Assembly (NCBI GenBank): GCA_035623825.1 | Contig: DASPSR010000005.1 | Coordinates: 1 to 64,000 of the forward strand | Source: Nitrospirota bacterium | Lineage (GTDB): Bacteria > Nitrospirota > UBA9217 | DNA: 64,000 bases | Direction: 5' to 3' | Shown: piece by piece, positions 1 through 64,000 of the stretch | How positions within the stretch are numbered: the first letter of the stretch is position 1 | Layout: each line of letters starts with the position of its first letter | Translations under genes and position numbers: made by a program | Notes under the pieces: generated by a model | Seen by the model: only the letters and a program-made list of their open reading frames with translations | Databases searched by the model: none | What the model was told of the DNA's origin: nothing

Positions 1-202
1 CAAAATAGAAGAGACGCTCCGCGATCTTCTCCGCATGTTTCATCTCCTCCACAGAGATATCCTCAAACACCTCCATAAGAGAAGATGAGTTCAATCCTTT
101 CACCATAATATGATGCCACATGTACTGGACGATCGCCTGCAATTCACCTGCTATTGCCTGATTCATCATCTCTGTCAGTTTCGGACTCGCTTTCTGTACC
201 AT
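1..202 (-). CDS. Ferritin-like/bacterioferritin-family protein (5' part; runs off the window edge)
   Basis: Manual translation MVQKASPKLTEMMNQAIAGELQAIVQYMWHH...EEMKHAEKIAERL; E..Y and EExxH ferroxidase-type motifs; AAGGAGG RBS upstream. Confidence 0.8.
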   Translation of the reverse strand, partial: MVQKASPKLTEMMNQAIAGELQAIVQYMWHHIMVKGLNSSSLMEVFEDISVEEMKHAEKIAERLFYF

Positions 203-942
203 GTTGTTCCTCCTTGTTTAGCTATCGTTAAATTCGTTCCTGAGCGGTTAACTTATCACATAGAAGAAGACGTTTCAAACAAATAATCACCAAAAAGACT
301 GTATCTCGTGACACTACCGTGCTGTACTGACGGCATCAAATGCCAGCGCATGACCGTCATTTCTTTTCAGCAAATGTTTTTTGCAAAACGGTCTTTGCCC
401 GTTCTTCAAGCCTTTGCGATGTCAGCTTATACCCTTTCACCTTAAGTCTTTTTTTTGATTCCGTGCGGCACAACAAGATGCTTCATGTTCGGAATAATTC
501 CTGATGTGAAAAATATATAACCGCTATTGCTGTTTGTCAAGCAATGCAGCATTTAATTTCGTGTTATGTCAGTTTCTATTGGGAAAATGCATTTTTTGAT
601 GTTTATCGCAAAAGAATGCATACGCCGAGGAGAGGCAGCGGCTTGAACAACTGTTGGCAACTTCATGATCTTGTCTTTTTTCACAAATGAATTCGAAAAG
701 AATTGCTGATCCATTTCGAACGACGTTAAAATCCACATGCAGATCTTCGCGCGTTTGCCATTCAAACAAATGATGGCAGCTGAACAGATTCATTCAAGAA
801 GTATTCGCTTGTCTTAATGTATGAGCTTGAAACCGATGTCCGCACTCATCTTAAGCGTATATCCGAGCTGGATGTTGGTCCTCGAACGATGCTGCCTTCT
901 CTCATTTGCAAGAAATACAAGACAGCGCGTTCAAAAGCAAAT

Positions 943-1656
943 CTATTTTTTCACATCAACGAACAGGAGCTCGGAATCTTGCTCTGATATTACATGAATG
1001 GATGTTTCCTCGGTTATCATGGCCGAGCCGAGCGTCGGCACTCTCGTTCCATTAACTCTTATTGGTCCTCCTTCCAGCACATAAAGGTATATTCCTCGCC
1101 CCGGCTCAAGATCATAATGCACCGTCTTTCCTGCGCGAAGAAAGCTGGAAAGAACCCGGGCATCGGAAACGATGGGAAGGGTGCCTTCATCCCGGTTCGA
1201 TACAAGTGGCAGGAAGCGGTCGGTCCTATCAGCCTGCTCGACTGCTTTCTGCTCTACTGCAGAGTCAAGGTCGTGCTTCGAAGGATAGAACCACATCTGA
1301 ATGAATCGCATCGGCTGGTCTGGACGGTTGTTGATCTCCGAATGCCACATTTCGCGGCCTACCGTTGTGTGTTGCACCCAGCCTTTCTTGAGAATACCGC
1401 CTTTGCCGCGCTCGTCAGCATGCCTGAATTCCCCACCGGCCACGTATGTGACAACCTCATTGTCCCGATGCGGGTGGAGCGGCCAGACAGCGCCAGGTGT
1501 CAGTGTATCATCATTAAAGACGCGAAGCGTGCCAAAATCTTTGAATTGAGGGTCGTAGTAGTCACCGAAGGAAAAATGCCACCTGCCGTGGAATCTCCCA
1601 TTCGAGATATTGCCATCAATCTGGTAAATGCTTTCAGGATCACGAACATGTACCAT
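943..1656 (-). CDS. Pirin family (YhhW-like) cupin protein
   Basis: HFSFGDYYDP, LRVFNDD, HPHRDNE, HSEIN, IQMW pirin motifs; start moved to the ATG at 1656 behind AAAGGGGG. Confidence 0.9.
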   Translation of the reverse strand: MVHVRDPESIYQIDGNISNGRFHGRWHFSFGDYYDPQFKDFGTLRVFNDDTLTPGAVWPLHPHRDNEVVTYVAGGEFRHADERGKGGILKKGWVQHTTVGREMWHSEINNRPDQPMRFIQMWFYPSKHDLDSAVEQKAVEQADRTDRFLPLVSNRDEGTLPIVSDARVLSSFLRAGKTVHYDLEPGRGIYLYVLEGGPIRVNGTRVPTLGSAMITEETSIHVISEQDSELLFVDVKK

Positions 1657-2704
1657 ATTATGCCCCCTTTCAATCAAATCAAGACACTTAACCTCTTCTT
1701 TTATATTATATCTCAAGCTTAGCGAAGCTGAAGGCGGCTTTCGCTGCTTTCTTCGGGCTGCCTATTCTCCCCGGTGTTATGGAAGCGAGGATATTTTTCT
1801 CGACTTGCCATTCTCGCGTCCGCGACTGCGGGGGAGTTTCAGCCTCAGAGGTCGACCACTGAAAAGCATTTTGACAAAGAGTTCGATAGCAGCACGCACG
1901 AACTGATTAGAAGAGCTACGTCAGAAAGGGCCTGGACCGACTTCTAGAACACAAAGAAACGAACGATTCAATATAATAAATACCCCGCTACAAAAAACAA
2001 GTACCCTGACCATCCCAAATTGATGTTTAATTATTAGCGCGCTAAAATTTCCGCTTAAATTTCATCTTAATTTCAACAACTTAGCGAGCCAACGTGTCCA
2101 TATCCGGCAGCAAATGCAGGAATGACTGGGAACGTGGTACCAATTAAGACAAAATCTCATCAATTCGAGTGACAAAATCATAAATGAAATACCCAAAAAA
2201 GGGCCAATTTACACTGACCTCCTTGGCGAGATTGCCCTCAACGAAAAAATCTCAGATCATCCGCCACAGACATTCCTATACATACATCTCATCCCTCATG
2301 CAGGACATGTTGATTTAAATCTTGCATATCTACTTATCCAAAAACCTCGTAAAAATTGCCTAATAATTCAAAATTCTGGATAAGTATTTGTAAATTAAAT
2401 GAATTTTTAACATGCCTCTTGTTTTCTGGTCATACAACTTAATAATTATGGTTGGATCTGGTGAGAAAGCCAACTCTTGCAATGCACCGTGACTTGCCGT
2501 TTTATACAATCTATTGTTATTGCATATCTTTTTTTGGATATACAATGGTATAATGATTGCTAATAATAAAGTAGTATATATTATTGTAGTTGATAAGGCC
2601 AAGACTTGCGGACGGGTCGCTTATTTATGTCATTCGTTAAAAATCAAACACTTTTGACCTCATTCCGGAGGAGAGCAGGCTATCTCAAACGAAAGGAATG
2701 TCAT

Positions 2705-3247
2705 ATGAAAGCATTAGTGTACATATTTTTGATGGCTATGTTGTCCAGCACAGCTATAGCCCAACAGAATCTCAACAAAGAACAACAGAGAAATAAGAAG
2801 ATGGTTCGACATTATGCAGAATTGATGAAGGTCGATGCAGATCTTTGTGATGCTATCGCGCAAGTCGAAAGTGCTTACAAATCAAAAGCTTTTAATAACC
2901 CTAAAAAACCCCAGACGGACGAAGTTTGGATAAGTCGGGGTGTAATGCAATTAACATTCGACACAGGGAAAAAATTCAACAAGAAGATTCAGAAGAAAGA
3001 CGATTTATATAACGCTGAAAAAAACATCATTGCAGGTATTCGATACATAAAGTATCTGATGAAGAAATATCCTCTTTCTAACCTTGAAGACATTACACAG
3101 CTTTACAATTTAGGCGAATCGAAATTCTTGAAGGGCATGCGAAATCCGTCGTATACGGAAAAGTTTCACGCTATCTATTGGGATAAAAAAGTGAAACAAT
3201 TCAAAAAATTATCCCTAAGCTTAGGTGTTGAACCCAGGGGTCAATAG
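2705..3247 (+). CDS. Secreted lytic transglycosylase (SLT domain)
   Basis: Signal peptide MKALVYIFLMAMLSSTAIA; catalytic VES, GVMQL and YNLG motifs; AT-rich context. Confidence 0.8.
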   Translation: MKALVYIFLMAMLSSTAIAQQNLNKEQQRNKKMVRHYAELMKVDADLCDAIAQVESAYKSKAFNNPKKPQTDEVWISRGVMQLTFDTGKKFNKKIQKKDDLYNAEKNIIAGIRYIKYLMKKYPLSNLEDITQLYNLGESKFLKGMRNPSYTEKFHAIYWDKKVKQFKKLSLSLGVEPRGQ

Positions 3248-3403
3248 ATCCAATGATTTGGAGGACCCAATGGTAATACAACATACTCTCGTTTTATCTA
3301 CAAAATAGTAGCTTAAGTAACTATCAGTTTCTTGAGGGTCCTGAAAGTAATGAGTTTCAAAATTTATTGCTAACCAGATTATTAAAATTGTGAGAGGCGA
3401 ACA

Positions 3404-3859
3404 ATGTCTAACGACGTAATAAAATATGCTAGAGAAAATGTGGCACTGGCAGGAAATAGACCAGCGGTATTACAAGAGATGCCAGATTTTGTAATGCAGT
3501 ATGCGATGAACAACTGGTCAGAAGTAGGATATAAACCATTTTTGGTATTTCGTCTTTGTGAGAGAGGCTATCTGCATTGCGAAATAGATTTCGCGATGAA
3601 AAAGATCATAGGTGATGATTGGCTGGAGCATAATGCCTCGGTCTGGATAGACAGGCTAGTAGAAAAAGGATTGCCATCCATGATTTACAGTCTCGAGCAC
3701 GATACTCCTCCAGTGATCGATATCTTATGCGAGGAGATCAGCATTGTCTTAGCTCGTGAGTATCCTGAGAAGTTATGTGATCATTGTATAAAAATCATGG
3801 AGCAAAAAGCACAGAGTGAGTTTGTACGAGATAATCCGTTATTGATAACGAATGATTAG
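3404..3859 (+). CDS. Hypothetical protein in AT-rich segment
   Basis: 151-aa ORF with GAGAGG RBS; no recognised motif. Confidence 0.5.
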   Translation: MSNDVIKYARENVALAGNRPAVLQEMPDFVMQYAMNNWSEVGYKPFLVFRLCERGYLHCEIDFAMKKIIGDDWLEHNASVWIDRLVEKGLPSMIYSLEHDTPPVIDILCEEISIVLAREYPEKLCDHCIKIMEQKAQSEFVRDNPLLITND

Positions 3860-4016
3860 AAGAGAGAACTGTCACTTGCAGATAAGACATTGATTAAATT
3901 ACGAGAGGAAAATATCAGTCAATATGCCGTGCAGGACATTTTAACAGCTTCCGGTGAATCGAATCAGCGATGATAGGAAGATAATTTGAATCGGCGGGAG
4001 AAAAGCAGGAAAATGT

Positions 4017-4052
4017 AAAAAGGGCTAATTTTTAATAAATTAGCCCTTTTTT
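4017..4052. terminator. Bidirectional intrinsic terminator downstream of tRNA-Asn
   Basis: AAAAAGGGCTAATTT-loop-AAATTAGCCCTTTTTT inverted repeat. Confidence 0.75.
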
Positions 4053-4057
4053 AGCTA

Positions 4058-4133
<76 letters not shown>

Positions 4134-4257
4134 ATTATTCGGTATTTGTGGAACGATTTGCTATATTGCAGGCTGGTATAAATACCATATACCACCTATT
4201 CTGTCAATGAGTTCTTTTTTATTGGCAACCCGCTTCCTTGTCATCAAGCCCCGCTTT

Positions 4258-4851
4258 TTACCCCTCCTGACCTTTCTTCAGTTCCATGATTACGAGTTTG
4301 GCAATTGCCTTAAGCGTATCAAACACTCCAGTGCCTTCCATGGCGACAGCCTCATATTCGGGAACACGTCTTGGGTTTAATGCTTTTTTCAGTTCTTCCA
4401 ATGGTACAATGTTCGGCAGATCCCTTTTATTGTACTGAATGACGAAGGGAATTTTATCCATATCATATCCCTGTTCAGCTAGGTTCGTCCGAAGATTCTC
4501 GATGCTCTCGATATTCGCCTCCATCCGCTCGATCTGCGAATCCGCCACGAACACCACGCCGTCCACTCCTTTCAAGATGAGTTTGCGGCTTGCGTCGTAG
4601 AAGACCTGGCCGGGCACGGTGTAAAGGTGGAACCGTGTCTTAAAACCGCGTATCTCGCCCAGGGCAAGCGGAAGGAAGTCGAAGAACAGTGTTCTCTCGG
4701 TTTCCGTTGCCAGGGAGATCATCTTGCCTTTGCTGTCAGGATTGGTTTTTTTGTAAATGTACTGCAAATTGGTTGTCTTCCCGCATAGTCCTGGGCCGTA
4801 GAAGACGATTTTGCAGTTGATCTCTCTCGACGAATAATTGATAAAGGACAT
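4258..4851 (-). CDS. mglA: Ras-like small GTPase MglA
   Basis: [38 protein letters not shown]; matches the Myxococcus-type MglA pattern. Confidence 0.95.
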
Positions 4852-4900
4852 GAGTCGGTATTTCTCTCCTTAACACATTCCGGGAACAATCGAGGCTGGG

Positions 4901-5395
4901 CTAACCGAAGAGCTTATCAATGTCCTCGTCTGTAATCTCTGCAAAGGGAGATTCGCCGCCTTTGCCCGTAACCTTTTCCGTTTCCACTTTTTTAAGGAGT
5001 TGATCGAATATCCCGCCGAGCATCTCCGCGCTCTTCTTGACACGAAGCCGAACAAGGCCGAGCGATGACCGCTGATCGAAGATCACCACAAGGATCACCC
5101 GTTGACCGATGATGGAGATATGTATGTTGTCGCGCAGACCTTCATGGAAGAGTATGGAGAACTCTTTCTCTCCCAGGAGTTTGGCCATGCCTCCTGTGGC
5201 GGCGATATTTCCTGCGGTTAGCGATGCGAGAGACGTGGTATCGAGGTTTTCCGTCTCGCCGGTCGCAGCGATCAGCTGACCGTTCTTGTCTACCAGGAAA
5301 ACGACCTTCGCGTTGGCTTGGGCAAGGAGACGTTGGAGTTCTGCGTCTATTTGCTTGAATTCTTCCTCATACATCACCAAATCGGACCCCAGCAT
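4901..5395 (-). CDS. mglB: Roadblock/LC7 GAP MglB
   Basis: LVDKNGQLI, SLASLTAGNIAATGG, SSLGLVRLR, EITDEDIDKLF; directly upstream of mglA. Confidence 0.93.
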   Translation of the reverse strand: MLGSDLVMYEEEFKQIDAELQRLLAQANAKVVFLVDKNGQLIAATGETENLDTTSLASLTAGNIAATGGMAKLLGEKEFSILFHEGLRDNIHISIIGQRVILVVIFDQRSSLGLVRLRVKKSAEMLGGIFDQLLKKVETEKVTGKGGESPFAEITDEDIDKLFG

Positions 5396-5506
5396 GTGCA
5401 TCTCCCTGTTCGATCTGACGTGGCTATGCCTGTAAAAACAGGCGGATGCCGCTATTAAACCATACTAACGGCCAGATTTCAAGCGTTTTTTTAGTCGCTG
5501 TCAACG

Positions 5507-5545
5507 AAAAAACAAGAGCCGGGTATTGTTACCCGGCTCTTGTTT
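5507..5545 (-). terminator. Intrinsic terminator of por operon
   Basis: AACAAGAGCCGGGTA-loop-TACCCGGCTCTTGTT hairpin with U tract on the minus strand. Confidence 0.8.
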
Positions 5546-5586
5546 ACGTATTCCTATGCGATTCCACTTCGATTCCGCTGATTGTA

Positions 5587-6540
5587 TCAGCTTTTAGACA
5601 TGTCCTGAAGTTTTTTAAGGCTCTCCCAATCCTCATCCACCTGCTTCTGGAACTGTTCGAGCATCCATTCGTTGCCCGGTGCGAACAGGTGCTTGAACCT
5701 GCCCTGGGGCTTGAGCCATTCGGTGATGGGCTTCTTCTTGTCCTTAGGGTCGTAGTTGATGGTCCACTTACCGTTCTCGACTTCATAGAGTGGCCAGAAA
5801 CAGGTGTCGACCGCCAGCCTCGAGAGCAGGATCGAGTCGTTCGTCTGGCTCCGCCAGCCTCTGTTGCACGGGGAGACGACTCCCATATATGCCGGGCCGT
5901 TCGTGGCCAGAGCCTTCCTGGTCTTGGTCATGAGGTCTTTCCAGCTATGAGGTGACGCTTGGGCGGCGTACGGAATGTTATGCGCCGCCATAATGCGTGT
6001 GAGGTCCTTGCGTCGCTGTTGCTTGCCTGGGATCTTTGAGCCCACGGGACAGGTGGTCGTGTCCGCGCCATAGGGTGTTGCGCTCGATCGCTGGATACCG
6101 GTGTTCATGTACGCGCCGTTGTCGTAGCAGATGTAGAGGAGCTGGTGACCGCGCTCCATGGCGCCGGAGAGGGCCTGAAAACCGATGTCGTAGGTGCCAC
6201 CGTCTCCGCCGAAGGCGATGAATTTAATATCTCTATTGATCTTACCCTGTTTGCGGAGCGCTCGGTACATGGTCTCCAGGCCGGAAGCCGTGGCCGCTGC
6301 GTTCTCAAAAGCGCTGTGCATCCAGGGCACCCGCCATGCCGTGTATGGGAACAGGCACGTTGACACCTCGAGGCAGCCTGTAGCATTCGATAGAACGACC
6401 GGCTCGTCGATGGCCAGTAGCACCTGCCGAACGATTGTTGGCGCGCCGCAGCCGGAGCACATTCGGTGCCCGCCGGTAAGAAGATCCCGCTTGTGCGAAA
6501 GAGCCTTCAGGGTCAGGGGTTTTTCCTGTGTTGTGCTCAT
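5587..6540 (-). CDS. porB: Pyruvate/2-oxoacid:ferredoxin oxidoreductase beta subunit
   Basis: GHRMCSGCG, NATGCLEV, GGDGGTYDIG TPP motif, YMNTGIQRS. Confidence 0.93.
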   Translation of the reverse strand: MSTTQEKPLTLKALSHKRDLLTGGHRMCSGCGAPTIVRQVLLAIDEPVVLSNATGCLEVSTCLFPYTAWRVPWMHSAFENAAATASGLETMYRALRKQGKINRDIKFIAFGGDGGTYDIGFQALSGAMERGHQLLYICYDNGAYMNTGIQRSSATPYGADTTTCPVGSKIPGKQQRRKDLTRIMAAHNIPYAAQASPHSWKDLMTKTRKALATNGPAYMGVVSPCNRGWRSQTNDSILLSRLAVDTCFWPLYEVENGKWTINYDPKDKKKPITEWLKPQGRFKHLFAPGNEWMLEQFQKQVDEDWESLKKLQDMSKS

Positions 6541-6665
6541 TGTTATCTCCTTGGATTCCTGGATAGGATGACAGGATAAAGTCTGATGTATCTTGTCATC
6601 CGCCGATTCGGATCCCGAAAAAGAATTCTTGGTTTTCTATTCGTCTTCTGCAGCAATTGTCTTTC

Positions 6666-7853
6666 TTAGTTTCTCACCGTTATGTACTCTTTAATCACCT
6701 TCACCTTGCCGGTCTTCGCGACCTCGATGGTTTCATCTATCACCTGGTCGACGTCATGCGGCATCAGGTCCCTGCCGCCGAGGCCATAGATCTTGTTGAA
6801 CAATACCGGTCCTCGATAGGGATTAACCGCTGAAGCGATCTCCAAGTAGAGCGGACCGTAACCTCCGAAGGAATCCGCCCGGTCCATCACACAGATAGCC
6901 TTGGCGTTCCTAAGCGCAGCGCCCACTTCCTCGTACGGGAAAGGCCTGAATATGCGTGGCTTCAAGAGTCCAGCCCTTACGCCTCTCTCGCGGTAGCGAT
7001 CCACTTCATCCTTGATGGTGCCTGCGGCCGAGTTGAGAGCCACGATAGCTACCTCGGCATCCTCTAGCCGGTAGGATTCGAACAGCCCATATTGCCGGCC
7101 CGTGAGCTTTGCGAAGTCCGCCGACACGTCCAAGACAACCTTTTTCACGTTCATCATGGCTTCGTGCTGTGCACGCTTATGCTCCATGTAGTAATCCGGC
7201 AACACCAATGCACCGATGCTCTTTGGGTTGTCGATGTCGAGGAGCGGATCAATCGCCTTGTATTCGCCGACGAACTTCTTCACGTCCTCATCGGTCATGA
7301 AATGCATGCTCTCGATGGAGTGGCTGATTATGAACCCATCCAAGTTGACCGCGATCGGCAACCTCACGTCCTTATGTTCTGCGATCCGGTAAGCCATGAT
7401 GGTATTGTCGTAAGCTTCCTGGGCGTTCTCGCTGAAGAGCTGGATCCATCCGCAGTCGCGCATGGTCATGCCGTCGGAGTGGTCGCCGTGGATGTTGAGC
7501 GGGGCGGACAATGCCCGGTTCACGAGTGCCATCAGGATCGGCAGACGGTAGCCTGAGGCGATGTGGAGCATCTCCCACATAAGGGCCATGCCCTGCGCGC
7601 TTGTTGCCGTCGCCACGCGGCCGCCCCCTGCAGAAGCGCCGATGCAGGCGCTCATGGCGCTGTGTTCACTCTCCACGAGGATCGTCTCGGTGTCCACTTT
7701 GCCATCGGATACGAACTTGGTGAACGATTCCATGATACCTGTCGATGGCGTTATAGGATACGCCGGCATGACATCGGGGTTCAACTGGCGGAATGCCTCG
7801 GCAACCGCCTGATTGCCCGTGACTGCCACGGTCTTCGTCGCCGTAACACCCAT
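6666..7853 (-). CDS. porA: Pyruvate/2-oxoacid:ferredoxin oxidoreductase alpha subunit
   Basis: AYPITPST, VESEHSAMS, NRALSAPLNIHGDHSD, GLGGRD. Confidence 0.93.
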   Translation of the reverse strand: MGVTATKTVAVTGNQAVAEAFRQLNPDVMPAYPITPSTGIMESFTKFVSDGKVDTETILVESEHSAMSACIGASAGGGRVATATSAQGMALMWEMLHIASGYRLPILMALVNRALSAPLNIHGDHSDGMTMRDCGWIQLFSENAQEAYDNTIMAYRIAEHKDVRLPIAVNLDGFIISHSIESMHFMTDEDVKKFVGEYKAIDPLLDIDNPKSIGALVLPDYYMEHKRAQHEAMMNVKKVVLDVSADFAKLTGRQYGLFESYRLEDAEVAIVALNSAAGTIKDEVDRYRERGVRAGLLKPRIFRPFPYEEVGAALRNAKAICVMDRADSFGGYGPLYLEIASAVNPYRGPVLFNKIYGLGGRDLMPHDVDQVIDETIEVAKTGKVKVIKEYITVRN

Positions 7854-7854
7854 G

Positions 7855-8148
7855 TTATTTGCCCTCCTCTTCCATGACGATGGCCTTGTTGCCCTTCTTG
7901 CCGGGGCATTCCATGGCGCAGACGCCGCACCCTTTGCAGTGGTCGTAATCAAATCCGGTCATTTTTTCGTCTTTCACGAAAACCGCGGTATCCGGGCAGT
8001 AGATCCAGCAGAACAGGCACTGAATGCAGTTCTCTTGGATCCAGCGCGGCTTGAACGACCGCCACGAACCTGTTTTATAGCTGTCCGCATTACCCGCCTC
8101 GAGGATGGTACCGGCGTGCGGCAACTCTTTCCATTTCATCTGTTTCAT
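7855..8148 (-). CDS. porD: Pyruvate/2-oxoacid:ferredoxin oxidoreductase delta subunit (2x[4Fe-4S])
   Basis: TGSWRSFKP, CIQCLFCWIYCP, CKGCGVCAMECP. Confidence 0.93.
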   Translation of the reverse strand: MKQMKWKELPHAGTILEAGNADSYKTGSWRSFKPRWIQENCIQCLFCWIYCPDTAVFVKDEKMTGFDYDHCKGCGVCAMECPGKKGNKAIVMEEEGK

Positions 8149-8720
8149 CCCTGCTTTACCTCCTCGTACCCGCGCTTTACCGCGGCGAGATTCCCATCGA
8201 TGATCTTCTGAGCGAACTTTTTCCCGAAGCTGCCTCTCACGTCCTCGAGCAACACGTCCATCCCCACGATCCCTGTGGCCCTGTTCACCGCTCCGAGCAT
8301 CGAAGAGTTCGGCATGGGCCTGCCGATGGTCTCAATCGCGATCTTCGTCGCGTCAACGGTGAAGACCTTCTGGGAGGGCTTTGCCTTTAATTTTTCCCTC
8401 ACCTCTTTCGGATCTTTGCCCGTATTGACGACGAAGATAGCGTCATCTTTAGAGCCCTCGGCAACGTTGATCGCGTCAAGGAGCGATGCATCAACAACCG
8501 CAACGACGCCCGGGTTGAGCACAGGGCAGTGCATCCGGAGCGTTTTTTCGCTGATCCGGTTGTATGCGCGGAGAGGTGCACCGGCGCGCTCTGGTCCGTA
8601 TTCCGGGAACGCCTGCACTTGGCGACCGCCGCTCAGACAAGCATCGGCCAGTACCTTGGCTGCGGTGACGGTCCCCTGACCGCCTCTCCCGTGCCACCTG
8701 ATCTCTATCATTTCCGCCAT
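8145..8720 (-). CDS. porC: Pyruvate/2-oxoacid:ferredoxin oxidoreductase gamma subunit
   Basis: EIRWHGRGGQG, QAFPEYGPERAGAP. Confidence 0.93.
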   Translation of the reverse strand: MAEMIEIRWHGRGGQGTVTAAKVLADACLSGGRQVQAFPEYGPERAGAPLRAYNRISEKTLRMHCPVLNPGVVAVVDASLLDAINVAEGSKDDAIFVVNTGKDPKEVREKLKAKPSQKVFTVDATKIAIETIGRPMPNSSMLGAVNRATGIVGMDVLLEDVRGSFGKKFAQKIIDGNLAAVKRGYEEVKQG

Positions 8721-8857
8721 AATGATTCCCTCCTGGAATTATATCCCCGGCTGCAGACCGCCACTCTTTGATAATGTTCAAATTCAAAAATCACTGTTAC
8801 GAGGTGCTTGGAACCTGTTTAGCTTTGGTATTCGTTATCGGGTGATTGCTCTTAAAC

Positions 8858-9562
8858 TTATATTTCCCGTCGACCCTCCAAAGCCCGCTGCACGGTGTTC
8901 TCGTCCGCGTATTCGATGTCTCCGCCAACAGGCAGACCATACGCAATGCGGCTGACGATGATGCCAAGCGGTTTGATCAACTTCGAAAGGTAAAGGGCCG
9001 TTGTCTCGCCCTTTACCGTAGGATTCGTTGCGATAATGACTTCTTTCACTTCGCCCACCCTGAGCCGTTCCATCAGGCCGTCTATCTTCAGATCCTCAGG
9101 GCCGATGCCGTCGAGCGGTGCAATGGCGCCGAGAAGGGCGTGGTATCGTCCGCGAAAGATACCCGTTTTTTCAAGGATGAGGATGTTGCTCGGCTCTTCC
9201 ACCACACAGATGCGAGAGCCGTCGCGCTTCTCGTCCAGGCAGATCCCGCAGACCTCGTCCTCGGTGATGTTATTGCAAACGACACAGTAACGGCTTCTGT
9301 TCTTAAGGTCGACAATGGCTTGCGCGATGCTGGCCGCTTCTTCCCGCGACATCCCGAGTATCGCGAAAGCGAGGCGCTCGGCGCTCTTCCTTCCGATGCC
9401 GGGGAGCTTCATAAATGACTCGACCATTCGGCCCAGCGCCTTGCCTGAAACTTCGGCGGCTTTAGCGCCTGCCTTCCCCTGCCTCCTCGCGTGCGAGTCG
9501 GCCTGAGACGATGTCTCGCGTTCTTTCGCCGTCGCCGTCATGTCCTGACCACCGCGTTCCAT
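8858..9562 (-). CDS. recR: Recombination mediator RecR (start uncertain; N-terminal extension)
   Basis: LPGIGRKSAERLA HhH, CxxC-CxxC zinc finger, Toprim IATNPTVKGETTA, GLPVGGDIEYAD. Confidence 0.95.
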   Translation of the reverse strand: MERGGQDMTATAKERETSSQADSHARRQGKAGAKAAEVSGKALGRMVESFMKLPGIGRKSAERLAFAILGMSREEAASIAQAIVDLKNRSRYCVVCNNITEDEVCGICLDEKRDGSRICVVEEPSNILILEKTGIFRGRYHALLGAIAPLDGIGPEDLKIDGLMERLRVGEVKEVIIATNPTVKGETTALYLSKLIKPLGIIVSRIAYGLPVGGDIEYADENTVQRALEGRREI

Positions 9563-9580
9563 TTCTTAATAACCAGCGCT

Positions 9581-9901
9581 CTACAGCAGCCCGGGCGGAA
9601 GCCCCATGCCCGCAGTCAATTTGGCCATTTCCTCTTTCATGAGGTCCTGTGATTTCCGGAGGGCCTCGTTCACCGCGGCCGTAACCAGGTCCTGAAGCAT
9701 TTCGATGTCCTTCGGGTCGACTACCGAGGGGTCTATCTTGATCGAAAGAACTTCCTGCCGGCCATTGGCAACCACCGTCACCATGCCGCCGCCGGAGGAA
9801 GCTTCCACGGCCTTGCCCGCGGCCTCTTCCTGGAGTTTTTTCACGCGCTCCTGCATCTGCTGGGCCTGTTTCATGAGATTGCCGATTATGTTTTTAGACA
9901 T
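9581..9901 (-). CDS. ybaB: YbaB/EbfC nucleoid-associated protein
   Basis: MKQAQQMQ, SSGGGMVTV, EMLQDLVTAAVNEA; lies between dnaX and recR. Confidence 0.93.
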   Translation of the reverse strand: MSKNIIGNLMKQAQQMQERVKKLQEEAAGKAVEASSGGGMVTVVANGRQEVLSIKIDPSVVDPKDIEMLQDLVTAAVNEALRKSQDLMKEEMAKLTAGMGLPPGLL

Positions 9902-10048
9902 GATTAGCCTTGTACAACACGGAATAAATTCGATACATGAAAGGGATAGTATAATAAAGGAATTTTTACTGTTTTGCAACTAAAAACATAGGATTTATGG
10001 ACGTATAAAAAGATTAAATGGTGCAGCCTGCTTTCTTCGCTGTATGGC

Positions 10049-11677
10049 TCATTCGTGCTGGTCCGGGTCGACCACCTCGCCCCCAAAGATGCGGAGCGCA
10101 TCCTGTACAAGTGGGTCTTGTTCCTCCTGTTTCTGCCTCTTTTGCGTTTTTTGCTTCGTATCGGTCTTTGCTGCTTCTGCAAGGAGCTGAATTTTAATCT
10201 GAATCTTCTTATTCAGAATCTCCGCGGCTAGGTCATCGAGAACGCTCCGGTTCTCCCGTTTGTCGAAGAGTTCTTTCTGAAAACTGCTGCCCTTCAAGTT
10301 AATCACGAGCTCGGTATCCGTCATTTTCACGGGTTTGCTGTGTGCGAGCGCCGAGGCCAAGCCCGGTTTTTTTGTCTTCAGGGCGCTCATGATCATGCTC
10401 CAAGCTTCATCATGCCCCCCGCTCGTTGCCGCAGCCGGCTGCGACGGGGATGATGTCGGCTCCTTCGACGGAGACTCCGCTGGCCGTTCCTGCACCACGC
10501 TCGCGAGGGTGGCATTTTGGCTGCGGCCGGCGGCGAGCCGCGCTTCGAGCGTCTTCAAGCGCGCAAGCACCTCGGCAAGCGGCTTCAGCGGTGACAGGTT
10601 GCACGCTTTGATAAGACCAACCTCGACTGTAAATCGCTGATTCGGGGACCAGCGCATATCGTCAAGCGTATTCGACAAGCTGTCGAAGAGCAGGAGAAGG
10701 TGTTCAGCCTCAGCCTCTGCGGCCTGCCGCTTGATGGCCTCGATATCTGAGGCAGGGAGCTCAATTATCGTGGCAGCTTCGGGAGAGATCTTCGCAACAA
10801 GGAGGTTCCGCAGGTGCTCAACCACGCCCGACAGAAACTGGCGCATATCCTGTCCCTGTTCCAAAAGTACGTCGATCAGTCTGAGCAATCCTGCGGAATC
10901 CCGAGACAATAGGCCGTCTGTGAATTTAAGGAGCGATTCCTGGGCAACGGTGCCGAGTGTGGTCTGGAGGTCTTCGTCCTTGATTTCCATTCCGCTGTAT
11001 GACACTGCTTGGTCCAGGAGGCTCTGCGAGTCGCGCATGCTGCCCTCGGCAGCCCGTGCGATCATGGCGAGTCCTGAGTCGGTTATCTTGATGCCTTCGG
11101 CGTAGGCAATCTTTCTAAGCCGGTCGATTATCTCTTGCAGTGGGATGCGCTTGAAACCGTATCGTTGGCAGCGCGAGTGAATGGTCGCGGGAATCTTGTG
11201 GGGCTCTGTGGTGGCGAAGACGAAGATCACATGCGGCGGCGGCTCTTCGAGGGTCTTGAGCAGGGCATTAAAGGCTTCGTTCGTGAGCATATGAACCTCA
11301 TCGATCACGTAAACCTTGTACTTGCCACCCATAGGTGCATACTTCACGGCCTCTCGAAGCTCGCGTATATGCTCGATGCCGCGGTTCGATGCACCATCAA
11401 TCTCAATGACGTCCGCCGACGTGCCGGCCGCGGTCTCAAGGCACGAATTGCACTTGCCGCAGGGGGTCGGCGTGGGGCCCTCTGCGCAGTTCAACGCCTT
11501 GGCGAGGATGCGCGCCGTCGTTGTTTTGCCCACTCCGCGGGGGCCGGAGAACAGGAAAGCATGCGCCAGCCTGCCGCTCGTTATAGCGTTCTGAAGCGTG
11601 CGCGTTATGTGCCCCTGGCCGACCACGTCATCAAAGACCTGCGGACGCCATTTTCTTGCCAAGACCTGATAACTCAT
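10049..11677 (-). CDS. dnaX: DNA polymerase III subunit gamma/tau
   Basis: YQVLARKWRPQ, GPRGVGKTT, IDEVHML, LKTLEEPP, SRC motif. Confidence 0.97.
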   Translation of the reverse strand: MSYQVLARKWRPQVFDDVVGQGHITRTLQNAITSGRLAHAFLFSGPRGVGKTTTARILAKALNCAEGPTPTPCGKCNSCLETAAGTSADVIEIDGASNRGIEHIRELREAVKYAPMGGKYKVYVIDEVHMLTNEAFNALLKTLEEPPPHVIFVFATTEPHKIPATIHSRCQRYGFKRIPLQEIIDRLRKIAYAEGIKITDSGLAMIARAAEGSMRDSQSLLDQAVSYSGMEIKDEDLQTTLGTVAQESLLKFTDGLLSRDSAGLLRLIDVLLEQGQDMRQFLSGVVEHLRNLLVAKISPEAATIIELPASDIEAIKRQAAEAEAEHLLLLFDSLSNTLDDMRWSPNQRFTVEVGLIKACNLSPLKPLAEVLARLKTLEARLAAGRSQNATLASVVQERPAESPSKEPTSSPSQPAAATSGGHDEAWSMIMSALKTKKPGLASALAHSKPVKMTDTELVINLKGSSFQKELFDKRENRSVLDDLAAEILNKKIQIKIQLLAEAAKTDTKQKTQKRQKQEEQDPLVQDALRIFGGEVVDPDQHE

Positions 11678-11864
11678 GAAATCCTCTGCGATCCCTGATC
11701 AAGACAAAAATGAAATTCCGTTAATCAAGGGTGAAAACAAACTAATATCAATTCCGGTTTATCGCCGTCATTGCGATCTCTGCTTCTTTCCGCGTCACAA
11801 CATGCCTGTCTGTCGTCTACGCTTTCTACCGGCTCTCCGGGACAACTTCGAAAAACATAAAAAA

Positions 11865-11978
11865 AGCTCACAAACCCGGGTTCCCCTGCGGCACACTCGG
11901 AACCCGCTTACCGCTGCTTCCTTCCGGACCTGACGGGGTTCACGGGACCGTGGTTGCGCAGGACCCGGGCTTATGAGC
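11865..11978 (-). ncRNA. ffs: Signal recognition particle RNA (4.5S)
   Basis: Reverse complement contains GTGAACCCCGTCAGGTCCGGAAGGAAGCAGCGGTAAG within a long closing stem; conserved position upstream of dnaX; ends approximate. Confidence 0.93.
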
Positions 11979-12041
11979 GCTCTATTCGCTGACCTTATAG
12001 GCTGCTTGAACCATCGGAACTGTTTAGCTGTTTTAGGAATA

Positions 12042-12129
12042 TGGCGGAGAGGGTGGGATTTGAACCCACGTTAGGTCGCCCTAAACACGCTTTCCAAGCG
12101 TGCGCCTTCAGCCGCTCGGCCACCTCTCC
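12042..12129 (-). tRNA. tRNA-Ser(GGA)
   Basis: Long variable arm; anticodon arm CACGC-TT-GGA-AA-GCGTG; CCA encoded. Confidence 0.93.
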
Positions 12130-12199
12130 GTTTGCAGCTCTCGGTTTAACCTGTTTAAGTGTTTCAAGCTGTTTTCACGGTTATCATCGTGTATTGTTA

Positions 12200-12289
12200 T
12201 GGCGGAGAGGGAGGGATTTGAACCCCCGGTGGAGTAACCCCCACAACAGATTTCGAGTCTGCCGCCTTCAGCCGCTCGGCCACCTCTCC
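12200..12289 (-). tRNA. tRNA-Ser(CGA)
   Basis: Anticodon arm GCAGA-CT-CGA-AA-TCTGT; long variable arm; CCA. Confidence 0.93.
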
Positions 12290-12366
12290 AGATGCTGCTA
12301 ACACATTTTTTTGACTAACGGCCATCGAGTGCAATCACAAACCGTCTTGCTTGCGAAATTTACGAG

Positions 12367-12843
12367 TTACGATTCATCGGGCGTCCTTATCCGCAACTTC
12401 TCAAAAAACCCCTGAAGCAACGTGCGGCACTGAGACTCCAGTATGCCGGCTGTTATTCGATAGGTATGATTCAGCCTGCCGTCGCGAACCACATCATATA
12501 CCGAGCCGAGTGCTCCTGCCTTGGGATCGCGGCAGCCGTAAACCAGCCGGCTAATTCTTGCAAGGACCATGGCGCCCGCGCACATTATACATGGCTCAAG
12601 TGTCACATATACGGTCGCGTCCTGCAAGCGCCATCTGCCAAGCCGCGACGATGCCTCGCGTATCACAAGCAATTCCGCATGTGCTGCGGGGTCCTGCCAC
12701 GTTTCCCGCATGTTGTGAGCGGCAGCGATGATCTCGCCGCCGACGACAAGCACTGCACCAACTGGCGTCTCTCCGCAGGCCGCGGCGGTCGCTGCTGCCG
12801 ACAGGGCCTCGCGCATGAAATCTTCGTCAGTCTTGTGGCCCAT
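12367..12843 (-). CDS. tadA: tRNA adenosine(34) deaminase
   Basis: ETPVGAVLV, AHAE, TLEPCIMC, DPKAGA. Confidence 0.95.
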   Translation of the reverse strand: MGHKTDEDFMREALSAAATAAACGETPVGAVLVVGGEIIAAAHNMRETWQDPAAHAELLVIREASSRLGRWRLQDATVYVTLEPCIMCAGAMVLARISRLVYGCRDPKAGALGSVYDVVRDGRLNHTYRITAGILESQCRTLLQGFFEKLRIRTPDES

Positions 12844-12934
12844 GTGCTGCATTCAATGGCGATCTCCACAGAAATCATCGCAGAGAACACGGAACCCGTC
12901 TCTGCGCTCTTTGTGGTGAGTACTGAATAATGAG

Positions 12935-13011
12935 TGGCGCGCCCAAGAGGATTCGAACCTCTGACCTACGGATTCGTAGTCCGTCGCTCTATCCAACTGA
13001 GCTATGGGCGC
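12935..13011 (-). tRNA. tRNA-Arg(ACG)
   Basis: Anticodon arm ACGGA-CT-ACG-AA-TCCGT; CCA. Confidence 0.95.
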
Positions 13012-13080
13012 AAAACAATACACTTACAGATGCGGATGGCATCCATGCCTCGTCTGGCTGATGCTTGCTCTCCCGGACTG

Positions 13081-13593
13081 CTACTTCGCAACCCCGCCGA
13101 CAAGGACGATGCCCACGTTCTCGTGCTGGAACGGATGAATGCCAGGCTGCAGAGCGAACAGCCAGTTGTTCCAGATCTCCTTGCCGTTCTCGGTAACCGC
13201 AATCAGGGCTGCAGGCATATTCGGTTTGTTCGATGCCGATTTGAACTCTTTATCGGTCATCTTGAAATCCGGCAGGAATGCCAGTACCTTTACGGTCATG
13301 TTGGTGTTCGGTATTGCCAGCTGAGATCCAATATTTACCGTGTACTCTTTAATGGTCTTAGTGGGCTTGTTCTCGATGGCGAGCTTGACAGCCTTCCATG
13401 CTTCTGTTACTTCCTTGGAAACAACGACCTGGCGCTCTACCTTAGGCACTTGGGGCATCCCGGCGGGCGGCATGCCGCCTTCCATGGGCGGATGTCCTGC
13501 TGGCATCTGTGGCTTCTCTTCTTTCTTCTTGCATGCACCGAATGAAAACGCGAGTACGACAACAACAAACACTGCGAGTACTTTCTGCATCAT
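13081..13593 (-). CDS. Lipoprotein, DUF2155-like
   Basis: Lipobox FGAC, Pro/Met-rich linker (MPAGHPPM), FLPDF...S..P.MPA..WLF..P..H pattern. Confidence 0.65.
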   Translation of the reverse strand: MMQKVLAVFVVVVLAFSFGACKKKEEKPQMPAGHPPMEGGMPPAGMPQVPKVERQVVVSKEVTEAWKAVKLAIENKPTKTIKEYTVNIGSQLAIPNTNMTVKVLAFLPDFKMTDKEFKSASNKPNMPAALIAVTENGKEIWNNWLFALQPGIHPFQHENVGIVLVGGVAK

Positions 13594-13683
13594 CGTGATA
13601 CCCTCCTTAGTATACATTTCTATATATCCGATTCAGCGGCTTTGGCATTCTGTTGCCGCTGTCTGTACATCTGTCTGAAAATC

Positions 13684-13773
13684 TGGCGGAGAGGCCGGGA
13701 TTCGAACCCGGGGTGGAGTTACCCCCACAACTGCTTAGCAGGCAGCTGCCTTCAGCCGCTCGGCCACCTCTCC
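13684..13773 (-). tRNA. tRNA-Ser(GCT)
   Basis: Anticodon arm GCTGC-CT-GCT-AA-GCAGT; long variable arm; CCA. Confidence 0.93.
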
Positions 13774-13799
13774 GCATCCTTTAAATTTTATTTTTTATC

Positions 13800-13885
<86 letters not shown>

Positions 13886-13950
13886 GAAAAAAATTGCGGA
13901 AACCAGAAGTCGGGATACAGAGGCCAGAAGAATCAGGTAAACTGGTCAGG

Positions 13951-15276
<1,326 letters not shown>

Positions 15277-16068
15277 TCAATAGCTTTTCTTGATAATCCG
15301 GGTCTCGAGCGCCTTGATTTTGATCTGAATGGCCTCTGGGTTCGAATAGACCGGCTCTATTTCTTTATAGAGCTTGAGTGCGTCGGTCAAGTAATCTCCG
15401 GCCTCGAGGCACCCCGCTAGAGCGAACTTTGCCTTGATGACAAGCTCGCTGTCCGTATTGTTCTCGAGCGCCTTTCGGTAGAACGTCTCCGCTTTTTCAA
15501 GTTCGCCCTTCGAAAATGCCGCGGTGCCAAGCCGGAAGTACGCGAGTTTAACCTGTGGGCCGTTAGGAAATTCCGAAACCTGGAGCATCCATGTATCTTT
15601 AGCCTGCTCTATCTTTCCCACGCGAAAAAGGCACTCGGCGAGACTGTACAGGCTCTTTTCTCTTATCTCGCGGTTTGAGTAATCCGCCGCTTTCCGGTAT
15701 TCCTCGATTGCACGGTCATAGTCGTTATAGCCGAGCTCGTAGATCTGGGCGATGTACCACTGGGCGGCGGGAGCCCTGTCACGGTGCGCATATCTCTTTA
15801 ACAACAGTCGCAGCGTCTGCAGCGCTTTCTCTGTCTCGCCGAGGTACAGGAACTGCGTCACCCCTGCCCAGTAAAGTGCTTCGTCCGCACGTGAACTGTA
15901 TGGATGATCCTTGGCAAGCGCAAAATACATCGTGACCGCACCCCGGTAGTCGCCGGCGTTCCAGCGTTTCGTGGCGGCTTCGTATTCGTTTATTGCGGAC
16001 TTATCGAACGTATCACAGCCTGCTAGCAGAGAACCGAGCAGGAGGATGATCATAAATGTCTTCATCAT
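15277..16068 (-). CDS. TPR-repeat lipoprotein (BamD/CpoB-like)
   Basis: Lipobox LAGC; repeated TPR-like helices. Confidence 0.75.
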   Translation of the reverse strand: MMKTFMIILLLGSLLAGCDTFDKSAINEYEAATKRWNAGDYRGAVTMYFALAKDHPYSSRADEALYWAGVTQFLYLGETEKALQTLRLLLKRYAHRDRAPAAQWYIAQIYELGYNDYDRAIEEYRKAADYSNREIREKSLYSLAECLFRVGKIEQAKDTWMLQVSEFPNGPQVKLAYFRLGTAAFSKGELEKAETFYRKALENNTDSELVIKAKFALAGCLEAGDYLTDALKLYKEIEPVYSNPEAIQIKIKALETRIIKKSY

Positions 16069-16070
16069 GG

Positions 16071-18554
16071 TTAAATATTTTGAGAGGACGCGGGATCCGG
16101 TTCGCTCTTGTCCTGCGCTGTCTCTTTTTCTTCCTCTCGCTCCACGACTTTGGCGAAGCTGACCACCTTGTCGCCCTCATCAATATCGAAAAGGCGCACA
16201 CCCCGCGTGTTTCGCCCCTGGACCGAGATGTCCTTGGTCCGGATTCGCAGCACTTTGCCATTCGTGGTGATGAGCAGTATCTCGTCGTCTTCGGACACCT
16301 GAGCCATGCCGATGACCCGACCGTTCTTCTCGGTCGTCTTAATCGTGATGATGCCTTTGCCGCCCCGGCCCTGACTACGGTAATCCTCAAGCGTGCTTCG
16401 CTTGCCGTAACCCTTTTCGGTAACCGTCAAGATCGTTGAATCGTCACGAACGATCTCCATGCCCACCACTTCATTGCCCTCATCGAGCCGGATGCCGATT
16501 ACGCCCTTGCCCGTTCGTCCGATCTCGCGAACGTCGGTTTCGGAGAACCGTATGGAGAGGCCGTCTCGCGTTCCGAGGAACAAATCTCGCCTGCCGTCAG
16601 TGATTTCAGCCGAGATGAGCTCATCGCCCTCTTCGAGGGTGATCGCGATGATGCCCGACGGCCGTGGGTGGCTGTAGGACTCTAGCTCCGTCTTCTTGAT
16701 TATGCCTTTCTTGGTTGCCATGAGAATAAAGTGCCCCGGCGTAAATCCTCTGACAGGCAGGGCGGCTGTCACGCGTTCGTACTGGCTGATCTGCATCAAG
16801 TTCACAATAGCCTTGCCCTTTGCCTGCCTGCTGGCCTCGGGAATCTGGTGTACCTTGAGCCAATAAACTCTGCCCTTGTTCGTGAAGAAGAGGATATAGC
16901 TGTGCGCCGTGGCCATAAAAAGCCTTTCCACAAAATCCTCTTCTTTGGTTTCCATTCCGATCTTGCCCTTACCCCCGCGCTTCTGCGCGCGGTAAGTGGT
17001 CAGCGGGTTACGTTTGATATAACCCGCGTGGGAGATTGTGATGACCATGTCCTCGTCCTTGATGAGGTCTTCGACGTCAATCTCCGAAGTTTCGGCAATA
17101 ATCTCCGTACGCCGGGGATCACCATATTCCTGCTTGATCGCAAGAAGTTCGTCTCTGATTATTTTCATAACGAGGGCATCGGAGGCGAGGATCTCATTCA
17201 GTCGCGCGATTTCCCTGAGCGTCTCTTCATACTCCGCCAGGATTTTGTCACGTTCAAGGCCCGTGAGGCGCTGTAAGCGCATGTCGAGAATGGCCTGTGC
17301 CTGTAATTCCGAAAGCTTGAACTCGCGTACCAGTCCGGTCCTTGCCTCTTCAGGGTTTGCTGATGACTTGATGAGCGCGATCACAGCGTCGAGGTTCTCA
17401 AGGGCGATCTTGAGGCCCAAAAGAATATGAGCGCGTTCCTCTGCTTTCCTGAGATCGAACTTGGTCCTTCGCACCACGACTTCCCTGCGGTGCTGGATGA
17501 AATTGGACAGAAGTTTGCGCAGATTCAAAATCCGCGGCTGGTTATTCACCAGTGCAATCATGATTACACCAAAAGTTGACTGCATGGCAGTGTGCTTATA
17601 AAGCTGGTTCAGGATTACGCTCGAGATCTCCCCTTTTTTCAAATCAATCACGATTCGCATGCCTTGCCGATCCGATTCATCTCGTATCTCGGAGATGCCG
17701 GTTATCTTTTTTTCCTGCACAAGTTCCGCGATCCGCTCGAGCAGCCTGGCCTTGTTGACTTGATAGGGAAGTTCGCTCACGACTATGCTCTCGCGGTCTC
17801 CCCTGCCTTCCTCGATGGTGGCCCGTGCCCGCATCTGGATGATGCCGCGGCCCGTGGTGTAGGCTTGCTTGATCCCTTCATAGCCGTGGATGAAGCCGGA
17901 TGTTGGGAAGTCAGGTCCTTTGATTGCGGTCATGAGATCAGGAATCGTGACCTCGGGATTATCAATCATCATCACGAGCCCGTCCACGACCTCGGACAGA
18001 TTATGCGGTGGGACGTTCGTGGCCATGCCCACTGCGATGCCGGCGGAACCATTAATCAGAAGATTTGGCACGCGCGAGGGGAGCACAGACGGCTCGTTCG
18101 TCGTGTCGTCGAAATTCGGGATGAAATCAACCGTCTCCTTGTCGATGTCCGCGAGCATGTCTTCAGCTAGTTTCGCGAGCCTTGCCTCGGTATATCGGTA
18201 GGCCGCGGCGGGATCGCCATCCACGGACCCGTAATTGCCCTGGCCGTCCACGAGAGGATAGCGCATGTTGAAGTCCTGCGCCATGCGCACCATCGTATCG
18301 TAGACCGCGCTGTCGCCGTGGGGATGATACTTCTTCAAGACCTCCCCCACAACGCCGGCGCTCTTGGAATACTTTTTATTATGCAGAAGACCTTCGCGGA
18401 ACATGGCATAGAGGATTCGCCGGTGCACGGGCTTCAAACCGTCGCGCACATCCGGCAGCGCTCGTCCCACGATCACGCTCATGGAGTAGTCAAGGTACGA
18501 GGTCTTCATCTCCTGTTCGATATTGATCTGTGATCTTATTTCTTGGGGTTCCAT
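16071..18554 (-). CDS. gyrA: DNA gyrase subunit A
   Basis: [31 protein letters not shown], GyrA box QKRGGKG. Confidence 0.97.
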
Positions 18555-18650
18555 ATAGTCGTTGAAAACTCAAAATAGAAAATATCAATGATAAAATTGC
18601 ATTATTGATACGCTCTTTTCAGACGTGTGTTTTAACTTGCTTGAATGTTA

Positions 18651-21098
<2,448 letters not shown>

Positions 21099-21239
21099 TC
21101 ACCGCCAAAAGCGAGTTCCAATATACAACAAAATACACCAAATAATTTCCAACATCCGGAAAATACTTTTCAACCTCTTCTGTCTCTTACAAATCGGATA
21201 TTGGAATTGATTTGCTATTTGGTGCCTGTGATTTGTTCA

Positions 21240-22355
21240 TTACACGCGCATAGGCATGACAACACACTTGTAGTTTTCGTCGCCCACTTCCTTGATCAAG
21301 CACGGACTCAGGGGGTCGTTCAGCTCCAGCGTTATGTTCTGTCGGTCCATGGCCGTAAGGACGTCCAGAAGGTAGCGGGAGTTGAACCCGATCGTGATCT
21401 CTTCGCCTTTGTAATCAATCGCCAGCTCTTCGTTCGCCTCTCCCACTTCCGGGTTGTTCGTGGAGAGAATGAGCATGCCCTTATCAAGCTGCAGTTTCAC
21501 GGCGTTCGTCTTTTCTTTGGACAGGATCGAAACGCGCTTTACGGCGTGAGTGAGAATGTCTTTTTCAACCATGACCATCTTCGTGTTCTTCGCAGGCACC
21601 ACCTGGATATAGTTCGGATAGTTGCCATCGATGAGCTTCGACACCATGACCAGCCCATCCCGCTTGAACAACGCATGGTTCTTACTGAAACCAAGACGCA
21701 ATTCTGCTTGGGACGAGTCTTCCTCAAGGAGCCGCCGGAGCTCCATCATCGCCTTCTTGGGGATGATCATGCTCTCTTCCTTGTGCTTCGCATCTACAAC
21801 CCTATCGATCATGGAAAGCCGGTGTCCATCGGTACCGACCATGCGGATATTGAGGCCGTTCTTTGCCTGAGTCATCTGGACGAACAGTCCGTTCAACACA
21901 TAACGGGCATCGTTCTCCCCGACCGCATAGAGCGTCTTTTTTATCATCTCCCGAAGCGTCTCGCCTTCAATTGCGATCATGCCCTCTTCTGCGACATCGG
22001 GAAGCGACGGGTACTCGTCCTTGGGAAGAGCCACAAGCTTGAACTGCGAACGACCGGACTTTATCTTGACCCAGTTGCCATCCTCAACCTTGATCTGAAT
22101 TTCTTCGGCAGGCAGCTCACGTACAATCTCATACATCTTTTTGGCCGACACTGTAACGGCTCCCGGTATTTCGACGTCTGCAGCGTACCGGCCCCGAAGC
22201 CCGATTTCCAGGTCCGTAGCGATTATCTCCACACCGCCACCGTCAGCTGTTAGAAGCATGTTCGAGAGGATGGGCATGGTGTTTTTCTTTTCCACGACCC
22301 CCTGAATTCTCTGCAGGCCTTTAAGGATTTCTTCTTTCTTGATTTTCAGTTTCAT
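21240..22355 (-). CDS. dnaN: DNA polymerase III beta clamp
   Basis: ATDLEI, GTDGHRL, GNYPNY, C-terminal VVMPMRV. Confidence 0.97.
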   Translation of the reverse strand: MKLKIKKEEILKGLQRIQGVVEKKNTMPILSNMLLTADGGGVEIIATDLEIGLRGRYAADVEIPGAVTVSAKKMYEIVRELPAEEIQIKVEDGNWVKIKSGRSQFKLVALPKDEYPSLPDVAEEGMIAIEGETLREMIKKTLYAVGENDARYVLNGLFVQMTQAKNGLNIRMVGTDGHRLSMIDRVVDAKHKEESMIIPKKAMMELRRLLEEDSSQAELRLGFSKNHALFKRDGLVMVSKLIDGNYPNYIQVVPAKNTKMVMVEKDILTHAVKRVSILSKEKTNAVKLQLDKGMLILSTNNPEVGEANEELAIDYKGEEITIGFNSRYLLDVLTAMDRQNITLELNDPLSPCLIKEVGDENYKCVVMPMRV

Positions 22356-22441
22356 CGGGGAAGCCTCCAGTAATATTCAGAAATAGTATCAGAAACCCCG
22401 CCAAATAGCAATACATTTTTTTGCCGCTTTATCTTTTATTT

Positions 22442-23770
22442 TCAAAGTCTTAATTGCTTAATCAACATCTCAATTCTTGCTCGGAGTTCTGCGTCTTTTT
22501 CTTTCTTTTCCTCAATCACTTTACAGGCGTGGATCACAGTACTGTGGTCCTTTCCGCCAAAGAAGTTGCCAGTTTCCGGGAGCGAAGATCCAATCAGAGT
22601 TCTGCATAGATACATGGCCACCTGCCTCGGCAGGACCACCGTCTTTGTACGACGTTTGGATTTTAAGTCTGAAATTTTTACTCCGAACGATTCGGCAACG
22701 ACCTTCTGCACGAGCTCGTTGGTTATGACCCGGTTCTTGCTGTCAATAAGATATTTAAGTTCGTTCTTCGCCAAGTCCTGCGTTATCTCCGTGTTCGTTA
22801 GAGACGAAACGGCGCCGAGTTTTACAAGCCCCCCTTCGAGCTCCCGAATGTTACTTCTCATCATGGAGGCGAGAAATTCGGCCACATCGTCGGGGAGGCG
22901 GATTCCCCAAAAATCTGCCTTTTTCTTGAGAATGGCTATCCTCGTCTCCAGATCCGGCGGCTGGATATCGGAAATCAGACCGGACTCGAACCGCGAGCGG
23001 AGCCGCTCCTCGATGTCTGGGATCTCCTTGGGCTGGCGGTCGCTCGTAAGCACAATCTGCTTCTGCGCTTCATAGAGAGCATTGAACGTGTGGAAGAATT
23101 CCTCCTGCGTACGCTCCTTTCCAGCGATGAACTGTATGTCATCAATGAGCAGAATATCCATGTTCCGATACTTCTGTCGGAACTCTTCCATGCGCTGGTT
23201 GCTCATACGACTGATGAGCTCGTTCGTGAAATCCTCCGACGATAGGTACGCCACCTTCATGCGCGGTGACTTGCTCTGAATGTGGTGGCCAATGGCGTTG
23301 ACCAGGTGTGTCTTGCCCAGTCCTACTCCGCTGTAAATGAAGAGAGGATTGTACGTCCTGCCCGGTGCATCAGCGACGGCCCTGGCTGCCGCGTGTGCGA
23401 ACTGGTTGCTCGGACCAACCACAAAGTTGTTAAAAGTGTACTTCTTCTCGAACAGGCCGATTTTTTCTTCGCGCCCCTCTTTATTTTCATTTTTCATCTG
23501 CCTTGTCGCTTTTTTCGGTTCCTGGGGCTGTACGAAGAATTCAATTTCAACGTCGTTTCGCTTCGTTATTTCACTGATGACATCTGTTAATGTTTCCCAG
23601 TGATGCTCCTTTATCCAGTCCCTATGAAACTTACTTGGCACCTCGATAATTAATTTGCTACCATCAAAGGACTGGAACTTGGTCTGGCTAAACCAAGTAT
23701 CGTAACCCTGCTTGGACATTCGATTTTCTATGAGTAAAAGTATCTCTTCCCAAACCCGTTCCTGATCCAT
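22442..23770 (-). CDS. dnaA: Chromosomal replication initiator DnaA
   Basis: YTFNNFVVG, GVGLGKTHL, LLIDDIQF, NIRELEG, GGKDHSTVIHA; start set to the ATG at 23770 behind GAGG. Confidence 0.97.
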   Translation of the reverse strand: MDQERVWEEILLLIENRMSKQGYDTWFSQTKFQSFDGSKLIIEVPSKFHRDWIKEHHWETLTDVISEITKRNDVEIEFFVQPQEPKKATRQMKNENKEGREEKIGLFEKKYTFNNFVVGPSNQFAHAAARAVADAPGRTYNPLFIYSGVGLGKTHLVNAIGHHIQSKSPRMKVAYLSSEDFTNELISRMSNQRMEEFRQKYRNMDILLIDDIQFIAGKERTQEEFFHTFNALYEAQKQIVLTSDRQPKEIPDIEERLRSRFESGLISDIQPPDLETRIAILKKKADFWGIRLPDDVAEFLASMMRSNIRELEGGLVKLGAVSSLTNTEITQDLAKNELKYLIDSKNRVITNELVQKVVAESFGVKISDLKSKRRTKTVVLPRQVAMYLCRTLIGSSLPETGNFFGGKDHSTVIHACKVIEEKKEKDAELRARIEMLIKQLRL

Positions 23771-23808
23771 AAAAAACCTCGAAAAAAAAATTCCAGTTAC
23801 AAACATAC

Positions 23809-23828
23809 TTATCCACAGGTGTGGATAG
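23809..23828. promoter_or_regulatory. Paired DnaA boxes upstream of dnaA (autoregulation or accessory origin)
   Basis: TTATCCACA (perfect) at 23809-23817 and TGTGGATAG at 23820-23828, inverted. Confidence 0.8.
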
Positions 23829-24342
23829 TTCGTTTAATCGTTTATTTTCAAGACGTTAATCGTCCGCTCGGAGGCTTATTATCCGCTTTTTTTAGCCCTA
23901 TTTTTGCTGGATTTTGTAAGTTCCATGAGGATTGAGATAAGCATAACTTTTGCAAATTTCTAGCAAGATACCCTGTCAGCAAGACGAAAACTTGACTATA
24001 CCAGAACACGACCATTCTGGCAAGGTCTTTTTATTTTACCAAAGACCATTTGCTGTGAGTCAAACTAAGTTCGTATAACGCACAAAAAAATAAGTCCGTT
24101 GATTGTCGCTTTCTCTTGTTCCGCTTCTTTTCTGCCCAAATTACTTTTTTGCCCGCGTACAATCTCTTAGCGAATCTCCGGTAAGACGGGGGATCATTTT
24201 GCAGGTGGTAGGTTAGAACTTGCGTGCTACGAGGTACCCTATATATAAAAAATTGCTTGACTTCGAAACTTTATCTGTTATATATTAAAACGGTCGTCTC
24301 AGTTTGGTATTGGCAAATAATGTAAGGGAGGTGATACATCAT

Positions 24343-24585
24343 ATGTCAGCAGAAGTAAAGGTCGACCAGATTTTGGACTGCAAAGGAATGAGCTGCCCTC
24401 TACCCATATTAAAAACCAAAAAGGCCGTTGAATCGCTCACAAAAGGTCAAGTGCTAAAGGTTTTAACTACGGATCCGGGCTCTAAGAACGACATGAGCTC
24501 CTGGGCAAAAAGGACAGGTAACGAAATCCTCAATGTGGAAGAAGGCTCCGGCACGTTCACCTTTTATATCAAAAAGACCTCATAA
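24343..24585 (+). CDS. tusA: Sulfur carrier protein, TusA family
   Basis: LDCKGMSCPLP (CPxP), TTDPGS; sigma70-like TTGACT...TATATA promoter at 24257-24284. Confidence 0.88.
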   Translation: MSAEVKVDQILDCKGMSCPLPILKTKKAVESLTKGQVLKVLTTDPGSKNDMSSWAKRTGNEILNVEEGSGTFTFYIKKTS

Positions 24586-24598
24586 AGGAGATCCGATC

Positions 24599-25072
24599 AT
24601 GTCTCAGAATAAGATGACGATTATTGCATCGAAAGGTTCGCTGGACATGGCTTATCCGCCCTTGATCCTCGCCACCACTGCAGCGGCAATGGATTTTGAT
24701 GTTACGATATTTTTCACGTTCTTCGGACTTGACATAATCAAAAAAGGATACGCAGATAAACTAAAAATTGCGCCTATCGGAAACCCTGCCATGCCGATGC
24801 CGGTGCCGATTCCAACGCTCGTCGGATCACTTCCCGGAATGGAGGCTATAGCGACTGCTATGATGAAGTCCATGTTTAAGAAACACGGCGTCGCGACCAT
24901 CAGCCAGTTGCTCGACCTTGCCAAGGAAAGCGGCGTAAAACTTATTGCGTGCCAGATGACCATGGATGTGATGGGCGTTAAGCAGTCGGACATCATTGAT
25001 GGTGTCGAGTTTGGCGGCGCCGCCATGTGGATGGATTCTGCAACGGACGCGAAGATTAATCTGTTCATCTAG
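24599..25072 (+). CDS. DsrE2/DsrF/DrsH-like sulfurtransferase
   Basis: KGSLDMAYPPLILATTAAA, FFTFFGL, IACQMTMD. Confidence 0.88.
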   Translation: MSQNKMTIIASKGSLDMAYPPLILATTAAAMDFDVTIFFTFFGLDIIKKGYADKLKIAPIGNPAMPMPVPIPTLVGSLPGMEAIATAMMKSMFKKHGVATISQLLDLAKESGVKLIACQMTMDVMGVKQSDIIDGVEFGGAAMWMDSATDAKINLFI

Positions 25073-25116
25073 TGCGGTTTGGAAATCACTCCTGAAGTGC
25101 CAAGCTGTTTTTCGTC

Positions 25117-25146
25117 AAAAACCGGTTCATCAAGGAACCGGTTTTT
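25117..25146 (+). terminator. Intrinsic terminator
   Basis: AAAAACCGGTTC-loop-GAACCGGTTTTT. Confidence 0.75.
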
Positions 25147-25217
25147 CATTTTGACTATTCCGTTCTTTTTTACAGGTCTGGACATTTATTCATATTTATG
25201 CTAAAAGGTCGTTACTA

Positions 25218-25574
25218 ATGCAAATTCCCGATAACCTCAAATACGATGAAAAAGGCCTCATCCCTGCCGTAATACAGGACTGGAAGACCGGCGAGGTCTT
25301 GATGGTGGCATACATGAACGCCGATTCACTAAAAAGGACAGTGGAGAGCGGCCTCACATGGTTCTGGAGCCGTTCACGTCAGAAGTTCTGGCAAAAGGGC
25401 GAGACATCAGGCAATGTGCAGCGCGTGAAGGACATTTTATATGACTGTGACCAGGACACCCTGCTCGTAAAGGTTGAGCAGGCTGGTCCGGCCTGCCATA
25501 CCGGGGAGCGGAGCTGCTTTTTTAGAAGTTTTTCTGGACAACGGGATGGAGGAAAAAATGGAGGAAAAAAGTGA
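25218..25574 (+). CDS. hisI: Phosphoribosyl-AMP cyclohydrolase
   Basis: [36 protein letters not shown]. Confidence 0.95.
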
Positions 25575-25924
25575 GTTCCGACCAAAACTGTATTTTCTGT
25601 AAAATCATCGGAAAAAAGATACAGTCAAATATTATCCATGAGGACGATTATTCTGTAGCATTTGAAGACATTAACCCCCAGGCGCCGGTGCATTCGCTCA
25701 TAGTCCCCAAAAAACATATCGCAGATATTCACAGCATAACGGTCGCGGATCGCGAACTCATCGGCCATCTGTTCTTTGTGGCGCGGTCTATAGCTGCTCA
25801 GAAGGGGCTTGAAAAGAACGGGTATCGGATGGTCATTAATAACGGCCGCGGCGCCGGGCAAACGGTGTTTCACCTTCATCTCCATCTCCTGTCCGGCCGC
25901 AGGTTCGCATGGCCTCCAGGATAA
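25571..25924 (+). CDS. HIT family nucleotide-binding protein (HinT)
   Basis: [21 protein letters not shown] triad, WPPG. Confidence 0.92.
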
Positions 25925-26345
25925 TAACAACTCCTTGTTAAAAACGATTTCATAAATTGTTAAAAACATTTCTTGTTCGTTATTAACACTCATTTCCATT
26001 GATACTAACACAGATAAGAGATATTTTTCATCCCTGCTTTTGCCTTCTCTTTCAAGCCGTTGTCTCTGCTTCTCACATATCCACAGCCCCTATTACTACT
26101 ACTACTAATTTTATTTAATATATAATACTAGTCATTACGTCTGGGGCACCTGTGGAACTACTCTCATTTACACAACGTACTTGAAGAACCCAGTGTATTA
26201 TTTCGATTCTTTTATAGAGCAAATTCCGCTAAAAGCATGCGTTTTAAAACCTGATAAAAACCGGACATTTGGATAATAACCTGTCAATTCCATATCCTCG
26301 TGAAAAAAACTGTTCTCCGCAGGACATATACCACAAAACATATGT
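25925..26345. other. Putative oriC with DnaA boxes, DnaA-trios and AT-rich unwinding element
   Basis: CTTCTCACATATCCACA-GCCC-CTA TTA CTA CTA CTA CTA-ATTTTATTTAATATATAATA at 26069-26128; further degenerate boxes (TTATTAACA, TGTGGAACT, TTTGGATAA, TATACCACA) in a non-coding gap. Confidence 0.8.
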
Positions 26346-26385
26346 CATTTACAGACGAAGCAAAACATGGTATAAAATCTCTGCT

Positions 26386-26961
26386 ATGAAGAACGTTGCT
26401 AATTTTCTGTTCGAGGCGGGAATGCTCAAACGAACGCCCCGGAGCGGTTTCCAATTCCTGGGTACCGGCGCTGAGTCAGTGGCGGAGCACATATTCAGAA
26501 CTTCCTACATCGGATATGCGCTTGGAAAATTAACAAAGACCGTTAATATTGATCGCTTAATCAAAATGTGTCTGTTCCACGATCTACCGGAAGCGCGGAC
26601 TGGTGACCTAAACTATGTGAACAAAAAATATGTGGACGCGCATGAGAAGAAGGCTGTCGAAGACCTTGCCCTGACATTGCCCTTCGGCAACGAGATACAA
26701 GAATTAATACTGGAATTCATTGAGGGAAAAACAGAAGAAGCAAAGCTGGCGCGCGACGCGGACCAACTCGAGATGATCCTCGCGCTCAAGGAGTACAAAG
26801 ATGTTGGAAACAGTTACGCCGATGAATGGCTTGAGTTCTCTCTCAAACGGCTCCAAACGGATACGGCCCGCGAGCTTGCTAAAGTCATACTTGAAACAGA
26901 CTCATCGCTCTGGTGGTTCAGCGACAAGGGAGACTGGTGGGTGAGTGGCGGCAAGCGATAG
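26386..26961 (+). CDS. HD-domain hydrolase (YfbR/5'-deoxynucleotidase-like)
   Basis: LKRTPRSG, ESVAEH, LFHDLPEARTGD, DADQLE. Confidence 0.85.
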   Translation: MKNVANFLFEAGMLKRTPRSGFQFLGTGAESVAEHIFRTSYIGYALGKLTKTVNIDRLIKMCLFHDLPEARTGDLNYVNKKYVDAHEKKAVEDLALTLPFGNEIQELILEFIEGKTEEAKLARDADQLEMILALKEYKDVGNSYADEWLEFSLKRLQTDTARELAKVILETDSSLWWFSDKGDWWVSGGKR

Positions 26962-27600
26962 CAATCGCCGATATGCCTGATCTGTCGTTGTGGTGCCGGA
27001 AATTTCGAGCCGGTAGACAACGCATCCTTTTTTTTCGAAGTGTTTTATGAGCGGTGCGGTTCTCTCCTGGAATATTGACAGTTTTTTCTCTATCAATTCC
27101 CTTTCGTCATCAGTACGATCTAACCTGTCCCCGCCCACATTCTCACGGATGCGACAGAAAACGGAGTCTGCGGAACAATCGAGAACAATGAGCGCATGAA
27201 TATCAGCGATTCGCGCAATGTCGTGTGCCTGACCAACGTGGCGCGGAATGCCGTTAAGGACGAGAACATCGCGTTGCGAGAATCCTACCCTGCCCAAGAA
27301 CAGAGATATGATCTTTTCTGCTAGGGTGAAGTGCTTGTTTTCAAGCAAGAGGCCGCGCTCGAGAACGCCATGGATGAAATCGAGATCCTCACTGGAGTAC
27401 TCGGCAGAGACCGTCCCGAATGATTCGACAAGGCGGAGTTCTGACCCGAAATCGAGGTGGTGGCACTGGCGTCCGAACAAGCCGTTGTTCGCAAGGGTAT
27501 CACCGAGCGGGCTCTTCCCAACGCCGGTTGGGCCGAGGAGAAGGATAGAGTCAACGGGGTATTTGTACGAAGTATTCATTATTGAGGAAACGCTATCCAT
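26902..27600 (-). CDS. Adenylate kinase-like nucleoside monophosphate kinase
   Basis: Walker A GPTGVGKS, LNGIPRH (cf. LDGFPR), RTDD. Confidence 0.7.
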   Translation of the reverse strand: MDSVSSIMNTSYKYPVDSILLLGPTGVGKSPLGDTLANNGLFGRQCHHLDFGSELRLVESFGTVSAEYSSEDLDFIHGVLERGLLLENKHFTLAEKIISLFLGRVGFSQRDVLVLNGIPRHVGQAHDIARIADIHALIVLDCSADSVFCRIRENVGGDRLDRTDDERELIEKKLSIFQERTAPLIKHFEKKGCVVYRLEISGTTTTDQAYRRLLSLAATHPPVSLVAEPPER

Positions 27601-27692
27601 CGATGACGTTTAAAGTAAATCCCCAGCTGTTGTTCCGCCAGACATGATCACCTGCAGCGCTTGTTACAAAAGGATTCGCCCGATACGCATTT

Positions 27693-28127
27693 TCATCTTC
27701 CGTAATGCTTTCTCTTGAGGCTTTCAAGAGTCTTTTTCGAGGCAATCGAAAGATTAGCAACTGGAATCTGATCTAACCCGAACCATCCGATCTCATCACA
27801 CTTGAGCGGTTCCCTGATATGGGGCGTACCGCCCATCACCCTGCAGATGTACACCGGCGAAACCCAGTGTTGGTTTTCATACGGTATGATGTGATCAACA
27901 ACGTCGAGGAGTTTCTCAACCTTGATCTCGAGTCCATATTCTTCCGCGATCTCCCGCACGAGGGCATGCACGAGCGTCTCGCCAAATTCTACGCTGCCGC
28001 CTGGAAATTCCCACTGATCCCTCTCGTTCCTCGCTTCTGCTCCTCGTTTGGCGAGGAAGATCCTCCCTTTTTCGTCAAAAATGACCGCGCCCACGCCAAC
28101 GCCGATATAGTCAATGCCAACTCTCAT
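27693..28127 (-). CDS. NUDIX hydrolase
   Basis: Nudix box PGGSVEFGETLVHALVREIAEEYGL. Confidence 0.9.
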   Translation of the reverse strand: MRVGIDYIGVGVGAVIFDEKGRIFLAKRGAEARNERDQWEFPGGSVEFGETLVHALVREIAEEYGLEIKVEKLLDVVDHIIPYENQHWVSPVYICRVMGGTPHIREPLKCDEIGWFGLDQIPVANLSIASKKTLESLKRKHYGR

Positions 28128-28202
28128 ATCATTTCACGAAGATGTAATACACTACCAAAAAAGGCCTTCAAAGTCAAAGCTGTGAATAAGGCAGGTTTTT
28201 GC

Positions 28203-28230
28203 TTGACTTATTTATCGTTTTGATTATAAT
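28203..28230 (+). promoter_or_regulatory. Sigma70 promoter of rpmH operon
   Basis: TTGACT-N16-TATAAT. Confidence 0.7.
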
Positions 28231-28288
28231 ACGCCTCTATCCATACATAATACTTTTAACAGCGCAATTTATTGAAGGAGCCGGTACC

Positions 28289-28426
28289 ATGTCAGAGACA
28301 ACAGCACAAAAAAGCAACCTCAAGCAGAAGCGGCTTCAGGGCTTCAGGAAACGGATGAGTACTGCCGGTGGCAGGAAGACCATAAACCGCCGCAGGTCAA
28401 AGGGCAGAAAGCGTCTCGCTGTTTAA
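28289..28426 (+). CDS. rpmH: 50S ribosomal protein L34
   Basis: [26 protein letters not shown]; AAGGAG RBS; upstream of rnpA. Confidence 0.92.
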
Positions 28427-28445
28427 TTCCGCGCGGTCGGATGTG

Positions 28446-28814
28446 ATGCCGTACGCATACAGAAAAAGCGAGCGTTTACGGAAAAAGAAAGAGTTCGTTT
28501 CGGCCATGAAAGGAAAAAGACTGTCAGTTGACGGTCTTTCTCTTTTTTATGCGAAGAATGATAAGGGTAATTTCCGAGTAGGTATCTCCGTCAGCAAGAA
28601 GATGGCGAACGCAGTCAAAAGAAACAGATTGAGACGCCAGATTAGGGACTGCATACAGAGGGTGTTGAAAGATTACGCGGCAGGTTATGACTTGGTGTTC
28701 GTAGTGCGTCATGAGCTCACCGCAGTCGACTACGGACAGATTCTGAGGACTGTCGAAACCGCCCTATGGAGGGCGGTCCTTCGCAGCTTGCAGTCAGAAG
28801 GCACGTCACCGTGA
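28446..28814 (+). CDS. rnpA: Ribonuclease P protein component
   Basis: [28 protein letters not shown] (RNR motif). Confidence 0.92.
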
Positions 28815-29020
28815 AAATAGTGTTTATCTCTATCATCCGCCTGTACCGGCATTTTCTTTCACCGCTCTTCTCGCCTGCCTGCAGGTTCGTTCCGACCTGT
28901 TCCGAGTATGCGATTGAAGCCTTCGAAAAAAAGAGCACGATGAAAGCGATCTGGATGACGATTGTACGGATCGCGAAGTGTCACCCTTTTCACCCCGGCG
29001 GATACGATCCCGTACAATGA
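28811..29020 (+). CDS. yidD: Membrane protein insertion efficiency factor
   Basis: [29 protein letters not shown]; GTG start. Confidence 0.92.
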
Positions 29021-29033
29021 TTCCGGAGGATCC

Positions 29034-30701
29034 ATGGAAACACGAAGATTCATACTGGCGCTTTCCTTGTCGTTGCTGGTGTTTTGGGTCTACGTAAAGT
29101 TCTTTGCGCCCAAGCCTCCGCAAAAGCCGACGGTTACAGAGACCGCAAAGCAGGAAGAAGTGCAGGCGAAACCTGCTCCCGCTACCCCTGCCGCTAAAGC
29201 GGGTAAGATCCGGACGGCGGCAACTGGCAGGGATATCGTTGTCGAAACAGACCTCATAAAGGCTGTTGTGAATACCGCCGGCGGTGTGATCAAGCGCTGG
29301 GAGCTGAAGCGATACCGGGAAGCGGACACAGCCGAAGTCGGCATTGGTGCACTCTGGAAGAAGATCACTGGGGAGGTCAAGAAGGCAGAGAAGCCTAAAA
29401 AAGAGCTCGGAAACGTCCAGCTGATCGCCCATTACGATGAGCTTGCACGCGGGGAAATGGTTGCCCCGCTGACCCTGACGCCGCTCGATAAGGCACTGGA
29501 AGACATAGCGCGGGTTGAATACCGTTCTAACATCGATTCCATCAGTCTTGACAAGGATAACACGTCACAGACCTTAATCCTCACCTACACGGGCCCTGCG
29601 GGCATCACGATAGAGAAGCGCCTGACTTTTACCAACAGTGATTACAAGGTTGACATGACCATCTCGACGAAGGGGCTGGAGGGCTACCGCCTTTCGCTCG
29701 GCACGGATTTCGGCCTCGCGGACAAGATAAGCAAAGACGCGAGCGGTCGCGTCGGCATCGTCGCGCTTATCGACGGCAAAACGATCATGGAAAAGCTCGG
29801 GAGCATCAAAGAGGATGCGCAGTATTCAGGTACTATTGAATGGTTTGGCCAGGAGGACAAGTATTTTACCTCAGCAGTGCTGTACGGGGGCACGGGGATC
29901 GTCACCGCAAAAAGGGTTCCCGCTCCCAAGGACGTTGGCGACCTGCTGACCACGGACCTCACGGTAAAGGAAAAGCCCGAGTCACACGCCTTCGCCCTCT
30001 ATGCCGGACCGAAGAGCTACACCCTCCTACAGGAACACGGCCACGGATTGGAGCGGATGGTAGATTATGGCTGGTTCGGCGTCCTCGCAAAACCGATGTT
30101 CTGGCTCATGAGACAATTCTATGTAATCACGAAGAACTATGGCATCGCGATTATCCTGCTGACGATTGTCGTAAGGATCCTCCTGTTCTACCCCTCGCTC
30201 AAGAGCGCAACTGCCATGGAGGAGATGAAGAACCTTCAGCCGCAGCTAACGGCACTGAGAGAAAAGTACAAGAAAGATCCTCAGCGCATGAACCAAGAGA
30301 TGATGAAGCTCTATAAGGAACACAAGGTCAATCCGCTCGGGGGTTGCCTTCCGATGCTGCTTCAACTTCCGTTCTTTGTGGCGCTCTACAACGTGCTTTC
30401 GGTTTCCATAGAGCTTCGCCAGGCCTCTTTTATTCCCTTCTGGATCAAGGACCTTTCAGTGCATGACCCATTTTACATTCTGCCGGTTCTCATGGGCGTA
30501 AGCATGATCCTTACAATGAAGATGACGTCAACCACGCCCGATCCATCGCAGGCCAAGATAATGATGTATATGAACATTGCGTTTATCTTTCTGTTCGCTT
30601 GGCTCCCAGCCGGACTGCTGCTCTACATCACGCTGAGCAACGTCCTTTCCATCGTGCAGCAGCTCTATGTGAAAAGAATAATCGCATCATCGAAGTCATA
30701 G
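29034..30701 (+). CDS. yidC: Membrane protein insertase YidC
   Basis: N-terminal TM, YAGPK, DYGWF, NYGIAIILLT, NPLGGCLPMLLQLP, DPFYILP. Confidence 0.96.
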   Translation: METRRFILALSLSLLVFWVYVKFFAPKPPQKPTVTETAKQEEVQAKPAPATPAAKAGKIRTAATGRDIVVETDLIKAVVNTAGGVIKRWELKRYREADTAEVGIGALWKKITGEVKKAEKPKKELGNVQLIAHYDELARGEMVAPLTLTPLDKALEDIARVEYRSNIDSISLDKDNTSQTLILTYTGPAGITIEKRLTFTNSDYKVDMTISTKGLEGYRLSLGTDFGLADKISKDASGRVGIVALIDGKTIMEKLGSIKEDAQYSGTIEWFGQEDKYFTSAVLYGGTGIVTAKRVPAPKDVGDLLTTDLTVKEKPESHAFALYAGPKSYTLLQEHGHGLERMVDYGWFGVLAKPMFWLMRQFYVITKNYGIAIILLTIVVRILLFYPSLKSATAMEEMKNLQPQLTALREKYKKDPQRMNQEMMKLYKEHKVNPLGGCLPMLLQLPFFVALYNVLSVSIELRQASFIPFWIKDLSVHDPFYILPVLMGVSMILTMKMTSTTPDPSQAKIMMYMNIAFIFLFAWLPAGLLLYITLSNVLSIVQQLYVKRIIASSKS

Positions 30702-30898
30702 AGAACGCCTCTTTTATCGGTGCCGGATGGAATGCTCATGAACTTGCATGACGAGAGTCACCCCTCCAGGTGGCAAGATAAATGAACTGACCGCCACTAA
30801 ATCGATGGTGCGATTGCATTTAAGGCTAACGGAGCAGAAGCAACCGGTCCGGGGCCCGGCCGAAGTAACGCAGGGCGAGAGGGTACTGCTCGCGGGCC

Positions 30899-31534
30899 TC
30901 AACACTGTTTTACCGCCTTGATCGCCACAAAGGAGCCTTGACCGTAGCCATGCGTCACCGGCTCGTGTTCTCGAATTTCGGAGAGAGGGCCGAAGAGCGT
31001 TTGCACAAAACTGAAATTACTAAAACCGGCCCTTGTAAGATGAACAAGAAGTTCATCAGCAGTATAGAACGTGGCATCTTTGTAAAATATACTTTGATCT
31101 TTGTAGCGATCATAAGCCTTTCCGACAAGACTATTCTTGTCGACAAAACCAATGACAAAGGCGCCGCCGGGTTTAAGCACCCTGAGTGTCTCTCTGAATG
31201 CAGCGTCCATATCATCCAGGAAACAAACGGTCGTGACCATGAGCGCGAAGTCAAATTCGGCGTTTCCAAAGGGATTGGACTCGGCAACGCCGTATGTGAC
31301 GTCTATGCCTCGCTCCCTCGCCTTTGCCATCATAGCACGTGATGGGTCGACACCGTGCTTGATTCCCAGTGGTGCCGCAAACAACCCGCTCCCGACACCA
31401 ATCTCAAGAGATTTTCCGCTTGGGGGGAGTAGAGCTTTAATGGCACGAAGCTCCGCCTGGTAAACGAAAGGATGCCTATCGAACCAGGTTTCGTATCGGT
31501 CAAGCTGGGCTTCAAACGACGGCTTTTTTGCCAT
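30899..31534 (-). CDS. Class I SAM-dependent methyltransferase
   Basis: LEIGVGSG motif I, GVDPS, RVLKPGG. Confidence 0.88.
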   Translation of the reverse strand: MAKKPSFEAQLDRYETWFDRHPFVYQAELRAIKALLPPSGKSLEIGVGSGLFAAPLGIKHGVDPSRAMMAKARERGIDVTYGVAESNPFGNAEFDFALMVTTVCFLDDMDAAFRETLRVLKPGGAFVIGFVDKNSLVGKAYDRYKDQSIFYKDATFYTADELLVHLTRAGFSNFSFVQTLFGPLSEIREHEPVTHGYGQGSFVAIKAVKQC

Positions 31535-31604
31535 ATGCGTTTTCAGAGGAATCCTGCAGGTATCACAAGTAAATCAGGTGCGGACATGGGGCAAAGGGAT
31601 TGCG

Positions 31605-32033
31605 TTACACGATGCCGACGAGTTCGATATCAAACGTCAAGGTTCTCCCGGCAAGCGGATGGTTCGCATCGAGTGTCAGGCTCGATTCCGTGACATTAGT
31701 CACCGTAACCAGGATGGTCCGATTGTCCATCTGGGTGAGTTCCAGGCGCTGACCGATCTTGGCGTCGAGGTCATGCGGAAGCTCGTCCCTCTTTACGGTC
31801 ACGATCATGTCGTCACGACGTGGACCGTAGGCCTGCTCGACAGGTATGACCGTTGTTTTTGATTCACCGATATTCATGCCGGCTATTGCATTCTCGAACC
31901 CAGCAATCACTTGACCGTTGCCGAGCGTGAACTGGAGCGGATGCCGGCTCCGGGACGTGTCGAACACCGTTCCATCCTCTAGCCTGCCGGTGTAATGAAC
32001 CCGGACCGTGTCTCCCCTTTTTGCCAGCGCCAT
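31605..32033 (-). CDS. FKBP-type peptidyl-prolyl isomerase (SlyD-like)
   Basis: VHYTGRLEDGTVFDTS, AYG, DANHPLAG. Confidence 0.92.
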   Translation of the reverse strand: MALAKRGDTVRVHYTGRLEDGTVFDTSRSRHPLQFTLGNGQVIAGFENAIAGMNIGESKTTVIPVEQAYGPRRDDMIVTVKRDELPHDLDAKIGQRLELTQMDNRTILVTVTNVTESSLTLDANHPLAGRTLTFDIELVGIV

Positions 32034-32373
32034 ATGCTCTCCTTATTTTATGTAAGGTGTTTGAGGTTCACGGTACAGGGACGTCAAGACTGTACGAAAG
32101 TTGTATTCGGTGGCGGGCCATTTGCTCCGCCGATATTATCAGCAATCTACCTCATATTGGCGCCGAGTGCAATACTTTCCTGCCGGCGGAGTCAGTTCGA
32201 CATCTCACGGAGCAGAGAGATACTGAACAGTCTTTCTATAAGGGTCCCTGTGTCATCTTGACAACATGATGAGCAAGGTATATTGTATCTAAAACGGAGG
32301 ACAAAGGCGTCTCGCCATTTCTTTGACGCATCTCAAAGGATATTTTGAAATCTCTGGGGAGGAGCATGCACCT

Positions 32374-32970
32374 ATGGAAAACAAAGACAAACCCTTGCCG
32401 AAACCGCCCAACAGAGTTAGCGGAGGGAAAAAACAGTTTGGGCAGGAAGATGAGTGGGGATCGCTCCTGGCTGACCGCATGGCAGCGGCCATGGCAGAAG
32501 GAAAGCTAGATGATTTTTTGAAAGAGGAGTTGTCGGATAATGAATATGCGAGGAACCTAGCGACAATGATGATGGGCATGACGGGGATGTTGCCTGCTGG
32601 CGGGGGACCGTCTTCTTCGACCGCGCCAGTGTTGGAGGAGGAGGCATCTTCGGCAGGGGCTGGAACGCGGGATTCAATGAGTACAGCAGACACGATGCCG
32701 GCAGACGTTAGAAAAGCGATCGAGGGCGGAGATGTGAAAGGATTGATGGAGCTACTTCGACGCGAACATCAAAAACGGATGCCCGGACCGGAACCGGCTG
32801 CGGAAGAAAAGGCTGCTGGGCCCCGTCCTGCCGACCACCCCACTATTGATAAGAATGTCATAGATGCATTGATACGAATTGCATCGGAAAACAGCGTTAC
32901 CACGGACTGGATTGTCCTACGGGCCATCAAATTCTACGTTCAGGAATATCAGAAGACGGGTAGGCTGTAA
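32374..32970 (+). CDS. Hypothetical protein with possible C-terminal ribbon-helix-helix-like segment
   Basis: GAGGAG RBS; low-complexity linkers; C-terminus TIDKNVIDALIRIASENSVTTDWIVLRAIKFY. Confidence 0.55.
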   Translation: MENKDKPLPKPPNRVSGGKKQFGQEDEWGSLLADRMAAAMAEGKLDDFLKEELSDNEYARNLATMMMGMTGMLPAGGGPSSSTAPVLEEEASSAGAGTRDSMSTADTMPADVRKAIEGGDVKGLMELLRREHQKRMPGPEPAAEEKAAGPRPADHPTIDKNVIDALIRIASENSVTTDWIVLRAIKFYVQEYQKTGRL

Positions 32971-33017
32971 GACAGATCGCAGTCGAGAGTTCATGGAATA
33001 AACCTGCCCGTGAACTA

Positions 33018-34184
33018 CTAATCTGTTGCTAGAAACCCCTGTACCAGTCTTTTGATCTCCAAATGATGCACCGGAATGTTCGGTACGTCCTTGTTCCCGG
33101 GAATCGCCAGAACATGGATGAACGCTGGACCTTTCCGCGGGCCTCTCATCGCACCCACCAAATCCTTCGCGTCCGCCACTTTATCCGTATTCCTGATCCC
33201 GAACCCTTTCGCCACCTGCTCAAGGTCTACGCAGGACGACGCAAACGTCGGCTGGTTTCCGGTGGAGCCATAGGCGCCGTTATCGATGGCGACGATCGTG
33301 AGGTTTTTCGGCGCAAGAAAGGCGGCCGTTGCCAGCGCACCTGGGTTCATAAGGAGACTTCCGTCTCCGTCAATGACGACCACCTCTTTTTTCGAGTTCT
33401 GTGCTATGCCGAGGCCGATGGGCGTGGCCATGCCCATGCTTCCGAGCATGTAGAAGTTCGAAGGCTGGTGCTTTATGAGGTAAAGCTCCTTGGAGGGCCA
33501 GCCGAGATTACTGACAACGACTTTCTTTTCAAGATATGGCGCGATTAGCTGGAGGATTTCGAACCTTGTACACTGCGCGGTTTGCATTCCTTTTGCCTCC
33601 CGCCTTTCAATTAAGATAGCAGGAGCCTCTTCGTCTTTGACGCCGCAGGTAGCTTGACCTGCCGCTGTCGGGGCACGCGGCGCTTCGCAAGCTGAATCTT
33701 CCCACACCGCGGGACTAAGCAGAAAAGCGTGAATCCTGTTCTTCAGAAAAACCCGGGGCAGTTCCCTGTCAACGACGCTGAAATCGTCTCTTGAGTTTAT
33801 CTCGGAAAACGTGATTTCCGCACCGTTCAGGATTCCGGGGAGCCTTTGGCCCATGGGGACCTGGGCCTCGATCTTTTCCTTATAGACGCCCCTCCGGCTC
33901 ACAAAAAGAGCGAGGGGAAGCTCATAGAAAGCAGTGAGGGAAAGAAGGGCGTTGATCATGTTCCCGACACCGGAGCTCTGGACGAACACTGCCGGCCGTC
34001 TGCCCGAGAGTGCGGCGCCCGCACAGATCCCGACACCCTCTTCCTCTCTCGTGAGGGGAACATGATGGAAAGACCCAGCCAGCATCTCAAGCATGGTCTT
34101 GATCTTCTCGCAGGGAAGGGAGGCGGTAAAGTCCACCCCATGCGTCTTGAGCATGGCTAGGAGTTCTTCTTCAGGACGTTGCAT
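33018..34184 (-). CDS. comDE: Sulfopyruvate decarboxylase, fused alpha+beta (ComDE)
   Basis: SLPC, LTREEEGVGICAGA, QSSGVGN, EAQVPMG (alpha half); NLGWPSKELY, NFYMLGSMG, GDGSLLMN TPP motif (beta half). Confidence 0.88.
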   Translation of the reverse strand: MQRPEEELLAMLKTHGVDFTASLPCEKIKTMLEMLAGSFHHVPLTREEEGVGICAGAALSGRRPAVFVQSSGVGNMINALLSLTAFYELPLALFVSRRGVYKEKIEAQVPMGQRLPGILNGAEITFSEINSRDDFSVVDRELPRVFLKNRIHAFLLSPAVWEDSACEAPRAPTAAGQATCGVKDEEAPAILIERREAKGMQTAQCTRFEILQLIAPYLEKKVVVSNLGWPSKELYLIKHQPSNFYMLGSMGMATPIGLGIAQNSKKEVVVIDGDGSLLMNPGALATAAFLAPKNLTIVAIDNGAYGSTGNQPTFASSCVDLEQVAKGFGIRNTDKVADAKDLVGAMRGPRKGPAFIHVLAIPGNKDVPNIPVHHLEIKRLVQGFLATD

Positions 34185-35416
34185 AGCAGGTCCTCGATCT
34201 CCTTCTCCGTTATCTTCTTTGAGATGAACTTGGGAACAACCGTATAGGTCTTTTTCTCCTGCCGCAGTCTTTCTTCACCGCCGCCGGTGATGTTCAGCAA
34301 TACGGTATCGCTCTTCCGGATCGCACCAGTTTGCACGGCTTCTGTGAGCACCGCGACAGCCACAGCGGAGGCAGGCACGATGTCGATGCCCTCCGACTCG
34401 CGGAAGGTCTCTATTGCAGCATACACCGCCTCGTTCCTGACGCCGTACATCGTACCGCCGGTTGCAGTGAGCGCGTCATACACTCCGCCTATTACCGAGT
34501 AGGCAGGATATCGAGTCGAAAGAACCCTGGTCGTGATGTGGGAGATCAGTTCGGGCTTCAGGTCATCGGGAAACAGGGTACGACTGCTCTTGTTCCAGGC
34601 GTGGAGCATGGGCGCAAACGGAAGGTTCTGCCCCAAATGCAGGGTGGTCAGGCGATTGCCAAACCGGCCATCGCGCACGAACCGCTCCGCCATCTCCCAG
34701 GCCCCGATGGCCCCCGTGCCGCTTCCTACGGCCTGAACGTAATGGTCCGGCAGTTTTCCAGTCTTCGAAACCGTCTCAAGCATCACGATGCCAAGGCCGT
34801 CGCGTTTGGCAATGTTCTTCACGCCCCCCTCAAAGGGAAACCCGAGGGTCAGAGCGATCTTCTTCGCAACATCGATGGCGTCCGCATAGTCACCGTCGCC
34901 AACAGCGAGCGTCGGAATGAGTGATGAACGATTGAGATACCACATCTCCATAAGGCACATCCGGGGCACGACGATGACCACCGGATAGCCTGTCACCGCT
35001 GACAAATGCGCAAAGGCGCGTGCCGTGTTCCCGGCAGAGGCGACAATCAGACCTTCGATGCCGTTCTCCCTGGCGTTCTGGAGCACGACCGCCGCTTCGA
35101 ACTCCTTGAACGTGCAAGTCTCAAGGAGCGCCCCTTTCTCAGGCCAGTACCCGCTGAAGGCAATATACAGGTTTTCAAGGCCAAGGCGTTTTGCAAGGCC
35201 CTGTGAGCTGTATACCAGGGGGCCCGGCTGGGCGATCCGCGGGGCATGAATCGGGAGCCAATTGAACCTCCAGACGCCGTCAGAACCGCGCTCAGTAAAA
35301 CGAACATCGCTGTAATCGCTTACGAGAAGCGCATCCTTGCAGTGCTCACAGAAGGCACAGAAGGCGTTCTCAAGAACCTTGCCACAGTTTCTGCATCGAA
35401 TGGAAAAATGGCTCAT
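34157..35416 (-). CDS. Cysteate synthase (PLP, threonine synthase-like; Methanosarcinales type)
   Basis: N-terminal Cys cluster, FSGYWPEKGA..ETCTFKE (PLP Lys), ASAGNTARAF, EGGVKN..RDG, QAVGSGTG, LNITGGG; adjacent to comDE. Confidence 0.88.
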   Translation of the reverse strand: MSHFSIRCRNCGKVLENAFCAFCEHCKDALLVSDYSDVRFTERGSDGVWRFNWLPIHAPRIAQPGPLVYSSQGLAKRLGLENLYIAFSGYWPEKGALLETCTFKEFEAAVVLQNARENGIEGLIVASAGNTARAFAHLSAVTGYPVVIVVPRMCLMEMWYLNRSSLIPTLAVGDGDYADAIDVAKKIALTLGFPFEGGVKNIAKRDGLGIVMLETVSKTGKLPDHYVQAVGSGTGAIGAWEMAERFVRDGRFGNRLTTLHLGQNLPFAPMLHAWNKSSRTLFPDDLKPELISHITTRVLSTRYPAYSVIGGVYDALTATGGTMYGVRNEAVYAAIETFRESEGIDIVPASAVAVAVLTEAVQTGAIRKSDTVLLNITGGGEERLRQEKKTYTVVPKFISKKITEKEIEDLLCNVLKKNS

Positions 35417-36630
35417 GACTTCTCACCTTCGATCATACTGCCGATCAGTTCCATGATGTCAGTGATCTGTATCCGGTTTTTATGTCCTACCATGGCCTCG
35501 TTCACCTTGGCATAACAGGCCGGACAGCTCAGGATAAGGCGGTCAGCCTTCTTTGCCACGGCCTCGTCAATGGTCAATCTGCCTATGGCAACGGCGTTTT
35601 CGTGATACACTTTCCTCGCCGCTCCTCCCGCCCCGCAACACCGCGAGTTCAGTCCATTCCGATCAAACTCCAGCAGCGTGAGTCCCGGTATGCTGCGGAG
35701 CACCTCCCGCGGCTCTTCGATCACACCAACTCCACGGGTGAGATAGCAGGGATCGTGATAAATTACCCGTTCATGCAGCTCTTTTCGATACTTCAGCTTG
35801 CCTTCTTTTACCGCCGCTGCAACGAGTTGTGTGATATGACGGATCTTGAACGGGAGGTCGCTGCCATAGAAAACCGGCCAGTCCCTGCTCATGATATTCA
35901 CGCAACAGGGGCAGGAGCAGACGAGCGTCTTGACACCCCGTGCCCGGTACCCTTCTACAAGCCGCCTGACCAGGTCCGCGAGCAGGTCGTGCTGACCCGT
36001 GATAAAGAGCGGGAAACCGCAGCAAACCTCTTCCTCGGGAGGGAGCATGGTGAAAGGTTCGCCTATGGCGCCCAGAACCAGTGCGTCGCCCCGCACCATG
36101 GGCTGGGCCTCGTAGGCGCCCGTGCACCCAGCATAATACGCGATTTCCGCCCTCTCGGCAACCTTCACCTGCTCAGGGAACCACGGCTGGTAGCGGTCTG
36201 CTGCAGGCTTGTCGTAGGGATTGCCGCTCCTGCTTACAGCGTTCGGCACGCTGGCCTGTGCGCCGATGGGCCCGAGACCGCGCTTGACCATCTCTTTTCT
36301 AAGCGTGGGCCAGAGACGTTGCGTGAAGATGCCGACGGGGCAGTTCTGTCCGCAGGCGCCGCAGGTGGTGCATTCATAAACCGCCTTCACGAAATCTTCG
36401 AGCAGCTTGCGGTCGACCTTTCCCGGCCCGAAGAACCGCGCCTTAAGACCGTCAGTTGCGCGGATAAACTCGCGGAACATACGGATCTTCTCAGGCGGCG
36501 ATACCGTGGGGTTTCCGGTCACATCCTGGATAGGGCAGTGCTTCAGGCACTCTCCGCACTGAGTGCAGGCGTCGATCTCAAGGACCTGTCGGGGAGAGAG
36601 TTCTTCCGTGAATGATCGTTTATTCTTCAT
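35413..36630 (-). CDS. HdrD/DsrK-like Fe-S oxidoreductase (2x[4Fe-4S] plus two CCG domains)
   Basis: CTQCGECLKHCP, CTTCGACGQNCP; YYAGC...EVCCG...CPCC; YHDPC...RCCGAGG...CPAC. Confidence 0.85.
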   Translation of the reverse strand: MKNKRSFTEELSPRQVLEIDACTQCGECLKHCPIQDVTGNPTVSPPEKIRMFREFIRATDGLKARFFGPGKVDRKLLEDFVKAVYECTTCGACGQNCPVGIFTQRLWPTLRKEMVKRGLGPIGAQASVPNAVSRSGNPYDKPAADRYQPWFPEQVKVAERAEIAYYAGCTGAYEAQPMVRGDALVLGAIGEPFTMLPPEEEVCCGFPLFITGQHDLLADLVRRLVEGYRARGVKTLVCSCPCCVNIMSRDWPVFYGSDLPFKIRHITQLVAAAVKEGKLKYRKELHERVIYHDPCYLTRGVGVIEEPREVLRSIPGLTLLEFDRNGLNSRCCGAGGAARKVYHENAVAIGRLTIDEAVAKKADRLILSCPACYAKVNEAMVGHKNRIQITDIMELIGSMIEGEKS

Positions 36631-37306
36631 GCATCACCAAACGAAGCGCCTTCTTCCGCTTTCTCGCCTCCATCATCACCAGCGGGGCCGTGAAGATGTG
36701 CGTTGGCAGGAAAGGGATCAGCACCAGAACAAGAATAAAATGAAGTAAGAACAGCAGACTGGCCGGCGCAGCGGCCGGCCTGAGCGTCACAATGCCCCAT
36801 GCAAACAATTTTACGTCCACAAGATCTGGCTTGTACAGAACGTGCATCAGGACGCCCAGAGAGCTGATTACAAGCACCAGGCAGAGAAGGAACATGTTAG
36901 CAGGAGAGGCATACTTTTCCCACCTGGTGAACAGCCTTATGACTAGGATGTATACCAAAGCAGGAGGAAGGACGTACCCGGCTATCGTTCCCGGCGTCTG
37001 TATGCACCATACCCATGCTGGAACAGGGTTCAGAAAATACCGCAAATGCCGAAGGAGAACCAGAAGAAAGCTTGCGTGGAAAGCCCACTCCCCGACCCAA
37101 AGAGCGGGATTCACCATCAAAAGCCTTGTGAACAGAAAAACATCTGAGACCGTGAGCGCCCATACCTTCGCCGTTGTTGGAGAGGCTGGTTCGGTGGAAA
37201 GTCTTTTCATTGCCTTCCACCATACCAGCCCATGCAGAAGAAACCGCGCCCAGAATACCGAATATGCGCTGTAGGCTGCAACGACCAATATCGTCCCCAT
37301 AGTCAT
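36620..37306 (-). CDS. NarI/DsrM/HdrE-like membrane cytochrome b
   Basis: About five hydrophobic segments; FHASFLLVLLRHLRYFLNPVP (DsrM/HmeC-like) and LLH...PTH provide four candidate heme His ligands. Confidence 0.78.
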   Translation of the reverse strand: MTMGTILVVAAYSAYSVFWARFLLHGLVWWKAMKRLSTEPASPTTAKVWALTVSDVFLFTRLLMVNPALWVGEWAFHASFLLVLLRHLRYFLNPVPAWVWCIQTPGTIAGYVLPPALVYILVIRLFTRWEKYASPANMFLLCLVLVISSLGVLMHVLYKPDLVDVKLFAWGIVTLRPAAAPASLLFLLHFILVLVLIPFLPTHIFTAPLVMMEARKRKKALRLVMHEE

Positions 37307-37328
37307 CAGTCCGGCAAGAGCTGTTTAC

Positions 37329-37337
37329 AGTATAACA
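37329..37337 (-). promoter_or_regulatory. Possible extended -10 promoter for the cytochrome b-hdrD-cysteate synthase-comDE unit
   Basis: TGTTATACT on the minus strand about 22 nt before the ATG at 37306. Confidence 0.4.
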
Positions 37338-37434
37338 CATAAGTCCTTAGGCCCCATTTTCGTCAGCCGACGGCGGATGACAGCGGTATGCAGGACCATT
37401 TGGGCCGTGCGGGTGGTGCGTTGGAGACCACCGG

Positions 37435-37752
37435 TCATTTTTTCACTACGAACGTGATGCTTGCATCCTTGGGGACGTTCAGGCCCGCCTCGGCCTCGAT
37501 TGCTTTCAGAATGCCGGAAGGCACGGGACAGGCCACATGCTTGAGGTGTTTTGATGCTGACCGGTACACGGGATTACTCTGGAAGCCAGTAAGCGCGGCG
37601 AACCGGTCTAGGGTCGCGATGTCTTCCAGCATCTTCTTCACCATGCCGCACTCCGTGTCCAGGGAAATCGCGATTGTTTTGTCTTTCCTGGTTTCTGCTC
37701 TAATGGAGACGGAAAAACCGCATGTTCCTGAGTTGACTATTACCGTTGTCAT
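37435..37752 (-). CDS. Small conserved Cys-containing protein (DUF6951-like)
   Basis: SGTCGF, TECG, HVACPVPSGILKAIEAEAGL pattern. Confidence 0.65.
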   Translation of the reverse strand: MTTVIVNSGTCGFSVSIRAETRKDKTIAISLDTECGMVKKMLEDIATLDRFAALTGFQSNPVYRSASKHLKHVACPVPSGILKAIEAEAGLNVPKDASITFVVKK

Positions 37753-37874
37753 AGGTATTTGTCCCCCTGCCCGACTATGCCTCAAGGTATAAGGGGCGGG
37801 AAGGTCCCGGGAAAGCATCGACCTCCCGCCCCTGTAACCTCATTTATCGCCAGGAGGACCCGGCGATAATCTCT

Positions 37875-39860
37875 CTATGCCTTTATCTCAACGGGGGTGT
37901 TCGATTTTTCGAGCAGCTCCTTCAGATTCGGGAACTTGTCTTTCATGTGCGGGATATGCATTGCTTGCATAAACTCCTTCTCAAAGGCCGGCTCAGTTGC
38001 GATTTCGACGAACTGCACCCAGCGGGCTCGTTCGTCCGCCTCAGTACGCTTCCTGCGGTTCAGAAGCGCCATCCGTGCACCATCACCCGCAGCGTTTCCT
38101 ACGACGACGACCTTCTCGATCGGCACGTCGGGGAACATCCCCAGGGTGAGAGACGCCTCGCGATCGATATGGCTGCCGAAGGCGCCTGCAAGCTCGACGC
38201 GGTCGAGCTTGGTGACGCCCATCTTCTGCATCATGAGCTTTGCACCAGTGTAGAGAGCGCCCTTGGCGAGCTGGAGCGCCCTCACATCACCCTGGGTCAC
38301 GGTGATGTCCTGATTTATCGATGTTTCTTCAGCCCAGGCGAGTACGTATTCGGGCTTCCCGTCGGCATCGCGGCGCACGCGGTTGGTCCCTGTATCCATG
38401 ATGAACTTGCCGCTCTTGTCGATGATGCCCGCCGTGAACATCTGAGCTATGACGTCAATAATGCCGGACCCGCAAATGCCCTTGGCGTTGATCTTGCCCT
38501 CGATGTGGGTGTGCCAGTCAGCCTTGCCGATGACCATGTACTGCGGATCTTTCGTTGCGGGATCGATGCGCACCTTCTCGATCGCCCCGGGAGCGGCACG
38601 CATCCCGAACTTGATCTGGGCGCCCTCGAAGGCCGGACCGGTGGCGCAGGAGGTGGAGCAGACCCGGTCCTTGTTGCCCAAGAGCAGCTCGCCGTTCGTT
38701 CCGATGTCGATGATCAGCACCATCTCGTCCTGATTGTATTGCTCCTGGGCGATCAGCACGCCTACGTTGTCGGCGCCCACGAAGCCGGCCTCGAGAGGCA
38801 GAACATGGATATAAGAGCCGGGGTTGATGCGGATTCCGAGGTCTCGTGCCTTGATATCGAGAGAGCGCTGAACCGCCGGAATAAAAGGAGAGCGTCCGAT
38901 GAAGGTCGGGTTCAGGCCCAAAAAGATATGATGCATGGCAGTATTGAAAACAATGGTGAGGTCATCGATGGTGTGGCCCTGTTGCGGCCCGTCCTTTTGG
39001 ACTTCGGCAACGACCTTCTCGATGATCTCGTTCAAACCGGTGATGATGGAGTCCTGCATGGTCTTGAGGCCGCTTTCGTTCGCCATGGCATACGTGATGC
39101 GTGACATCACGTCTTCTCCGTAGGGTACCTGGGGGTTCATCATCGACTCGGTGTTGATCACCTTGCCCGTTGAGAGGTCGCAAAGGTAGCCCACGCAGGT
39201 CGTGGTGCCGATATCAACCGCCAGACCATAGCACACGTCCACGTGGCCAGGCTCGGCCTTGATGATCTCCCTGCCCTGCCACACCGTGAGCGTGATGGTC
39301 CATTCTCCCTTTCGAAGGATGTCCTGCAGGTCCCGCAGGACCTGGTAGTCCATCGTGAGGCCTTTCAGGCCATAGGTCTCTTCGAGGGCGTTGACAATGC
39401 GCTCGAAGTCCCCGGTCGTCATGTCGTGGAGCGTCGGTTTGGTAAGCGACAGGGGGTACTTCTTGACCGCCGGATCGAGAGCGATGGAGAGCTCTTTGGC
39501 CGCTTTCCGTACCACCTGCTTCCCTGCCCGGGACCGCTCGGGAACAAAGACCTTCAAGTCGCCACGCACCTCGCATTGGCAGGCGAGCCTGATGCCTGGT
39601 CCGTCCTCGGGTTTGATATGCTTTAGCTCGTCCGGAGCCGGGTGATGCGGGAAAATATGCACCATGCCCGACTCGATGTTGTCCTTCTCGAAGTACCCTT
39701 CTTCGATCCGGACTTTGCACTTGCCACAGACCTTTTTGTTGCCGCAGAGCGCCTCGATGTCGACTCCGAGCGCCTGTGCGGCCTGGAGGACTGTCTTTCC
39801 TTCATCAACCTCGCCGCGGCGGCCCGAGGGCTGGAATATCACTTTGTATTTCTTGGACAT
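37875..39860 (-). CDS. ATP-dependent corrinoid reductive activase (RACo/RamA-like, ASKHA)
   Basis: N-terminal [2Fe-2S] CGNKKVCGKC...RLACQC; DIGTTT, DIGTNGE, CATGPAFEG, GICGSG, GNAAG. Confidence 0.92.
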   Translation of the reverse strand: MSKKYKVIFQPSGRRGEVDEGKTVLQAAQALGVDIEALCGNKKVCGKCKVRIEEGYFEKDNIESGMVHIFPHHPAPDELKHIKPEDGPGIRLACQCEVRGDLKVFVPERSRAGKQVVRKAAKELSIALDPAVKKYPLSLTKPTLHDMTTGDFERIVNALEETYGLKGLTMDYQVLRDLQDILRKGEWTITLTVWQGREIIKAEPGHVDVCYGLAVDIGTTTCVGYLCDLSTGKVINTESMMNPQVPYGEDVMSRITYAMANESGLKTMQDSIITGLNEIIEKVVAEVQKDGPQQGHTIDDLTIVFNTAMHHIFLGLNPTFIGRSPFIPAVQRSLDIKARDLGIRINPGSYIHVLPLEAGFVGADNVGVLIAQEQYNQDEMVLIIDIGTNGELLLGNKDRVCSTSCATGPAFEGAQIKFGMRAAPGAIEKVRIDPATKDPQYMVIGKADWHTHIEGKINAKGICGSGIIDVIAQMFTAGIIDKSGKFIMDTGTNRVRRDADGKPEYVLAWAEETSINQDITVTQGDVRALQLAKGALYTGAKLMMQKMGVTKLDRVELAGAFGSHIDREASLTLGMFPDVPIEKVVVVGNAAGDGARMALLNRRKRTEADERARWVQFVEIATEPAFEKEFMQAMHIPHMKDKFPNLKELLEKSNTPVEIKA

Positions 39861-39968
39861 GTATCGCCTCCGATAAAGGGAAAATACGACGTCATAAATC
39901 TTAAATAATGTTCAAACCCAAAGACCCGACGTCAAAACAGTTCTACAGTTAATGGTGATGCTTGAAAT

Positions 39969-40622
39969 TTATTTCTCATTCGTCCCTCGGACCTTCGCAT
40001 TGCTTCTCCCGTAAGGGCAGACATTGATGCAAAAACCGCAATTGGGCTTGCCGACGGTTTTCAATTTGGCCGTCTTGTGGCTCTTACAGACGTCGAGCCT
40101 GACTAGTTCCACGAAAGGGTCGTGACGGGACCACACGGCCCCCGTTATCGCTTTTGACGGGCAGTGCTCGACGCAGAGCTCGCAATCGCCGCACCTGCTT
40201 TGTTCGATCGGCTCGTCCGCCGCAAGGCGAGCATCGGTCAGAACGGTCGCCAGTGAGAGTCGCGGGCCATGCTTGGGATTGATTAGGAGGCCGTTCTTTC
40301 CAACCCAGCCGATACCGGCCGATGTAGCCGCCATCTTATGGGTGAACAGAGAATAGAGCTTGGAGATGAAGGACCCATTCGTGCGGTCCGAGTCAGGCGG
40401 GATGGCAAGGGTGCGGTGGCCCCTGGCCTTCAGGAACCTCACAGTCCGCCGCTGAAGCTTGGCCAGCAGGGCGAGGGTGTTCTCGTTCAATTTTCTGTCA
40501 ACGCCGATCGAAACAGCACGGTTCAGATGGCTGATCTCCCCGCTCAGGTATCCGCGCAGATCAGCAACGCCGACCACTGTGGCGCCAAGATCGAACAGCT
40601 CCTTGCGGAGCGAGGTCTTCAT
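39969..40622 (-). CDS. QueG/reductive dehalogenase-like 2x[4Fe-4S] protein
   Basis: HKMAATSAGIGWVGKNGLLINPKHGPRLSLATVLTD; CGDCELCVEHCP; CGFCINVCP. Confidence 0.8.
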   Translation of the reverse strand: MKTSLRKELFDLGATVVGVADLRGYLSGEISHLNRAVSIGVDRKLNENTLALLAKLQRRTVRFLKARGHRTLAIPPDSDRTNGSFISKLYSLFTHKMAATSAGIGWVGKNGLLINPKHGPRLSLATVLTDARLAADEPIEQSRCGDCELCVEHCPSKAITGAVWSRHDPFVELVRLDVCKSHKTAKLKTVGKPNCGFCINVCPYGRSNAKVRGTNEK

Positions 40623-41314
40623 TTTGCGCTCTTCTTCGCTTCGGCCTCATCCTTCATCTTCTTGAGGGAGCTGATCATGTTTATGGCGTCCCTCAAGGCG
40701 TTCGTCGCATCCTTAGCGTACCCGTCGGCGCCGTACTTTTCGGCAACGTCCTGGGACACCGGGGCGCCACCGATCATGATCTTCACATTGGGGTTCTTGG
40801 CCCGAAGGTCCTCGATGACCTTCTTCATACCGGTCATGGTCGTGGTCATCATGGCCGAGAGACAGACCAGGTCAGAATCGGTCCGGAGCTGCTCCTGCAC
40901 AAACTTGTCGAGCGGAACGTCGCGGCCAAGGTCATAAACGGTGAATCCGGCCACGTCGAACATCATTTTTACAATGTTCTTGCCAATGTCGTGCACGTCT
41001 CCTTCTACGGTCCCGATCACTACCGAGCCTCTCACACCGAGGTCTAGCTGCTTGACATGCGGCTTTAAGATGTCGAGTCCCGCATACAGAGCGTCGGCGC
41101 ACATCAGGAGCTCAGGCACGAAGTACTCCTGGGCCTCGAACATCCGGCCGACCTCTACCATTCCTGAGACCAGGCCGTTGAAGATGGCGTCGTTCGCGTC
41201 AACTCCCTCCGCGAGCACCTCGTTGGCGGCCTCCTTGGCAGTGTCCTCATCGTATTGTATGACCGCGTTCCTCAGCTTCTCCAACAGCCCTTTCTTTTTT
41301 TCTTCTGTAGCCAT
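40619..41314 (-). CDS. Methyltransferase cognate corrinoid protein (MtaC/MtsB-like)
   Basis: Cap domain FVPELLMCADA; GTVEGDVHDIGKNIV (DxHxxG), SAMMTTT, IGGAP. Confidence 0.93.
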   Translation of the reverse strand: MATEEKKKGLLEKLRNAVIQYDEDTAKEAANEVLAEGVDANDAIFNGLVSGMVEVGRMFEAQEYFVPELLMCADALYAGLDILKPHVKQLDLGVRGSVVIGTVEGDVHDIGKNIVKMMFDVAGFTVYDLGRDVPLDKFVQEQLRTDSDLVCLSAMMTTTMTGMKKVIEDLRAKNPNVKIMIGGAPVSQDVAEKYGADGYAKDATNALRDAINMISSLKKMKDEAEAKKSAK

Positions 41315-41318
41315 AGGA

Positions 41319-42338
41319 TTACCTCCTGTAGTTGTTCACTTCGTCCATCATCGCCTTGAAATTATCGACCGGCACCGTGGGCCAGATGTCACAGCCCGGC
41401 CAGACCGCGCTCACACCGTCATCAATGCACTTCCGGACCGTGGCACGGACCAAGTCCGGGGTCCCGGCGACGAGAACGTTGTAAGGGTCGTAGTTCCCGA
41501 ATACGAGTGCCTTGGGGCCCAGCTTCTTGCGGGTCTCGGCGACGTCATTCTTCTGGTCCACGCTGATCGCCCTGGCGCCGCTTTCCGCCATGAACGGCAC
41601 GATGTCGTTCGTCTTGCCGCAGATGTGGAGAACGCTCGGGACCTTGAGTTTCGCGAAGATCTTCGTCAGGTACGGCAGGATAAGGCTCTTGAAGACACGG
41701 GGTGAGAGCACATCTGAAGTAGCGCCCATCTCCCTCACGGTGATGTAGTCTACGCCTGCCTTTTCGTATTCTTGCGCCACCTGGATGGTCACCCCGGAGA
41801 GCGTGTCCAAGAGCTTGCCGATCTTGTCCGGCTTTTTGAAGGACAGCTTCAGGAGGTCGTTCAACTCCATTACCTGTCCGGCCAGGGTGAAGGGCCCGAG
41901 CACGTATGAGCCGACAGCCGCTTTGTCGCCAATATCGCTCTTCATGAACTTGATCACATCGAGCATCATGGGGACCCTCCCGCGCCTGACGAGGTCGGCG
42001 GGTACCACCAGTTCCATTTCTGCCTCGTTACGTACCAGTTTCTTCTTGATCGTGGGGTAGAGCAGGTCCTCGGAATGGGCATAGACGTTGATTTCGCAGC
42101 CGAGGGCTTCTGCCTCGATGCAGAGATCAAAAGGGGCGACGCCGCATTCGAAGCCGAACAGTTTATGCGTTGATGCGGCCGCAGCGGCCATCATCTTTGC
42201 GTCTAGATGAGTTGCCGCGAACTTCTGGTTGAGGGACTTGAGACCCTCGGTGGTCACGTTCCCCATGCCGCTGAAGCACGGCGGCCTGTCCACTGCCTCG
42301 CCGGCAAAGAGCTTTAGTACACGTTCTCGTGCGTTCAT
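41319..42338 (-). CDS. MtaA/MtsA/CmuA-family methylcobamide:thiol methyltransferase (UroD fold) 1
   Basis: PFDLCIEAEALGC, GPFTLA, Zn motif LHICG...PGCD. Confidence 0.87.
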   Translation of the reverse strand: MNARERVLKLFAGEAVDRPPCFSGMGNVTTEGLKSLNQKFAATHLDAKMMAAAAASTHKLFGFECGVAPFDLCIEAEALGCEINVYAHSEDLLYPTIKKKLVRNEAEMELVVPADLVRRGRVPMMLDVIKFMKSDIGDKAAVGSYVLGPFTLAGQVMELNDLLKLSFKKPDKIGKLLDTLSGVTIQVAQEYEKAGVDYITVREMGATSDVLSPRVFKSLILPYLTKIFAKLKVPSVLHICGKTNDIVPFMAESGARAISVDQKNDVAETRKKLGPKALVFGNYDPYNVLVAGTPDLVRATVRKCIDDGVSAVWPGCDIWPTVPVDNFKAMMDEVNNYRR

Positions 42339-42475
42339 TGAACCTCCCTCTCACTGTTCCAATCTCAAAATCCGAGATCCAAATCCCCAATATACATCAG
42401 CATCCGGGCATGCGAACGCCCAGAATGTTGATGTTTTGAACTGGTTGATATTTGGAGCTTCGGGTTTGGTATATG

Positions 42476-43423
42476 TCATTTTCTCGCTCCCCCCGATTCG
42501 AGTTTAGTCAGGAAGTCTGAGAAGCACTTCCTGATCGGAAGCTGTGCATTGTCAGGTATCTTTCCCTGCTCCGAATAAACGAGCGTCGAGAGCAGGATAT
42601 GCGCCGTAGCTACGGCCGGGAAGATCCGGGACGCAGTGACGATGGGCCCGTAAAAGCTATAATCGCTCCAGAGCACCGAAGACATCCCCTGCGCCACGGC
42701 ATCCATGGCCTTGAAGGCGTCGAGGCTCCAGAGCGTCTTTGCCTCCTTCCACATATGAGTGCCGTTCGAATAGGCGCCGCCGCAGGGAAGGCCGTACTTT
42801 TCCTTGATCAGGCGGTTCGCCACGAGCGAGAAGGACGTTGACGGCAGGTTCATGACCGATGTGTCGACGATCACGGTATCGAAGTCTCCGGCTCCCTGTT
42901 CCAGCAACCGCTCTAGCGAACTCACCCTGCCCGCGGGTGACTGGTCCTTATCGTCAAAGGCCTGCACCACAACATGCTTTATGCCGAGGTCCTTTAGTTT
43001 CTGCACCTGCCCCTTGACGTCTTTGTCCCAGGGCGTAATGCTGTTATACAGGAACTTGTCCTGCACCCCGAGCTTGGACACGTACTCCGTCGCCTTCGCG
43101 CGCTGCTCGGCGACCCACATGTCGATGCCAAAGGGCATGTTCGTGGTCTCAAGGAAGAAATCGATGTAGATCTTTGCCTCTTCCGGCGTGTTGGCCACCA
43201 TGGCGACCATGCCGGGGACGCCGGTTGACGCAGAGAGCGATTCCTGCTGCTTGATCAGTTCGGAGGCGCGCCTGCGGTCGAAATTGCCCTTCCGGTCCTG
43301 CATGATCTTGTCCTTGTTGTGGAACATGGAGGCGATCAGGAGCGGCGGCCTGTCGCCGGGTTGTCCGCCGATCGCCGTGCCGGCGATGGAGTAGACCTTT
43401 TGTTCTTTAGCAAACTTGAACAT
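42476..43423 (-). CDS. mtrH: MtrH/MtgA-family methyl-pterin:corrinoid methyltransferase
   Basis: MFKFAKEQKVYSIAG..IGGQPG..PPLLIASMFH, PFGID, YNSI, IVDT, PCGGAYSN, YGP. Confidence 0.85.
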   Translation of the reverse strand: MFKFAKEQKVYSIAGTAIGGQPGDRPPLLIASMFHNKDKIMQDRKGNFDRRRASELIKQQESLSASTGVPGMVAMVANTPEEAKIYIDFFLETTNMPFGIDMWVAEQRAKATEYVSKLGVQDKFLYNSITPWDKDVKGQVQKLKDLGIKHVVVQAFDDKDQSPAGRVSSLERLLEQGAGDFDTVIVDTSVMNLPSTSFSLVANRLIKEKYGLPCGGAYSNGTHMWKEAKTLWSLDAFKAMDAVAQGMSSVLWSDYSFYGPIVTASRIFPAVATAHILLSTLVYSEQGKIPDNAQLPIRKCFSDFLTKLESGGARK

Positions 43424-43622
43424 GAGAGCTCCTTTTAGTGAACCGATTACGTTTTTTCACACAGAAGCACCACGACACGGAGAAAATAGAATAAGGTGAC
43501 GGAGTCGGTCAAAAGAGAGATGGATGTTCTCTGTGCCTCATGACCCCGCGGCAGATTGGTGCATTTTATGAATGTATGAGTACTGGGGAGGCTATAGAAG
43601 CCTCCCCGGGGACTGTCCGTGA

Positions 43623-44141
43623 TTAAAATACGCCGTGGTCGAACTTTGGCTGTGGAAGATACTCCCACTTCTCCCCCTTGCGGTACTTAGCCTCAATGTC
43701 AAGGCACTTCAGTGCGTACTCGAAGGCATAAGGAATGCCCGGCCCACCAGGCACGAAGCCCCCGAGGATCATGCCCACTGATGCCGCCTCGAAAATCTCG
43801 CCCGTGGTCGCTCCCGCATTGATCGCAGGGATCACGTGGATTATGCACCGCGGCGAGCAGTAACCCACACCGCCTGCCATAAACATCAGTTCCTTCACCT
43901 TACGGGAAAGGGCCCCATCGCCAAATATTGTCGCATAGAAATCGGCGAAAGTCCTCCCCGGTTCAGGGGTCACGGTGTTGATGATCTGAAACATCCTCGG
44001 CACGAACCCGCACTGCTTCTTCATGTACTCGTTCACTTCTTCCAATGTCATTTTCTTATCAGCCATTTTTTTTACCTCCCCTTGCCCGGGTGCTTTCTGT
44101 GCCCCGGAAAAAAGTTTTTTCAACTCCTCCAAGATGCCCAC
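43623..44141 (-). CDS. Carboxymuconolactone decarboxylase/AhpD-like protein (alternative start at 44066)
   Basis: GFVPRMF, DGALSRKVKEL, CSPRCIIH, GATTGEIFEA. Confidence 0.8.
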   Translation of the reverse strand: MGILEELKKLFSGAQKAPGQGEVKKMADKKMTLEEVNEYMKKQCGFVPRMFQIINTVTPEPGRTFADFYATIFGDGALSRKVKELMFMAGGVGYCSPRCIIHVIPAINAGATTGEIFEAASVGMILGGFVPGGPGIPYAFEYALKCLDIEAKYRKGEKWEYLPQPKFDHGVF

Positions 44142-44339
44142 AAACCGCACCTCCTTCCTTACATATAAGCTGGAACCGCCTCACCTCCTTTTCTCTAGTC
44201 CGGATAAACCGGAATCAACAAAATAGCGTCACGGTCACGATGCCGGTTCATCTTTGCGGCCACATAGTCCGTGTTCTCATCTTTCCGTTTCGAACTAAGC
44301 CTCACGATACAAGCCTCGTAACCATATGACGTCACCGTC

Positions 44340-45368
44340 TTATGGTTTCGATTCATGCGCCGCCTGAATGAACTTCCTGATATTGTCATAGGGCACCGTG
44401 GGCGGAATATCGCAGCCCGGCATGAGCACAAAGCCGCCGCCCGTACCGCAAGTTTTAATTACATCCTTGCAGGTGTTTTCCACGTCCTGCACGGAGCCGT
44501 TTAGCATAATCTTCACCGGGTCCACATTACCGCCGAAACACATCTTCCCGTGGAGCACTTCATTTGCCTTTACCATGTCCGTCTTGTGGTCCAGGCTGAT
44601 GCAGCTTGCCCCTGTTTGCGGGAAGAGGTCAAGTCGGTCCGTGGTGTTGCCGCAGATGTGGACCAGCGTATGAACGCCCTTGGACCTCGCCCAGTCAGTG
44701 AATTTCTTGAGATAGGGCACAGCAAACTTCTCGAACTGCTTCCGGGAGATGAGATCTCCCGAGGCTGTGGGGTCCGCAAGGCTTATGACCTCAAGCGTTT
44801 TGTCCGCGACGATTGGTTCGTAGAGGTGGATCAGGAGATCGGTGGCGAAGTCCACGACCTTCTCGACAAAGGCCGGCTTCTTGAAGGTGGCCTTCATCAT
44901 GGCCTCCTCTCCCACGAATCGGGCGCCGAGGGTGAAGGGGCCCCAAGCCGTCATGGTCACAGCATAGGTGTCGCCGATCTTCGCTTTCGTCTGGCGCAAA
45001 GACTTTTTTACAACATTTATGGTCTCGTCCTTGTCTATGTCAGCAATCTTGAGCTTCGCTAGGTCCTCCTCCGACGACACGAAGTGGCCCTCAAGGTCAG
45101 GCGCACCCATCTCGCGGAACTTGATCTTCCCGCCCAGGGCCGAGGCGTGGAAATTATTGTAACCCGAACCGGCGTATACGACATCGCACTGAAGCGTTTC
45201 GCTCATGGCAACGAGCATGGCGGTCATCTTGTCAGCGTTCCGTGCAAGTTCCTCGAATGACGTCCCGAACCGCTTGATGCTCCACATACCCGCGCCGAAG
45301 AGGGTCACCGGCAACCTTTCGGTCTTGCCTCCCTCAAAGGCTTTGAGAATCACGTTCTTCGGTTTCAT
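44340..45368 (-). CDS. MtaA/CmuA-family methylcobamide:thiol methyltransferase (UroD fold) 2
   Basis: GPFTLG, ADPTASGDLIS, Zn motif VHICG...MPGCDIP, GNVDP. Confidence 0.87.
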   Translation of the reverse strand: MKPKNVILKAFEGGKTERLPVTLFGAGMWSIKRFGTSFEELARNADKMTAMLVAMSETLQCDVVYAGSGYNNFHASALGGKIKFREMGAPDLEGHFVSSEEDLAKLKIADIDKDETINVVKKSLRQTKAKIGDTYAVTMTAWGPFTLGARFVGEEAMMKATFKKPAFVEKVVDFATDLLIHLYEPIVADKTLEVISLADPTASGDLISRKQFEKFAVPYLKKFTDWARSKGVHTLVHICGNTTDRLDLFPQTGASCISLDHKTDMVKANEVLHGKMCFGGNVDPVKIMLNGSVQDVENTCKDVIKTCGTGGGFVLMPGCDIPPTVPYDNIRKFIQAAHESKP

Positions 45369-45402
45369 AGCGTCTCCTTCCTAACTAAGTGGAATTGCAT
45401 TC

Positions 45403-45732
45403 TCAGATTGCATAACTGTGGACCATCCGCTTGAAATCTTCAAGGTCAAGAGGCGTCTCAACCGCAGCCTCATTATAATTAGTGCGCCCGAAGCCAAGAC
45501 ACAGGACGGGTATTTCCGGTGCCACGGTCTTGATGATATGCACAGCGTCCTCCGCGGACAGGCCAAAAGGCTCTGAGTCAACGATGATGAGGTCATAACT
45601 CCGGCGCAGGACTTTCTGGACGGCGTGGGCGGGGTGTTCGACAGTTTCCACATTATGCCCTTCATCCCGAAGGACCCCGTACAGGCTCTTAATCATCAGG
45701 GGATTGGAGGAACAGAGGATGATATCTTTCAT
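45403..45732 (-). CDS. Atypical single receiver-domain protein
   Basis: Receiver-like pattern with YDLIIVD but no N-terminal DD and no KP; start set at 45732 because the ATG at 45744 abuts the -12 element, upstream of the predicted transcription start. Confidence 0.6.
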   Translation of the reverse strand: MKDIILCSSNPLMIKSLYGVLRDEGHNVETVEHPAHAVQKVLRRSYDLIIVDSEPFGLSAEDAVHIIKTVAPEIPVLCLGFGRTNYNEAAVETPLDLEDFKRMVHSYAI

Positions 45733-45746
45733 GCTAGCAGACATGG

Positions 45747-45762
45747 TGCAACTACGATGCCA
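45747..45762 (-). promoter_or_regulatory. Sigma54 -24/-12 promoter for the methyltransferase operon
   Basis: TGGCATCGTAGTTGCA on the minus strand (GG-N10-GC). Confidence 0.8.
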
Positions 45763-46002
45763 GGCCGCAGATGGGACCGCATTGGAAGAGGCCTATATCG
45801 TACCTCGCTATTAAGTGTTACTGAAAGAAGTCAGTCAGGGTCCCCCACTGCGATTCCCGAGAAGAGAAAAGCACCCGAAAACCCGGAGGAAACGCGTCCT
45901 GCATTTTCATTGATGGTCCTGTAGCTCGCATCCGGGGAGTCGGAGCCCACGGCGTCGTCCGAGGCCTCAAGCTGAATCTATAGATTATCTTCATCTGCAG
46001 AA

Positions 46003-46045
46003 TAGATGAAAAATGCCCCACGCTGCGGGGATATTTTCCTCACCT
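46003..46045. promoter_or_regulatory. Candidate bEBP upstream activator sites (or metF terminator)
   Basis: Minus strand GTGAGG-AAAATAT-CCCCGC and GTGGGG-CATTTTT-CATCTA in tandem, about 240-280 bp upstream of the sigma54 promoter. Confidence 0.4.
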
Positions 46046-46085
46046 TATGCGTAGTATGAGATCGGATGGATCGTTGTTCTTTGTC

Positions 46086-46952
46086 CTACTTTTTCCCGAT
46101 GGCATGCAGTATTTCGCTCACCGAGTCTGATCGATTCATGGTGTAAAAGTGGAAATACTTCACTCCGTTTTTCATCAGGTCCTCACATTGCCGGACCGCG
46201 AATTCCACGCCGCGCTTCCGCATTTCTTCGGGCATGTCCATCACCGGCTCCATCCTTTCGAGGATTTCCCTCGGCACCGTAGCATTGCAGAGACTGGCGA
46301 ACTCTGCGACTCTCTTACAGTCTATGATCGGCATGATTCCCGGTAGAACGGGTATCGAGATGCCGAGTTTCTCGGCCCGGTCCATGAAGGCGTAATAGTA
46401 GTGGTTGTCGAAGAACATCTGAGTGATGGCGAAATCCGCACCAGCATCGATTTTTTGCTTCGTAAATTCCATGTCTTTCTCTATGCTTGGCGACTGCCCA
46501 TGCCCCTCGGGATACACTGCCACGGCAATAGAAAAAGAGCCGTATTTCTGGATGAGATCGACGAGGTCTCGTGCGTATTTAAACTCTCCCTGGCCTAGGC
46601 TAAAGCATGGTGCGTTCCTTGGCGGGTCGCCGCGTAGCGCAAGAATGCTGTCGATGCCGGCGGCCTGGTACTTCTCAAGGAGCACAGACAGGGACGCCCT
46701 CGTCGCCCCGACGCACGTAAGGTGCGACATTACGGTGAGCTCAGTCTCATTTTTTATCTCTGTAAGGGCCTCGAACGTCCTATCCTGAGTGGTGCCGCCT
46801 GCCCCGTAAGTAACGGAAACGTACAGCGGGTCGAAGACCTTAAGTTCTTGTACGACCTTAATGAACGCGTCTCTTCCCGCATTCGACTTCGGCGGGAAGA
46901 ATTCGAAGGATATCCCTTCCTTCCGCTCTTTCAGTTTTTCTATGAGTTTCAT
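46086..46952 (-). CDS. metF: 5,10-methylenetetrahydrofolate reductase
   Basis: ISFEFFPPK, SVTYGAGG, HLTCVG, LALRGDPP, YPEGH, ITQMFFD, HFYTMN. Confidence 0.95.
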   Translation of the reverse strand: MKLIEKLKERKEGISFEFFPPKSNAGRDAFIKVVQELKVFDPLYVSVTYGAGGTTQDRTFEALTEIKNETELTVMSHLTCVGATRASLSVLLEKYQAAGIDSILALRGDPPRNAPCFSLGQGEFKYARDLVDLIQKYGSFSIAVAVYPEGHGQSPSIEKDMEFTKQKIDAGADFAITQMFFDNHYYYAFMDRAEKLGISIPVLPGIMPIIDCKRVAEFASLCNATVPREILERMEPVMDMPEEMRKRGVEFAVRQCEDLMKNGVKYFHFYTMNRSDSVSEILHAIGKK

Positions 46953-47025
46953 GGTTTTATCCTCTGACAGTATTATCCCTCTTTTGGATGCTTTTTTACC
47001 ATTTTGAAATCATGGTCACATAATG

Positions 47026-47041
47026 TGGCATCGCCATTGCA
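47026..47041 (+). promoter_or_regulatory. Sigma54 -24/-12 promoter upstream of cobW
   Basis: TGGCATCGCCATTGCA (GG-N10-GC), 76 bp before the ATG at 47118. Confidence 0.72.
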
Positions 47042-47117
47042 TTAAACTGAACATCGGATTCTTTTTGCATTCTGTCGCATCGGTGAATTCAGTATAGTAA
47101 ATTAAAGAGACGGTCTT

Positions 47118-47993
47118 ATGAAAACGACAATTGTCTGCGGTTTGCTGGGTTCGGGAAAGACAACGTTTATCAGGAACTTCGTGAAGGGCCTGGCGGGGAA
47201 AGCCGTTGTTCTGGTGAACGATTTCGGCGCCGCAGGAATCGACGGAGAGATATTCTCCACGGACGGAATCGAATCTGTCGAGCTGCCGAGCGGGTGCGTG
47301 TGTTGCACCCTTAAGTTCGACCTGATCACCACGATCCAGAGAATCGCCAAGACGTTCGCTCCAAAGCACCTCCTGATCGAACCGAGCGGTGTTGCATCTC
47401 CTTCCGGCGTGCTTGAGGCACTCGAAGGTGCTGGAATCGGGACGGCGAACGTGGTCGGTATCGTAGATGCCGTGGAGTTTGCCGAACTCTACGAATCGGG
47501 CAGGTACGGAAGCTTCTTCGAGGATCAGATAGCCAACTCCGACGTTATCCTCGTGAACAAGACTGACCTCGCCGGAGAGGCCGCCATCGCTGCTGCGGAA
47601 CGGTTGATCGCATCCATCAATCCCCATGCCGTACTTCTCCGTACGGTGAACGCCGATATTGATATTCCCCTTCCCCGGTCGCCCCAACACCGCAGAATTC
47701 GTTCAGGCGATTGTCATTTCAATTTTGAGACGGTGTCGTTAAGGATCATCAGTAAGCCTGCTTTCTCCGTAATAAAAGACTTTTTTGATGAACTAGCGAA
47801 AGGACGGTTCGGGTCAGTGGCGCGGGCAAAGGCGCTGGTGAACACGCAGGAGGGACCGTACCGGTTCGACACCGCCTACGGCAAGATTAACGCGGTCCGC
47901 TTTGAAAAGGACATCGAGAACAGCAGGCTTGTCGTCATCGGAGAAGCGCTGGACAGGCAGGGCATGGAGCGTGCTCTCTTCGCGGGCATATAA
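47118..47993 (+). CDS. CobW/COG0523 metallochaperone GTPase
   Basis: GLLGSGKTT, NDFG, GCVCC, IEPSG, NKTD. Confidence 0.92.
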   Translation: MKTTIVCGLLGSGKTTFIRNFVKGLAGKAVVLVNDFGAAGIDGEIFSTDGIESVELPSGCVCCTLKFDLITTIQRIAKTFAPKHLLIEPSGVASPSGVLEALEGAGIGTANVVGIVDAVEFAELYESGRYGSFFEDQIANSDVILVNKTDLAGEAAIAAAERLIASINPHAVLLRTVNADIDIPLPRSPQHRRIRSGDCHFNFETVSLRIISKPAFSVIKDFFDELAKGRFGSVARAKALVNTQEGPYRFDTAYGKINAVRFEKDIENSRLVVIGEALDRQGMERALFAGI

Positions 47994-48157
47994 CAGGTTC
48001 TTCAAACACTGAACGTGATTGTATATCGCAGCCTACTGTCGACGTCCCGGCACCGCCAACACGGAAGGAATCATTCACGAGTCCGTGCACATGACGCTGC
48101 TCATTATTGCAGGACATACTTGTCGTTTCACGCTATAGCCGTGATGACGTTATAACA

Positions 48158-49492
48158 CTAGGGATTGATCCCGTACTTTTTGAGTTTAAGGTAAAGGGTT
48201 TTCCGGTCTATCCCCAAGAGTTGGCTTGCTTTGGACTGGTTGTTGTTCGCTTCCTTCAGGACCTGCAGGATGTATTTCTTCTCCATCTCTTCGAGGGAAG
48301 GGTTGGTCCCGAGTTGCGCGACGACAGAAGGGGATGGTATCGAGAGGTCTTCGGCCCCAAGAGTGTCCGATTCGCACAGTATCACTGCCCGTTCGATAAC
48401 ATTCTCGAGTTCCCGCACGTTGCCTGGCCAGTGGTATGCCGCAAGCATTTCCAGGGCATCGGGCGTGAGGCCAGTGATGTGCTTGGCGAGCTTTTTCGCA
48501 TACTTCTCGAGAAAATGGCGGGCAAGCTCCGGGATGTCCTCTTTCCGCTCCCGGAGGTGTGGAATGGCAATGTTGATTACGTTCAATCGGTAAAAGAGGT
48601 CTTCCCTGAACTTTCCGGCCTTGATCAGCTGAGGAATGTCCTTGTTCGTCGCGGCGATTACCCGCACGTCAACAGAGAGGGTCTTGTTCCCGCCCACCCG
48701 CCGGAACTCGCCGGAATCGAGGAACCGAAGGAGTTTTGCCTGGAGCGCGATAGGCATCTCTCCGATCTCATCGAGGAAGAGAGTCCCCTTATCCGCCACT
48801 TCAACGAGTCCGTGCTTCATCTGGTATGCGCTGGTAAAGGCTCCTTTCTCGTGGCCGAAGAGCTCTGACTCGATGAGGTTCTCTGACAGGGAGGCGCAAT
48901 TTAGGGCGATGAACGGAGCCTCCTTGCGCGTGCTGTAGTGCCAGACGGTGTTCGCGACAAGCTCCTTGCCCGTGCCGCTCTCGCCCTGGATGAACACAGG
49001 CGAGTCCGTGGGAGCCACCTTCTGGATGAGCGCGAGGATGTCCTTGAGCTGTTTGCTTTTACCGACGAACTCCAAGGGAGATTCGATTCTGACCAGCTCC
49101 TGCTCCAGAAGCTTGCTCTTGACTGAGAGCCTGCCGTACTCGTAGGCCCGCTCGATGACGATCACCAGCTCATCGAGTTTGTAGGGCTTGGTGAGGTAGT
49201 CATAGGCGCCGTTCTTCATGGCCTCCACCGCGGTCTCCACCGTTGCCTTGCCGGTCAGTACGATGATAGTTGGCGCTTCCGAGTCCTCCTTTAGCTTCTT
49301 CATGAGCGATATTCCGTCCACGCCGGGCATGACGATGTCGAGGAGGATCACATCGAACGAGCGATTGCGCAGGAGCCGCAGGGCCTCGCTTCCGTCTGCG
49401 GTTGCCTCCACGGAATAGCCTTTACGGGTAAGCTCTTTTTTCAGGAGCCTTCTGAATGGCTCTTCATCATCCACGACGAGAATGTTGATCAT
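48158..49492 (-). CDS. Sigma54-dependent response regulator (NtrC/AtoC family)
   Basis: Receiver VDDE/LDIVMP; GESGTGKE, ELFGHEKGAFTSA (GAFTGA variant), FLDEIGE, WPGNVRELEN; Fis HTH. Confidence 0.95.
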   Translation of the reverse strand: MINILVVDDEEPFRRLLKKELTRKGYSVEATADGSEALRLLRNRSFDVILLDIVMPGVDGISLMKKLKEDSEAPTIIVLTGKATVETAVEAMKNGAYDYLTKPYKLDELVIVIERAYEYGRLSVKSKLLEQELVRIESPLEFVGKSKQLKDILALIQKVAPTDSPVFIQGESGTGKELVANTVWHYSTRKEAPFIALNCASLSENLIESELFGHEKGAFTSAYQMKHGLVEVADKGTLFLDEIGEMPIALQAKLLRFLDSGEFRRVGGNKTLSVDVRVIAATNKDIPQLIKAGKFREDLFYRLNVINIAIPHLRERKEDIPELARHFLEKYAKKLAKHITGLTPDALEMLAAYHWPGNVRELENVIERAVILCESDTLGAEDLSIPSPSVVAQLGTNPSLEEMEKKYILQVLKEANNNQSKASQLLGIDRKTLYLKLKKYGINP

Positions 49493-49599
49493 AATAGGAA
49501 ACTCAACGGCGAAGGTGTGAAAAACACGCAGATTTTTCGTAACTGCAAGACTTAAAGATTTCCTCTGCGCTTTTCGCAGTGAAATGCGCCTTTGATTTC

Positions 49600-51630
49600 T
49601 TACTCCTTGCACATGATCGACGGAAGCGTAATGATGAATGTGGCGCCCTTGCCGGGTTCGCTGTCCACATCGATAGCGCCGCCGTGCTCTTCCACAATTT
49701 TATGACAGATGGTAAGGCCGAGCCCGGTCCCTTCACCAACAGGCTTGGTGGTGAAGAAGGGATCGAAGATCTTGTCCAAAAGATCGGGTGGGATCCCCGC
49801 GCCTGTGTCAGAAACTGACAGGCGGATCCGGCTCGGGCAGGCAATGCGTCCGTCTTCCCGCATCAGGTCATCCTCGGCTGTCCGGATGGCGATGCTGCCG
49901 CCCTCGGGAGTGAAGTAGATGGCGTTTAATAATAGGTTCATCAACAGCTGACGCAGGCTGCCGGCGTCTGCGTAGATTTTCGGAATATCCCGGTTCAGGT
50001 TGAGTTCGAGGGTGTGCTTCAGCCGCGCGGTACGGTGCTTGAGCAGGAGAAGGACTTCCTTGATGAGCTCGTTAATGTCGATTTCGCGGAAGGTGCCTCC
50101 GGACGGACGGGCGAACTCGAGCAGGCTTCTGAGGATCGTTTTGCACCGAAAGATTTCATTGTGGATTGTCCTGAGATACTCGGGAAAGTCCTCGAACTCC
50201 CGGATTCCGGCAAGCGACTGGTCGTGGGCCCGGTCGAGGAGCGCCTCCGAGTAGCCCGCAATGATCCCCAGAGGGTTGTTGATCTCGTGAGCGATGCCCG
50301 CGACAAGTGTACCCAGGGAGGCGAGCTTGTCCGACCGGATGAGCTGCTGTTCGAGCCTCCTCTGGGCTGTCACGTCCTTAAGGTAGTGGACGATTGCGTA
50401 GAGCCTGCCCTCCTCGTCGACGAGCGGGTATGCCCAGAAATGGAATATGCCACCGCTAACGCTCTTCATCTCCTGGAACGACGGCCTCTTGCATGAGAGC
50501 GTTTCGGAGCAGAGACAGCCGTCGGTCAGCAGGATGCCGATATTTTCCATGATCTCTGCGCACAGCTTGCCGGTGATCTCTGTTTTGGAATAACCTGTCC
50601 TAGCCAACAGGGTATGATTCGCGCGGATCACCCGTTGTCTGCCGTCCTCGATCCAGACCATGTCGGTGATGGCGTCGAATGTGCGCTCCCACTCCTTCTT
50701 TTCTTTTGAGATCTCCTCGAACAGGAGCGCGTTCTCGAGAGCGACAGCGATATGCTTGGCGACGGGGAGAAGGATCTCGTAGTCTTTCTCCGAATATTGC
50801 GATGGCCTGGTGCTGTCAAAATTGAATACGCCGAGCATGCGGTCATGAAACAAAGGGATGCTGATCGTCGACCGGATGCCTTCGTGCAGAAGCTTTCTGT
50901 CGAGCGGGAACGCAGTTTCGTTCAAATCGTAGCTGATCCAGGGCTGGTTGTTCCTCACGACCCAGCCGGCGCTGGTTCTCTCGATCGGGGCCTTCACCCC
51001 CTTTTTCATCGCGGTCTTCATCTCCGTGTCCAGAGCGAAGATCAAGAGGTTGTCGTCCTTTTCATTGTACAGCAGCAGGCTTGCCCTGCTGTAGTTGATG
51101 ATTTTCCGAAGCTCGGAGACAACCATCCGGAAAATCGTCCCGATGCTCAGGCTGGAATTGATGATACTGCTCAGCTCGTTGATCAGTTCGCCTTGCGTTG
51201 CCCTGTCCCGGTGCGCTCTCGAACCAGGTTCTGAAGGAGCGGCCTTTTGTCCGGCCGCATCACGGACCACGATGATCATTGTGTCCGGCCGATGGTTTCT
51301 GACCGGGATAACGGCGATCCTGGAAGCCAGGGGGCTGCCGTTCTTTCGAAAACAGAAGGATCGCAGAGCCGAGGAGGATTCTCCCCCGGTAGGCACATTT
51401 GTGGAGGGAGAGCGGCCGGCGGATCCGTGCTCGCTGAGAATATTGTCGAGCGATATGAACTTTTCGAGATTCCTGCCGATAACTTCACTGCGCTCATATT
51501 CGAAGAACAGAAGCACATTGTCATTGCAAGAAAGGACCGTCCATTCTTTGTCGACAATGAAGGCAGGCAATCTGAGAACATCGAGCGTTCTTAATAACGC
51601 CGAACTGTCCCTGTCGATCATGATTTTCAT
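49600..51630 (-). CDS. Cytoplasmic PAS-GAF-PAS sensor histidine kinase
   Basis: No TM segment; PAS (CFRKNG), [23 protein letters not shown]-box, DTGAGI, FFTTK, GTGLGL. Confidence 0.92.
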
Positions 51631-51763
51631 ACAAGATTATATTATCACACTGCATATGCCCCTTCAACAGGAAAGCGATCATTTCACGGTACTTGACTCC
51701 CGCGGTCATGACGATTATTATGATTATACGGACATATTCCTTAGTGCGAGGGGCTCCCAGCTC

Positions 51764-52717
51764 ATGAAGATCAGGATTGGACATCTCTCGACCTTCTATC
51801 ACACGTCGATCCTCTTAATGGCAACGAGCGACACCGATTCGCGATTCGGCGCTGAGATAGAATGGAGGCTGATGGGTACGGGGCCGGCGATCATGAAGGC
51901 CTTTGGCAGGGGCGAGCTTGATATGGCATACATCGGACTGCCGCCTGCTATCATCGGCATAGACCAAGGGATCAAGGTCATCTGTGTGGCAGGCGGCCAT
52001 GTTGAAGGAACGGTCATTGCGGGGAAATCGCAGTGGACCGGGTTTCATGAGTCCGACGACCTCGGAATGATCCTGAGTCAGTTCCGTGGAAGGAAGATCG
52101 GAGTACCTGGAAGGGGTTCCATCCACGACGTTATCTTATACGACTGCATTGAGCGGTTGGGTTTTGCTCGTGATATCGAGATCGTCAATTATCCGTGGGC
52201 GGATCTTGTGACCGAGGCGGTGGTCAGGGATGAGGTATCTGCTGCCGTGGGTACACCCGCCCTTGCCGTCGCGATCAAACGATTTGCTGCTGGTAAAGTG
52301 CTCTATCCGCCTTCAAGTCTCTGGCCCAATAACCCGAGCTACGGAATTGTTGTGGACACCGGCTATTTATCAAGGGAAACGACGATGGTTGAGAAGTTTC
52401 TCAGACTCCATGAAGAAGCAACCGAATTCATCAGAAAACGGCCGGCTGAAGCGGCTCGGATGATTGCGGATTACATCGGTATCGTTGATGAGCGCTTCGT
52501 ACTTGACACGATCATGCTTTCCCCCAAATACTGTGCCCAGCTCACCGATGGCTATGTATCAGCGACCATGAAGTTTGTGACGGTTTTAAAGAAGCTGGGG
52601 TATATAGGATCAGACGTTGAACGGGAAAGAATATTTCATCACGATCTGATCGCCCGAATCCACCCAGAGAGGGAGCACTACAGCGATGGGATTGATTCCT
52701 TACGTACGACTCCGTAG
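51764..52717 (+). CDS. SsuA/TauA/THI5-like type II periplasmic-binding-fold protein, no signal peptide
   Basis: IRIGHLST, GELDMAYIGLPP, GRKIGVPGRGSIHD, P.EAA; no neighbouring permease or ATPase. Confidence 0.72.
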   Translation: MKIRIGHLSTFYHTSILLMATSDTDSRFGAEIEWRLMGTGPAIMKAFGRGELDMAYIGLPPAIIGIDQGIKVICVAGGHVEGTVIAGKSQWTGFHESDDLGMILSQFRGRKIGVPGRGSIHDVILYDCIERLGFARDIEIVNYPWADLVTEAVVRDEVSAAVGTPALAVAIKRFAAGKVLYPPSSLWPNNPSYGIVVDTGYLSRETTMVEKFLRLHEEATEFIRKRPAEAARMIADYIGIVDERFVLDTIMLSPKYCAQLTDGYVSATMKFVTVLKKLGYIGSDVERERIFHHDLIARIHPEREHYSDGIDSLRTTP

Positions 52718-52731
52718 GGTGAAAATCCCGG

Positions 52732-54375
52732 TTACTTCTCTTTCAGTGCTGCAGCCGGATAGTAATCACCATGGCCCGGGAATATGTACGCTTGCCCGCC
52801 ATGGACCCTCAATGTTTCGTCCAGAGAGAGAATCATTTCCTTCAACGAGGCAGCCTCTTCTTTATAGACCCTGGAATCGCTGTTTGGGCTCGTGAGTAGA
52901 TACCGATAGATGCCGAGGTATTCTTTTTCTTCGGATGACAGGCTCCGCATGTTCAGGAGAAAGTCCGAGGTGAAGAGCAGCCCGAATTCCCGGTTTAGGA
53001 AAAAGACCAGTCCAGGAGTGTGGCCGCCATGGCTTTCGAGAACTTCGAACCGGAGCGGGCCGACCGTAAAGGTGTCGATGGTCCAGAATGAGCCTGTCTC
53101 TTCTCGTTCTCTTGTAGAGAAGTGGTGCGGTTGGGACGGAAAGAGGCACTCCGTGAACCGGCTCGAAAGCCGCGTGTAGTATTTGTTCAGGTTCAGGAGG
53201 CTTCCCGAAATCCCGTGCGCCCGGTTCATATGAGTGATGACATCGGCGCTGCCTGGGTGCATGAAGACCGCCGTCCCGAACTCCTGTTCGAAGTATCCGG
53301 ACGCTCCGGCGTGGTCCGTGTCGGGATGGGTGACGTAGATCCGTCTCACCCATGCCGGGTCCATCCCCTGATTCCTGATGAGGCGCTTGATGTCTTCATA
53401 GTATATACCGTGGCCGGCGTCGATCATGGTCAGGTCGTCGCCATCGCGCAGCAAGTAGAAGTTCTCACTCGAAGGCAGACGGAACCCGAGGAGCGTTACC
53501 CAGTTGTGGAAGCGCAGCGGCCTCATCGGTGTCGCTGAGAAATTTTCGCCGATCCGGCTCCTCGATCGCGATGCAAACGAAAGCACCGTCTCGAACACGT
53601 CGCCTGCCTCGAGGTTATTACCGGCTTCCGTAGCAAAGTGCACCAGGTCCTGGTGCAGCTCCCGGGATGAGTCCACGAGGGATTTGATCTCCGCCACATC
53701 GCTCGATGGGAGGAGCTGCTTGAGACGGAGGAAAAATTTTTCGACCATCTTCAGGCCGATGATTCGCGATGCCTCCTCTTTGTTGCTGCCGCGGTACACG
53801 ACACGGTAGTGGTATCCTTTTTCGTTTATTGCCTGCAGGAGCGTGTTGATCTCCTGCGGGTTCGCGGCGGCCATGGCGATATCTGCGGACTCTGCGTCGA
53901 TGTCCTCATCATAAAGCATATAGATCACATTTGCATCGTGTTCGGCGAGAAGCCTGGCAAAGGACGCGAGGGAGCCGGGCTTGTTGACCAGACGGACCTT
54001 CACCTCGAGAATGCTTTCTACGGTCGTGACCAGCACCTCGTCCGGCGCGCAGCGCACGCTCTTGAAGCCGTACTCTTTCTCTTGCAGGGATTGCAGGAGT
54101 GCGTTCAGGCTGTCTTCCCCTCCGAGATGCACTGCAACGGCAACGCGGCTACTGTCCGTTGATCGATCGTAGTGGAAGAAGGAGATGTTCCCGCCGGTAT
54201 GAGCAATGGCAGTGGCGAAGGCGGCGAGGGATCCGGGACGATCGGGTAGATAGACGCGGAATTTGACGAGAAGTTCTCCCGACGTCAGGGCGTCAGTTCC
54301 GGCAGAGAGGCGGACCTGACGATACACCTTGAGAGGCGCTCGATCGCCAAAATCACTTTTCATGGAGATTTCCAT
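52732..54375 (-). CDS. Tandem ACT-domain metallo-beta-lactamase-fold hydrolase
   Basis: Two ACT motifs (LPDRPGSLA..GGNI; LVNKPGSLA..ANV); IDAG, THPDTDH, GGHTPG, TSD, PGHG. Confidence 0.8.
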   Translation of the reverse strand: MEISMKSDFGDRAPLKVYRQVRLSAGTDALTSGELLVKFRVYLPDRPGSLAAFATAIAHTGGNISFFHYDRSTDSSRVAVAVHLGGEDSLNALLQSLQEKEYGFKSVRCAPDEVLVTTVESILEVKVRLVNKPGSLASFARLLAEHDANVIYMLYDEDIDAESADIAMAAANPQEINTLLQAINEKGYHYRVVYRGSNKEEASRIIGLKMVEKFFLRLKQLLPSSDVAEIKSLVDSSRELHQDLVHFATEAGNNLEAGDVFETVLSFASRSRSRIGENFSATPMRPLRFHNWVTLLGFRLPSSENFYLLRDGDDLTMIDAGHGIYYEDIKRLIRNQGMDPAWVRRIYVTHPDTDHAGASGYFEQEFGTAVFMHPGSADVITHMNRAHGISGSLLNLNKYYTRLSSRFTECLFPSQPHHFSTREREETGSFWTIDTFTVGPLRFEVLESHGGHTPGLVFFLNREFGLLFTSDFLLNMRSLSSEEKEYLGIYRYLLTSPNSDSRVYKEEAASLKEMILSLDETLRVHGGQAYIFPGHGDYYPAAALKEK

Positions 54376-54520
54376 ATTTCTTTTCTTGCAGTGTCTTTCG
54401 TCAAAAAATCACCTTTTTCCTATTGCTCTCTGAAACGATAATTTGTATTATATCACCGCTTGCAAAGATTATGAACAGTTTCGTGACGTCACTACATTCC
54501 TTTTCATGATGCAGGGTCAA

Positions 54521-55291
54521 ATGGATACGGTAAGGATGTTGAGATGCGTTGCTTTTTTCATGTCTTGCACACTGGTCTTATCGGCCTGCGCTGCTAAAAG
54601 CTCCAATATTTCAGGAACACCGGGATCCGCAGCGCCGGGAGCAAAGGCATGGCAGAAGCCCTATACGGTCTTAGGGCAACGATATGAACCGCTGGAGAGC
54701 CACGAGGGGTTCGCCCAGACAGGGGTCGCGAGCTGGTACGGAAAGGATTTTCATGGGAAGACCACGAGTAACGGCGAGATCTATGATATGAACGCCATGA
54801 CCGCAGCGCACAAGACCTTACCGCTCGGCGTGTATGTAAAGGTATACAATAAGGACAATGGGCGGGAGGCAATCGTCCGTATCAATGATCGCGGGCCGTT
54901 TGTTAAGGGACGGATTATCGATCTCTCCTACGGCGCGGCAAAAAAGCTCGGCGTGGACATCGCCGGCACCGCGACAGTGCGGATCGAAGCGCTGGGGTAT
55001 CGCTCAGGTGGCTCCGACGGACAGGAGAAATATACAGGCCCCGCAAATTATGATGCCGGCAACTATACGGTTCAGATCGGCGCGTTTACGGACTATAAGA
55101 ATGCGGTGAGGCTCTCTGAAGAGATGAAGAAGATATTCACATTCTCCGAAATTCATACGGCAAATGTGAATGGCGAGCTTTTTTTCCGGGTTTATGCAGG
55201 CAGGTATTCGTCGTTGAAGTTTGCAGAGAAAGCGGAGAAGAATTTTTCCGAGCACGGATATCCCGGGAGTTTTGTCGTATCGCTTGACTGA
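54521..55291 (+). CDS. rlpA: Septal ring lytic transglycosylase RlpA with SPOR domain
   Basis: Lipobox LSAC, GVASWYG, TAAHKTLP, RINDRGPF, IIDLSY, VQIGAF. Confidence 0.92.
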   Translation: MDTVRMLRCVAFFMSCTLVLSACAAKSSNISGTPGSAAPGAKAWQKPYTVLGQRYEPLESHEGFAQTGVASWYGKDFHGKTTSNGEIYDMNAMTAAHKTLPLGVYVKVYNKDNGREAIVRINDRGPFVKGRIIDLSYGAAKKLGVDIAGTATVRIEALGYRSGGSDGQEKYTGPANYDAGNYTVQIGAFTDYKNAVRLSEEMKKIFTFSEIHTANVNGELFFRVYAGRYSSLKFAEKAEKNFSEHGYPGSFVVSLD

Positions 55292-55518
55292 CCAAGCAAG
55301 AATTATGACAGGATCATACCGAAACTGAGGTTTTTCCTTTTAGTGGCTACGTGCTGCTCAGCCAGCATCTGTTTTATCTCGCCGGCATTTCTTCCTGTCG
55401 GTTTGTAAAGATGATAATATTTCTGTTAGCCAGACAGGTCGCAGGATTCGTGAAGTTGTTATCACCGCCGTAAACCATACACGATCTGCGTTGTCGGTAA
55501 GGCCCCTTGGTGCTTATC

Positions 55519-58500
55519 CTAGGAGCGCGCGCACCACTCCCGTGCGTTCTGGAACATCCTGAGCCAGGGAGATGCAGTGAGGGATTTCTTGAGGTCTTCA
55601 GGGAGCCATCCCCACTGCCAAGTGAGCATAGTGCGCTCAGGATGGGGCATCATGGCGAGGTGGCGGCCGTCGGGCGAGCATAGGCCAGCGATGCCGGCAG
55701 GTGAGCCATTGGGGTTAAATGGATAGGCTTCGGTAATATTTGATTCATCATCCACGTAGCGTATGGGCGCGAGGCCGAACTCGCACTCGGCGAACATCTG
55801 TTTGTCCGGGAAGTAGGCTAGGCCTTCGCCATGGGCTACCCAAATGCCGAGCACGGAGTTCTCCATGCCTTTGAGCATGACGGAGGGGCTCTTTAATATT
55901 TTTACCGTCGTGAAGCGGGACTCGAATCGGCCGGACTGGTTGTGGATGAAACGCGGTTGTAGCTCGTCCGAAATGCCCCGCCAGGGCACCCAGCCTAATA
56001 GCGCCATGAGCTGACATCCATTGCACACCCCGAGGCTGAAGGTGTCGGGCCGATGGTAGAATTGCTCGAACTGATCCCACACCTTTTGGTTGAAGCGGAT
56101 GGACGCTGCCCAGCCCTTTGCCGAATCGAGCACATCGGCATAACTGAAACCGCCGACGAAGACCACACCACGGAACCGATCAAGTGTAGCGCGGCCTTCG
56201 AGCAGATCGGTCATCATCACGTCCCAGGGTTCGAAGCCCGCGAGATAGAACGCAGAGGCCATTTCCCGGTCGCCGTTACTCCCCTCTTCGCGGATGACTG
56301 CGACCTTAGGCTTGTTAGTATCCTGGAGGATCGACCGAGTCGTGGGCTTTGGATTGAAGGGGATGACAAATGATGGGCCCTTCCTATCATAGATATTATT
56401 TCGTTCCTCGCGGATGTTTTCGGGGTTTCTCTGCAGCAGATCAAGCCGATGGCTCGTCTCCTCCCAGATGTCACGGAGCATGAGCATATCTTCGTTCAGA
56501 ACATTCTTCCAGCTTACGGACAGCTTGATTTTTTTAACAACGGTTGTTGTGCCGCAGACCATATTCGGGACATCTGCCTTGTTCAGGATCCGGCAGATCG
56601 CGGACTCATTCTCCGGAAGATATTCGATCACGAGCCCTGCTTCCTCAGAGAACAGGACCGAAATCGGATCTTTGCTATGCATGATTTCGGACGGGAGATT
56701 GACCTCGATGCCGCAATTACCGGCGAATGCCATTTCGAGGAGCGTGGTGATGAGACCACCGTCGGAACGGTCATGGCCTGAGAGCACCAGTCCTTTCTTG
56801 ATCAGCGTCTGGATCGCGTTGAATGCACGCTTCAGAAGTGCGGGATCGTCAATGTCAGGCGGATCGTTCCCCACTTGGCCATAGACCTGAGCAAGCGCAG
56901 ATCCGCCGAGACGGCTCTTTCCCCCCGAGAGATCTATGAACAGGAGCTTTCCCCTTCCCGGCGCCTTAAGATCCGGCGTAACGGTCTTGGTGATGTCGGG
57001 ACAGGTGGCGTAAGCGGATATGACGAGTGTGCCCGGTGACTTCACGGTCTCGCTCGTCCCGTCGGATTTCTTGACCTTGGCCGCCATGGAAAGGCTGTCC
57101 TTGCCTCCATCGACCGCGATTCCAAGCTTTATCATAATGTCCCGCATGGCAACAGCAGCATCGTAAAGACGGCTGCCCTCGCCCGGGAGCTTGGGCGCCC
57201 ACATCCAGTTGCCCGAGCATCGAATGTCTTCAAGGGCGCTCAACTCGGCCCAGACGATGTTCGTGAGCGCTTCACCAACACTCATGCGCGCCATGGCTGC
57301 GGGATCGATCAATTCCTTCACCGGCTGCTCACCGATGGCGATGGCGGCGCCCGTTATCCCGAAGTGGGACTGGGCGATAACGGCCACGTCCGCGACCGTG
57401 AGCTGGAGCGGACCAGAGCACTGTTGACGTGCGATAAGGCCCGTTACCGAACGGTCAACCTTGTTCGTGAGGAATCGTTTGGAGCCCACGGAGAGCAACC
57501 GCAAAACGCGGTCGAGGGCCTTGCGTACGGTAAGGCCCTTGGGGAGTTCGAGCGGTCTGAGCGTCGGCATCTTGCCATCCAGCCTGAAAACCTTTTGTGG
57601 CATATCACCGAGCACTTTTGCGAGCTCGAGGCTCTCGGGCATCGAATCATTCGTCTCGTCGTTGAGCACAATGTAACCGTCTCCTGTGACCCTGCCGATC
57701 ACGGCCATAGGCACTTTCTCTCGATCGCAGAGCGAGCGAAAGAGACGTTCATGTTCTGATTTGAGAAGAAGTGCATTCTGTTCCTGGTACTCCGCGCCCC
57801 ATATCTCGAGCACCGAGAGTGTATTGTCACCGACCCGAATCTTCCTGATATCGATCTTCGCACCAGCCGGGTGCACGATCTCCTTCACCACGTTGCAGTT
57901 GCCACCCGCCCCTTGATCGTGAATGCTCTGGATCGGGTTCTTCTCCCCAAACTCCACACAAGCGCGTATGACGCGGTTCAGCTTCTGCTCCATCTCGGCG
58001 TCACCACGCTGCACCGCATTGAAGTCAAGTTCAGCGATGTTTTCGCCCTGGATCATAGAAGAGGCAGCGCCGCCCCCCATGCCAATGCGGTAAGCCGGAC
58101 CTCCGACCTTGACCACAAGCATCCCCTTCCGCGCTGCCGTCTTGTCTGTATGTCGGCTGTCCATCTGGCCCACGCCGCCGCTGAACATGATCGGTTTGAT
58201 CCATTCCCGGCGCTCACCATCGGGCATCCGGAGACCGAAGGATCGTGTAAAGCCCTGGATCACGGGCTCGCCAAACTTGTTTCCGTAGTCCGAAGCGCCG
58301 TTACTCGCTTCAACCTCGATCTGAAGAGGAGATGCGAGGTTATGCGGATATGCATAGGATGCATCTTCCCATGGGAGCACGTAGCCGGGGATGAGGAGAT
58401 TGCCCACACAGTATGCGGCCGTACCGGCGATCACGAGACCCCCCGTGCCTGTCGCTTGGACGTCACGGATACGCCCGCCTGTACCGGTCTCTGCGCCGGG

Positions 58501-59502
58501 AAACGGCGCCACGCCGGATGGAAAGTTGTGTGTTTCAGCGGTAAAGATGATATGGTATTTACGCCGCATTTCGCGGAACGCTGAGGGCTTGCCGACGATC
58601 TCAGGGATAATGGTATTGATATCGTATCCTTTGATCGCGCTCGAGTTATCACTGAAGGCGATGACGCTGTTGTTTCTGTTCGCTTCGTAGGTGGACTTTA
58701 CAATCTTCATCAAGGTCTCGGGGACTTCCTTGCCGTTGACGATGAGCCTGCCGCGGAAGAACCAGTGGCGCGAGTGCTCGCTGTTCGACTGCGACAAATC
58801 GAAGCACTCCACATTTGTGGGGTTGCGCTTGATCTCGTTCTTAAATAGGTTTGTGTAATAGTCTAGGTCCCAATCATCGAGCCCGAGACCCATCTCACGG
58901 TTGATCTTTTCGAGGGCGGCTCTTCCCTGCGAAATGATTGGAATGATGCGTACGGGTTCGGGCTTGATTCCGGTTTCGAAGGTCGTGAGAGGTTTCGGAT
59001 ACGGGCACTCGGTCATGCGGTCGTGAACAAGGGACAGGAAAGAGGCTCGTTGATCTTGGCTCAGGACTCCTTGGTCAGCGAGATCGAGGCGGTATCGCCG
59101 GGAACGCTCGATCCTCGAAATTTTCTTGAGGCCACTGGCGTGGCAGATCGAAACAGCGTTCGTTGACCAAGCAGTTGTGAAGTTCATACGGGGCCCGACT
59201 TCTAAAATCAAAGGACGAGAGATAAGAGACGCTGGACGAGTTATGAAGCTCTTACCGGAAAAATTTTCAGGCTCGAAGGTCTCGGCAAGAAGCCAACGCA
59301 GGAGACGCATCTCGTCCTCTGTGAGCATGCTGTCGGCGGAGACGTTAAAGCAAAACTCAGTCTCGATCCCACGGATGGAGGGAGAGACCTTTTCTTGTGC
59401 GGACGCAAGCAGGCCCGCTGCCTGATAGGCTGAAAGCGCCGGGGTACGGAAGAGATGAAAGAGCGTCATTTGGTTTTTGTACGACAGAGCTTTCATGGTC
59501 AC
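55519..59502 (-). CDS. purL: Phosphoribosylformylglycinamidine synthase, large single-chain type
   Basis: SNSEHSRH, ETHNFP, GGRIRD, HDQGAGG, GGKDSLSM, HDRSDGG; glutaminase GVCNGCQ and MMPHPER. Confidence 0.96.
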   Translation of the reverse strand: MTMKALSYKNQMTLFHLFRTPALSAYQAAGLLASAQEKVSPSIRGIETEFCFNVSADSMLTEDEMRLLRWLLAETFEPENFSGKSFITRPASLISRPLILEVGPRMNFTTAWSTNAVSICHASGLKKISRIERSRRYRLDLADQGVLSQDQRASFLSLVHDRMTECPYPKPLTTFETGIKPEPVRIIPIISQGRAALEKINREMGLGLDDWDLDYYTNLFKNEIKRNPTNVECFDLSQSNSEHSRHWFFRGRLIVNGKEVPETLMKIVKSTYEANRNNSVIAFSDNSSAIKGYDINTIIPEIVGKPSAFREMRRKYHIIFTAETHNFPSGVAPFPGAETGTGGRIRDVQATGTGGLVIAGTAAYCVGNLLIPGYVLPWEDASYAYPHNLASPLQIEVEASNGASDYGNKFGEPVIQGFTRSFGLRMPDGERREWIKPIMFSGGVGQMDSRHTDKTAARKGMLVVKVGGPAYRIGMGGGAASSMIQGENIAELDFNAVQRGDAEMEQKLNRVIRACVEFGEKNPIQSIHDQGAGGNCNVVKEIVHPAGAKIDIRKIRVGDNTLSVLEIWGAEYQEQNALLLKSEHERLFRSLCDREKVPMAVIGRVTGDGYIVLNDETNDSMPESLELAKVLGDMPQKVFRLDGKMPTLRPLELPKGLTVRKALDRVLRLLSVGSKRFLTNKVDRSVTGLIARQQCSGPLQLTVADVAVIAQSHFGITGAAIAIGEQPVKELIDPAAMARMSVGEALTNIVWAELSALEDIRCSGNWMWAPKLPGEGSRLYDAAVAMRDIMIKLGIAVDGGKDSLSMAAKVKKSDGTSETVKSPGTLVISAYATCPDITKTVTPDLKAPGRGKLLFIDLSGGKSRLGGSALAQVYGQVGNDPPDIDDPALLKRAFNAIQTLIKKGLVLSGHDRSDGGLITTLLEMAFAGNCGIEVNLPSEIMHSKDPISVLFSEEAGLVIEYLPENESAICRILNKADVPNMVCGTTTVVKKIKLSVSWKNVLNEDMLMLRDIWEETSHRLDLLQRNPENIREERNNIYDRKGPSFVIPFNPKPTTRSILQDTNKPKVAVIREEGSNGDREMASAFYLAGFEPWDVMMTDLLEGRATLDRFRGVVFVGGFSYADVLDSAKGWAASIRFNQKVWDQFEQFYHRPDTFSLGVCNGCQLMALLGWVPWRGISDELQPRFIHNQSGRFESRFTTVKILKSPSVMLKGMENSVLGIWVAHGEGLAYFPDKQMFAECEFGLAPIRYVDDESNITEAYPFNPNGSPAGIAGLCSPDGRHLAMMPHPERTMLTWQWGWLPEDLKKSLTASPWLRMFQNAREWCARS

Positions 59503-59735
59503 CCTGTCTGCAAGGGCTTCAAATTCAGGATTTTTCTTATGTGCGCCGTAGAACCCGTCGCATCAGGGTTATATAAGACGCTGGCTGCGTTGTAAACAAT
59601 ATGTACTTTATGTACTTTTCTACCAGACAGGTGAACAAACGTTCACTTACTGGATATGATAAATAAAATGGTTAAAGAGCCCGACCTGCAAAACGATGAC
59701 CTTCGCAGGCAAGGCATTAGTAACTGACGAGCATG

Positions 59736-60131
59736 TCAACGTTCTGTTAGAGATACGACCTTCTGCTCAGCAGCTTTCTTTTCGCCCGCCATCTCGCTCT
59801 TGCCGTCAAATGTGACGCCCTCCTCAATGATGAGCTTGGGCGTCTTAATATTTCCCTGAACGATGCCAGGTGCGATGATATGCACTTTCTGGTTCGCGTT
59901 GACGTTGCCGACGATCTTGCCGCTGCTAATGATCGTGCCGACGGTGATCTCTCCCTGGAGGAAGGCGCCATCACCTGCAATAAGGGTATCTTTGGAAACA
60001 ACCTCTCCCTCCACTTTGCCGTCGACGCGGATTGTACCCTCGAAGCTGAGTACGCCCTTGAACTCCGTGCCCTTTCCCAAGAATGCCGTGATCTCCGCTT
60101 GCTCTGGTGTGCCTGAACCTTTCTTTAGCAT
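59736..60131 (-). CDS. Bactofilin (polymer-forming cytoskeletal protein)
   Basis: FLGKGTEFKGVLSFEGTIRVDGKVEG...IIEEGVTFDG beta-helix repeats. Confidence 0.9.
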   Translation of the reverse strand: MLKKGSGTPEQAEITAFLGKGTEFKGVLSFEGTIRVDGKVEGEVVSKDTLIAGDGAFLQGEITVGTIISSGKIVGNVNANQKVHIIAPGIVQGNIKTPKLIIEEGVTFDGKSEMAGEKKAAEQKVVSLTER

Positions 60132-60302
60132 TTATATATCCTCCTCAAAAATAATTCAATACGGTCAACACCTCGAGACGCAGATTCGACGAGAAAAACG
60201 GCAACGAAGCGTTCTCGGGCATGGAACAAGTAAAAGAGTTCATTACGGCGTCTTTTCGCGGTCCCTGCATAAACTTTCTCAAAGTTCATTTGTGCTGTAA
60301 TT

Positions 60303-61151
60303 TCAGCAGATTTTCTCCAGTATCCTTTCCAGCTCTTCAGTGGAATAATACGCCACCACAATCCTGCCGCCCTTTGATTTAGCGGTTATGATTACCTTGG
60401 TGCCGAGCGCCTTCCTGAGCTTTTCTTCGACAGATTTCAGCTCGTAGCTCAGCCTCGCCTTTTTCTCCTTTGGTGGTGGGTTTTTGAGTCGGGAAGAGAG
60501 CATTTCGGCTTCGCGCACTGAGAGCCCCTTCTTCACAATCATGACGGCAACATGCATTTGGTCCCGCACGCGTTCGAGTGACAAGAGCGCCTTTGCGTGA
60601 CCCATGGTGAGCGCGCCCGTTGCCAGCTCCTGTTTTATCTCTTTGGGCAGCCCGAGTAGACGCAGGAAGTTCGTTACGGTAGAGCGTTCTTTACCGACCC
60701 GCTTTGCGAGATCTTCCTGCGTGAGCTTGAACTCATCTTGGAGGCGCTTGTATGCTTCGGCTGCTTCAAGCGGGTTCAGGTCCTCGCGCTGTATGTTCTC
60801 TATCAGCGCCATCTCAAGGAGCTCCCGCTTGGTCGCCTCCTTGACGAGGGCAGGAACGGTCTTGAGCCCCGCGAGTCTTGATGCGCGCCAGCGGCGCTCT
60901 CCGGCGATTAACTGGTAACCAGCGCCAGCCCGGTGCACAATAACGGGCTGAATCACCCCCTGCTCTTTGATCGATGCCGCGAGTTCCCGGAGTTTTTCAT
61001 CATTGAAAACTTTGCGGGGCTGATACTCGTTCGGAATGATCTTGTCCAGCTCGATCTCGATGATGCCAAGCGCTTTTTTCTCCTTGTCATCGAGTACGGA
61101 CAAGTCAGGGATGAGCGCGCCGAGCCCCTTACCGAGCGCCTGTTTTTGCAT
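60303..61151 (-). CDS. parB: Chromosome partitioning protein ParB
   Basis: [34 protein letters not shown]. Confidence 0.96.
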
Positions 61152-61905
61152 GGCCGATAACCTCCTTTGCGAGCTCAAGATAGCTCTGCGCACCCCGAGA
61201 CCGGATGTCGTACAGCAACACAGGCTTGCCGTGGCTCGGCGCTTCGCTCAGGGCCACGTTCCGGTGAATGACAGTCGTGTAAACCTTGTCGCCGAAATAT
61301 TTTCGTACTTCCTGCGCCACCTGTTCGGCGAGATTGTTCCTGACGTCATACATGGTGAGAAGCACTCCTTCGATAACGAGGTCCGGATTCAGGTCCTGTT
61401 TTATGAGCTTGACGGTGTTCATGAGCGCCGTCAGGCCCTCAAGTGCGTAGTACTCACACTGCACCGGGATGATCACCCCGTCGGCTGCGGTCAAGGCGTT
61501 CACTGTGAGAAGGCCGAGGGACGGTGGGCAGTCAATGAAGATGTAATCGTAGTTGTCCCGAACAGGTGCGAGTGCCCTCTTGAGCACCCTCTCCCGTGAG
61601 ATCATCTGGATGAGTTCCACCTCAACCCCTACCAAGTCTATTTTCGCAGGAACGACCTCAAGCCAGGGGAAATGCGTCGATTTTTTGATCTCTTGGAGCG
61701 ACCGTTTGCCGGTGAAAAGGTCGTAGGTACTGCTGGATAGCTCGTTCCTGTCGATCCCCATGCCGCTCGTGGAATTGCCCTGGGGATCCGAATCGATGAG
61801 GAGCACGCTTTTTTCAGCGGCGGCCATGGATGCTGCTATGTTCACAGTGGTCGTGGTCTTGCCCACGCCCCCCTTCTGATTGGCTATTGCTATGACCCTG
61901 CCCAT
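61129..61905 (-). CDS. parA: Chromosome partitioning ATPase ParA/Soj
   Basis: [30 protein letters not shown]. Confidence 0.96.
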
Positions 61906-62073
61906 GCTTCTCTCCACCTCCGGTGCTGTTTAAAACTTTATCAGTTTACCATAGGATAATGATAAAAGGAAGAAAAAACTCGGCAATATTAATCCAAAGG
62001 GGACGCTCCGGCATTACATTCTTTGCTTTTCTGCGTTGCCAGCGTTCTCTGCATTTACGCTCCGGTTCTGCTA

Positions 62074-62089
62074 TGTTCCACGTGGAACA
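62074..62089. promoter_or_regulatory. parS site
   Basis: Perfect palindrome TGTTCCACGTGGAACA, extended to 24 bp (62070-62093). Confidence 0.92.
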
Positions 62090-62093
62090 TAGC

Positions 62094-63161
62094 TCAGATT
62101 TGCCCAAGTTCTGTTCCAGAGGGGTTGACACGGATGGAGCCCAGCGATATTTGCCGGACCAGTGAGGTGTCACGAACAGGAGTGATCACCCTTATTGCCA
62201 TTTCCTTCAGGTCGATTGCACGCAGGATGCCGATACCCAAGCAAATATTCCGGTCGTCATTAAGCCCCACAAGCAAATGGTCTATCTCAGATCGCTTGAG
62301 AATCTCGACCTCACGAACTTTGTATTGTTCCTTGGCCGTGTAAAGTTCCTCGCCTGCGTACTCGCCCTCGATCATAAGGAACAGTCGGTCGGCGGAGAGA
62401 TCGGCATAAATCACGATGCCATTGAAGATCTTCGAGAGCCGGTTGATATCGCGGAATCCAAGCCGCTCGCCGGTACACAGGCCCGGACCGTGGACGCCAA
62501 CATCGTTCAGGGCGATTTCATGAAAGTCAGCTCCCCGAAAGTATTCCTTGAATCTTAGTTCTCGCATTGCTTGTCGCGACTCACGGGTCGAAACCCTTGC
62601 ATCTGGCGAAACAGGAAGCCGATGGATGAGCAGGCCTGCCCTATGCGAGTGCGGTGAGAGAAGGTGGTCCACTTCGTTTCCCTTTTGTAGAGCGATTACG
62701 TACCGGGGCGCGATCATATCTATCTCATGGAACTTGAGTTCCCGTGCAGCGCCGCCATTCACCAGACCGCAGGTGTTGATCAGGATAAGGTCTGGTTTGA
62801 GGGACTGGGCCAGCGAGTACAGCTTCTGGAGACCCGATATCATTTCAAGCAAGCGGCCTACCGGCGAGGTATTGCCGATGAAGCCCATCGCTAGCGGGTT
62901 CTTTCTCTTGAGCAGGTCTGAAGCGTGGGCGTACGGGGTGAGCGATATCACGGTAGGTGGCCCGATAAAAGGCTGGCCAGGGTCGGCATCTATCCATGCC
63001 ATTCTTCTGCCTGCTCTACAGAGAAGTCCGGCAAGGTAGAGGCAGAACGTAGTCTTACCAGAGCCCGGCGCGCCGACAACCAGCACCGGCCCGCCTTGAA
63101 AGCCGATTTCCTCGGCAACCTCCCGCCATTCAGGCGGTATTTTAAGTGCTCCTTCTATCAC
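62094..63161 (-). CDS. Clp1/Nol9/Grc3-like polynucleotide 5'-hydroxyl kinase
   Basis: Walker A GAPGSGKTT, DADPGQPFIGPP, LINTCG, RQAMRELRFKEYF lid, C-terminal LVGL..CLGIG..VITP. Confidence 0.82.
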   Translation of the reverse strand: MIEGALKIPPEWREVAEEIGFQGGPVLVVGAPGSGKTTFCLYLAGLLCRAGRRMAWIDADPGQPFIGPPTVISLTPYAHASDLLKRKNPLAMGFIGNTSPVGRLLEMISGLQKLYSLAQSLKPDLILINTCGLVNGGAARELKFHEIDMIAPRYVIALQKGNEVDHLLSPHSHRAGLLIHRLPVSPDARVSTRESRQAMRELRFKEYFRGADFHEIALNDVGVHGPGLCTGERLGFRDINRLSKIFNGIVIYADLSADRLFLMIEGEYAGEELYTAKEQYKVREVEILKRSEIDHLLVGLNDDRNICLGIGILRAIDLKEMAIRVITPVRDTSLVRQISLGSIRVNPSGTELGQI

Positions 63162-63228
63162 GGTGATTCTCGATTTTTCGTTTTAAACTTCCACGAACCC
63201 TAGTCCCACAGGCCACTACGTGGGCGAA

Positions 63229-63244
63229 TGTTCCACGTGGAACA
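63229..63244. promoter_or_regulatory. parS site
   Basis: Perfect palindrome TGTTCCACGTGGAACA directly after the rsmG stop codon. Confidence 0.92.
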
Positions 63245-63245
63245 C

Positions 63246-63911
63246 TTACCCTGTCTTTTTGAAAATCCAAAGCACCCTCTTATAATCCGAATGTGGCAGG
63301 GTAAGTGGAATTCTCATCTCCAGGATGACACCGGCCCTGTCCCTCTGCTGTTCTTCGAGCGATTCTTCCGGCCCACGGCTCAGCACAATGAGGCCGCCGC
63401 GTTTGAGGAAAGGCGTTCCAGCATCAAGCGCTGTGTTCATATCAGCGAATGCGCGCGCCGTGACCACATCGAAGGTCATGAACAGATCTGTGATATCCTC
63501 GGTTCTCTTGTCGACAACGTTAACGCCCGAAAGTTTCAGCATCCTGATGATATGTCGAAGAAAGGATGCTTTCTTTTTTGTTGACTCGACCATGGTGACC
63601 GTAATTTCGGGACGAGTCAGCTTAAGCGGAATGGCCGGGAAACCCGCGCCCGACCCTATATCCAACAGCTTCAGTCCGACAGTGGAGGCAAAGCCCATTC
63701 CATACGAAAGGGAGTCCAAAATGTGTTTGATCACCATTTCCCGGTCATCTGTTATAGCCGTGAGGTTTATCTTTCGATTCCACTTCTTCAGTTCCGCTAT
63801 ATACATGAGAATAGAATTACTTTGTTCAACGGTCAGAGCGACTCCCAGAGCGTGTGCGCCTGTAGTCAATAATTCTCGCAGAGTCACAATGATGTCCTCA
63901 CTGCATATCAA
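63246..63911 (-). CDS. rsmG: 16S rRNA (guanine527-N7)-methyltransferase
   Basis: WNRKINLTAI, HILDSL, DIGSGAGFP, VTARAF; true start may be the GTG at 63887. Confidence 0.95.
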   Translation of the reverse strand: MICSEDIIVTLRELLTTGAHALGVALTVEQSNSILMYIAELKKWNRKINLTAITDDREMVIKHILDSLSYGMGFASTVGLKLLDIGSGAGFPAIPLKLTRPEITVTMVESTKKKASFLRHIIRMLKLSGVNVVDKRTEDITDLFMTFDVVTARAFADMNTALDAGTPFLKRGGLIVLSRGPEESLEEQQRDRAGVILEMRIPLTLPHSDYKRVLWIFKKTG

Positions 63912-64000
63912 TCCTGGCGTCCCCCATCGTCCGACCTCTCCGTCATATATTTATTTAAGAGATATTATTCACTTAGGGATACCGGGTCTTCACTAAAACA

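Follow-up and report, generated by a model that had tools for sequence, protein, structure and literature searches.

A conserved gene block in a sulfate-reducing Nitrospirota bacterium places predicted B12 methyl-transfer enzymes beside methanogen genes for a coenzyme M precursor

Our computational analysis indicates that a sulfate-reducing bacterium of the Nitrospirota (Thermodesulfovibrionia) carries a conserved gene block in which predicted B12 methyl-transfer enzymes are joined to methanogen genes for a coenzyme M (CoM) precursor. The block lies at 33018-51630 of the window, by which we mean the whole 64-kb stretch of DNA that was analysed. Its gene order is the same in dozens of species-level genomes, an arrangement far beyond chance. 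Every gene that the original prediction had named in the block was recovered by profile searches with its family identity intact, and we add a 20th part, a cytoplasmic TauA/SsuA-fold protein (SBPl). The genes lie on the minus strand unless stated otherwise. The backbone around the block is bacterial, as had been proposed, with matches to DnaA, DnaN, GyrB, GyrA, SerS, PurL, ParB and YidC, and the host genome contains dsrAB and acetyl-CoA synthase. No methanogenesis genes had been visible in the window, and mcrA was likewise not found in the genome search. Literature searches gave no published description of the joined block, which agrees with the earlier statement that no such system is known to be characterised in bacteria.

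The sulfonate module holds a cysteate synthase (CysS, 34157-35416), which scores 467.6 bits against TIGR03844 (cut-off 324.9), and a fused sulfopyruvate decarboxylase ComDE (33018-34184), which passes TIGR03845, the model of the alpha part (177.2 bits, cut-off 147.95), and falls just under the cut-off of TIGR03846 (219.7 vs 221.5 bits). Against the phosphonopyruvate decarboxylase model ComDE fails the cut-off (210.9 bits vs 312.5). The same module encodes a DsrM/NarI-like membrane cytochrome b (36620-37306; NF038037 E 8.6e-19, below cut-off), in which hydrophobic segments with His residues can be read, and an HdrD/TfrB-like Fe-S protein (35413-36630). The latter has two 4Fe-4S motifs and two CCG domains (E 1.6e-22, in two stretches), the Cys patterns of both CCG motifs being intact. 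Among NCBIfam families TfrB scores highest, at 183.4 bits against a cut-off of 385 (DsrK 87.4), and by sequence the HdrD-like protein appears most like this thiol-oxidising enzyme. Successive ORFs, from cytochrome b through the HdrD-like protein and CysS to ComDE, share 11, 4 and 28 nt, which indicates one translational unit. Among the 80 related loci that were compared, ComDE follows CysS in all 71 that are testable; loci L034 and L036 are without the cytochrome b/HdrD pair.

CysS and ComDE had been read as a route towards CoM. The genes leading to sulfoacetaldehyde are indeed present, but no CoM synthase of the MMP16/COG1900 type (ComF) was found: the genome, which is 89.65% complete, gave no match above the cut-off and no PF01837/COG1900 match. 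Since the gene set ends at sulfoacetaldehyde, we infer the synthesis of CoM rather than read it from the genes; with no MMP16 found the last step to the thiol is putative, and the product could also be taurine, isethionate or sulfoacetate. Excerpts of a published study (PMC12068725) state that CoM also forms non-enzymatically from sulfoacetaldehyde and sulfide, and that an M. acetivorans MMP16 deletion mutant grows once sulfide reaches 0.4 mM. A sulfate reducer has its own source of sulfide.

The methyl-transfer module contains two methyltransferases of the MtaA type. MtaA1 (41319-42338), a Zn methyltransferase, passes the cut-off of the "methylcobalamin:CoM methyltransferase" subfamily (NF004889 266.4 bits, cut-off 244; TIGR01463 246.6, cut-off 235.4) and fails those of the MtaA equivalog (254.6 bits, cut-off 400) and the MtbA equivalog. 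Archaeal MtaA is its sole solved relative outside UroD (4AY7, E 1.5e-47), and the H-x-C...C motif is kept as H-I-C-G and P-G-C. MtaA2 (44340-45368), an MtaA/CmuA-type protein of the URO-D fold (URO-D E 1.9e-60), lies below all NCBIfam cut-offs (TIGR01463 187.9 bits vs 235.4), matches 4AY7 with E 1.1e-25 and also keeps H-x-C...C, with HICG and PGC conserved. As Zn sites are found in some O-demethylases too, at least in the published excerpts, the MtaA motif is no proof of a thiol substrate. The MtrH-family methyl-pterin:corrinoid methyltransferase (42476-43423; NF002142 339.6 bits, cut-off 287) has PDB relatives in 8z9u_B, the Mtr complex 9qtp and the methylcorrinoid:THF methyltransferase 6sj8. 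MtaA1 always comes directly after MtrH, an adjacency seen in 20/20 metagenome loci checked, and the two are fused in one representative (P0121). A second MtaA1-like system, found on contig C9, is shared by 10 of the 401 Nitrospirota genomes sampled, all ten of which also have the main cluster.

The corrinoid protein itself (40619-41314) combines B12-binding and B12-binding_2 domains with a D-x-H-x-x-G motif, read as D-V-H-D-I-G. It is followed by a short QueG/RDH-like 2x[4Fe-4S] protein (39969-40622; TIGR00276 E 5.7e-18, RDH E 7.9e-16, both below cut-offs) and by RACo, the ATP-dependent reductive activator of corrinoid proteins (37875-39860), in which Fer2, RACo_linker, Raco_middle and RACo_C_ter were all found. 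The module also includes a CMD/AhpD-like protein (43623-44150; CMD E 1.6e-5, motif C-S-P-R-C...H) with 69-94% identity among relatives, and a DUF6951 protein (PF22263 E 2e-30) placed at 37435-37752, the longest ORF reaching 37818 and the start being taken at residue 23. DUF6951 has the invariant residues C11, C35, H72 and C75, and its predicted structure (pLDDT 92.9) bears a weak likeness to IscU/SufE folds (E about 0.1).

Only two matches to a sigma54-type -24/-12 motif, at no more than one mismatch, are present in the 64-kb window. One (45748..45762, minus strand) lies directly upstream of the first operon ORF, which encodes a small receiver-like protein (45403-45744; Response_reg E 1.1e-5, below cut-off; 36-62% identity in relatives), and an exact motif stands at this same position before the gene in loci L034, L058, L069, L086, L093, L095 and L096. 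The other (TGGCAT-N5-TTGC, 47026..47040, plus strand) lies upstream of cobW, the gene of a CobW/COG0523 metallochaperone GTPase (47118-47993, plus strand; cobW E 2.5e-37). Beyond it are a sigma54-dependent response regulator (48158-49612) with receiver, AAA+ and Fis-type HTH domains (Sigma54_activat E 1.6e-70) and a sensor histidine kinase (49600-51630) with the Pfam architecture PAS-GAF-PAS-HisKA-HATPase. No clear transmembrane segment was found in the kinase, whose highest 19-residue hydropathy (1.62) falls within the GAF domain, and it is probably cytoplasmic. Its orthologs stand beside the cluster in L011, L012, L025, L028, L093 and L096. The methylenetetrahydrofolate reductase gene metF (46086-46952; TIGR00676 337.2 bits, cut-off 293.7) has a terminator-like hairpin on its 3' side (46030-46016).

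Divergent from the kinase gene lies the gene of SBPl (51764..52717, plus strand). The protein starts at the first strand of its fold, shows no signal peptide by eye and has many invariant His and Cys residues. It matches TauA 6ssy with E 1.8e-4 and is 29% identical to the SsuA embedded in the cluster of L052; the best folds for its AF2 model (pLDDT 87.2) are TauA, SsuA and Thi5 (TM 0.73-0.77). SBPl may bind sulfonates or be an enzyme with the SBP fold. It was found in 68 of the 70 cysteate-synthase-positive genomes, and it adjoins CysS-ComDE in 12 loci, one of them from a Rokubacteria MAG.

The linkage of the two modules was assessed in the 80 related loci, the 401 Nitrospirota genomes and 23 metagenome loci with a length of 5 kb or more. 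In 50 of the 52 loci with enough upstream sequence, CysS is preceded by MtrH, MtaA1, the corrinoid protein and RACo in the same orientation. Rare co-occurrence of the CoM-precursor and methyltransferase genes, which would have spoken against the original prediction, was not observed: CysS and the MtrH ortholog are both present in 68 of the 401 genomes, CysS only in 2, MtrH only in 6 and neither in 325. The two CysS-only genomes are 65-68% complete, and among the six MtrH-only genomes two clusters are cut by contig ends and one is a frameshifted full cluster. The full cluster also occurs in a MAG labelled Thermoleophilia (L085). Since all relatives are in one bacterial class, the conserved order is partly common descent. 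Two observations count against an obligate link. The three genomes of genus g39 (G030, G039 and G085; 97, 94 and 81% complete) have an intact methyltransferase module with kinase and regulator, and no ComDE, cysteate synthase (E<=1e-60), SsuA homolog or SBPl was found in them; CysS/ComDE was found in 0/23 of the metagenome loci with related MtrH-MtaA1 modules.

We tentatively favor the reading, to which we give slightly less than an even chance, that the organism makes a sulfonate thiol (CoM or a close analogue) for use by the Zn methyltransferases, which are coupled to folate via MtrH. The block would be one sigma54-controlled super-operon of two modules. Cytochrome b, the HdrD-like protein, cysteate synthase and ComDE, together with the unlinked but tracking SBPl, would form the module that converts phosphoserine and sulfite to sulfoacetaldehyde by the Methanosarcina-type route. 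Sulfoacetaldehyde would then become the thiol without the archaeal MMP16/COG1900 enzyme, and candidates for this final step are an uncatalysed reaction with cell sulfide, SBPl, or the HdrD-like/cytochrome b pair; through this pair the menaquinone pool may be connected with the thiol/disulfide couple. Further support for a sulfonate product comes from SBPl, which tracks CysS, and from the SsuA-type importers in the clusters of four relatives and in the distant module of L098. MtaA2, CMD, MtrH, MtaA1, the corrinoid protein, the QueG-like protein, RACo and DUF6951 would constitute a corrinoid methyl-transfer hub, which the neighboring MetF would link to the Wood-Ljungdahl pathway. Because methyl exchange between folate and the corrinoid protein would fall to MtrH, and exchange with thiol(ate) substrates, the sulfonate thiol among them, to the Zn enzymes MtaA1 and MtaA2, the system would work as a soluble, three-part version of Mtr or methionine synthase (methyl-THF:thiol). 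The methyl group had been predicted to move from CH3-S-R to CH3-THF. However, transfer from a thioether to folate is thermodynamically uphill, and the opposite flow is at least as likely. No methyl-CoM-consuming enzyme was found in the genome, neither mcrA nor a nitrogenase-like reductase.

The main alternative, which we consider less likely, is that the two functions are joined only physically. The methyl-transfer module would then be an ordinary substrate:folate demethylase, in which methoxylated aromatics, methylated thiols or halomethanes are activated by MtaA1 and MtaA2, MtrH works on the folate side and RACo serves as activator, and which feeds MetF and the Wood-Ljungdahl pathway; the product of the sulfonate module would be taurine, isethionate or, as a general low-molecular-weight thiol, CoM, and it would help in osmoprotection, in redox buffering or in dealing with sulfite. 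The mec, Cdm, Cmu and MtgABC systems, bacterial substrate:folate systems that need no CoM, have the same URO-D, corrinoid, MtrH, RACo and kinase/regulator layout in the published excerpts, and acetyl-CoA synthase, dsrAB and the adjacent metF fit such a role. So do genus g39 and the metagenome modules described above, as well as the Rokubacteria MAG (L073), which has CysS-ComDE-SBPl and no methyltransferase module nearby. Excerpts from the literature describe CoM as an antioxidant thiol in Methanosarcina (PMC12713407) and interpret the MtaA of the MAG of L079 as serving methyl-compound use via the Wood-Ljungdahl pathway (PMC9326234). On the other hand, the modules are joined and co-oriented in nearly all testable loci and are gained and lost together in the 401-genome sample, no terminator-like site was found between DUF6951 and cytochrome b, and a housekeeping thiol is not expected under an inducible sigma54 promoter with a catabolic module. 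Additionally, the distant methyltransferase module of L098 includes an SsuA-like importer (117.7 bits, below cut-off) even without the biosynthesis genes.

This importer also bears on the improbable case that external CoM or a methylated sulfonate, such as methyl-CoM from methanogens, is scavenged: after import, MtaA would move the methyl group to the corrinoid protein, from which MtrH would hand it to folate for oxidation, the biosynthetic genes merely topping up the carrier. In 4/80 loci the cluster includes an aliphatic-sulfonate importer (SsuABC; SsuA family, TIGR01728 194.2 bits, cut-off 163.5) and in at least 6/80 an MCP chemoreceptor gene, the sigma54 two-component control is inducible, and the MAGs of relatives appear to come from peat (SPRUCE), rice-paddy soil and groundwater, commonly methanogenic settings. 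However, no importer was found within the cluster of the window itself and no SsuA homolog in g39, the methyl transfer would run uphill, and CysS accompanies the MtrH ortholog in 68/74 genomes, it being illogical for a cell to make the skeleton of its own growth substrate. Breakdown of organosulfonates for sulfite respiration is very improbable. Here cysteate, sulfolactate or sulfopyruvate would be broken down by ComDE together with a cysteate-synthase-like lyase, and the sulfite would pass to DsrAB with HdrD/cytochrome b as part of electron transfer. A catabolic function of ComDE is known from some aerobic bacteria, dsrAB is in the genome and some relatives have sulfonate importers. Against this, the score of the PLP enzyme is that of a true cysteate synthase equivalog, the methyltransferase module would be left unexplained, and the genome search found neither Xsc above the cut-off (best match 343 bits vs 676) nor a glycyl-radical (PFL-like) enzyme for sulfite release from sulfoacetaldehyde or isethionate. 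With no such desulfonation route found in the genome, the sulfonate genes appear biosynthetic and not catabolic. The block suggests that anaerobic bacteria without methane metabolism may make and use a coenzyme-M-like thiol.

The genes of the putative coenzyme M (CoM) and corrinoid system form one co-oriented run of longest ORFs on the minus strand of the window, from 33018 to 45744, and the searches of the window ORFs against Pfam and NCBIfam proved the gene list of the original prediction right in every item. In the order of transcription the run encodes a small receiver-like protein, MtaA2, a CMD/AhpD-like protein, an MtrH-family protein, MtaA1 and a corrinoid protein, followed by a QueG/RDH-like protein, RACo, a DUF6951 protein, a cytochrome b, an HdrD/TfrB-like protein, cysteate synthase and a fused ComDE. 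We refer to the genes from MtaA2 to DUF6951 as module 1 (methyl transfer) and to those from cytochrome b to ComDE as module 2. MetF, CobW (plus strand), a sigma54 response regulator and a PAS-GAF-PAS kinase are encoded 5' of the run, and DnaA, DnaN, GyrB, GyrA, SerS, YidC, PurL and ParB were identified around the block, so the bacterial backbone that had been claimed for it is real. The ORFs of module 2 overlap by 11 nt (cytochrome b/HdrD), 4 nt (HdrD/cysteate synthase) and 28 nt (cysteate synthase/ComDE), and those of the corrinoid and QueG-like proteins share 4 nt. A terminator-like hairpin is located 3' of metF; between DUF6951 and cytochrome b none was found in the window. The sigma54 -24/-12 consensus has only two one-mismatch matches in the 64-kb window, one immediately 5' of the operon's first ORF (45762-45748, minus strand) and the other 5' of cobW (47026-47040, plus strand), and an exact motif occupies the same position 5' of the small receiver gene in the related loci L034, L058, L069, L086, L093, L095 and L096. 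A sigma70 promoter scan of the window returned 11 sites against 6.7 expected, none of them compelling, and the Rfam search of the window placed no family inside the cluster, thus no riboswitch-type control was seen.

Several neighboring features of the window are recorded here in their own right. A 215-aa ORF (32323-32970, plus strand), lying 3' of ComDE on the opposite strand, matches no known family, and has a C-terminal end that looks ribbon-helix-helix-like by eye; tblastn of the 80 related loci yielded 40 matches to it. A 547-aa protein (52732-54375, minus strand) combines ACT-like N-terminal repeats with a metallo-beta-lactamase-type H-x-H-x-D-H region; its PDB matches are weak, and the related loci yielded no homolog. 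The SRP RNA, four tRNA-Ser genes and one tRNA-Arg gene are grouped near serS (11871-13885, minus strand), and a tRNA-Asn gene (4058-4133, minus strand) stands beside a low-GC stretch (37% at 2001-4000).

The arrangement is strongly conserved. The 80 related loci were fetched through their cysteate synthase (61-83% identity), and their gene content was determined by local tblastn with the window proteins. ComDE lies directly 3' of cysteate synthase in 71/71 loci with at least 1.25 kb downstream, and an HdrD-like gene (at least 55% identity) lies directly 5' in 65 of the 71 loci with at least 1.4 kb upstream, being absent from this place in L034, L036, L050, L052, L073 and L087. MtrH, MtaA1, the corrinoid protein and RACo are found upstream in 50 of the 52 loci with at least 8.7 kb upstream; in the two exceptions (L052 and L089) inserted genes push the methyltransferase genes to the locus edge. 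The co-occurrence of CoM-precursor and methyltransferase genes in relatives, on which the original prediction depended, was confirmed in an even sample of 401 Nitrospirota genomes: with cysteate synthase counted at E<=1e-60, 70 genomes carry this gene, 74 carry the MtrH ortholog and 68 carry both, counts which overstate the number of independent events, since kin are not independent; the relatives are all MAGs of uncultured organisms. The two genomes with cysteate synthase only are 65-68% complete, and the six with MtrH only comprise two cut by contig ends, one with a frameshifted complete cluster and three of a single genus (g39). Nearly all relatives with cysteate synthase are MAGs labelled Nitrospirota or Thermodesulfovibrionales, Candidatus Sulfobium included. 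The presence of the block is patchy inside genera (e.g., 6/9, 2/4, 3/6), so it is acquired or lost as a unit. The record titles and cited papers point to sources such as peat and the soil of rice paddies, as well as groundwater and an acidic pit lake, which we take to be methane-producing environments.

Module 1 is also met by itself. In genus g39 (genomes G030, G039 and G085) module 1 is intact as far as DUF6951, as are the kinase and the regulator, and the genes that come next are unrelated ones (radical SAM, SAM methyltransferase, Tex); ComDE, cysteate synthase, an SsuA homolog and the TauA/SsuA-fold protein discussed below (SBPl) were all not found in these three genomes. Metagenome contigs with related MtrH-MtaA1 pairs (48-60% identity to the window proteins) carry the corrinoid protein, DUF6951 and RACo, and cysteate synthase or ComDE was found in 0/23 such loci of at least 5 kb. 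Therefore, module 1 can occur without module 2. Full or partial copies of the cluster were also seen in bins that bear the names of other phyla, namely in L085 (labelled Thermoleophilia), L016 (Betaproteobacteria) and P0020 (Candidatus Sulfotelmatobacter); either the block was transferred horizontally as a whole or the contigs were mis-binned. In L085 the QueG-like gene is missing and SBPl is interrupted by a stop codon. A resolvase/MerR-type recombinase gene in the cluster of L052 (7164-7787), beside inserted transporter, chemoreceptor and second cytochrome b/HdrD genes, hints at how insertions arose.

The predicted cysteate synthase scores 467.6 bits with the TIGR03844 equivalog model (cut-off 324.9), a cut-off which is also reached in 67/401 sampled genomes. 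The alpha half of ComDE exceeds its cut-off (177.2 vs 147.95), the beta half is 1.8 bits short of its own (219.7 vs 221.5), and the protein fails the phosphonopyruvate decarboxylase model (210.9 vs 312.5). In the phosphoserine ("type 2") CoM route of Methanosarcinales and Methanomicrobiales cysteate synthase likewise adjoins a fused ComDE in the same order, and both genes are here at equivalog level except for the ComDE beta half. The M. acetivorans genes are MA3297 (cysteate synthase), MA3298 (ComDE) and MA3299 (MMP16/ComF), with MMP16 next after comDE in the order given in the consulted part of PMC12068725. In contrast to this route, the host is here a bacterium with dsrAB, the MMP16 position is empty and no COG1900 protein was found, an HdrD-like/cytochrome b pair is translationally coupled upstream, and SBPl tracks the genes instead of MMP16. 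A comF-like gene, which the original prediction had proposed looking for genome-wide, did not turn up: in the 89.65% complete genome the ComF model (MMP16, TIGR03287) matched only ferredoxin-like stretches (best 31 bits vs cut-off 364), and PF01837/COG1900 gave zero matches. Thus, the system cannot be counted as a complete archaeal type 2 CoM pathway. The accessible text of PMC9457059 presents XcbB-E of Xanthobacter, from the aerobic alkene oxidisers, as the sole known instance of bacterial CoM synthesis. The Xcb pathway differs from ours in chemistry, beginning at phosphoenolpyruvate and using an aspartase-family enzyme, as well as in genes, physiology and use (epoxide carboxylation).

A biosynthetic role of module 2 as far as sulfoacetaldehyde, the CoM precursor, is well supported by these data. 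Of the original claim that the organism makes CoM or a related thiol, the precursor route to sulfoacetaldehyde stands; for the thiol itself, ComF not having been found, we infer a plausible product from the surroundings. A thiol is plausible because the cluster encodes Zn-motif methyltransferases, an HdrD-type protein and a CMD/AhpD-like protein, and because an uncatalysed reaction of sulfide with sulfoacetaldehyde has been reported (PMC12068725, consulted part) and the organism is sulfide-producing.

In module 1, MtaA1 passes both NF004889 (266.4 vs 244) and TIGR01463 (MtaA/CmuA; 246.6 vs 235.4), and MtaA2 stays below both (171.8 and 187.9, respectively). Neither protein reaches the MtaA/MtbA equivalogs NF040654 (cut-off 400; MtaA1 254.6, MtaA2 149.8) and NF041608 (cut-off 600; MtaA1 183.8, MtaA2 155.4). 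The His-x-Cys ... Cys residues of MtaA-type enzymes are zinc ligands, and the H-I-C-G and P-G-C of both proteins align with M. mazei MtaA 4AY7 (MtaA1, E 1.5e-47; MtaA2, E 1.1e-25); besides uroporphyrinogen decarboxylases, the solved relatives of MtaA1 are MtaA only. The MtrH-family protein passes subfamily NF002142 (339.6 vs 287) and falls below the MtrH equivalog (172 vs 271.4) and MtgA (163.7 vs 550). The corrinoid protein has the D-x-H-x-x-G motif, the QueG/RDH-like protein is short with 2x[4Fe-4S], and RACo has all four of the Fer2, linker, middle and ASKHA C-terminal domains (Pfam) and scores below the AcsV model (483.5 vs 800). For DUF6951 Foldseek gave weak IscU/SufE-like matches only (E about 0.1), which serve as a lead only. 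Close MtaA1 homologs number more than 2600 in public metagenomes. MtrH and MtaA1 are constant neighbors in every lineage seen, and their domains are fused in one 662-aa representative, P0121 (MtrH part 49%, MtaA1-like part 58% identity). One would argue that such a fusion is "Rosetta-stone" evidence. However, the two are separate ORFs in 20/20 related metagenome loci checked; in L098-L100 they share one frame with a single stop codon (TAG or TAA) between them. We have therefore downgraded the fusion, and the argument rests on the conserved adjacency.

Together with the methanogen MtaA, MtbA and MtsA enzymes, MtaA1 and MtaA2 have the URO-D fold, the H-x-C...C motif and the similarity to 4AY7, and the MtrH-family protein resembles the MtrH subunit of the solved Mtr complexes. 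Judging from sequence, the MtrH-family protein, the MtaA-type enzymes and the corrinoid protein could form a soluble version of the Mtr net reaction. Unlike the methanogen enzymes, they lie below the MtaA, MtbA and MtrH equivalog cut-offs and come without membrane Mtr subunits and MCR; the pterin is here presumably folate, and the substrate a predicted one. The logic is also that of MetH, which unites a B12 domain and a reactivation module with two methyltransferases, one on the pterin side and one of the Zn-thiolate kind, and the corrinoid protein matches the B12 region of MetH (NCBIfam). In contrast to MetH, the parts are here separate polypeptides that come from the MtrH, URO-D and RACo families, and homocysteine is presumably not the thiol. 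The bacterial mec cassette, Cmu, Cdm, O-demethylases and MtgABC, as far as the consulted parts of the sources describe them, consist of the same parts: a corrinoid protein and RACo stand alongside an enzyme of the MtaA/CmuA or UroD type, a folate methyltransferase of the MtrH or pterin type, and a kinase or regulator (PDB 6sj8 is a relative). None of these systems is described there as accompanied by genes for the CoM precursor, for an HdrD/cytochrome b pair or for proteins that bind sulfonates, and our module differs further by two Zn-motif MtaA-type enzymes and the conserved CMD, QueG-like and DUF6951 proteins.

The HdrD-like protein contains two C-x2-C-x2-C-x3-C (4Fe-4S) motifs and two complete CCG motifs, and its predicted membrane partner is a DsrM/NarI-like cytochrome b; by these three features it belongs to the HdrD type. 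The same pairing of a cytochrome b with a cytoplasmic two-4Fe-4S/two-CCG protein is found in HdrDE of Methanosarcina, DsrMK of sulfate reducers and TfrB of thiol:fumarate reductase. In contrast to those, the present protein passes no curated equivalog (TfrB, 183 vs 385; DsrK, 87 vs 400), and its disulfide substrate is predicted. The genome's own dsr genes are elsewhere, on contig C38. In L034 and L036 module 1 is followed directly by cysteate synthase and ComDE without the pair, thus the pair is not indispensable.

SBPl (51764-52717, plus strand) is divergent from the kinase gene and is present in 74/401 genomes, among them 68 of the 70 positive for cysteate synthase. Its AF2 model (pLDDT 87.2) is structurally closest to TauA, SsuA and Thi5 (TM about 0.75 for TauA and SsuA); in sequence it is 29% identical to the SsuA of L052 and matches TauA with E 1.8e-4. 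No signal peptide was seen by eye, in accordance with a fold that begins at residue 2, and many His and Cys residues are invariant. Its nearest language-model clusters are mostly archaeal, Methanobacteriota being the commonest label, which is a lead only. SBPl adjoins cysteate synthase-ComDE in 12 loci, including L073, a Rokubacteria MAG locus with module 1 not nearby. In this locus (3133-11954; MAG labelled Rokuibacteriota) the methyltransferase module does not accompany cysteate synthase and ComDE, whose neighbors are SBPl (64% identity), an OsmC-like gene and a split GAF-sigma54 activator; a gene for a sulfite-reductase-like NIR_SIR protein lies upstream, and a ThiF-family E1-like enzyme, which could be a sulfur-activation step, is encoded directly 3' of ComDE.

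The host genome (3.24 Mb, 67 contigs) encodes dsrAB and acetyl-CoA synthase. The original prediction, which saw no methanogenesis genes in the window, had called for a genome-wide check for mcr; mcrA (TIGR03256) was not found in the genome. As nitrogenase-like genes (PF00148) were not found there either, cryptic methane formation, be it by mcrA or by a nitrogenase-like methylthio-alkane reductase, was rejected. The genome has further methyltransferase loci. A second corrinoid cluster on contig C9 (9000-27000; L091) with a PAS kinase and a LuxR-type regulator encodes an MtaA1 paralog (52% identity; NF004889 254 bits vs cut-off 244), a corrinoid protein (57%) and RACo (55%), as well as CobW, CbbQ/NorQ-type and VWA proteins, DUF2284, another URO-D protein and CobT; its MtaA1-like protein has orthologs in 10/401 sampled genomes, 10/10 of which also carry the main cluster. 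On contig C10 (1-9000; L092) an MtaA2 paralog (53%) adjoins a QueG-like Fe-S protein that has an SCP2/alkyl-sulfatase C-terminal domain fused to it, near a hybrid-cluster (prismane) protein and a LarC-like nickel-insertion fragment.

What the two modules do together may be read in several ways. We favor, tentatively and at somewhat less than even chances, a functional coupling through a CoM-like thiol, which would be made by way of module 2 and methylated or demethylated by module 1. The direction of the original prediction (CH3-S-R to CH3-THF) may have to be reversed: methyl-folate hands its methyl group to a thiolate in a strongly downhill reaction, the reverse being uphill, thus the hub could be methylating the thiol instead of taking the methyl group from a thioether. 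In the genome no enzyme that would consume methyl-CoM turned up. It could also be that two functions are merely linked on the chromosome. The layout of module 1, which is that of ordinary bacterial methyltransferase systems, and its occurrence alone in g39 speak for this; the near-constant order of both modules in the related loci and the 68 genomes with both genes speak for coupling, and we consider mere linkage rather unlikely.

Besides SBPl, a sulfonate is independently hinted at by the ABC importer that lies between the two modules in L046, L047, L052 and L089, the binding protein of L052 passing the aliphatic-sulfonate SsuA family (TIGR01728; 194.2 vs 163.5); some loci also have inserted chemoreceptor genes and a second cytochrome b/HdrD pair. 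An SsuA-like transporter (117.7 bits, below cut-off) likewise stands between RACo and MtrH in L098, a distant unfused module, and in the M. acetivorans hdrABC mutant sulfonate transporters rise along with the CoM genes (PMC12713407, consulted part). External sulfonates offer two further explanations. Scavenging of an external methylated sulfonate or CoM would agree with the importer, which is present in these 4/80 loci; the precursor route is biosynthetic, and we hold scavenging to be improbable. Sulfonate breakdown is more improbable still: no Xsc above cut-off and no PFL-like glycyl-radical enzyme were found in the genome, which makes dissimilation unlikely. Going further with the coupling through a thiol, one may suppose that anaerobic, sulfate-reducing Nitrospirota make CoM via the phosphoserine route with a non-COG1900 finish (SBPl and/or the HdrD-like/cytochrome b pair), and that CoM carries the methyl group for a methyl-folate:CoM methyltransferase which is Mtr-like and soluble. 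In this specific form the proposal is doubtful. If true, bacteria that lack methyl-CoM reductase would for the first time be seen to have a CoM-dependent C1 metabolism, and a new CoM synthase would be implied.

Literature searches combining CoM and methyltransferase gene names with Nitrospirota names returned no description of this block, which agrees with the original remark that such a system is not characterised in bacteria. MtaA in the MAG that gave L079 has a passing mention in the consulted part of PMC9326234, these genes go unmentioned in the main text of PMC5812927 (on the MAG behind L078), and in PMC12019592 the cysteate synthase of one bacterial MAG is pointed out as a possible way to taurine. 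The parts are of known kinds; their union in anaerobic bacteria, without ComF and with tracking genes, is new. CoM is known from methane- and alkane-metabolising archaea and, by another route, from a few aerobic alkene-oxidising bacteria (PMC9457059, consulted part). Here a corrinoid methyltransferase operon has precursor genes of the archaeal type joined to it, in a widespread group of sulfate reducers that are uncultured (70/401 Nitrospirota genomes). If CoM is made, the taxonomic and functional range of this cofactor would be wider, nature would have found a second solution to the still-debated last biosynthetic step, and sulfur cycling would have a hidden link to methyl-group cycling in what we take to be methane-producing environments.

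What the first reader, a model, noticed from the sequence alone, without database searches (positions are those of the whole stretch)
33018..37306. CoM-precursor synthesis genes translationally coupled to an HdrE/DsrM-HdrD-like pair
Seen: the four ORFs overlap head to tail (cytochrome b/HdrD-like by 11 nt, HdrD-like/cysteate synthase via ATGA, cysteate synthase/comDE by 28 nt), with a possible extended -10 promoter upstream. Established: cysteate synthase and ComDE (with a general aminotransferase) yield sulfoacetaldehyde, and the final reductive thiolation to CoM needs another enzyme (ComF in methanogens), which is not recognisable here. Inference, option (a): the membrane pair is a quinone-linked reductase of CoM-S-S-R or CoM homodisulfide. 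Option (b): the CCG Fe-S protein replaces ComF and performs the missing reductive sulfur insertion, which would be a new final step.
Basis: partly seen in the sequence, partly recalled or inferred. Interest (0 to 1): 0.78.

Follow-up and report, generated by a model that had tools for sequence, protein, structure and literature searches.

The report
Coenzyme M-like gene set in Nitrospirota
A sulfate-reducing peat bacterium carries genes for the first steps of coenzyme M synthesis fused into one operon with a membrane-bound disulfide-reductase-like pair, which suggests that non-methanogens make this cofactor in a new way.

Summary
Four minus-strand genes overlap by 11, 4 and 28 nt: a NarI/DsrM-type cytochrome b, an HdrD-type CCG iron-sulfur protein, cysteate synthase and fused ComDE. 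A conserved extended -10 element precedes them.

The operon is one part of a larger conserved set. The other members are:
- a sigma-54-controlled corrinoid methyltransferase operon (MtrH-like, two MtaA-like, corrinoid protein, RACo, DUF6951, AhpD-like protein);
- a two-component system;
- a cytoplasmic SsuA-fold protein.

In a sample of 301 Nitrospirota genomes:
- 49 have cysteate synthase, and 47 of these have the HdrD orthologue at the threshold used. The other two carry a frameshifted or divergent copy in the same position.
- The two genes are adjacent in 45 of the 47.
- 48 of the 49 have the SsuA-fold protein.
- None of the 49 has a COG1900 (ComF/MMP16) gene.

An archaeal metagenome contig repeats the association.

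Best reading (confidence about 0.5): this is a ComF-independent route to coenzyme M or a very similar sulfonate thiol. The cytochrome b/HdrD pair would be its quinol-linked S-S reductase.

Whether HdrD makes the thiol (option b) or only keeps it reduced (option a) is unresolved. Two results shift weight away from b: one genome has the pair without cysteate synthase, and the SsuA-fold protein is a second candidate for the missing step. I found no description of this in print.

The parts
33018..34184 (-). Fused sulfopyruvate decarboxylase ComDE (388 aa)
   Evidence: TIGR03845 scores 177.2 (cut-off 147.95) and TIGR03846 scores 219.7 (cut-off 221.5). It has TPP_enzyme_N and TPP_enzyme_C domains. 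The start overlaps the cysteate synthase stop by 28 nt.
34157..35416 (-). Cysteate synthase (419 aa)
   Evidence: TIGR03844 scores 467.6 bits (cut-off 324.9) and the protein has a PALP domain. It shares an ATGA overlap with HdrD.
35413..36630 (-). HdrD-type iron-sulfur protein (405 aa): two CxxCxxCxxxCP motifs plus two CCG motifs
   Evidence: PF02754 matches twice and PF13183 once. All cluster cysteines are invariant in 37 orthologues. The best curated model is TfrB at 183.4 bits, below its cut-off of 385. An RNA-library contig covers 36245-36564 with 1 mismatch.
36620..37306 (-). NarI/DsrM-type membrane cytochrome b (228 aa)
   Evidence: NF038037 DsrM scores 67.8 bits, below its cut-off of 300. 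The Atlas model aligns to a DsrM/HmeC cluster at TM 0.83. It overlaps HdrD by 11 nt. An RNA-library contig covers 37111-37309 with 0 mismatches.
37329..37337 (-). Extended -10 promoter element TGTTATACT in front of the four-gene operon
   Evidence: The G, A, A and T of TGnTAnAnT are invariant in 11 of 11 aligned orthologous upstream regions, while the flanks vary. The sigma-70 scan did not pick it up.
37435..37818 (-). DUF6951 small cysteine-containing protein (the likely start is the second ATG, at 37752)
   Evidence: PF22263 scores 105.6 bits. Among 14 control genomes the family is found only in Methanosarcina acetivorans. The gene is syntenic in nearly all loci.
37875..39860 (-). RACo-type reductive activator of corrinoid proteins
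   Evidence: RACo_C_ter scores 323 bits, together with the middle and linker domains and Fer2.
39969..40622 (-). Ferredoxin-like protein with two [4Fe-4S] motifs (similar to QueG/RDH in that region)
40619..41314 (-). Corrinoid (B12-binding) protein
   Evidence: It has B12-binding and B12-binding_2 domains. TIGR02370 scores 200.6, below its cut-off of 215.3.
41319..42338 (-). MtaA-like methylcobamide:thiol (CoM) methyltransferase, URO-D fold
   Evidence: NF004889 scores 266.4 (cut-off 244) and TIGR01463 scores 246.6 (cut-off 235.4). The best solved relative is MtaA of M. mazei, 4AY7, E 1.5e-47. LHICG and PGC align with the same letters of MtaA.
42476..43423 (-). MtrH-family methyl-pterin:corrinoid methyltransferase
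   Evidence: PF02007 scores 186.9 bits. NF002142 scores 339.6 (cut-off 287).
43623..44150 (-). AhpD/CMD-like protein with a conserved CSPRC-x2-H motif (likely start at 44066)
   Evidence: PF02627 scores 25.3 bits. It is 87-95% identical across loci. It is 54% identical to the gene that follows HdrD in archaeal locus L125, and the motif is kept there.
44340..45368 (-). Second MtaA/CmuA-family methyltransferase
   Evidence: TIGR01463 scores 187.9, below its cut-off of 235.4. HICG and PGC align with MtaA.
45747..45762 (-). Sigma-54-type promoter TGGCATCGTAGTTGCA, 394 nt before the second MtaA-like gene
   Evidence: 2 matches in the window, 2.2 expected by chance. TGGCAY-N5-TTGCW lies 388-429 nt upstream in 19 of 30 orthologous loci.
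46086..46952 (-). Methylenetetrahydrofolate reductase
   Evidence: PF02219 scores 321.8 bits.
48158..51630 (-). Sigma-54-dependent response regulator (48158-49612) and PAS-GAF histidine kinase (49600-51630)
   Evidence: In G035-type loci they lie next to the cluster on the other side.
51764..52717 (+). Cytoplasmic SsuA/TauA-fold protein (317 aa) with invariant Cys74, Cys257 and seven invariant His residues
   Evidence: It is 42% identical (E 8e-94) to the gene that overlaps ComDE by 4 nt in archaeal L125. Its model has pLDDT 86.8, and the best-matching folds are TauA, SsuA and Thi5. It is present in 48 of 49 cysteate-synthase genomes of the phylum sample.
32374..32970 (+). Conserved hypothetical gene convergent on ComDE (possible ribbon-helix-helix C-terminus)
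   Evidence: It is syntenic next to ComDE in most loci, including those where the other modules lie elsewhere. It has no Pfam or NCBIfam family. The Atlas gives only weak RHH leads at 0.86-0.87. An RNA-library contig covers 32601-32753 with 0 mismatches.

Best explanation
The four genes form one separately promoted operon. The operon belongs to a conserved, patchily distributed gene set in anaerobic, sulfite-reducing Nitrospirota.

Proposed pathway:
- Cysteate synthase joins sulfite to phosphoserine.
- A housekeeping aminotransferase gives sulfopyruvate.
- ComDE gives sulfoacetaldehyde.
- Sulfoacetaldehyde is converted, without a COG1900/ComF enzyme, to coenzyme M or a very similar two-carbon sulfonate thiol.

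The NarI-type cytochrome b and the HdrD-type CCG protein form a membrane complex. It passes menaquinol electrons to a cytoplasmic S-S bond that involves this thiol: its disulfide, a mixed disulfide or a persulfide. This liberates the thiol or keeps it reduced.

The thiol is then used by the co-inherited corrinoid system (MtrH-like, corrinoid protein, Zn-type MtaA-like enzymes). That system would exchange methyl groups between a pterin and the thiol, a soluble analogue of the methanogen Mtr/MtaA reactions.

Shown: gene identities, overlaps, promoters, synteny and co-occurrence.
Inferred: the product, the direction of electron flow, the substrate of HdrD, and the use of the thiol by the MtaA-like enzymes.
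For: 1. Identity: cysteate synthase is above the equivalog cut-off, and ComDE is above or at its cut-offs.

2. Coupling: the genes overlap by 11, 4 and 28 nt, and the extended -10 element is conserved in 11 of 11 upstream regions.

3. Co-occurrence in 301 phylum genomes at least 90% complete:
- Cysteate synthase is in 49 and the HdrD orthologue in 49. Both are in 47, and they are adjacent in 45 of those 47.
- The two genomes with cysteate synthase alone hold a frameshifted copy (G302) or a 41%-identical HdrD-like gene (G288) in the same position.

4. In five genomes the pair sits elsewhere. All five still have cysteate synthase with ComDE, the MtaA-like orthologue and the SsuA-fold protein.

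5. A low-GC archaeal contig (L125) has NarI-like cytochrome b, HdrD-like (38% identical) and AhpD-like (54%) genes. Beside them lies an operon of aminotransferase, cysteate synthase (493.9 bits), ComDE and the SsuA-fold gene.

6. PF01837 is absent from G000, from 0 of the 49 cysteate-synthase genomes and from those five genomes.

7. HdrD architecture is complete, with all cluster cysteines invariant. The nearest curated model is the CoM/CoB-thiol enzyme TfrB, which is also the best model for its nearest 35-45% relatives.

8. The genome has its own canonical DsrK (731.8 bits) and dsrA elsewhere. So this pair is an extra complex, and sulfite and sulfide are at hand in this physiology.

9. The MtaA-like enzyme passes the 'methylcobalamin:CoM methyltransferase' subfamily cut-off, and H-x-C and C align with MtaA 4AY7.

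10. Outside this cluster the pair sits beside sulfur-transfer genes: a three-domain rhodanese, a DsrE-like protein with TauE, and an SQR-like flavoprotein.

11. Weak hint of expression: RNA-library contigs with 0-1 mismatch lie on the cytochrome b and HdrD genes.

12. In Methanosarcina, ComF is dispensable at high sulfide, and an abiotic reaction of sulfide with sulfoacetaldehyde has been reported (PMC11844431, abstract and passages).
Against: - No product has been measured, so CoM itself is an inference.
- No MCR is present, and I identified no other known CoM-consuming enzyme. The sink for methyl-CoM is therefore unknown. By general thermodynamics (my recall), methyl-pterin to CoM transfer is strongly downhill and would be a dead end.
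- URO-D-type plus MtrH-type plus RACo sets also make up bacterial and archaeal O-demethylases that need no CoM (my recall). The methyltransferase half may therefore be unrelated in chemistry.
- The archaeal contig shows no methyltransferase genes in the 17.2 kb held.
- The HdrD-like protein is under every curated cut-off, and none of the HdrD models in the libraries I searched matched it.
- Methanosarcina HdrDE needs CoB, which I did not look for.
- Much of the synteny is within one phylum, so the genomes are not independent.
- G079 has the pair without cysteate synthase, which shows the pair can work without local synthesis.
- The RNA evidence is one run of assembled contigs and cannot exclude DNA carry-over.
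Confidence: 0.5

Rival explanations
1. Option (b) in the strict sense: the cytochrome b/HdrD complex is itself the missing CoM synthase. It would use quinol electrons and sulfide or a persulfide to convert sulfoacetaldehyde into the thiol, replacing ComF.
For: - The pair occupies the operon position that the COG1900 gene holds in methanogen clusters (PMC4045070, passage).
- It is translationally coupled to cysteate synthase.
- None of the 49 cysteate-synthase genomes has PF01837.
- Co-occurrence is near perfect.
- CCG proteins are known to process sulfane sulfur, for example DsrK on the DsrC trisulfide (my recall).
- Elsewhere the pair sits beside rhodanese and DsrE-like sulfur carriers.
Against: - G079 keeps a 71-72%-identical pair with no cysteate synthase and no SsuA-fold protein.
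- Two genomes carry second copies of the pair in an unrelated MMPL/LolA-like cluster. In a quick tree the copies from that setting are interspersed with operon copies.
- Reduction of a C=S or hemithioacetal is not known chemistry for CCG clusters (my recall).
- A membrane quinol-linked enzyme for a low-flux cofactor step is unusual.
- A second candidate exists, the SsuA-fold protein.
Confidence: 0.17
2. The cytoplasmic SsuA-fold protein is the ComF replacement, possibly with the AhpD-like CxxxC protein as sulfur or electron carrier. It would hold sulfoacetaldehyde by its sulfonate group while thiolation occurs. The cytochrome b/HdrD pair would only re-reduce the resulting disulfide or the CoM pool.
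For: - Its gene overlaps ComDE by 4 nt in the archaeal operon aminotransferase, cysteate synthase, ComDE, SsuA-fold. That protein is 42% identical to the window protein, E 8e-94.
- It is present in 48 of 49 cysteate-synthase genomes and in only 4 other genomes of the 301.
- It stays next to ComDE in three genomes where the other modules are dispersed.
- It has no signal peptide region: the alignment to the SsuA model starts at residue 3.
- Two Cys and seven His are invariant across bacteria and the archaeon.
- Its fold matches taurine- and alkanesulfonate-binding proteins, and also the enzyme Thi5.
- It is absent from G079, which lacks the biosynthetic genes.
Against: - In the window it lies 17.6 kb from ComDE, divergent from a histidine kinase and sigma-54 regulator. 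That position fits a ligand sensor equally well.
- It lies within 6 kb downstream of ComDE in only 14 of 60 loci that have room.
- No enzymatic precedent exists for thiolation in this fold.
- G288 has cysteate synthase but no match at E 1e-60.
Confidence: 0.2
3. No CoM is made. Sulfoacetaldehyde is routed to taurine, isethionate or sulfoacetate (as an osmolyte or a lipid head group). The cytochrome b/HdrD pair and the methyltransferase genes are neighbours with functions of their own, for example an O-demethylase that feeds the Wood-Ljungdahl pathway.
For: - No MCR is present and no known CoM sink was identified.
- The methyltransferase gene content equals that of O-demethylase systems (my recall), and MTHFR is adjacent.
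- Second copies of the pair lie in a lipid-export-like cluster of MMPL, LolA-like and DUF1302 genes.
- General synteny of the region (yidC, FKBP) is also conserved among close relatives.
Against: - No sulfoacetaldehyde reductase, taurine aminotransferase or aldehyde dehydrogenase is present in the conserved set.
- All modules co-occur even when unlinked.
- The association of HdrD-like, AhpD-like, cysteate synthase, ComDE and SsuA-fold genes recurs in an archaeon.
- Both URO-D proteins keep the H-x-C...C letters that align with the Zn-thiolate site of MtaA (the role of these residues is my recall).
- Translational coupling to a thiol/disulfide-type enzyme fits a thiol product.
Confidence: 0.13

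Closest known systems
Class II (phosphoserine) coenzyme M pathway of Methanosarcinales and Methanomicrobiales: cysteate synthase, ComDE and MMP16/ComF gene clusters
   Same: It has the same first enzymes, at equivalog or near-equivalog score, and the same clustering of cysteate synthase with a fused ComDE. A third function is encoded next to them.
   Different: - The third gene is not COG1900 (PF01837 absent). It is replaced by a cytochrome b/HdrD pair, with a SsuA-fold protein co-occurring.
- The host is a dsr-bearing bacterium without MCR.
HdrDE, the methanophenazine-linked CoM-S-S-CoB heterodisulfide reductase of Methanosarcina
   Same: Both are two-subunit enzymes: a membrane b-type cytochrome plus a cytoplasmic protein with two [4Fe-4S] motifs and two CCG motifs. 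One source's automatic annotation names the orthologues 'heterodisulfide reductase subunit D'.
   Different: - No curated HdrD model matched.
- The nearest curated model, TfrB, matched only below its cut-off.
- The quinone is presumably menaquinone.
- CoB was not looked for, and without MCR there is no source of heterodisulfide.
DsrMK, the membrane module of DsrMKJOP that reduces the DsrC trisulfide
   Same: It is a NarI-type cytochrome b with a CCG protein acting on a sulfur-sulfur bond. The cytochrome b of this operon matches the DsrM model and fold best.
   Different: - DsrK scores 87.4 bits against a cut-off of 400, and DsrM 67.8 against 300.
- The genome has a canonical DsrK (731.8 bits) next to dsrAB on another contig.
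Bacterial CoM pathway of Xanthobacter autotrophicus (ComA, XcbB1-E1)
   Same: It shows that bacteria can make CoM (PMC9457059, passages).
   Different: That pathway starts from phosphoenolpyruvate, uses unrelated enzymes, and serves aerobic alkene metabolism. The present set uses the archaeal phosphoserine route.
MtaA/MtbA methylcobamide:CoM methyltransferases and the soluble methyl-H4SPT:CoM methyltransferase CmtA of M. acetivorans (the latter recalled, not read here)
   Same: - The first URO-D protein passes the MtaA/CmuA and 'methylcobalamin:CoM methyltransferase' cut-offs, and its nearest solved structure is MtaA.
- Together with an MtrH-family protein and a corrinoid protein it could form a soluble pterin-to-thiol methyl transfer chain.
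   Different: - It scores below the MtaA and MtbA equivalog cut-offs (254.6 against 400; 183.8 against 600).
- The same gene content describes O-demethylases that do not use CoM (my recall).

Membership tests
Cysteate synthase (TIGR03844) | Whole-protein score above the curated equivalog cut-off, with a PLP-dependent threonine-synthase-like fold | tested here: met
   467.6 bits against a cut-off of 324.9; PF00291 scores 110.1 bits.
Cysteate synthase (TIGR03844) | Catalyses phosphoserine + sulfite -> cysteate | not testable with these tools
   This needs an enzyme assay.
Sulfopyruvate decarboxylase ComDE | Alpha part (TIGR03845) above its cut-off | tested here: met
   177.2 against 147.95, residues 5-161.
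Sulfopyruvate decarboxylase ComDE | Beta part (TIGR03846) above its cut-off, and better than phosphonopyruvate decarboxylase | tested here: inconclusive
   219.7 against 221.5, just under the cut-off. Phosphonopyruvate decarboxylase TIGR03297 scores 210.9 against 312.5. The archaeal homologue in L125 passes at 232.5.
HdrD of HdrDE | Two [4Fe-4S] ferredoxin motifs plus two complete CCG (Cx..CCG..CxxC) motifs | tested here: met
   Seen in the translation. All these cysteines are invariant in 37 orthologues. PF02754 matches twice.
HdrD of HdrDE | Adjacent membrane b-type cytochrome partner | tested here: met
   The 228-aa NarI/DsrM-like protein overlaps HdrD by 11 nt. Haem binding is not testable here.
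HdrD of HdrDE | Reduces CoM-S-S-CoB; the organism makes CoB and has MCR | tested here: not met
   MCR alpha (PF02249) was not found in the 89.65%-complete genome. CoB synthesis was not tested, and substrate specificity is not testable here.
DsrK / DsrM | Score above the curated equivalog cut-offs | tested here: not met
   DsrK scores 87.4 against 400 and DsrM 67.8 against 300. The true DsrK of this genome scores 731.8 on contig C38.
TfrB (thiol:fumarate reductase subunit B) | Score above its cut-off, with the N-terminal domain of the 488-position model | tested here: not met
   183.4 against 385. The match covers model positions 128-485 only.
GlpC / LldE-LutA / GlcF-type CCG subunits of substrate dehydrogenases | Score above the cut-offs, with a flavoprotein dehydrogenase partner gene adjacent | tested here: not met
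   GlpC scores 95.5 against 278, LdhH 121.2 against 800 and GlcF 28.3 against 333. No flavoprotein gene is present in the conserved cluster.
ComF / MMP16 / COG1900 (PF01837) | A PF01837 gene is present in the genome | tested here: not met
   0 matches in G000. 0 of the 49 cysteate-synthase genomes, and 6 of 301 overall, all in family f3. 0 of 5 further genomes. Controls were positive in M. jannaschii and M. acetivorans.
MtaA/CmuA methyltransferases (TIGR01463; NF004889) | Score above the subfamily cut-offs | tested here: met
   The first URO-D gene scores 246.6 against 235.4 and 266.4 against 244. The second URO-D gene scores 187.9, below the cut-off.
MtaA/CmuA methyltransferases (TIGR01463; NF004889) | Zn ligands H-x-C and a distal C (the residue roles are recalled from the MtaA structure paper, which I did not read here) | tested here: met
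   LHICG and PGC align to the identical letters of 4AY7 in both proteins.
SsuA/TauA sulfonate-binding proteins | Score above the SsuA_fam cut-off, with a periplasmic location | tested here: not met
   76.9 against 163.5. The match starts at residue 3, so there is no signal peptide region. The fold match to TauA and SsuA is strong, E 5.7e-18, TM 0.76.

The most novel reading that the evidence does not exclude
This would be a third, COG1900-independent way to finish coenzyme M. A cytoplasmic SsuA-fold protein holds sulfoacetaldehyde, and an AhpD-like CxxxC protein and/or sulfide delivers the sulfur. A menaquinol-driven cytochrome b/HdrD complex supplies the two electrons by reducing the S-S intermediate. 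On this reading CoM is a working methyl carrier or redox thiol in non-methanogenic sulfate-reducing Nitrospirota, and in some marine or hydrothermal archaea that have no MCR on the contig held.
Probability: 0.2. Interest if true: 0.9.

Novelty: new variant of a known kind. Interest (0 to 1): 0.74.

Why it matters
Coenzyme M is known from methanogens, alkane-oxidising archaea and a few aerobic alkene-oxidising bacteria. Its last biosynthetic step is still debated even in methanogens (PMC11844431).

A widespread gene set in anaerobic Nitrospirota would extend the cofactor to sulfur-cycling bacteria of peat, groundwater and sediments. It is present in 49 of 301 sampled genomes. It joins the archaeal early steps to an HdrDE-like complex and MtaA-like methyltransferases, and it lacks ComF.

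The set offers two concrete, testable candidates for a new terminal step. It also raises the question of what a methyl-thiol carrier does in a cell without methyl-CoM reductase.

Finally, it cautions against reading comDE, hdrD and mtaA hits in metagenomes as markers of methanogens.

Tried and rejected
- Complex prediction on HdrD (alignment A1) with ComDE (alignment A2): the verdict was 'no answer', score 0.00. This is no evidence either way.
- A single-sequence AlphaFold model of the SsuA-fold protein was unusable (pLDDT 33.8). The model built on alignment A4 was used instead.
- The careful tree of 82 HdrD rows did not finish in 300 s. Only the quick tree was read, so I draw no conclusion from it beyond 'copies from the MMPL setting are interspersed'.
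- The sigma-70 scan did not list the extended -10 element and found no terminator between DUF6951 and the cytochrome b gene.
- Rfam found no RNA family inside the cluster.
- The sigma-54 pattern in the window alone is not above chance: 2 found, 2.2 expected. Its weight comes from position conservation.
- RNA evidence: one metatranscriptome run, assembled contigs only, 10 pieces laid, 3 of them at 99% identity or more. Parts without cover mean nothing.
- I considered that the pair is the organism's DsrMK. I rejected this because a canonical DsrK lies elsewhere.
- I considered a phosphonopyruvate decarboxylase reading of ComDE. I rejected it on score and on the cysteate synthase partner.
- Two genomes (G004, G028) seemed to have the methyltransferase half without the CoM half. 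Their contigs end inside or just after that half, so they decide nothing.
- G001 (same genus, 77% complete, 10 contigs) has HdrD, cysteate synthase and RACo in pieces. I cannot tell assembly error from decay.
- Literature searches that found no description of this gene set. The library is open-access only, and supplements were not seen. Genome papers on 'Candidatus Sulfobium' or other Thermodesulfovibrionia may list these genes in supplementary tables.

Full report
**What is in the window**

I read the three junctions in the sequence.
- The stop of the first gene and the start of the second share ATGAAGAATAA (11 nt).
- The second and third share ATGA.
- The start of the fourth lies 28 nt before the stop of the third.

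Profile searches give these identities:
- The third gene is cysteate synthase: TIGR03844 467.6 bits, cut-off 324.9.
- The fourth is a fused ComDE: alpha part 177.2 against 147.95, beta part 219.7 against 221.5.
- The second has a two-[4Fe-4S] domain and two CCG domains. Its best curated model is TfrB at 183.4 bits, under the cut-off of 385. LdhH (121.2), GlpC (95.5) and DsrK (87.4) follow.
- The first gene has no Pfam hit. It matches DsrM weakly (67.8 bits, cut-off 300), and its Atlas model aligns to a DsrM/HmeC cluster at TM 0.83.

In 11 aligned orthologous upstream regions the G, A, A and T of TGnTAnAnT are invariant, while the surrounding sequence is not conserved. I therefore take it as the operon's own promoter. 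The consensus scan did not list it.

**Surroundings**

Upstream on the same strand lie, in order, DUF6951, a RACo-type corrinoid activase, a ferredoxin-like protein and a corrinoid protein. Next come an MtaA-like URO-D protein, an MtrH-family protein and an AhpD/CMD-like protein. Beyond these are a second MtaA/CmuA-family protein, MTHFR, and a sigma-54 response regulator with its PAS-GAF kinase.
- The first URO-D protein passes the 'methylcobalamin:CoM methyltransferase' subfamily cut-off (266.4 against 244) and the MtaA/CmuA cut-off (246.6 against 235.4).
- Its nearest solved structure is MtaA of Methanosarcina mazei (4AY7, E 1.5e-47).
- In both URO-D proteins the letters H-x-C and a later C align with those of MtaA. 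That these are the zinc ligands is my recall.
- A sigma-54-type site, TGGCATCGTAGTTGCA, lies 394 nt before the second URO-D gene. The same pattern lies 388-429 nt upstream in 19 of 30 orthologous loci.
- No Rfam family lies in the cluster.
- The window is near the replication origin, with dnaA, dnaN, gyrB, yidC and parB.

**Organism**

Record titles of related contigs name Nitrospirota, mostly Thermodesulfovibrionia-type MAGs. The genome (89.65% complete) has a canonical DsrK (731.8 bits) and dsrA on another contig. It is therefore a dissimilatory sulfite-reducing type, and the pair studied here is an extra complex. Near-identical DNA stands in peat metagenome runs.

**Conservation**

Among 61 relatives, cysteate synthase above cut-off was found in 16. 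All 16 are in the window's own family. In all 16 loci fetched (15 of them 14.6-20 kb, one a 3.4-kb contig), the gene set from the second URO-D gene through to ComDE is syntenic wherever the contig reaches.

Eighty contigs found with the HdrD-like protein show the same order in most cases. Eight show the pair without cysteate synthase nearby.
- I followed five of these up. All five genomes hold cysteate synthase with ComDE elsewhere, an MtaA-like orthologue and the SsuA-fold protein described below. None has PF01837.
- Two of the five carry two copies of the pair.
- In that other setting the pair lies between an SQR-like flavoprotein, an MMPL transporter, a LolA-like protein, a SAM methyltransferase and DUF1302. 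One further locus has it between a RuBisCO-like protein and a three-domain rhodanese.
- A quick tree does not separate these copies from the operon copies.

**Phylum sample**

In 301 genomes of the phylum (at least 90% complete, drawn evenly):
- Cysteate synthase above cut-off is in 49.
- An HdrD orthologue at E 1e-120 or better is in 49.
- Forty-seven genomes have both. By the printed coordinates the two genes are adjacent in 45 of them.
- G302, one of the two genomes with cysteate synthase alone, has a frameshifted HdrD next to cysteate synthase. G288, the other, has a 41%-identical HdrD-like gene in the same position.
- G067, one of the two genomes with HdrD alone, is a 3.5-kb contig that ends inside cysteate synthase.
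- G079, the other, is a real exception. There the pair follows a TauE/SafE permease and a DsrE-like gene, without cysteate synthase.
- PF01837 (COG1900, the ComF/MMP16 family) is in 6 of the 301, all in one other family, and in none of the 49. G079 is one of the six.

The trait is patchy within genera (for example 1 of 3, 2 of 5 and 8 of 9), as expected for an accessory module.

**A further member**

I searched the library of cluster representatives with the HdrD-like protein. The Nitrospirota clade turned out to be one 50% cluster, with nearest relatives at 45, 43, 40 and 39% identity. All of them also score best on TfrB.

A metagenome scan with the nearest relative gave four contigs. Only one, L125, reaches far enough downstream to be informative. 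It has 33% GC and is archaeal by its CTP-dependent riboflavin kinase.
- It carries a DsbA-like gene, a NarI-like cytochrome b, an HdrD-like protein (38% identical to the window's), an AhpD-like protein (54%, with the same CSPRC-x2-H motif), a second DsbA-like gene and a PNPOx-like gene.
- Convergent on these is an operon of branched-chain-type aminotransferase, cysteate synthase (493.9 bits), ComDE (232.5 and 182.3 bits) and an NMT1_2/SsuA-like gene. Each of these genes overlaps the next by 4-19 nt.
- Sources name relatives of this HdrD as Euryarchaeota and Hydrothermarchaeaceae, with Chloroflexota at about 40%.

The SsuA-like protein has a full-length homologue in the window at 51764-52717 (42% identical, E 8e-94). 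It is divergent from the kinase gene.
- It has no signal-peptide region.
- Two cysteines and seven histidines are invariant across 17 sequences that include the archaeal one.
- A confident model (pLDDT 86.8) has TauA, SsuA and the enzyme Thi5 as nearest folds.
- In the phylum sample it is in 52 genomes: 48 of the 49 with cysteate synthase, plus G004, G024, G028 and G067. It is not in G079.
- In three genomes where the modules are dispersed, it stays next to ComDE.

**Reading**

The early CoM steps are as secure as sequence can make them. The product beyond sulfoacetaldehyde is inferred. Four lines of evidence point to a thiol, and CoM is the simplest candidate:
- tight coupling to an HdrD-type enzyme with both CCG sites intact;
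- co-inheritance with Zn-type MtaA-like methyltransferases;
- an AhpD-like Cys-pair protein;
- a sulfonate-binding-fold protein.

ComF is absent throughout. Chadwick et al. (PMC11844431; I read the abstract and passages) show that in Methanosarcina MMP16/ComF is dispensable at high sulfide. They also cite an abiotic sulfide-sulfoacetaldehyde reaction. A sulfidogenic cell may therefore need only a reductive finishing or rescue step.

I rank the role of the pair as follows:
- First, a quinol-linked reductase of an S-S bond of the product. This is option a, widened to include persulfides.
- Second, the SsuA-fold protein as the true new terminal enzyme, with the pair as its reductase.
- Third, the pair alone as CoM synthase (strict option b).
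- Last, no CoM at all.

G079 and the sulfur-carrier neighbours (rhodanese, DsrE-like, SQR-like) favour a general S-S/persulfide reductase over a dedicated synthase. The operon position and the universal lack of COG1900 keep option b alive.

**Open problem**

Without MCR I see no sink for methyl-CoM. The methyltransferase half has the gene content of O-demethylases (my recall), and the archaeal contig shows no such genes in the 17.2 kb held. The link between the thiol and the methyltransferases therefore rests on co-inheritance in Nitrospirota alone.

**Expression**

One metatranscriptome run holds contigs with 0-1 mismatch on the cytochrome b gene (37111-37309), on HdrD (36245-36564) and on the convergent hypothetical gene (32601-32753). 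This is only a weak hint.

**Novelty**

Six full-text searches found no description of cysteate synthase/ComDE with an HdrD pair in Nitrospirota or other non-methanogens. Supplements and subscription journals were not visible. I class the finding as a new variant of known kinds (CoM biosynthesis, Hdr/Dsr-type membrane modules). It has a 0.2 chance of hiding a new terminal enzyme system.

Noticed in passing
L116 7047-9100 (-); also L118, L120, L063, L068, L078, L086, L087, L091, L102: Many clusters carry a second, paralogous pair just upstream of the cytochrome b/HdrD pair, or divergent from cysteate synthase. It consists of a NarI-like cytochrome b (PF02665) and an HdrD-like protein 27-33% identical to the first. 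Two different S-S substrates are possible.
   Followed up: partly
G000 contig C9, locus L123 7356-16001: The same genome holds a second methyltransferase cluster: URO-D, a CobW-type GTPase, CbbQ/NorQ, a VWA protein, DUF2284, another URO-D and a corrinoid protein. The genome holds six MtaA/CmuA-family genes in all.
   Followed up: partly
L079 5604-14170; L081, L096, L097, L109: Another conserved cluster contains the pair: an SQR-like flavoprotein, an MMPL transporter, cytochrome b, HdrD, a LolA-like protein, a SAM methyltransferase and DUF1302. It occurs in several Nitrospirota, including a contig whose record title names a manganese-enrichment Nitrospirae MAG.
   Followed up: partly
L140 6847-10590 (genome G079): A TauE/SafE permease, a DsrE-like protein, a NarI-like cytochrome b and HdrD (71%) lie together in a genome that has COG1900 but neither cysteate synthase nor the SsuA-fold protein. 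This may mean uptake of the sulfonate thiol instead of its synthesis.
   Followed up: partly
window 43623-44150 (-): The AhpD-like protein is among the most conserved genes of the cluster (79-94% identity across the loci that hold it, 87-94% in all but the broken assembly G001, where HdrD is 75-86%). It carries CSPRC-x2-H rather than the AhpD CxxC spacing.
   Followed up: partly
L061, L062: Two contigs titled Rokubacteria/Rokuibacteriota carry HdrD copies 79-80% identical to the window's. One of them has most of the cluster. This could be horizontal transfer or a binning error.
   Followed up: no
window 11871-13885 (-): A small SRP RNA and five tRNA genes are clustered here, and a sixth tRNA gene lies at 4061-4133.
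   Followed up: no
window 52732-54375 (-): A 547-aa protein with an ACT domain and a metallo-beta-lactamase domain lies directly after the SsuA-fold gene on the opposite strand. Whether it is linked to the system was not examined.
   Followed up: no
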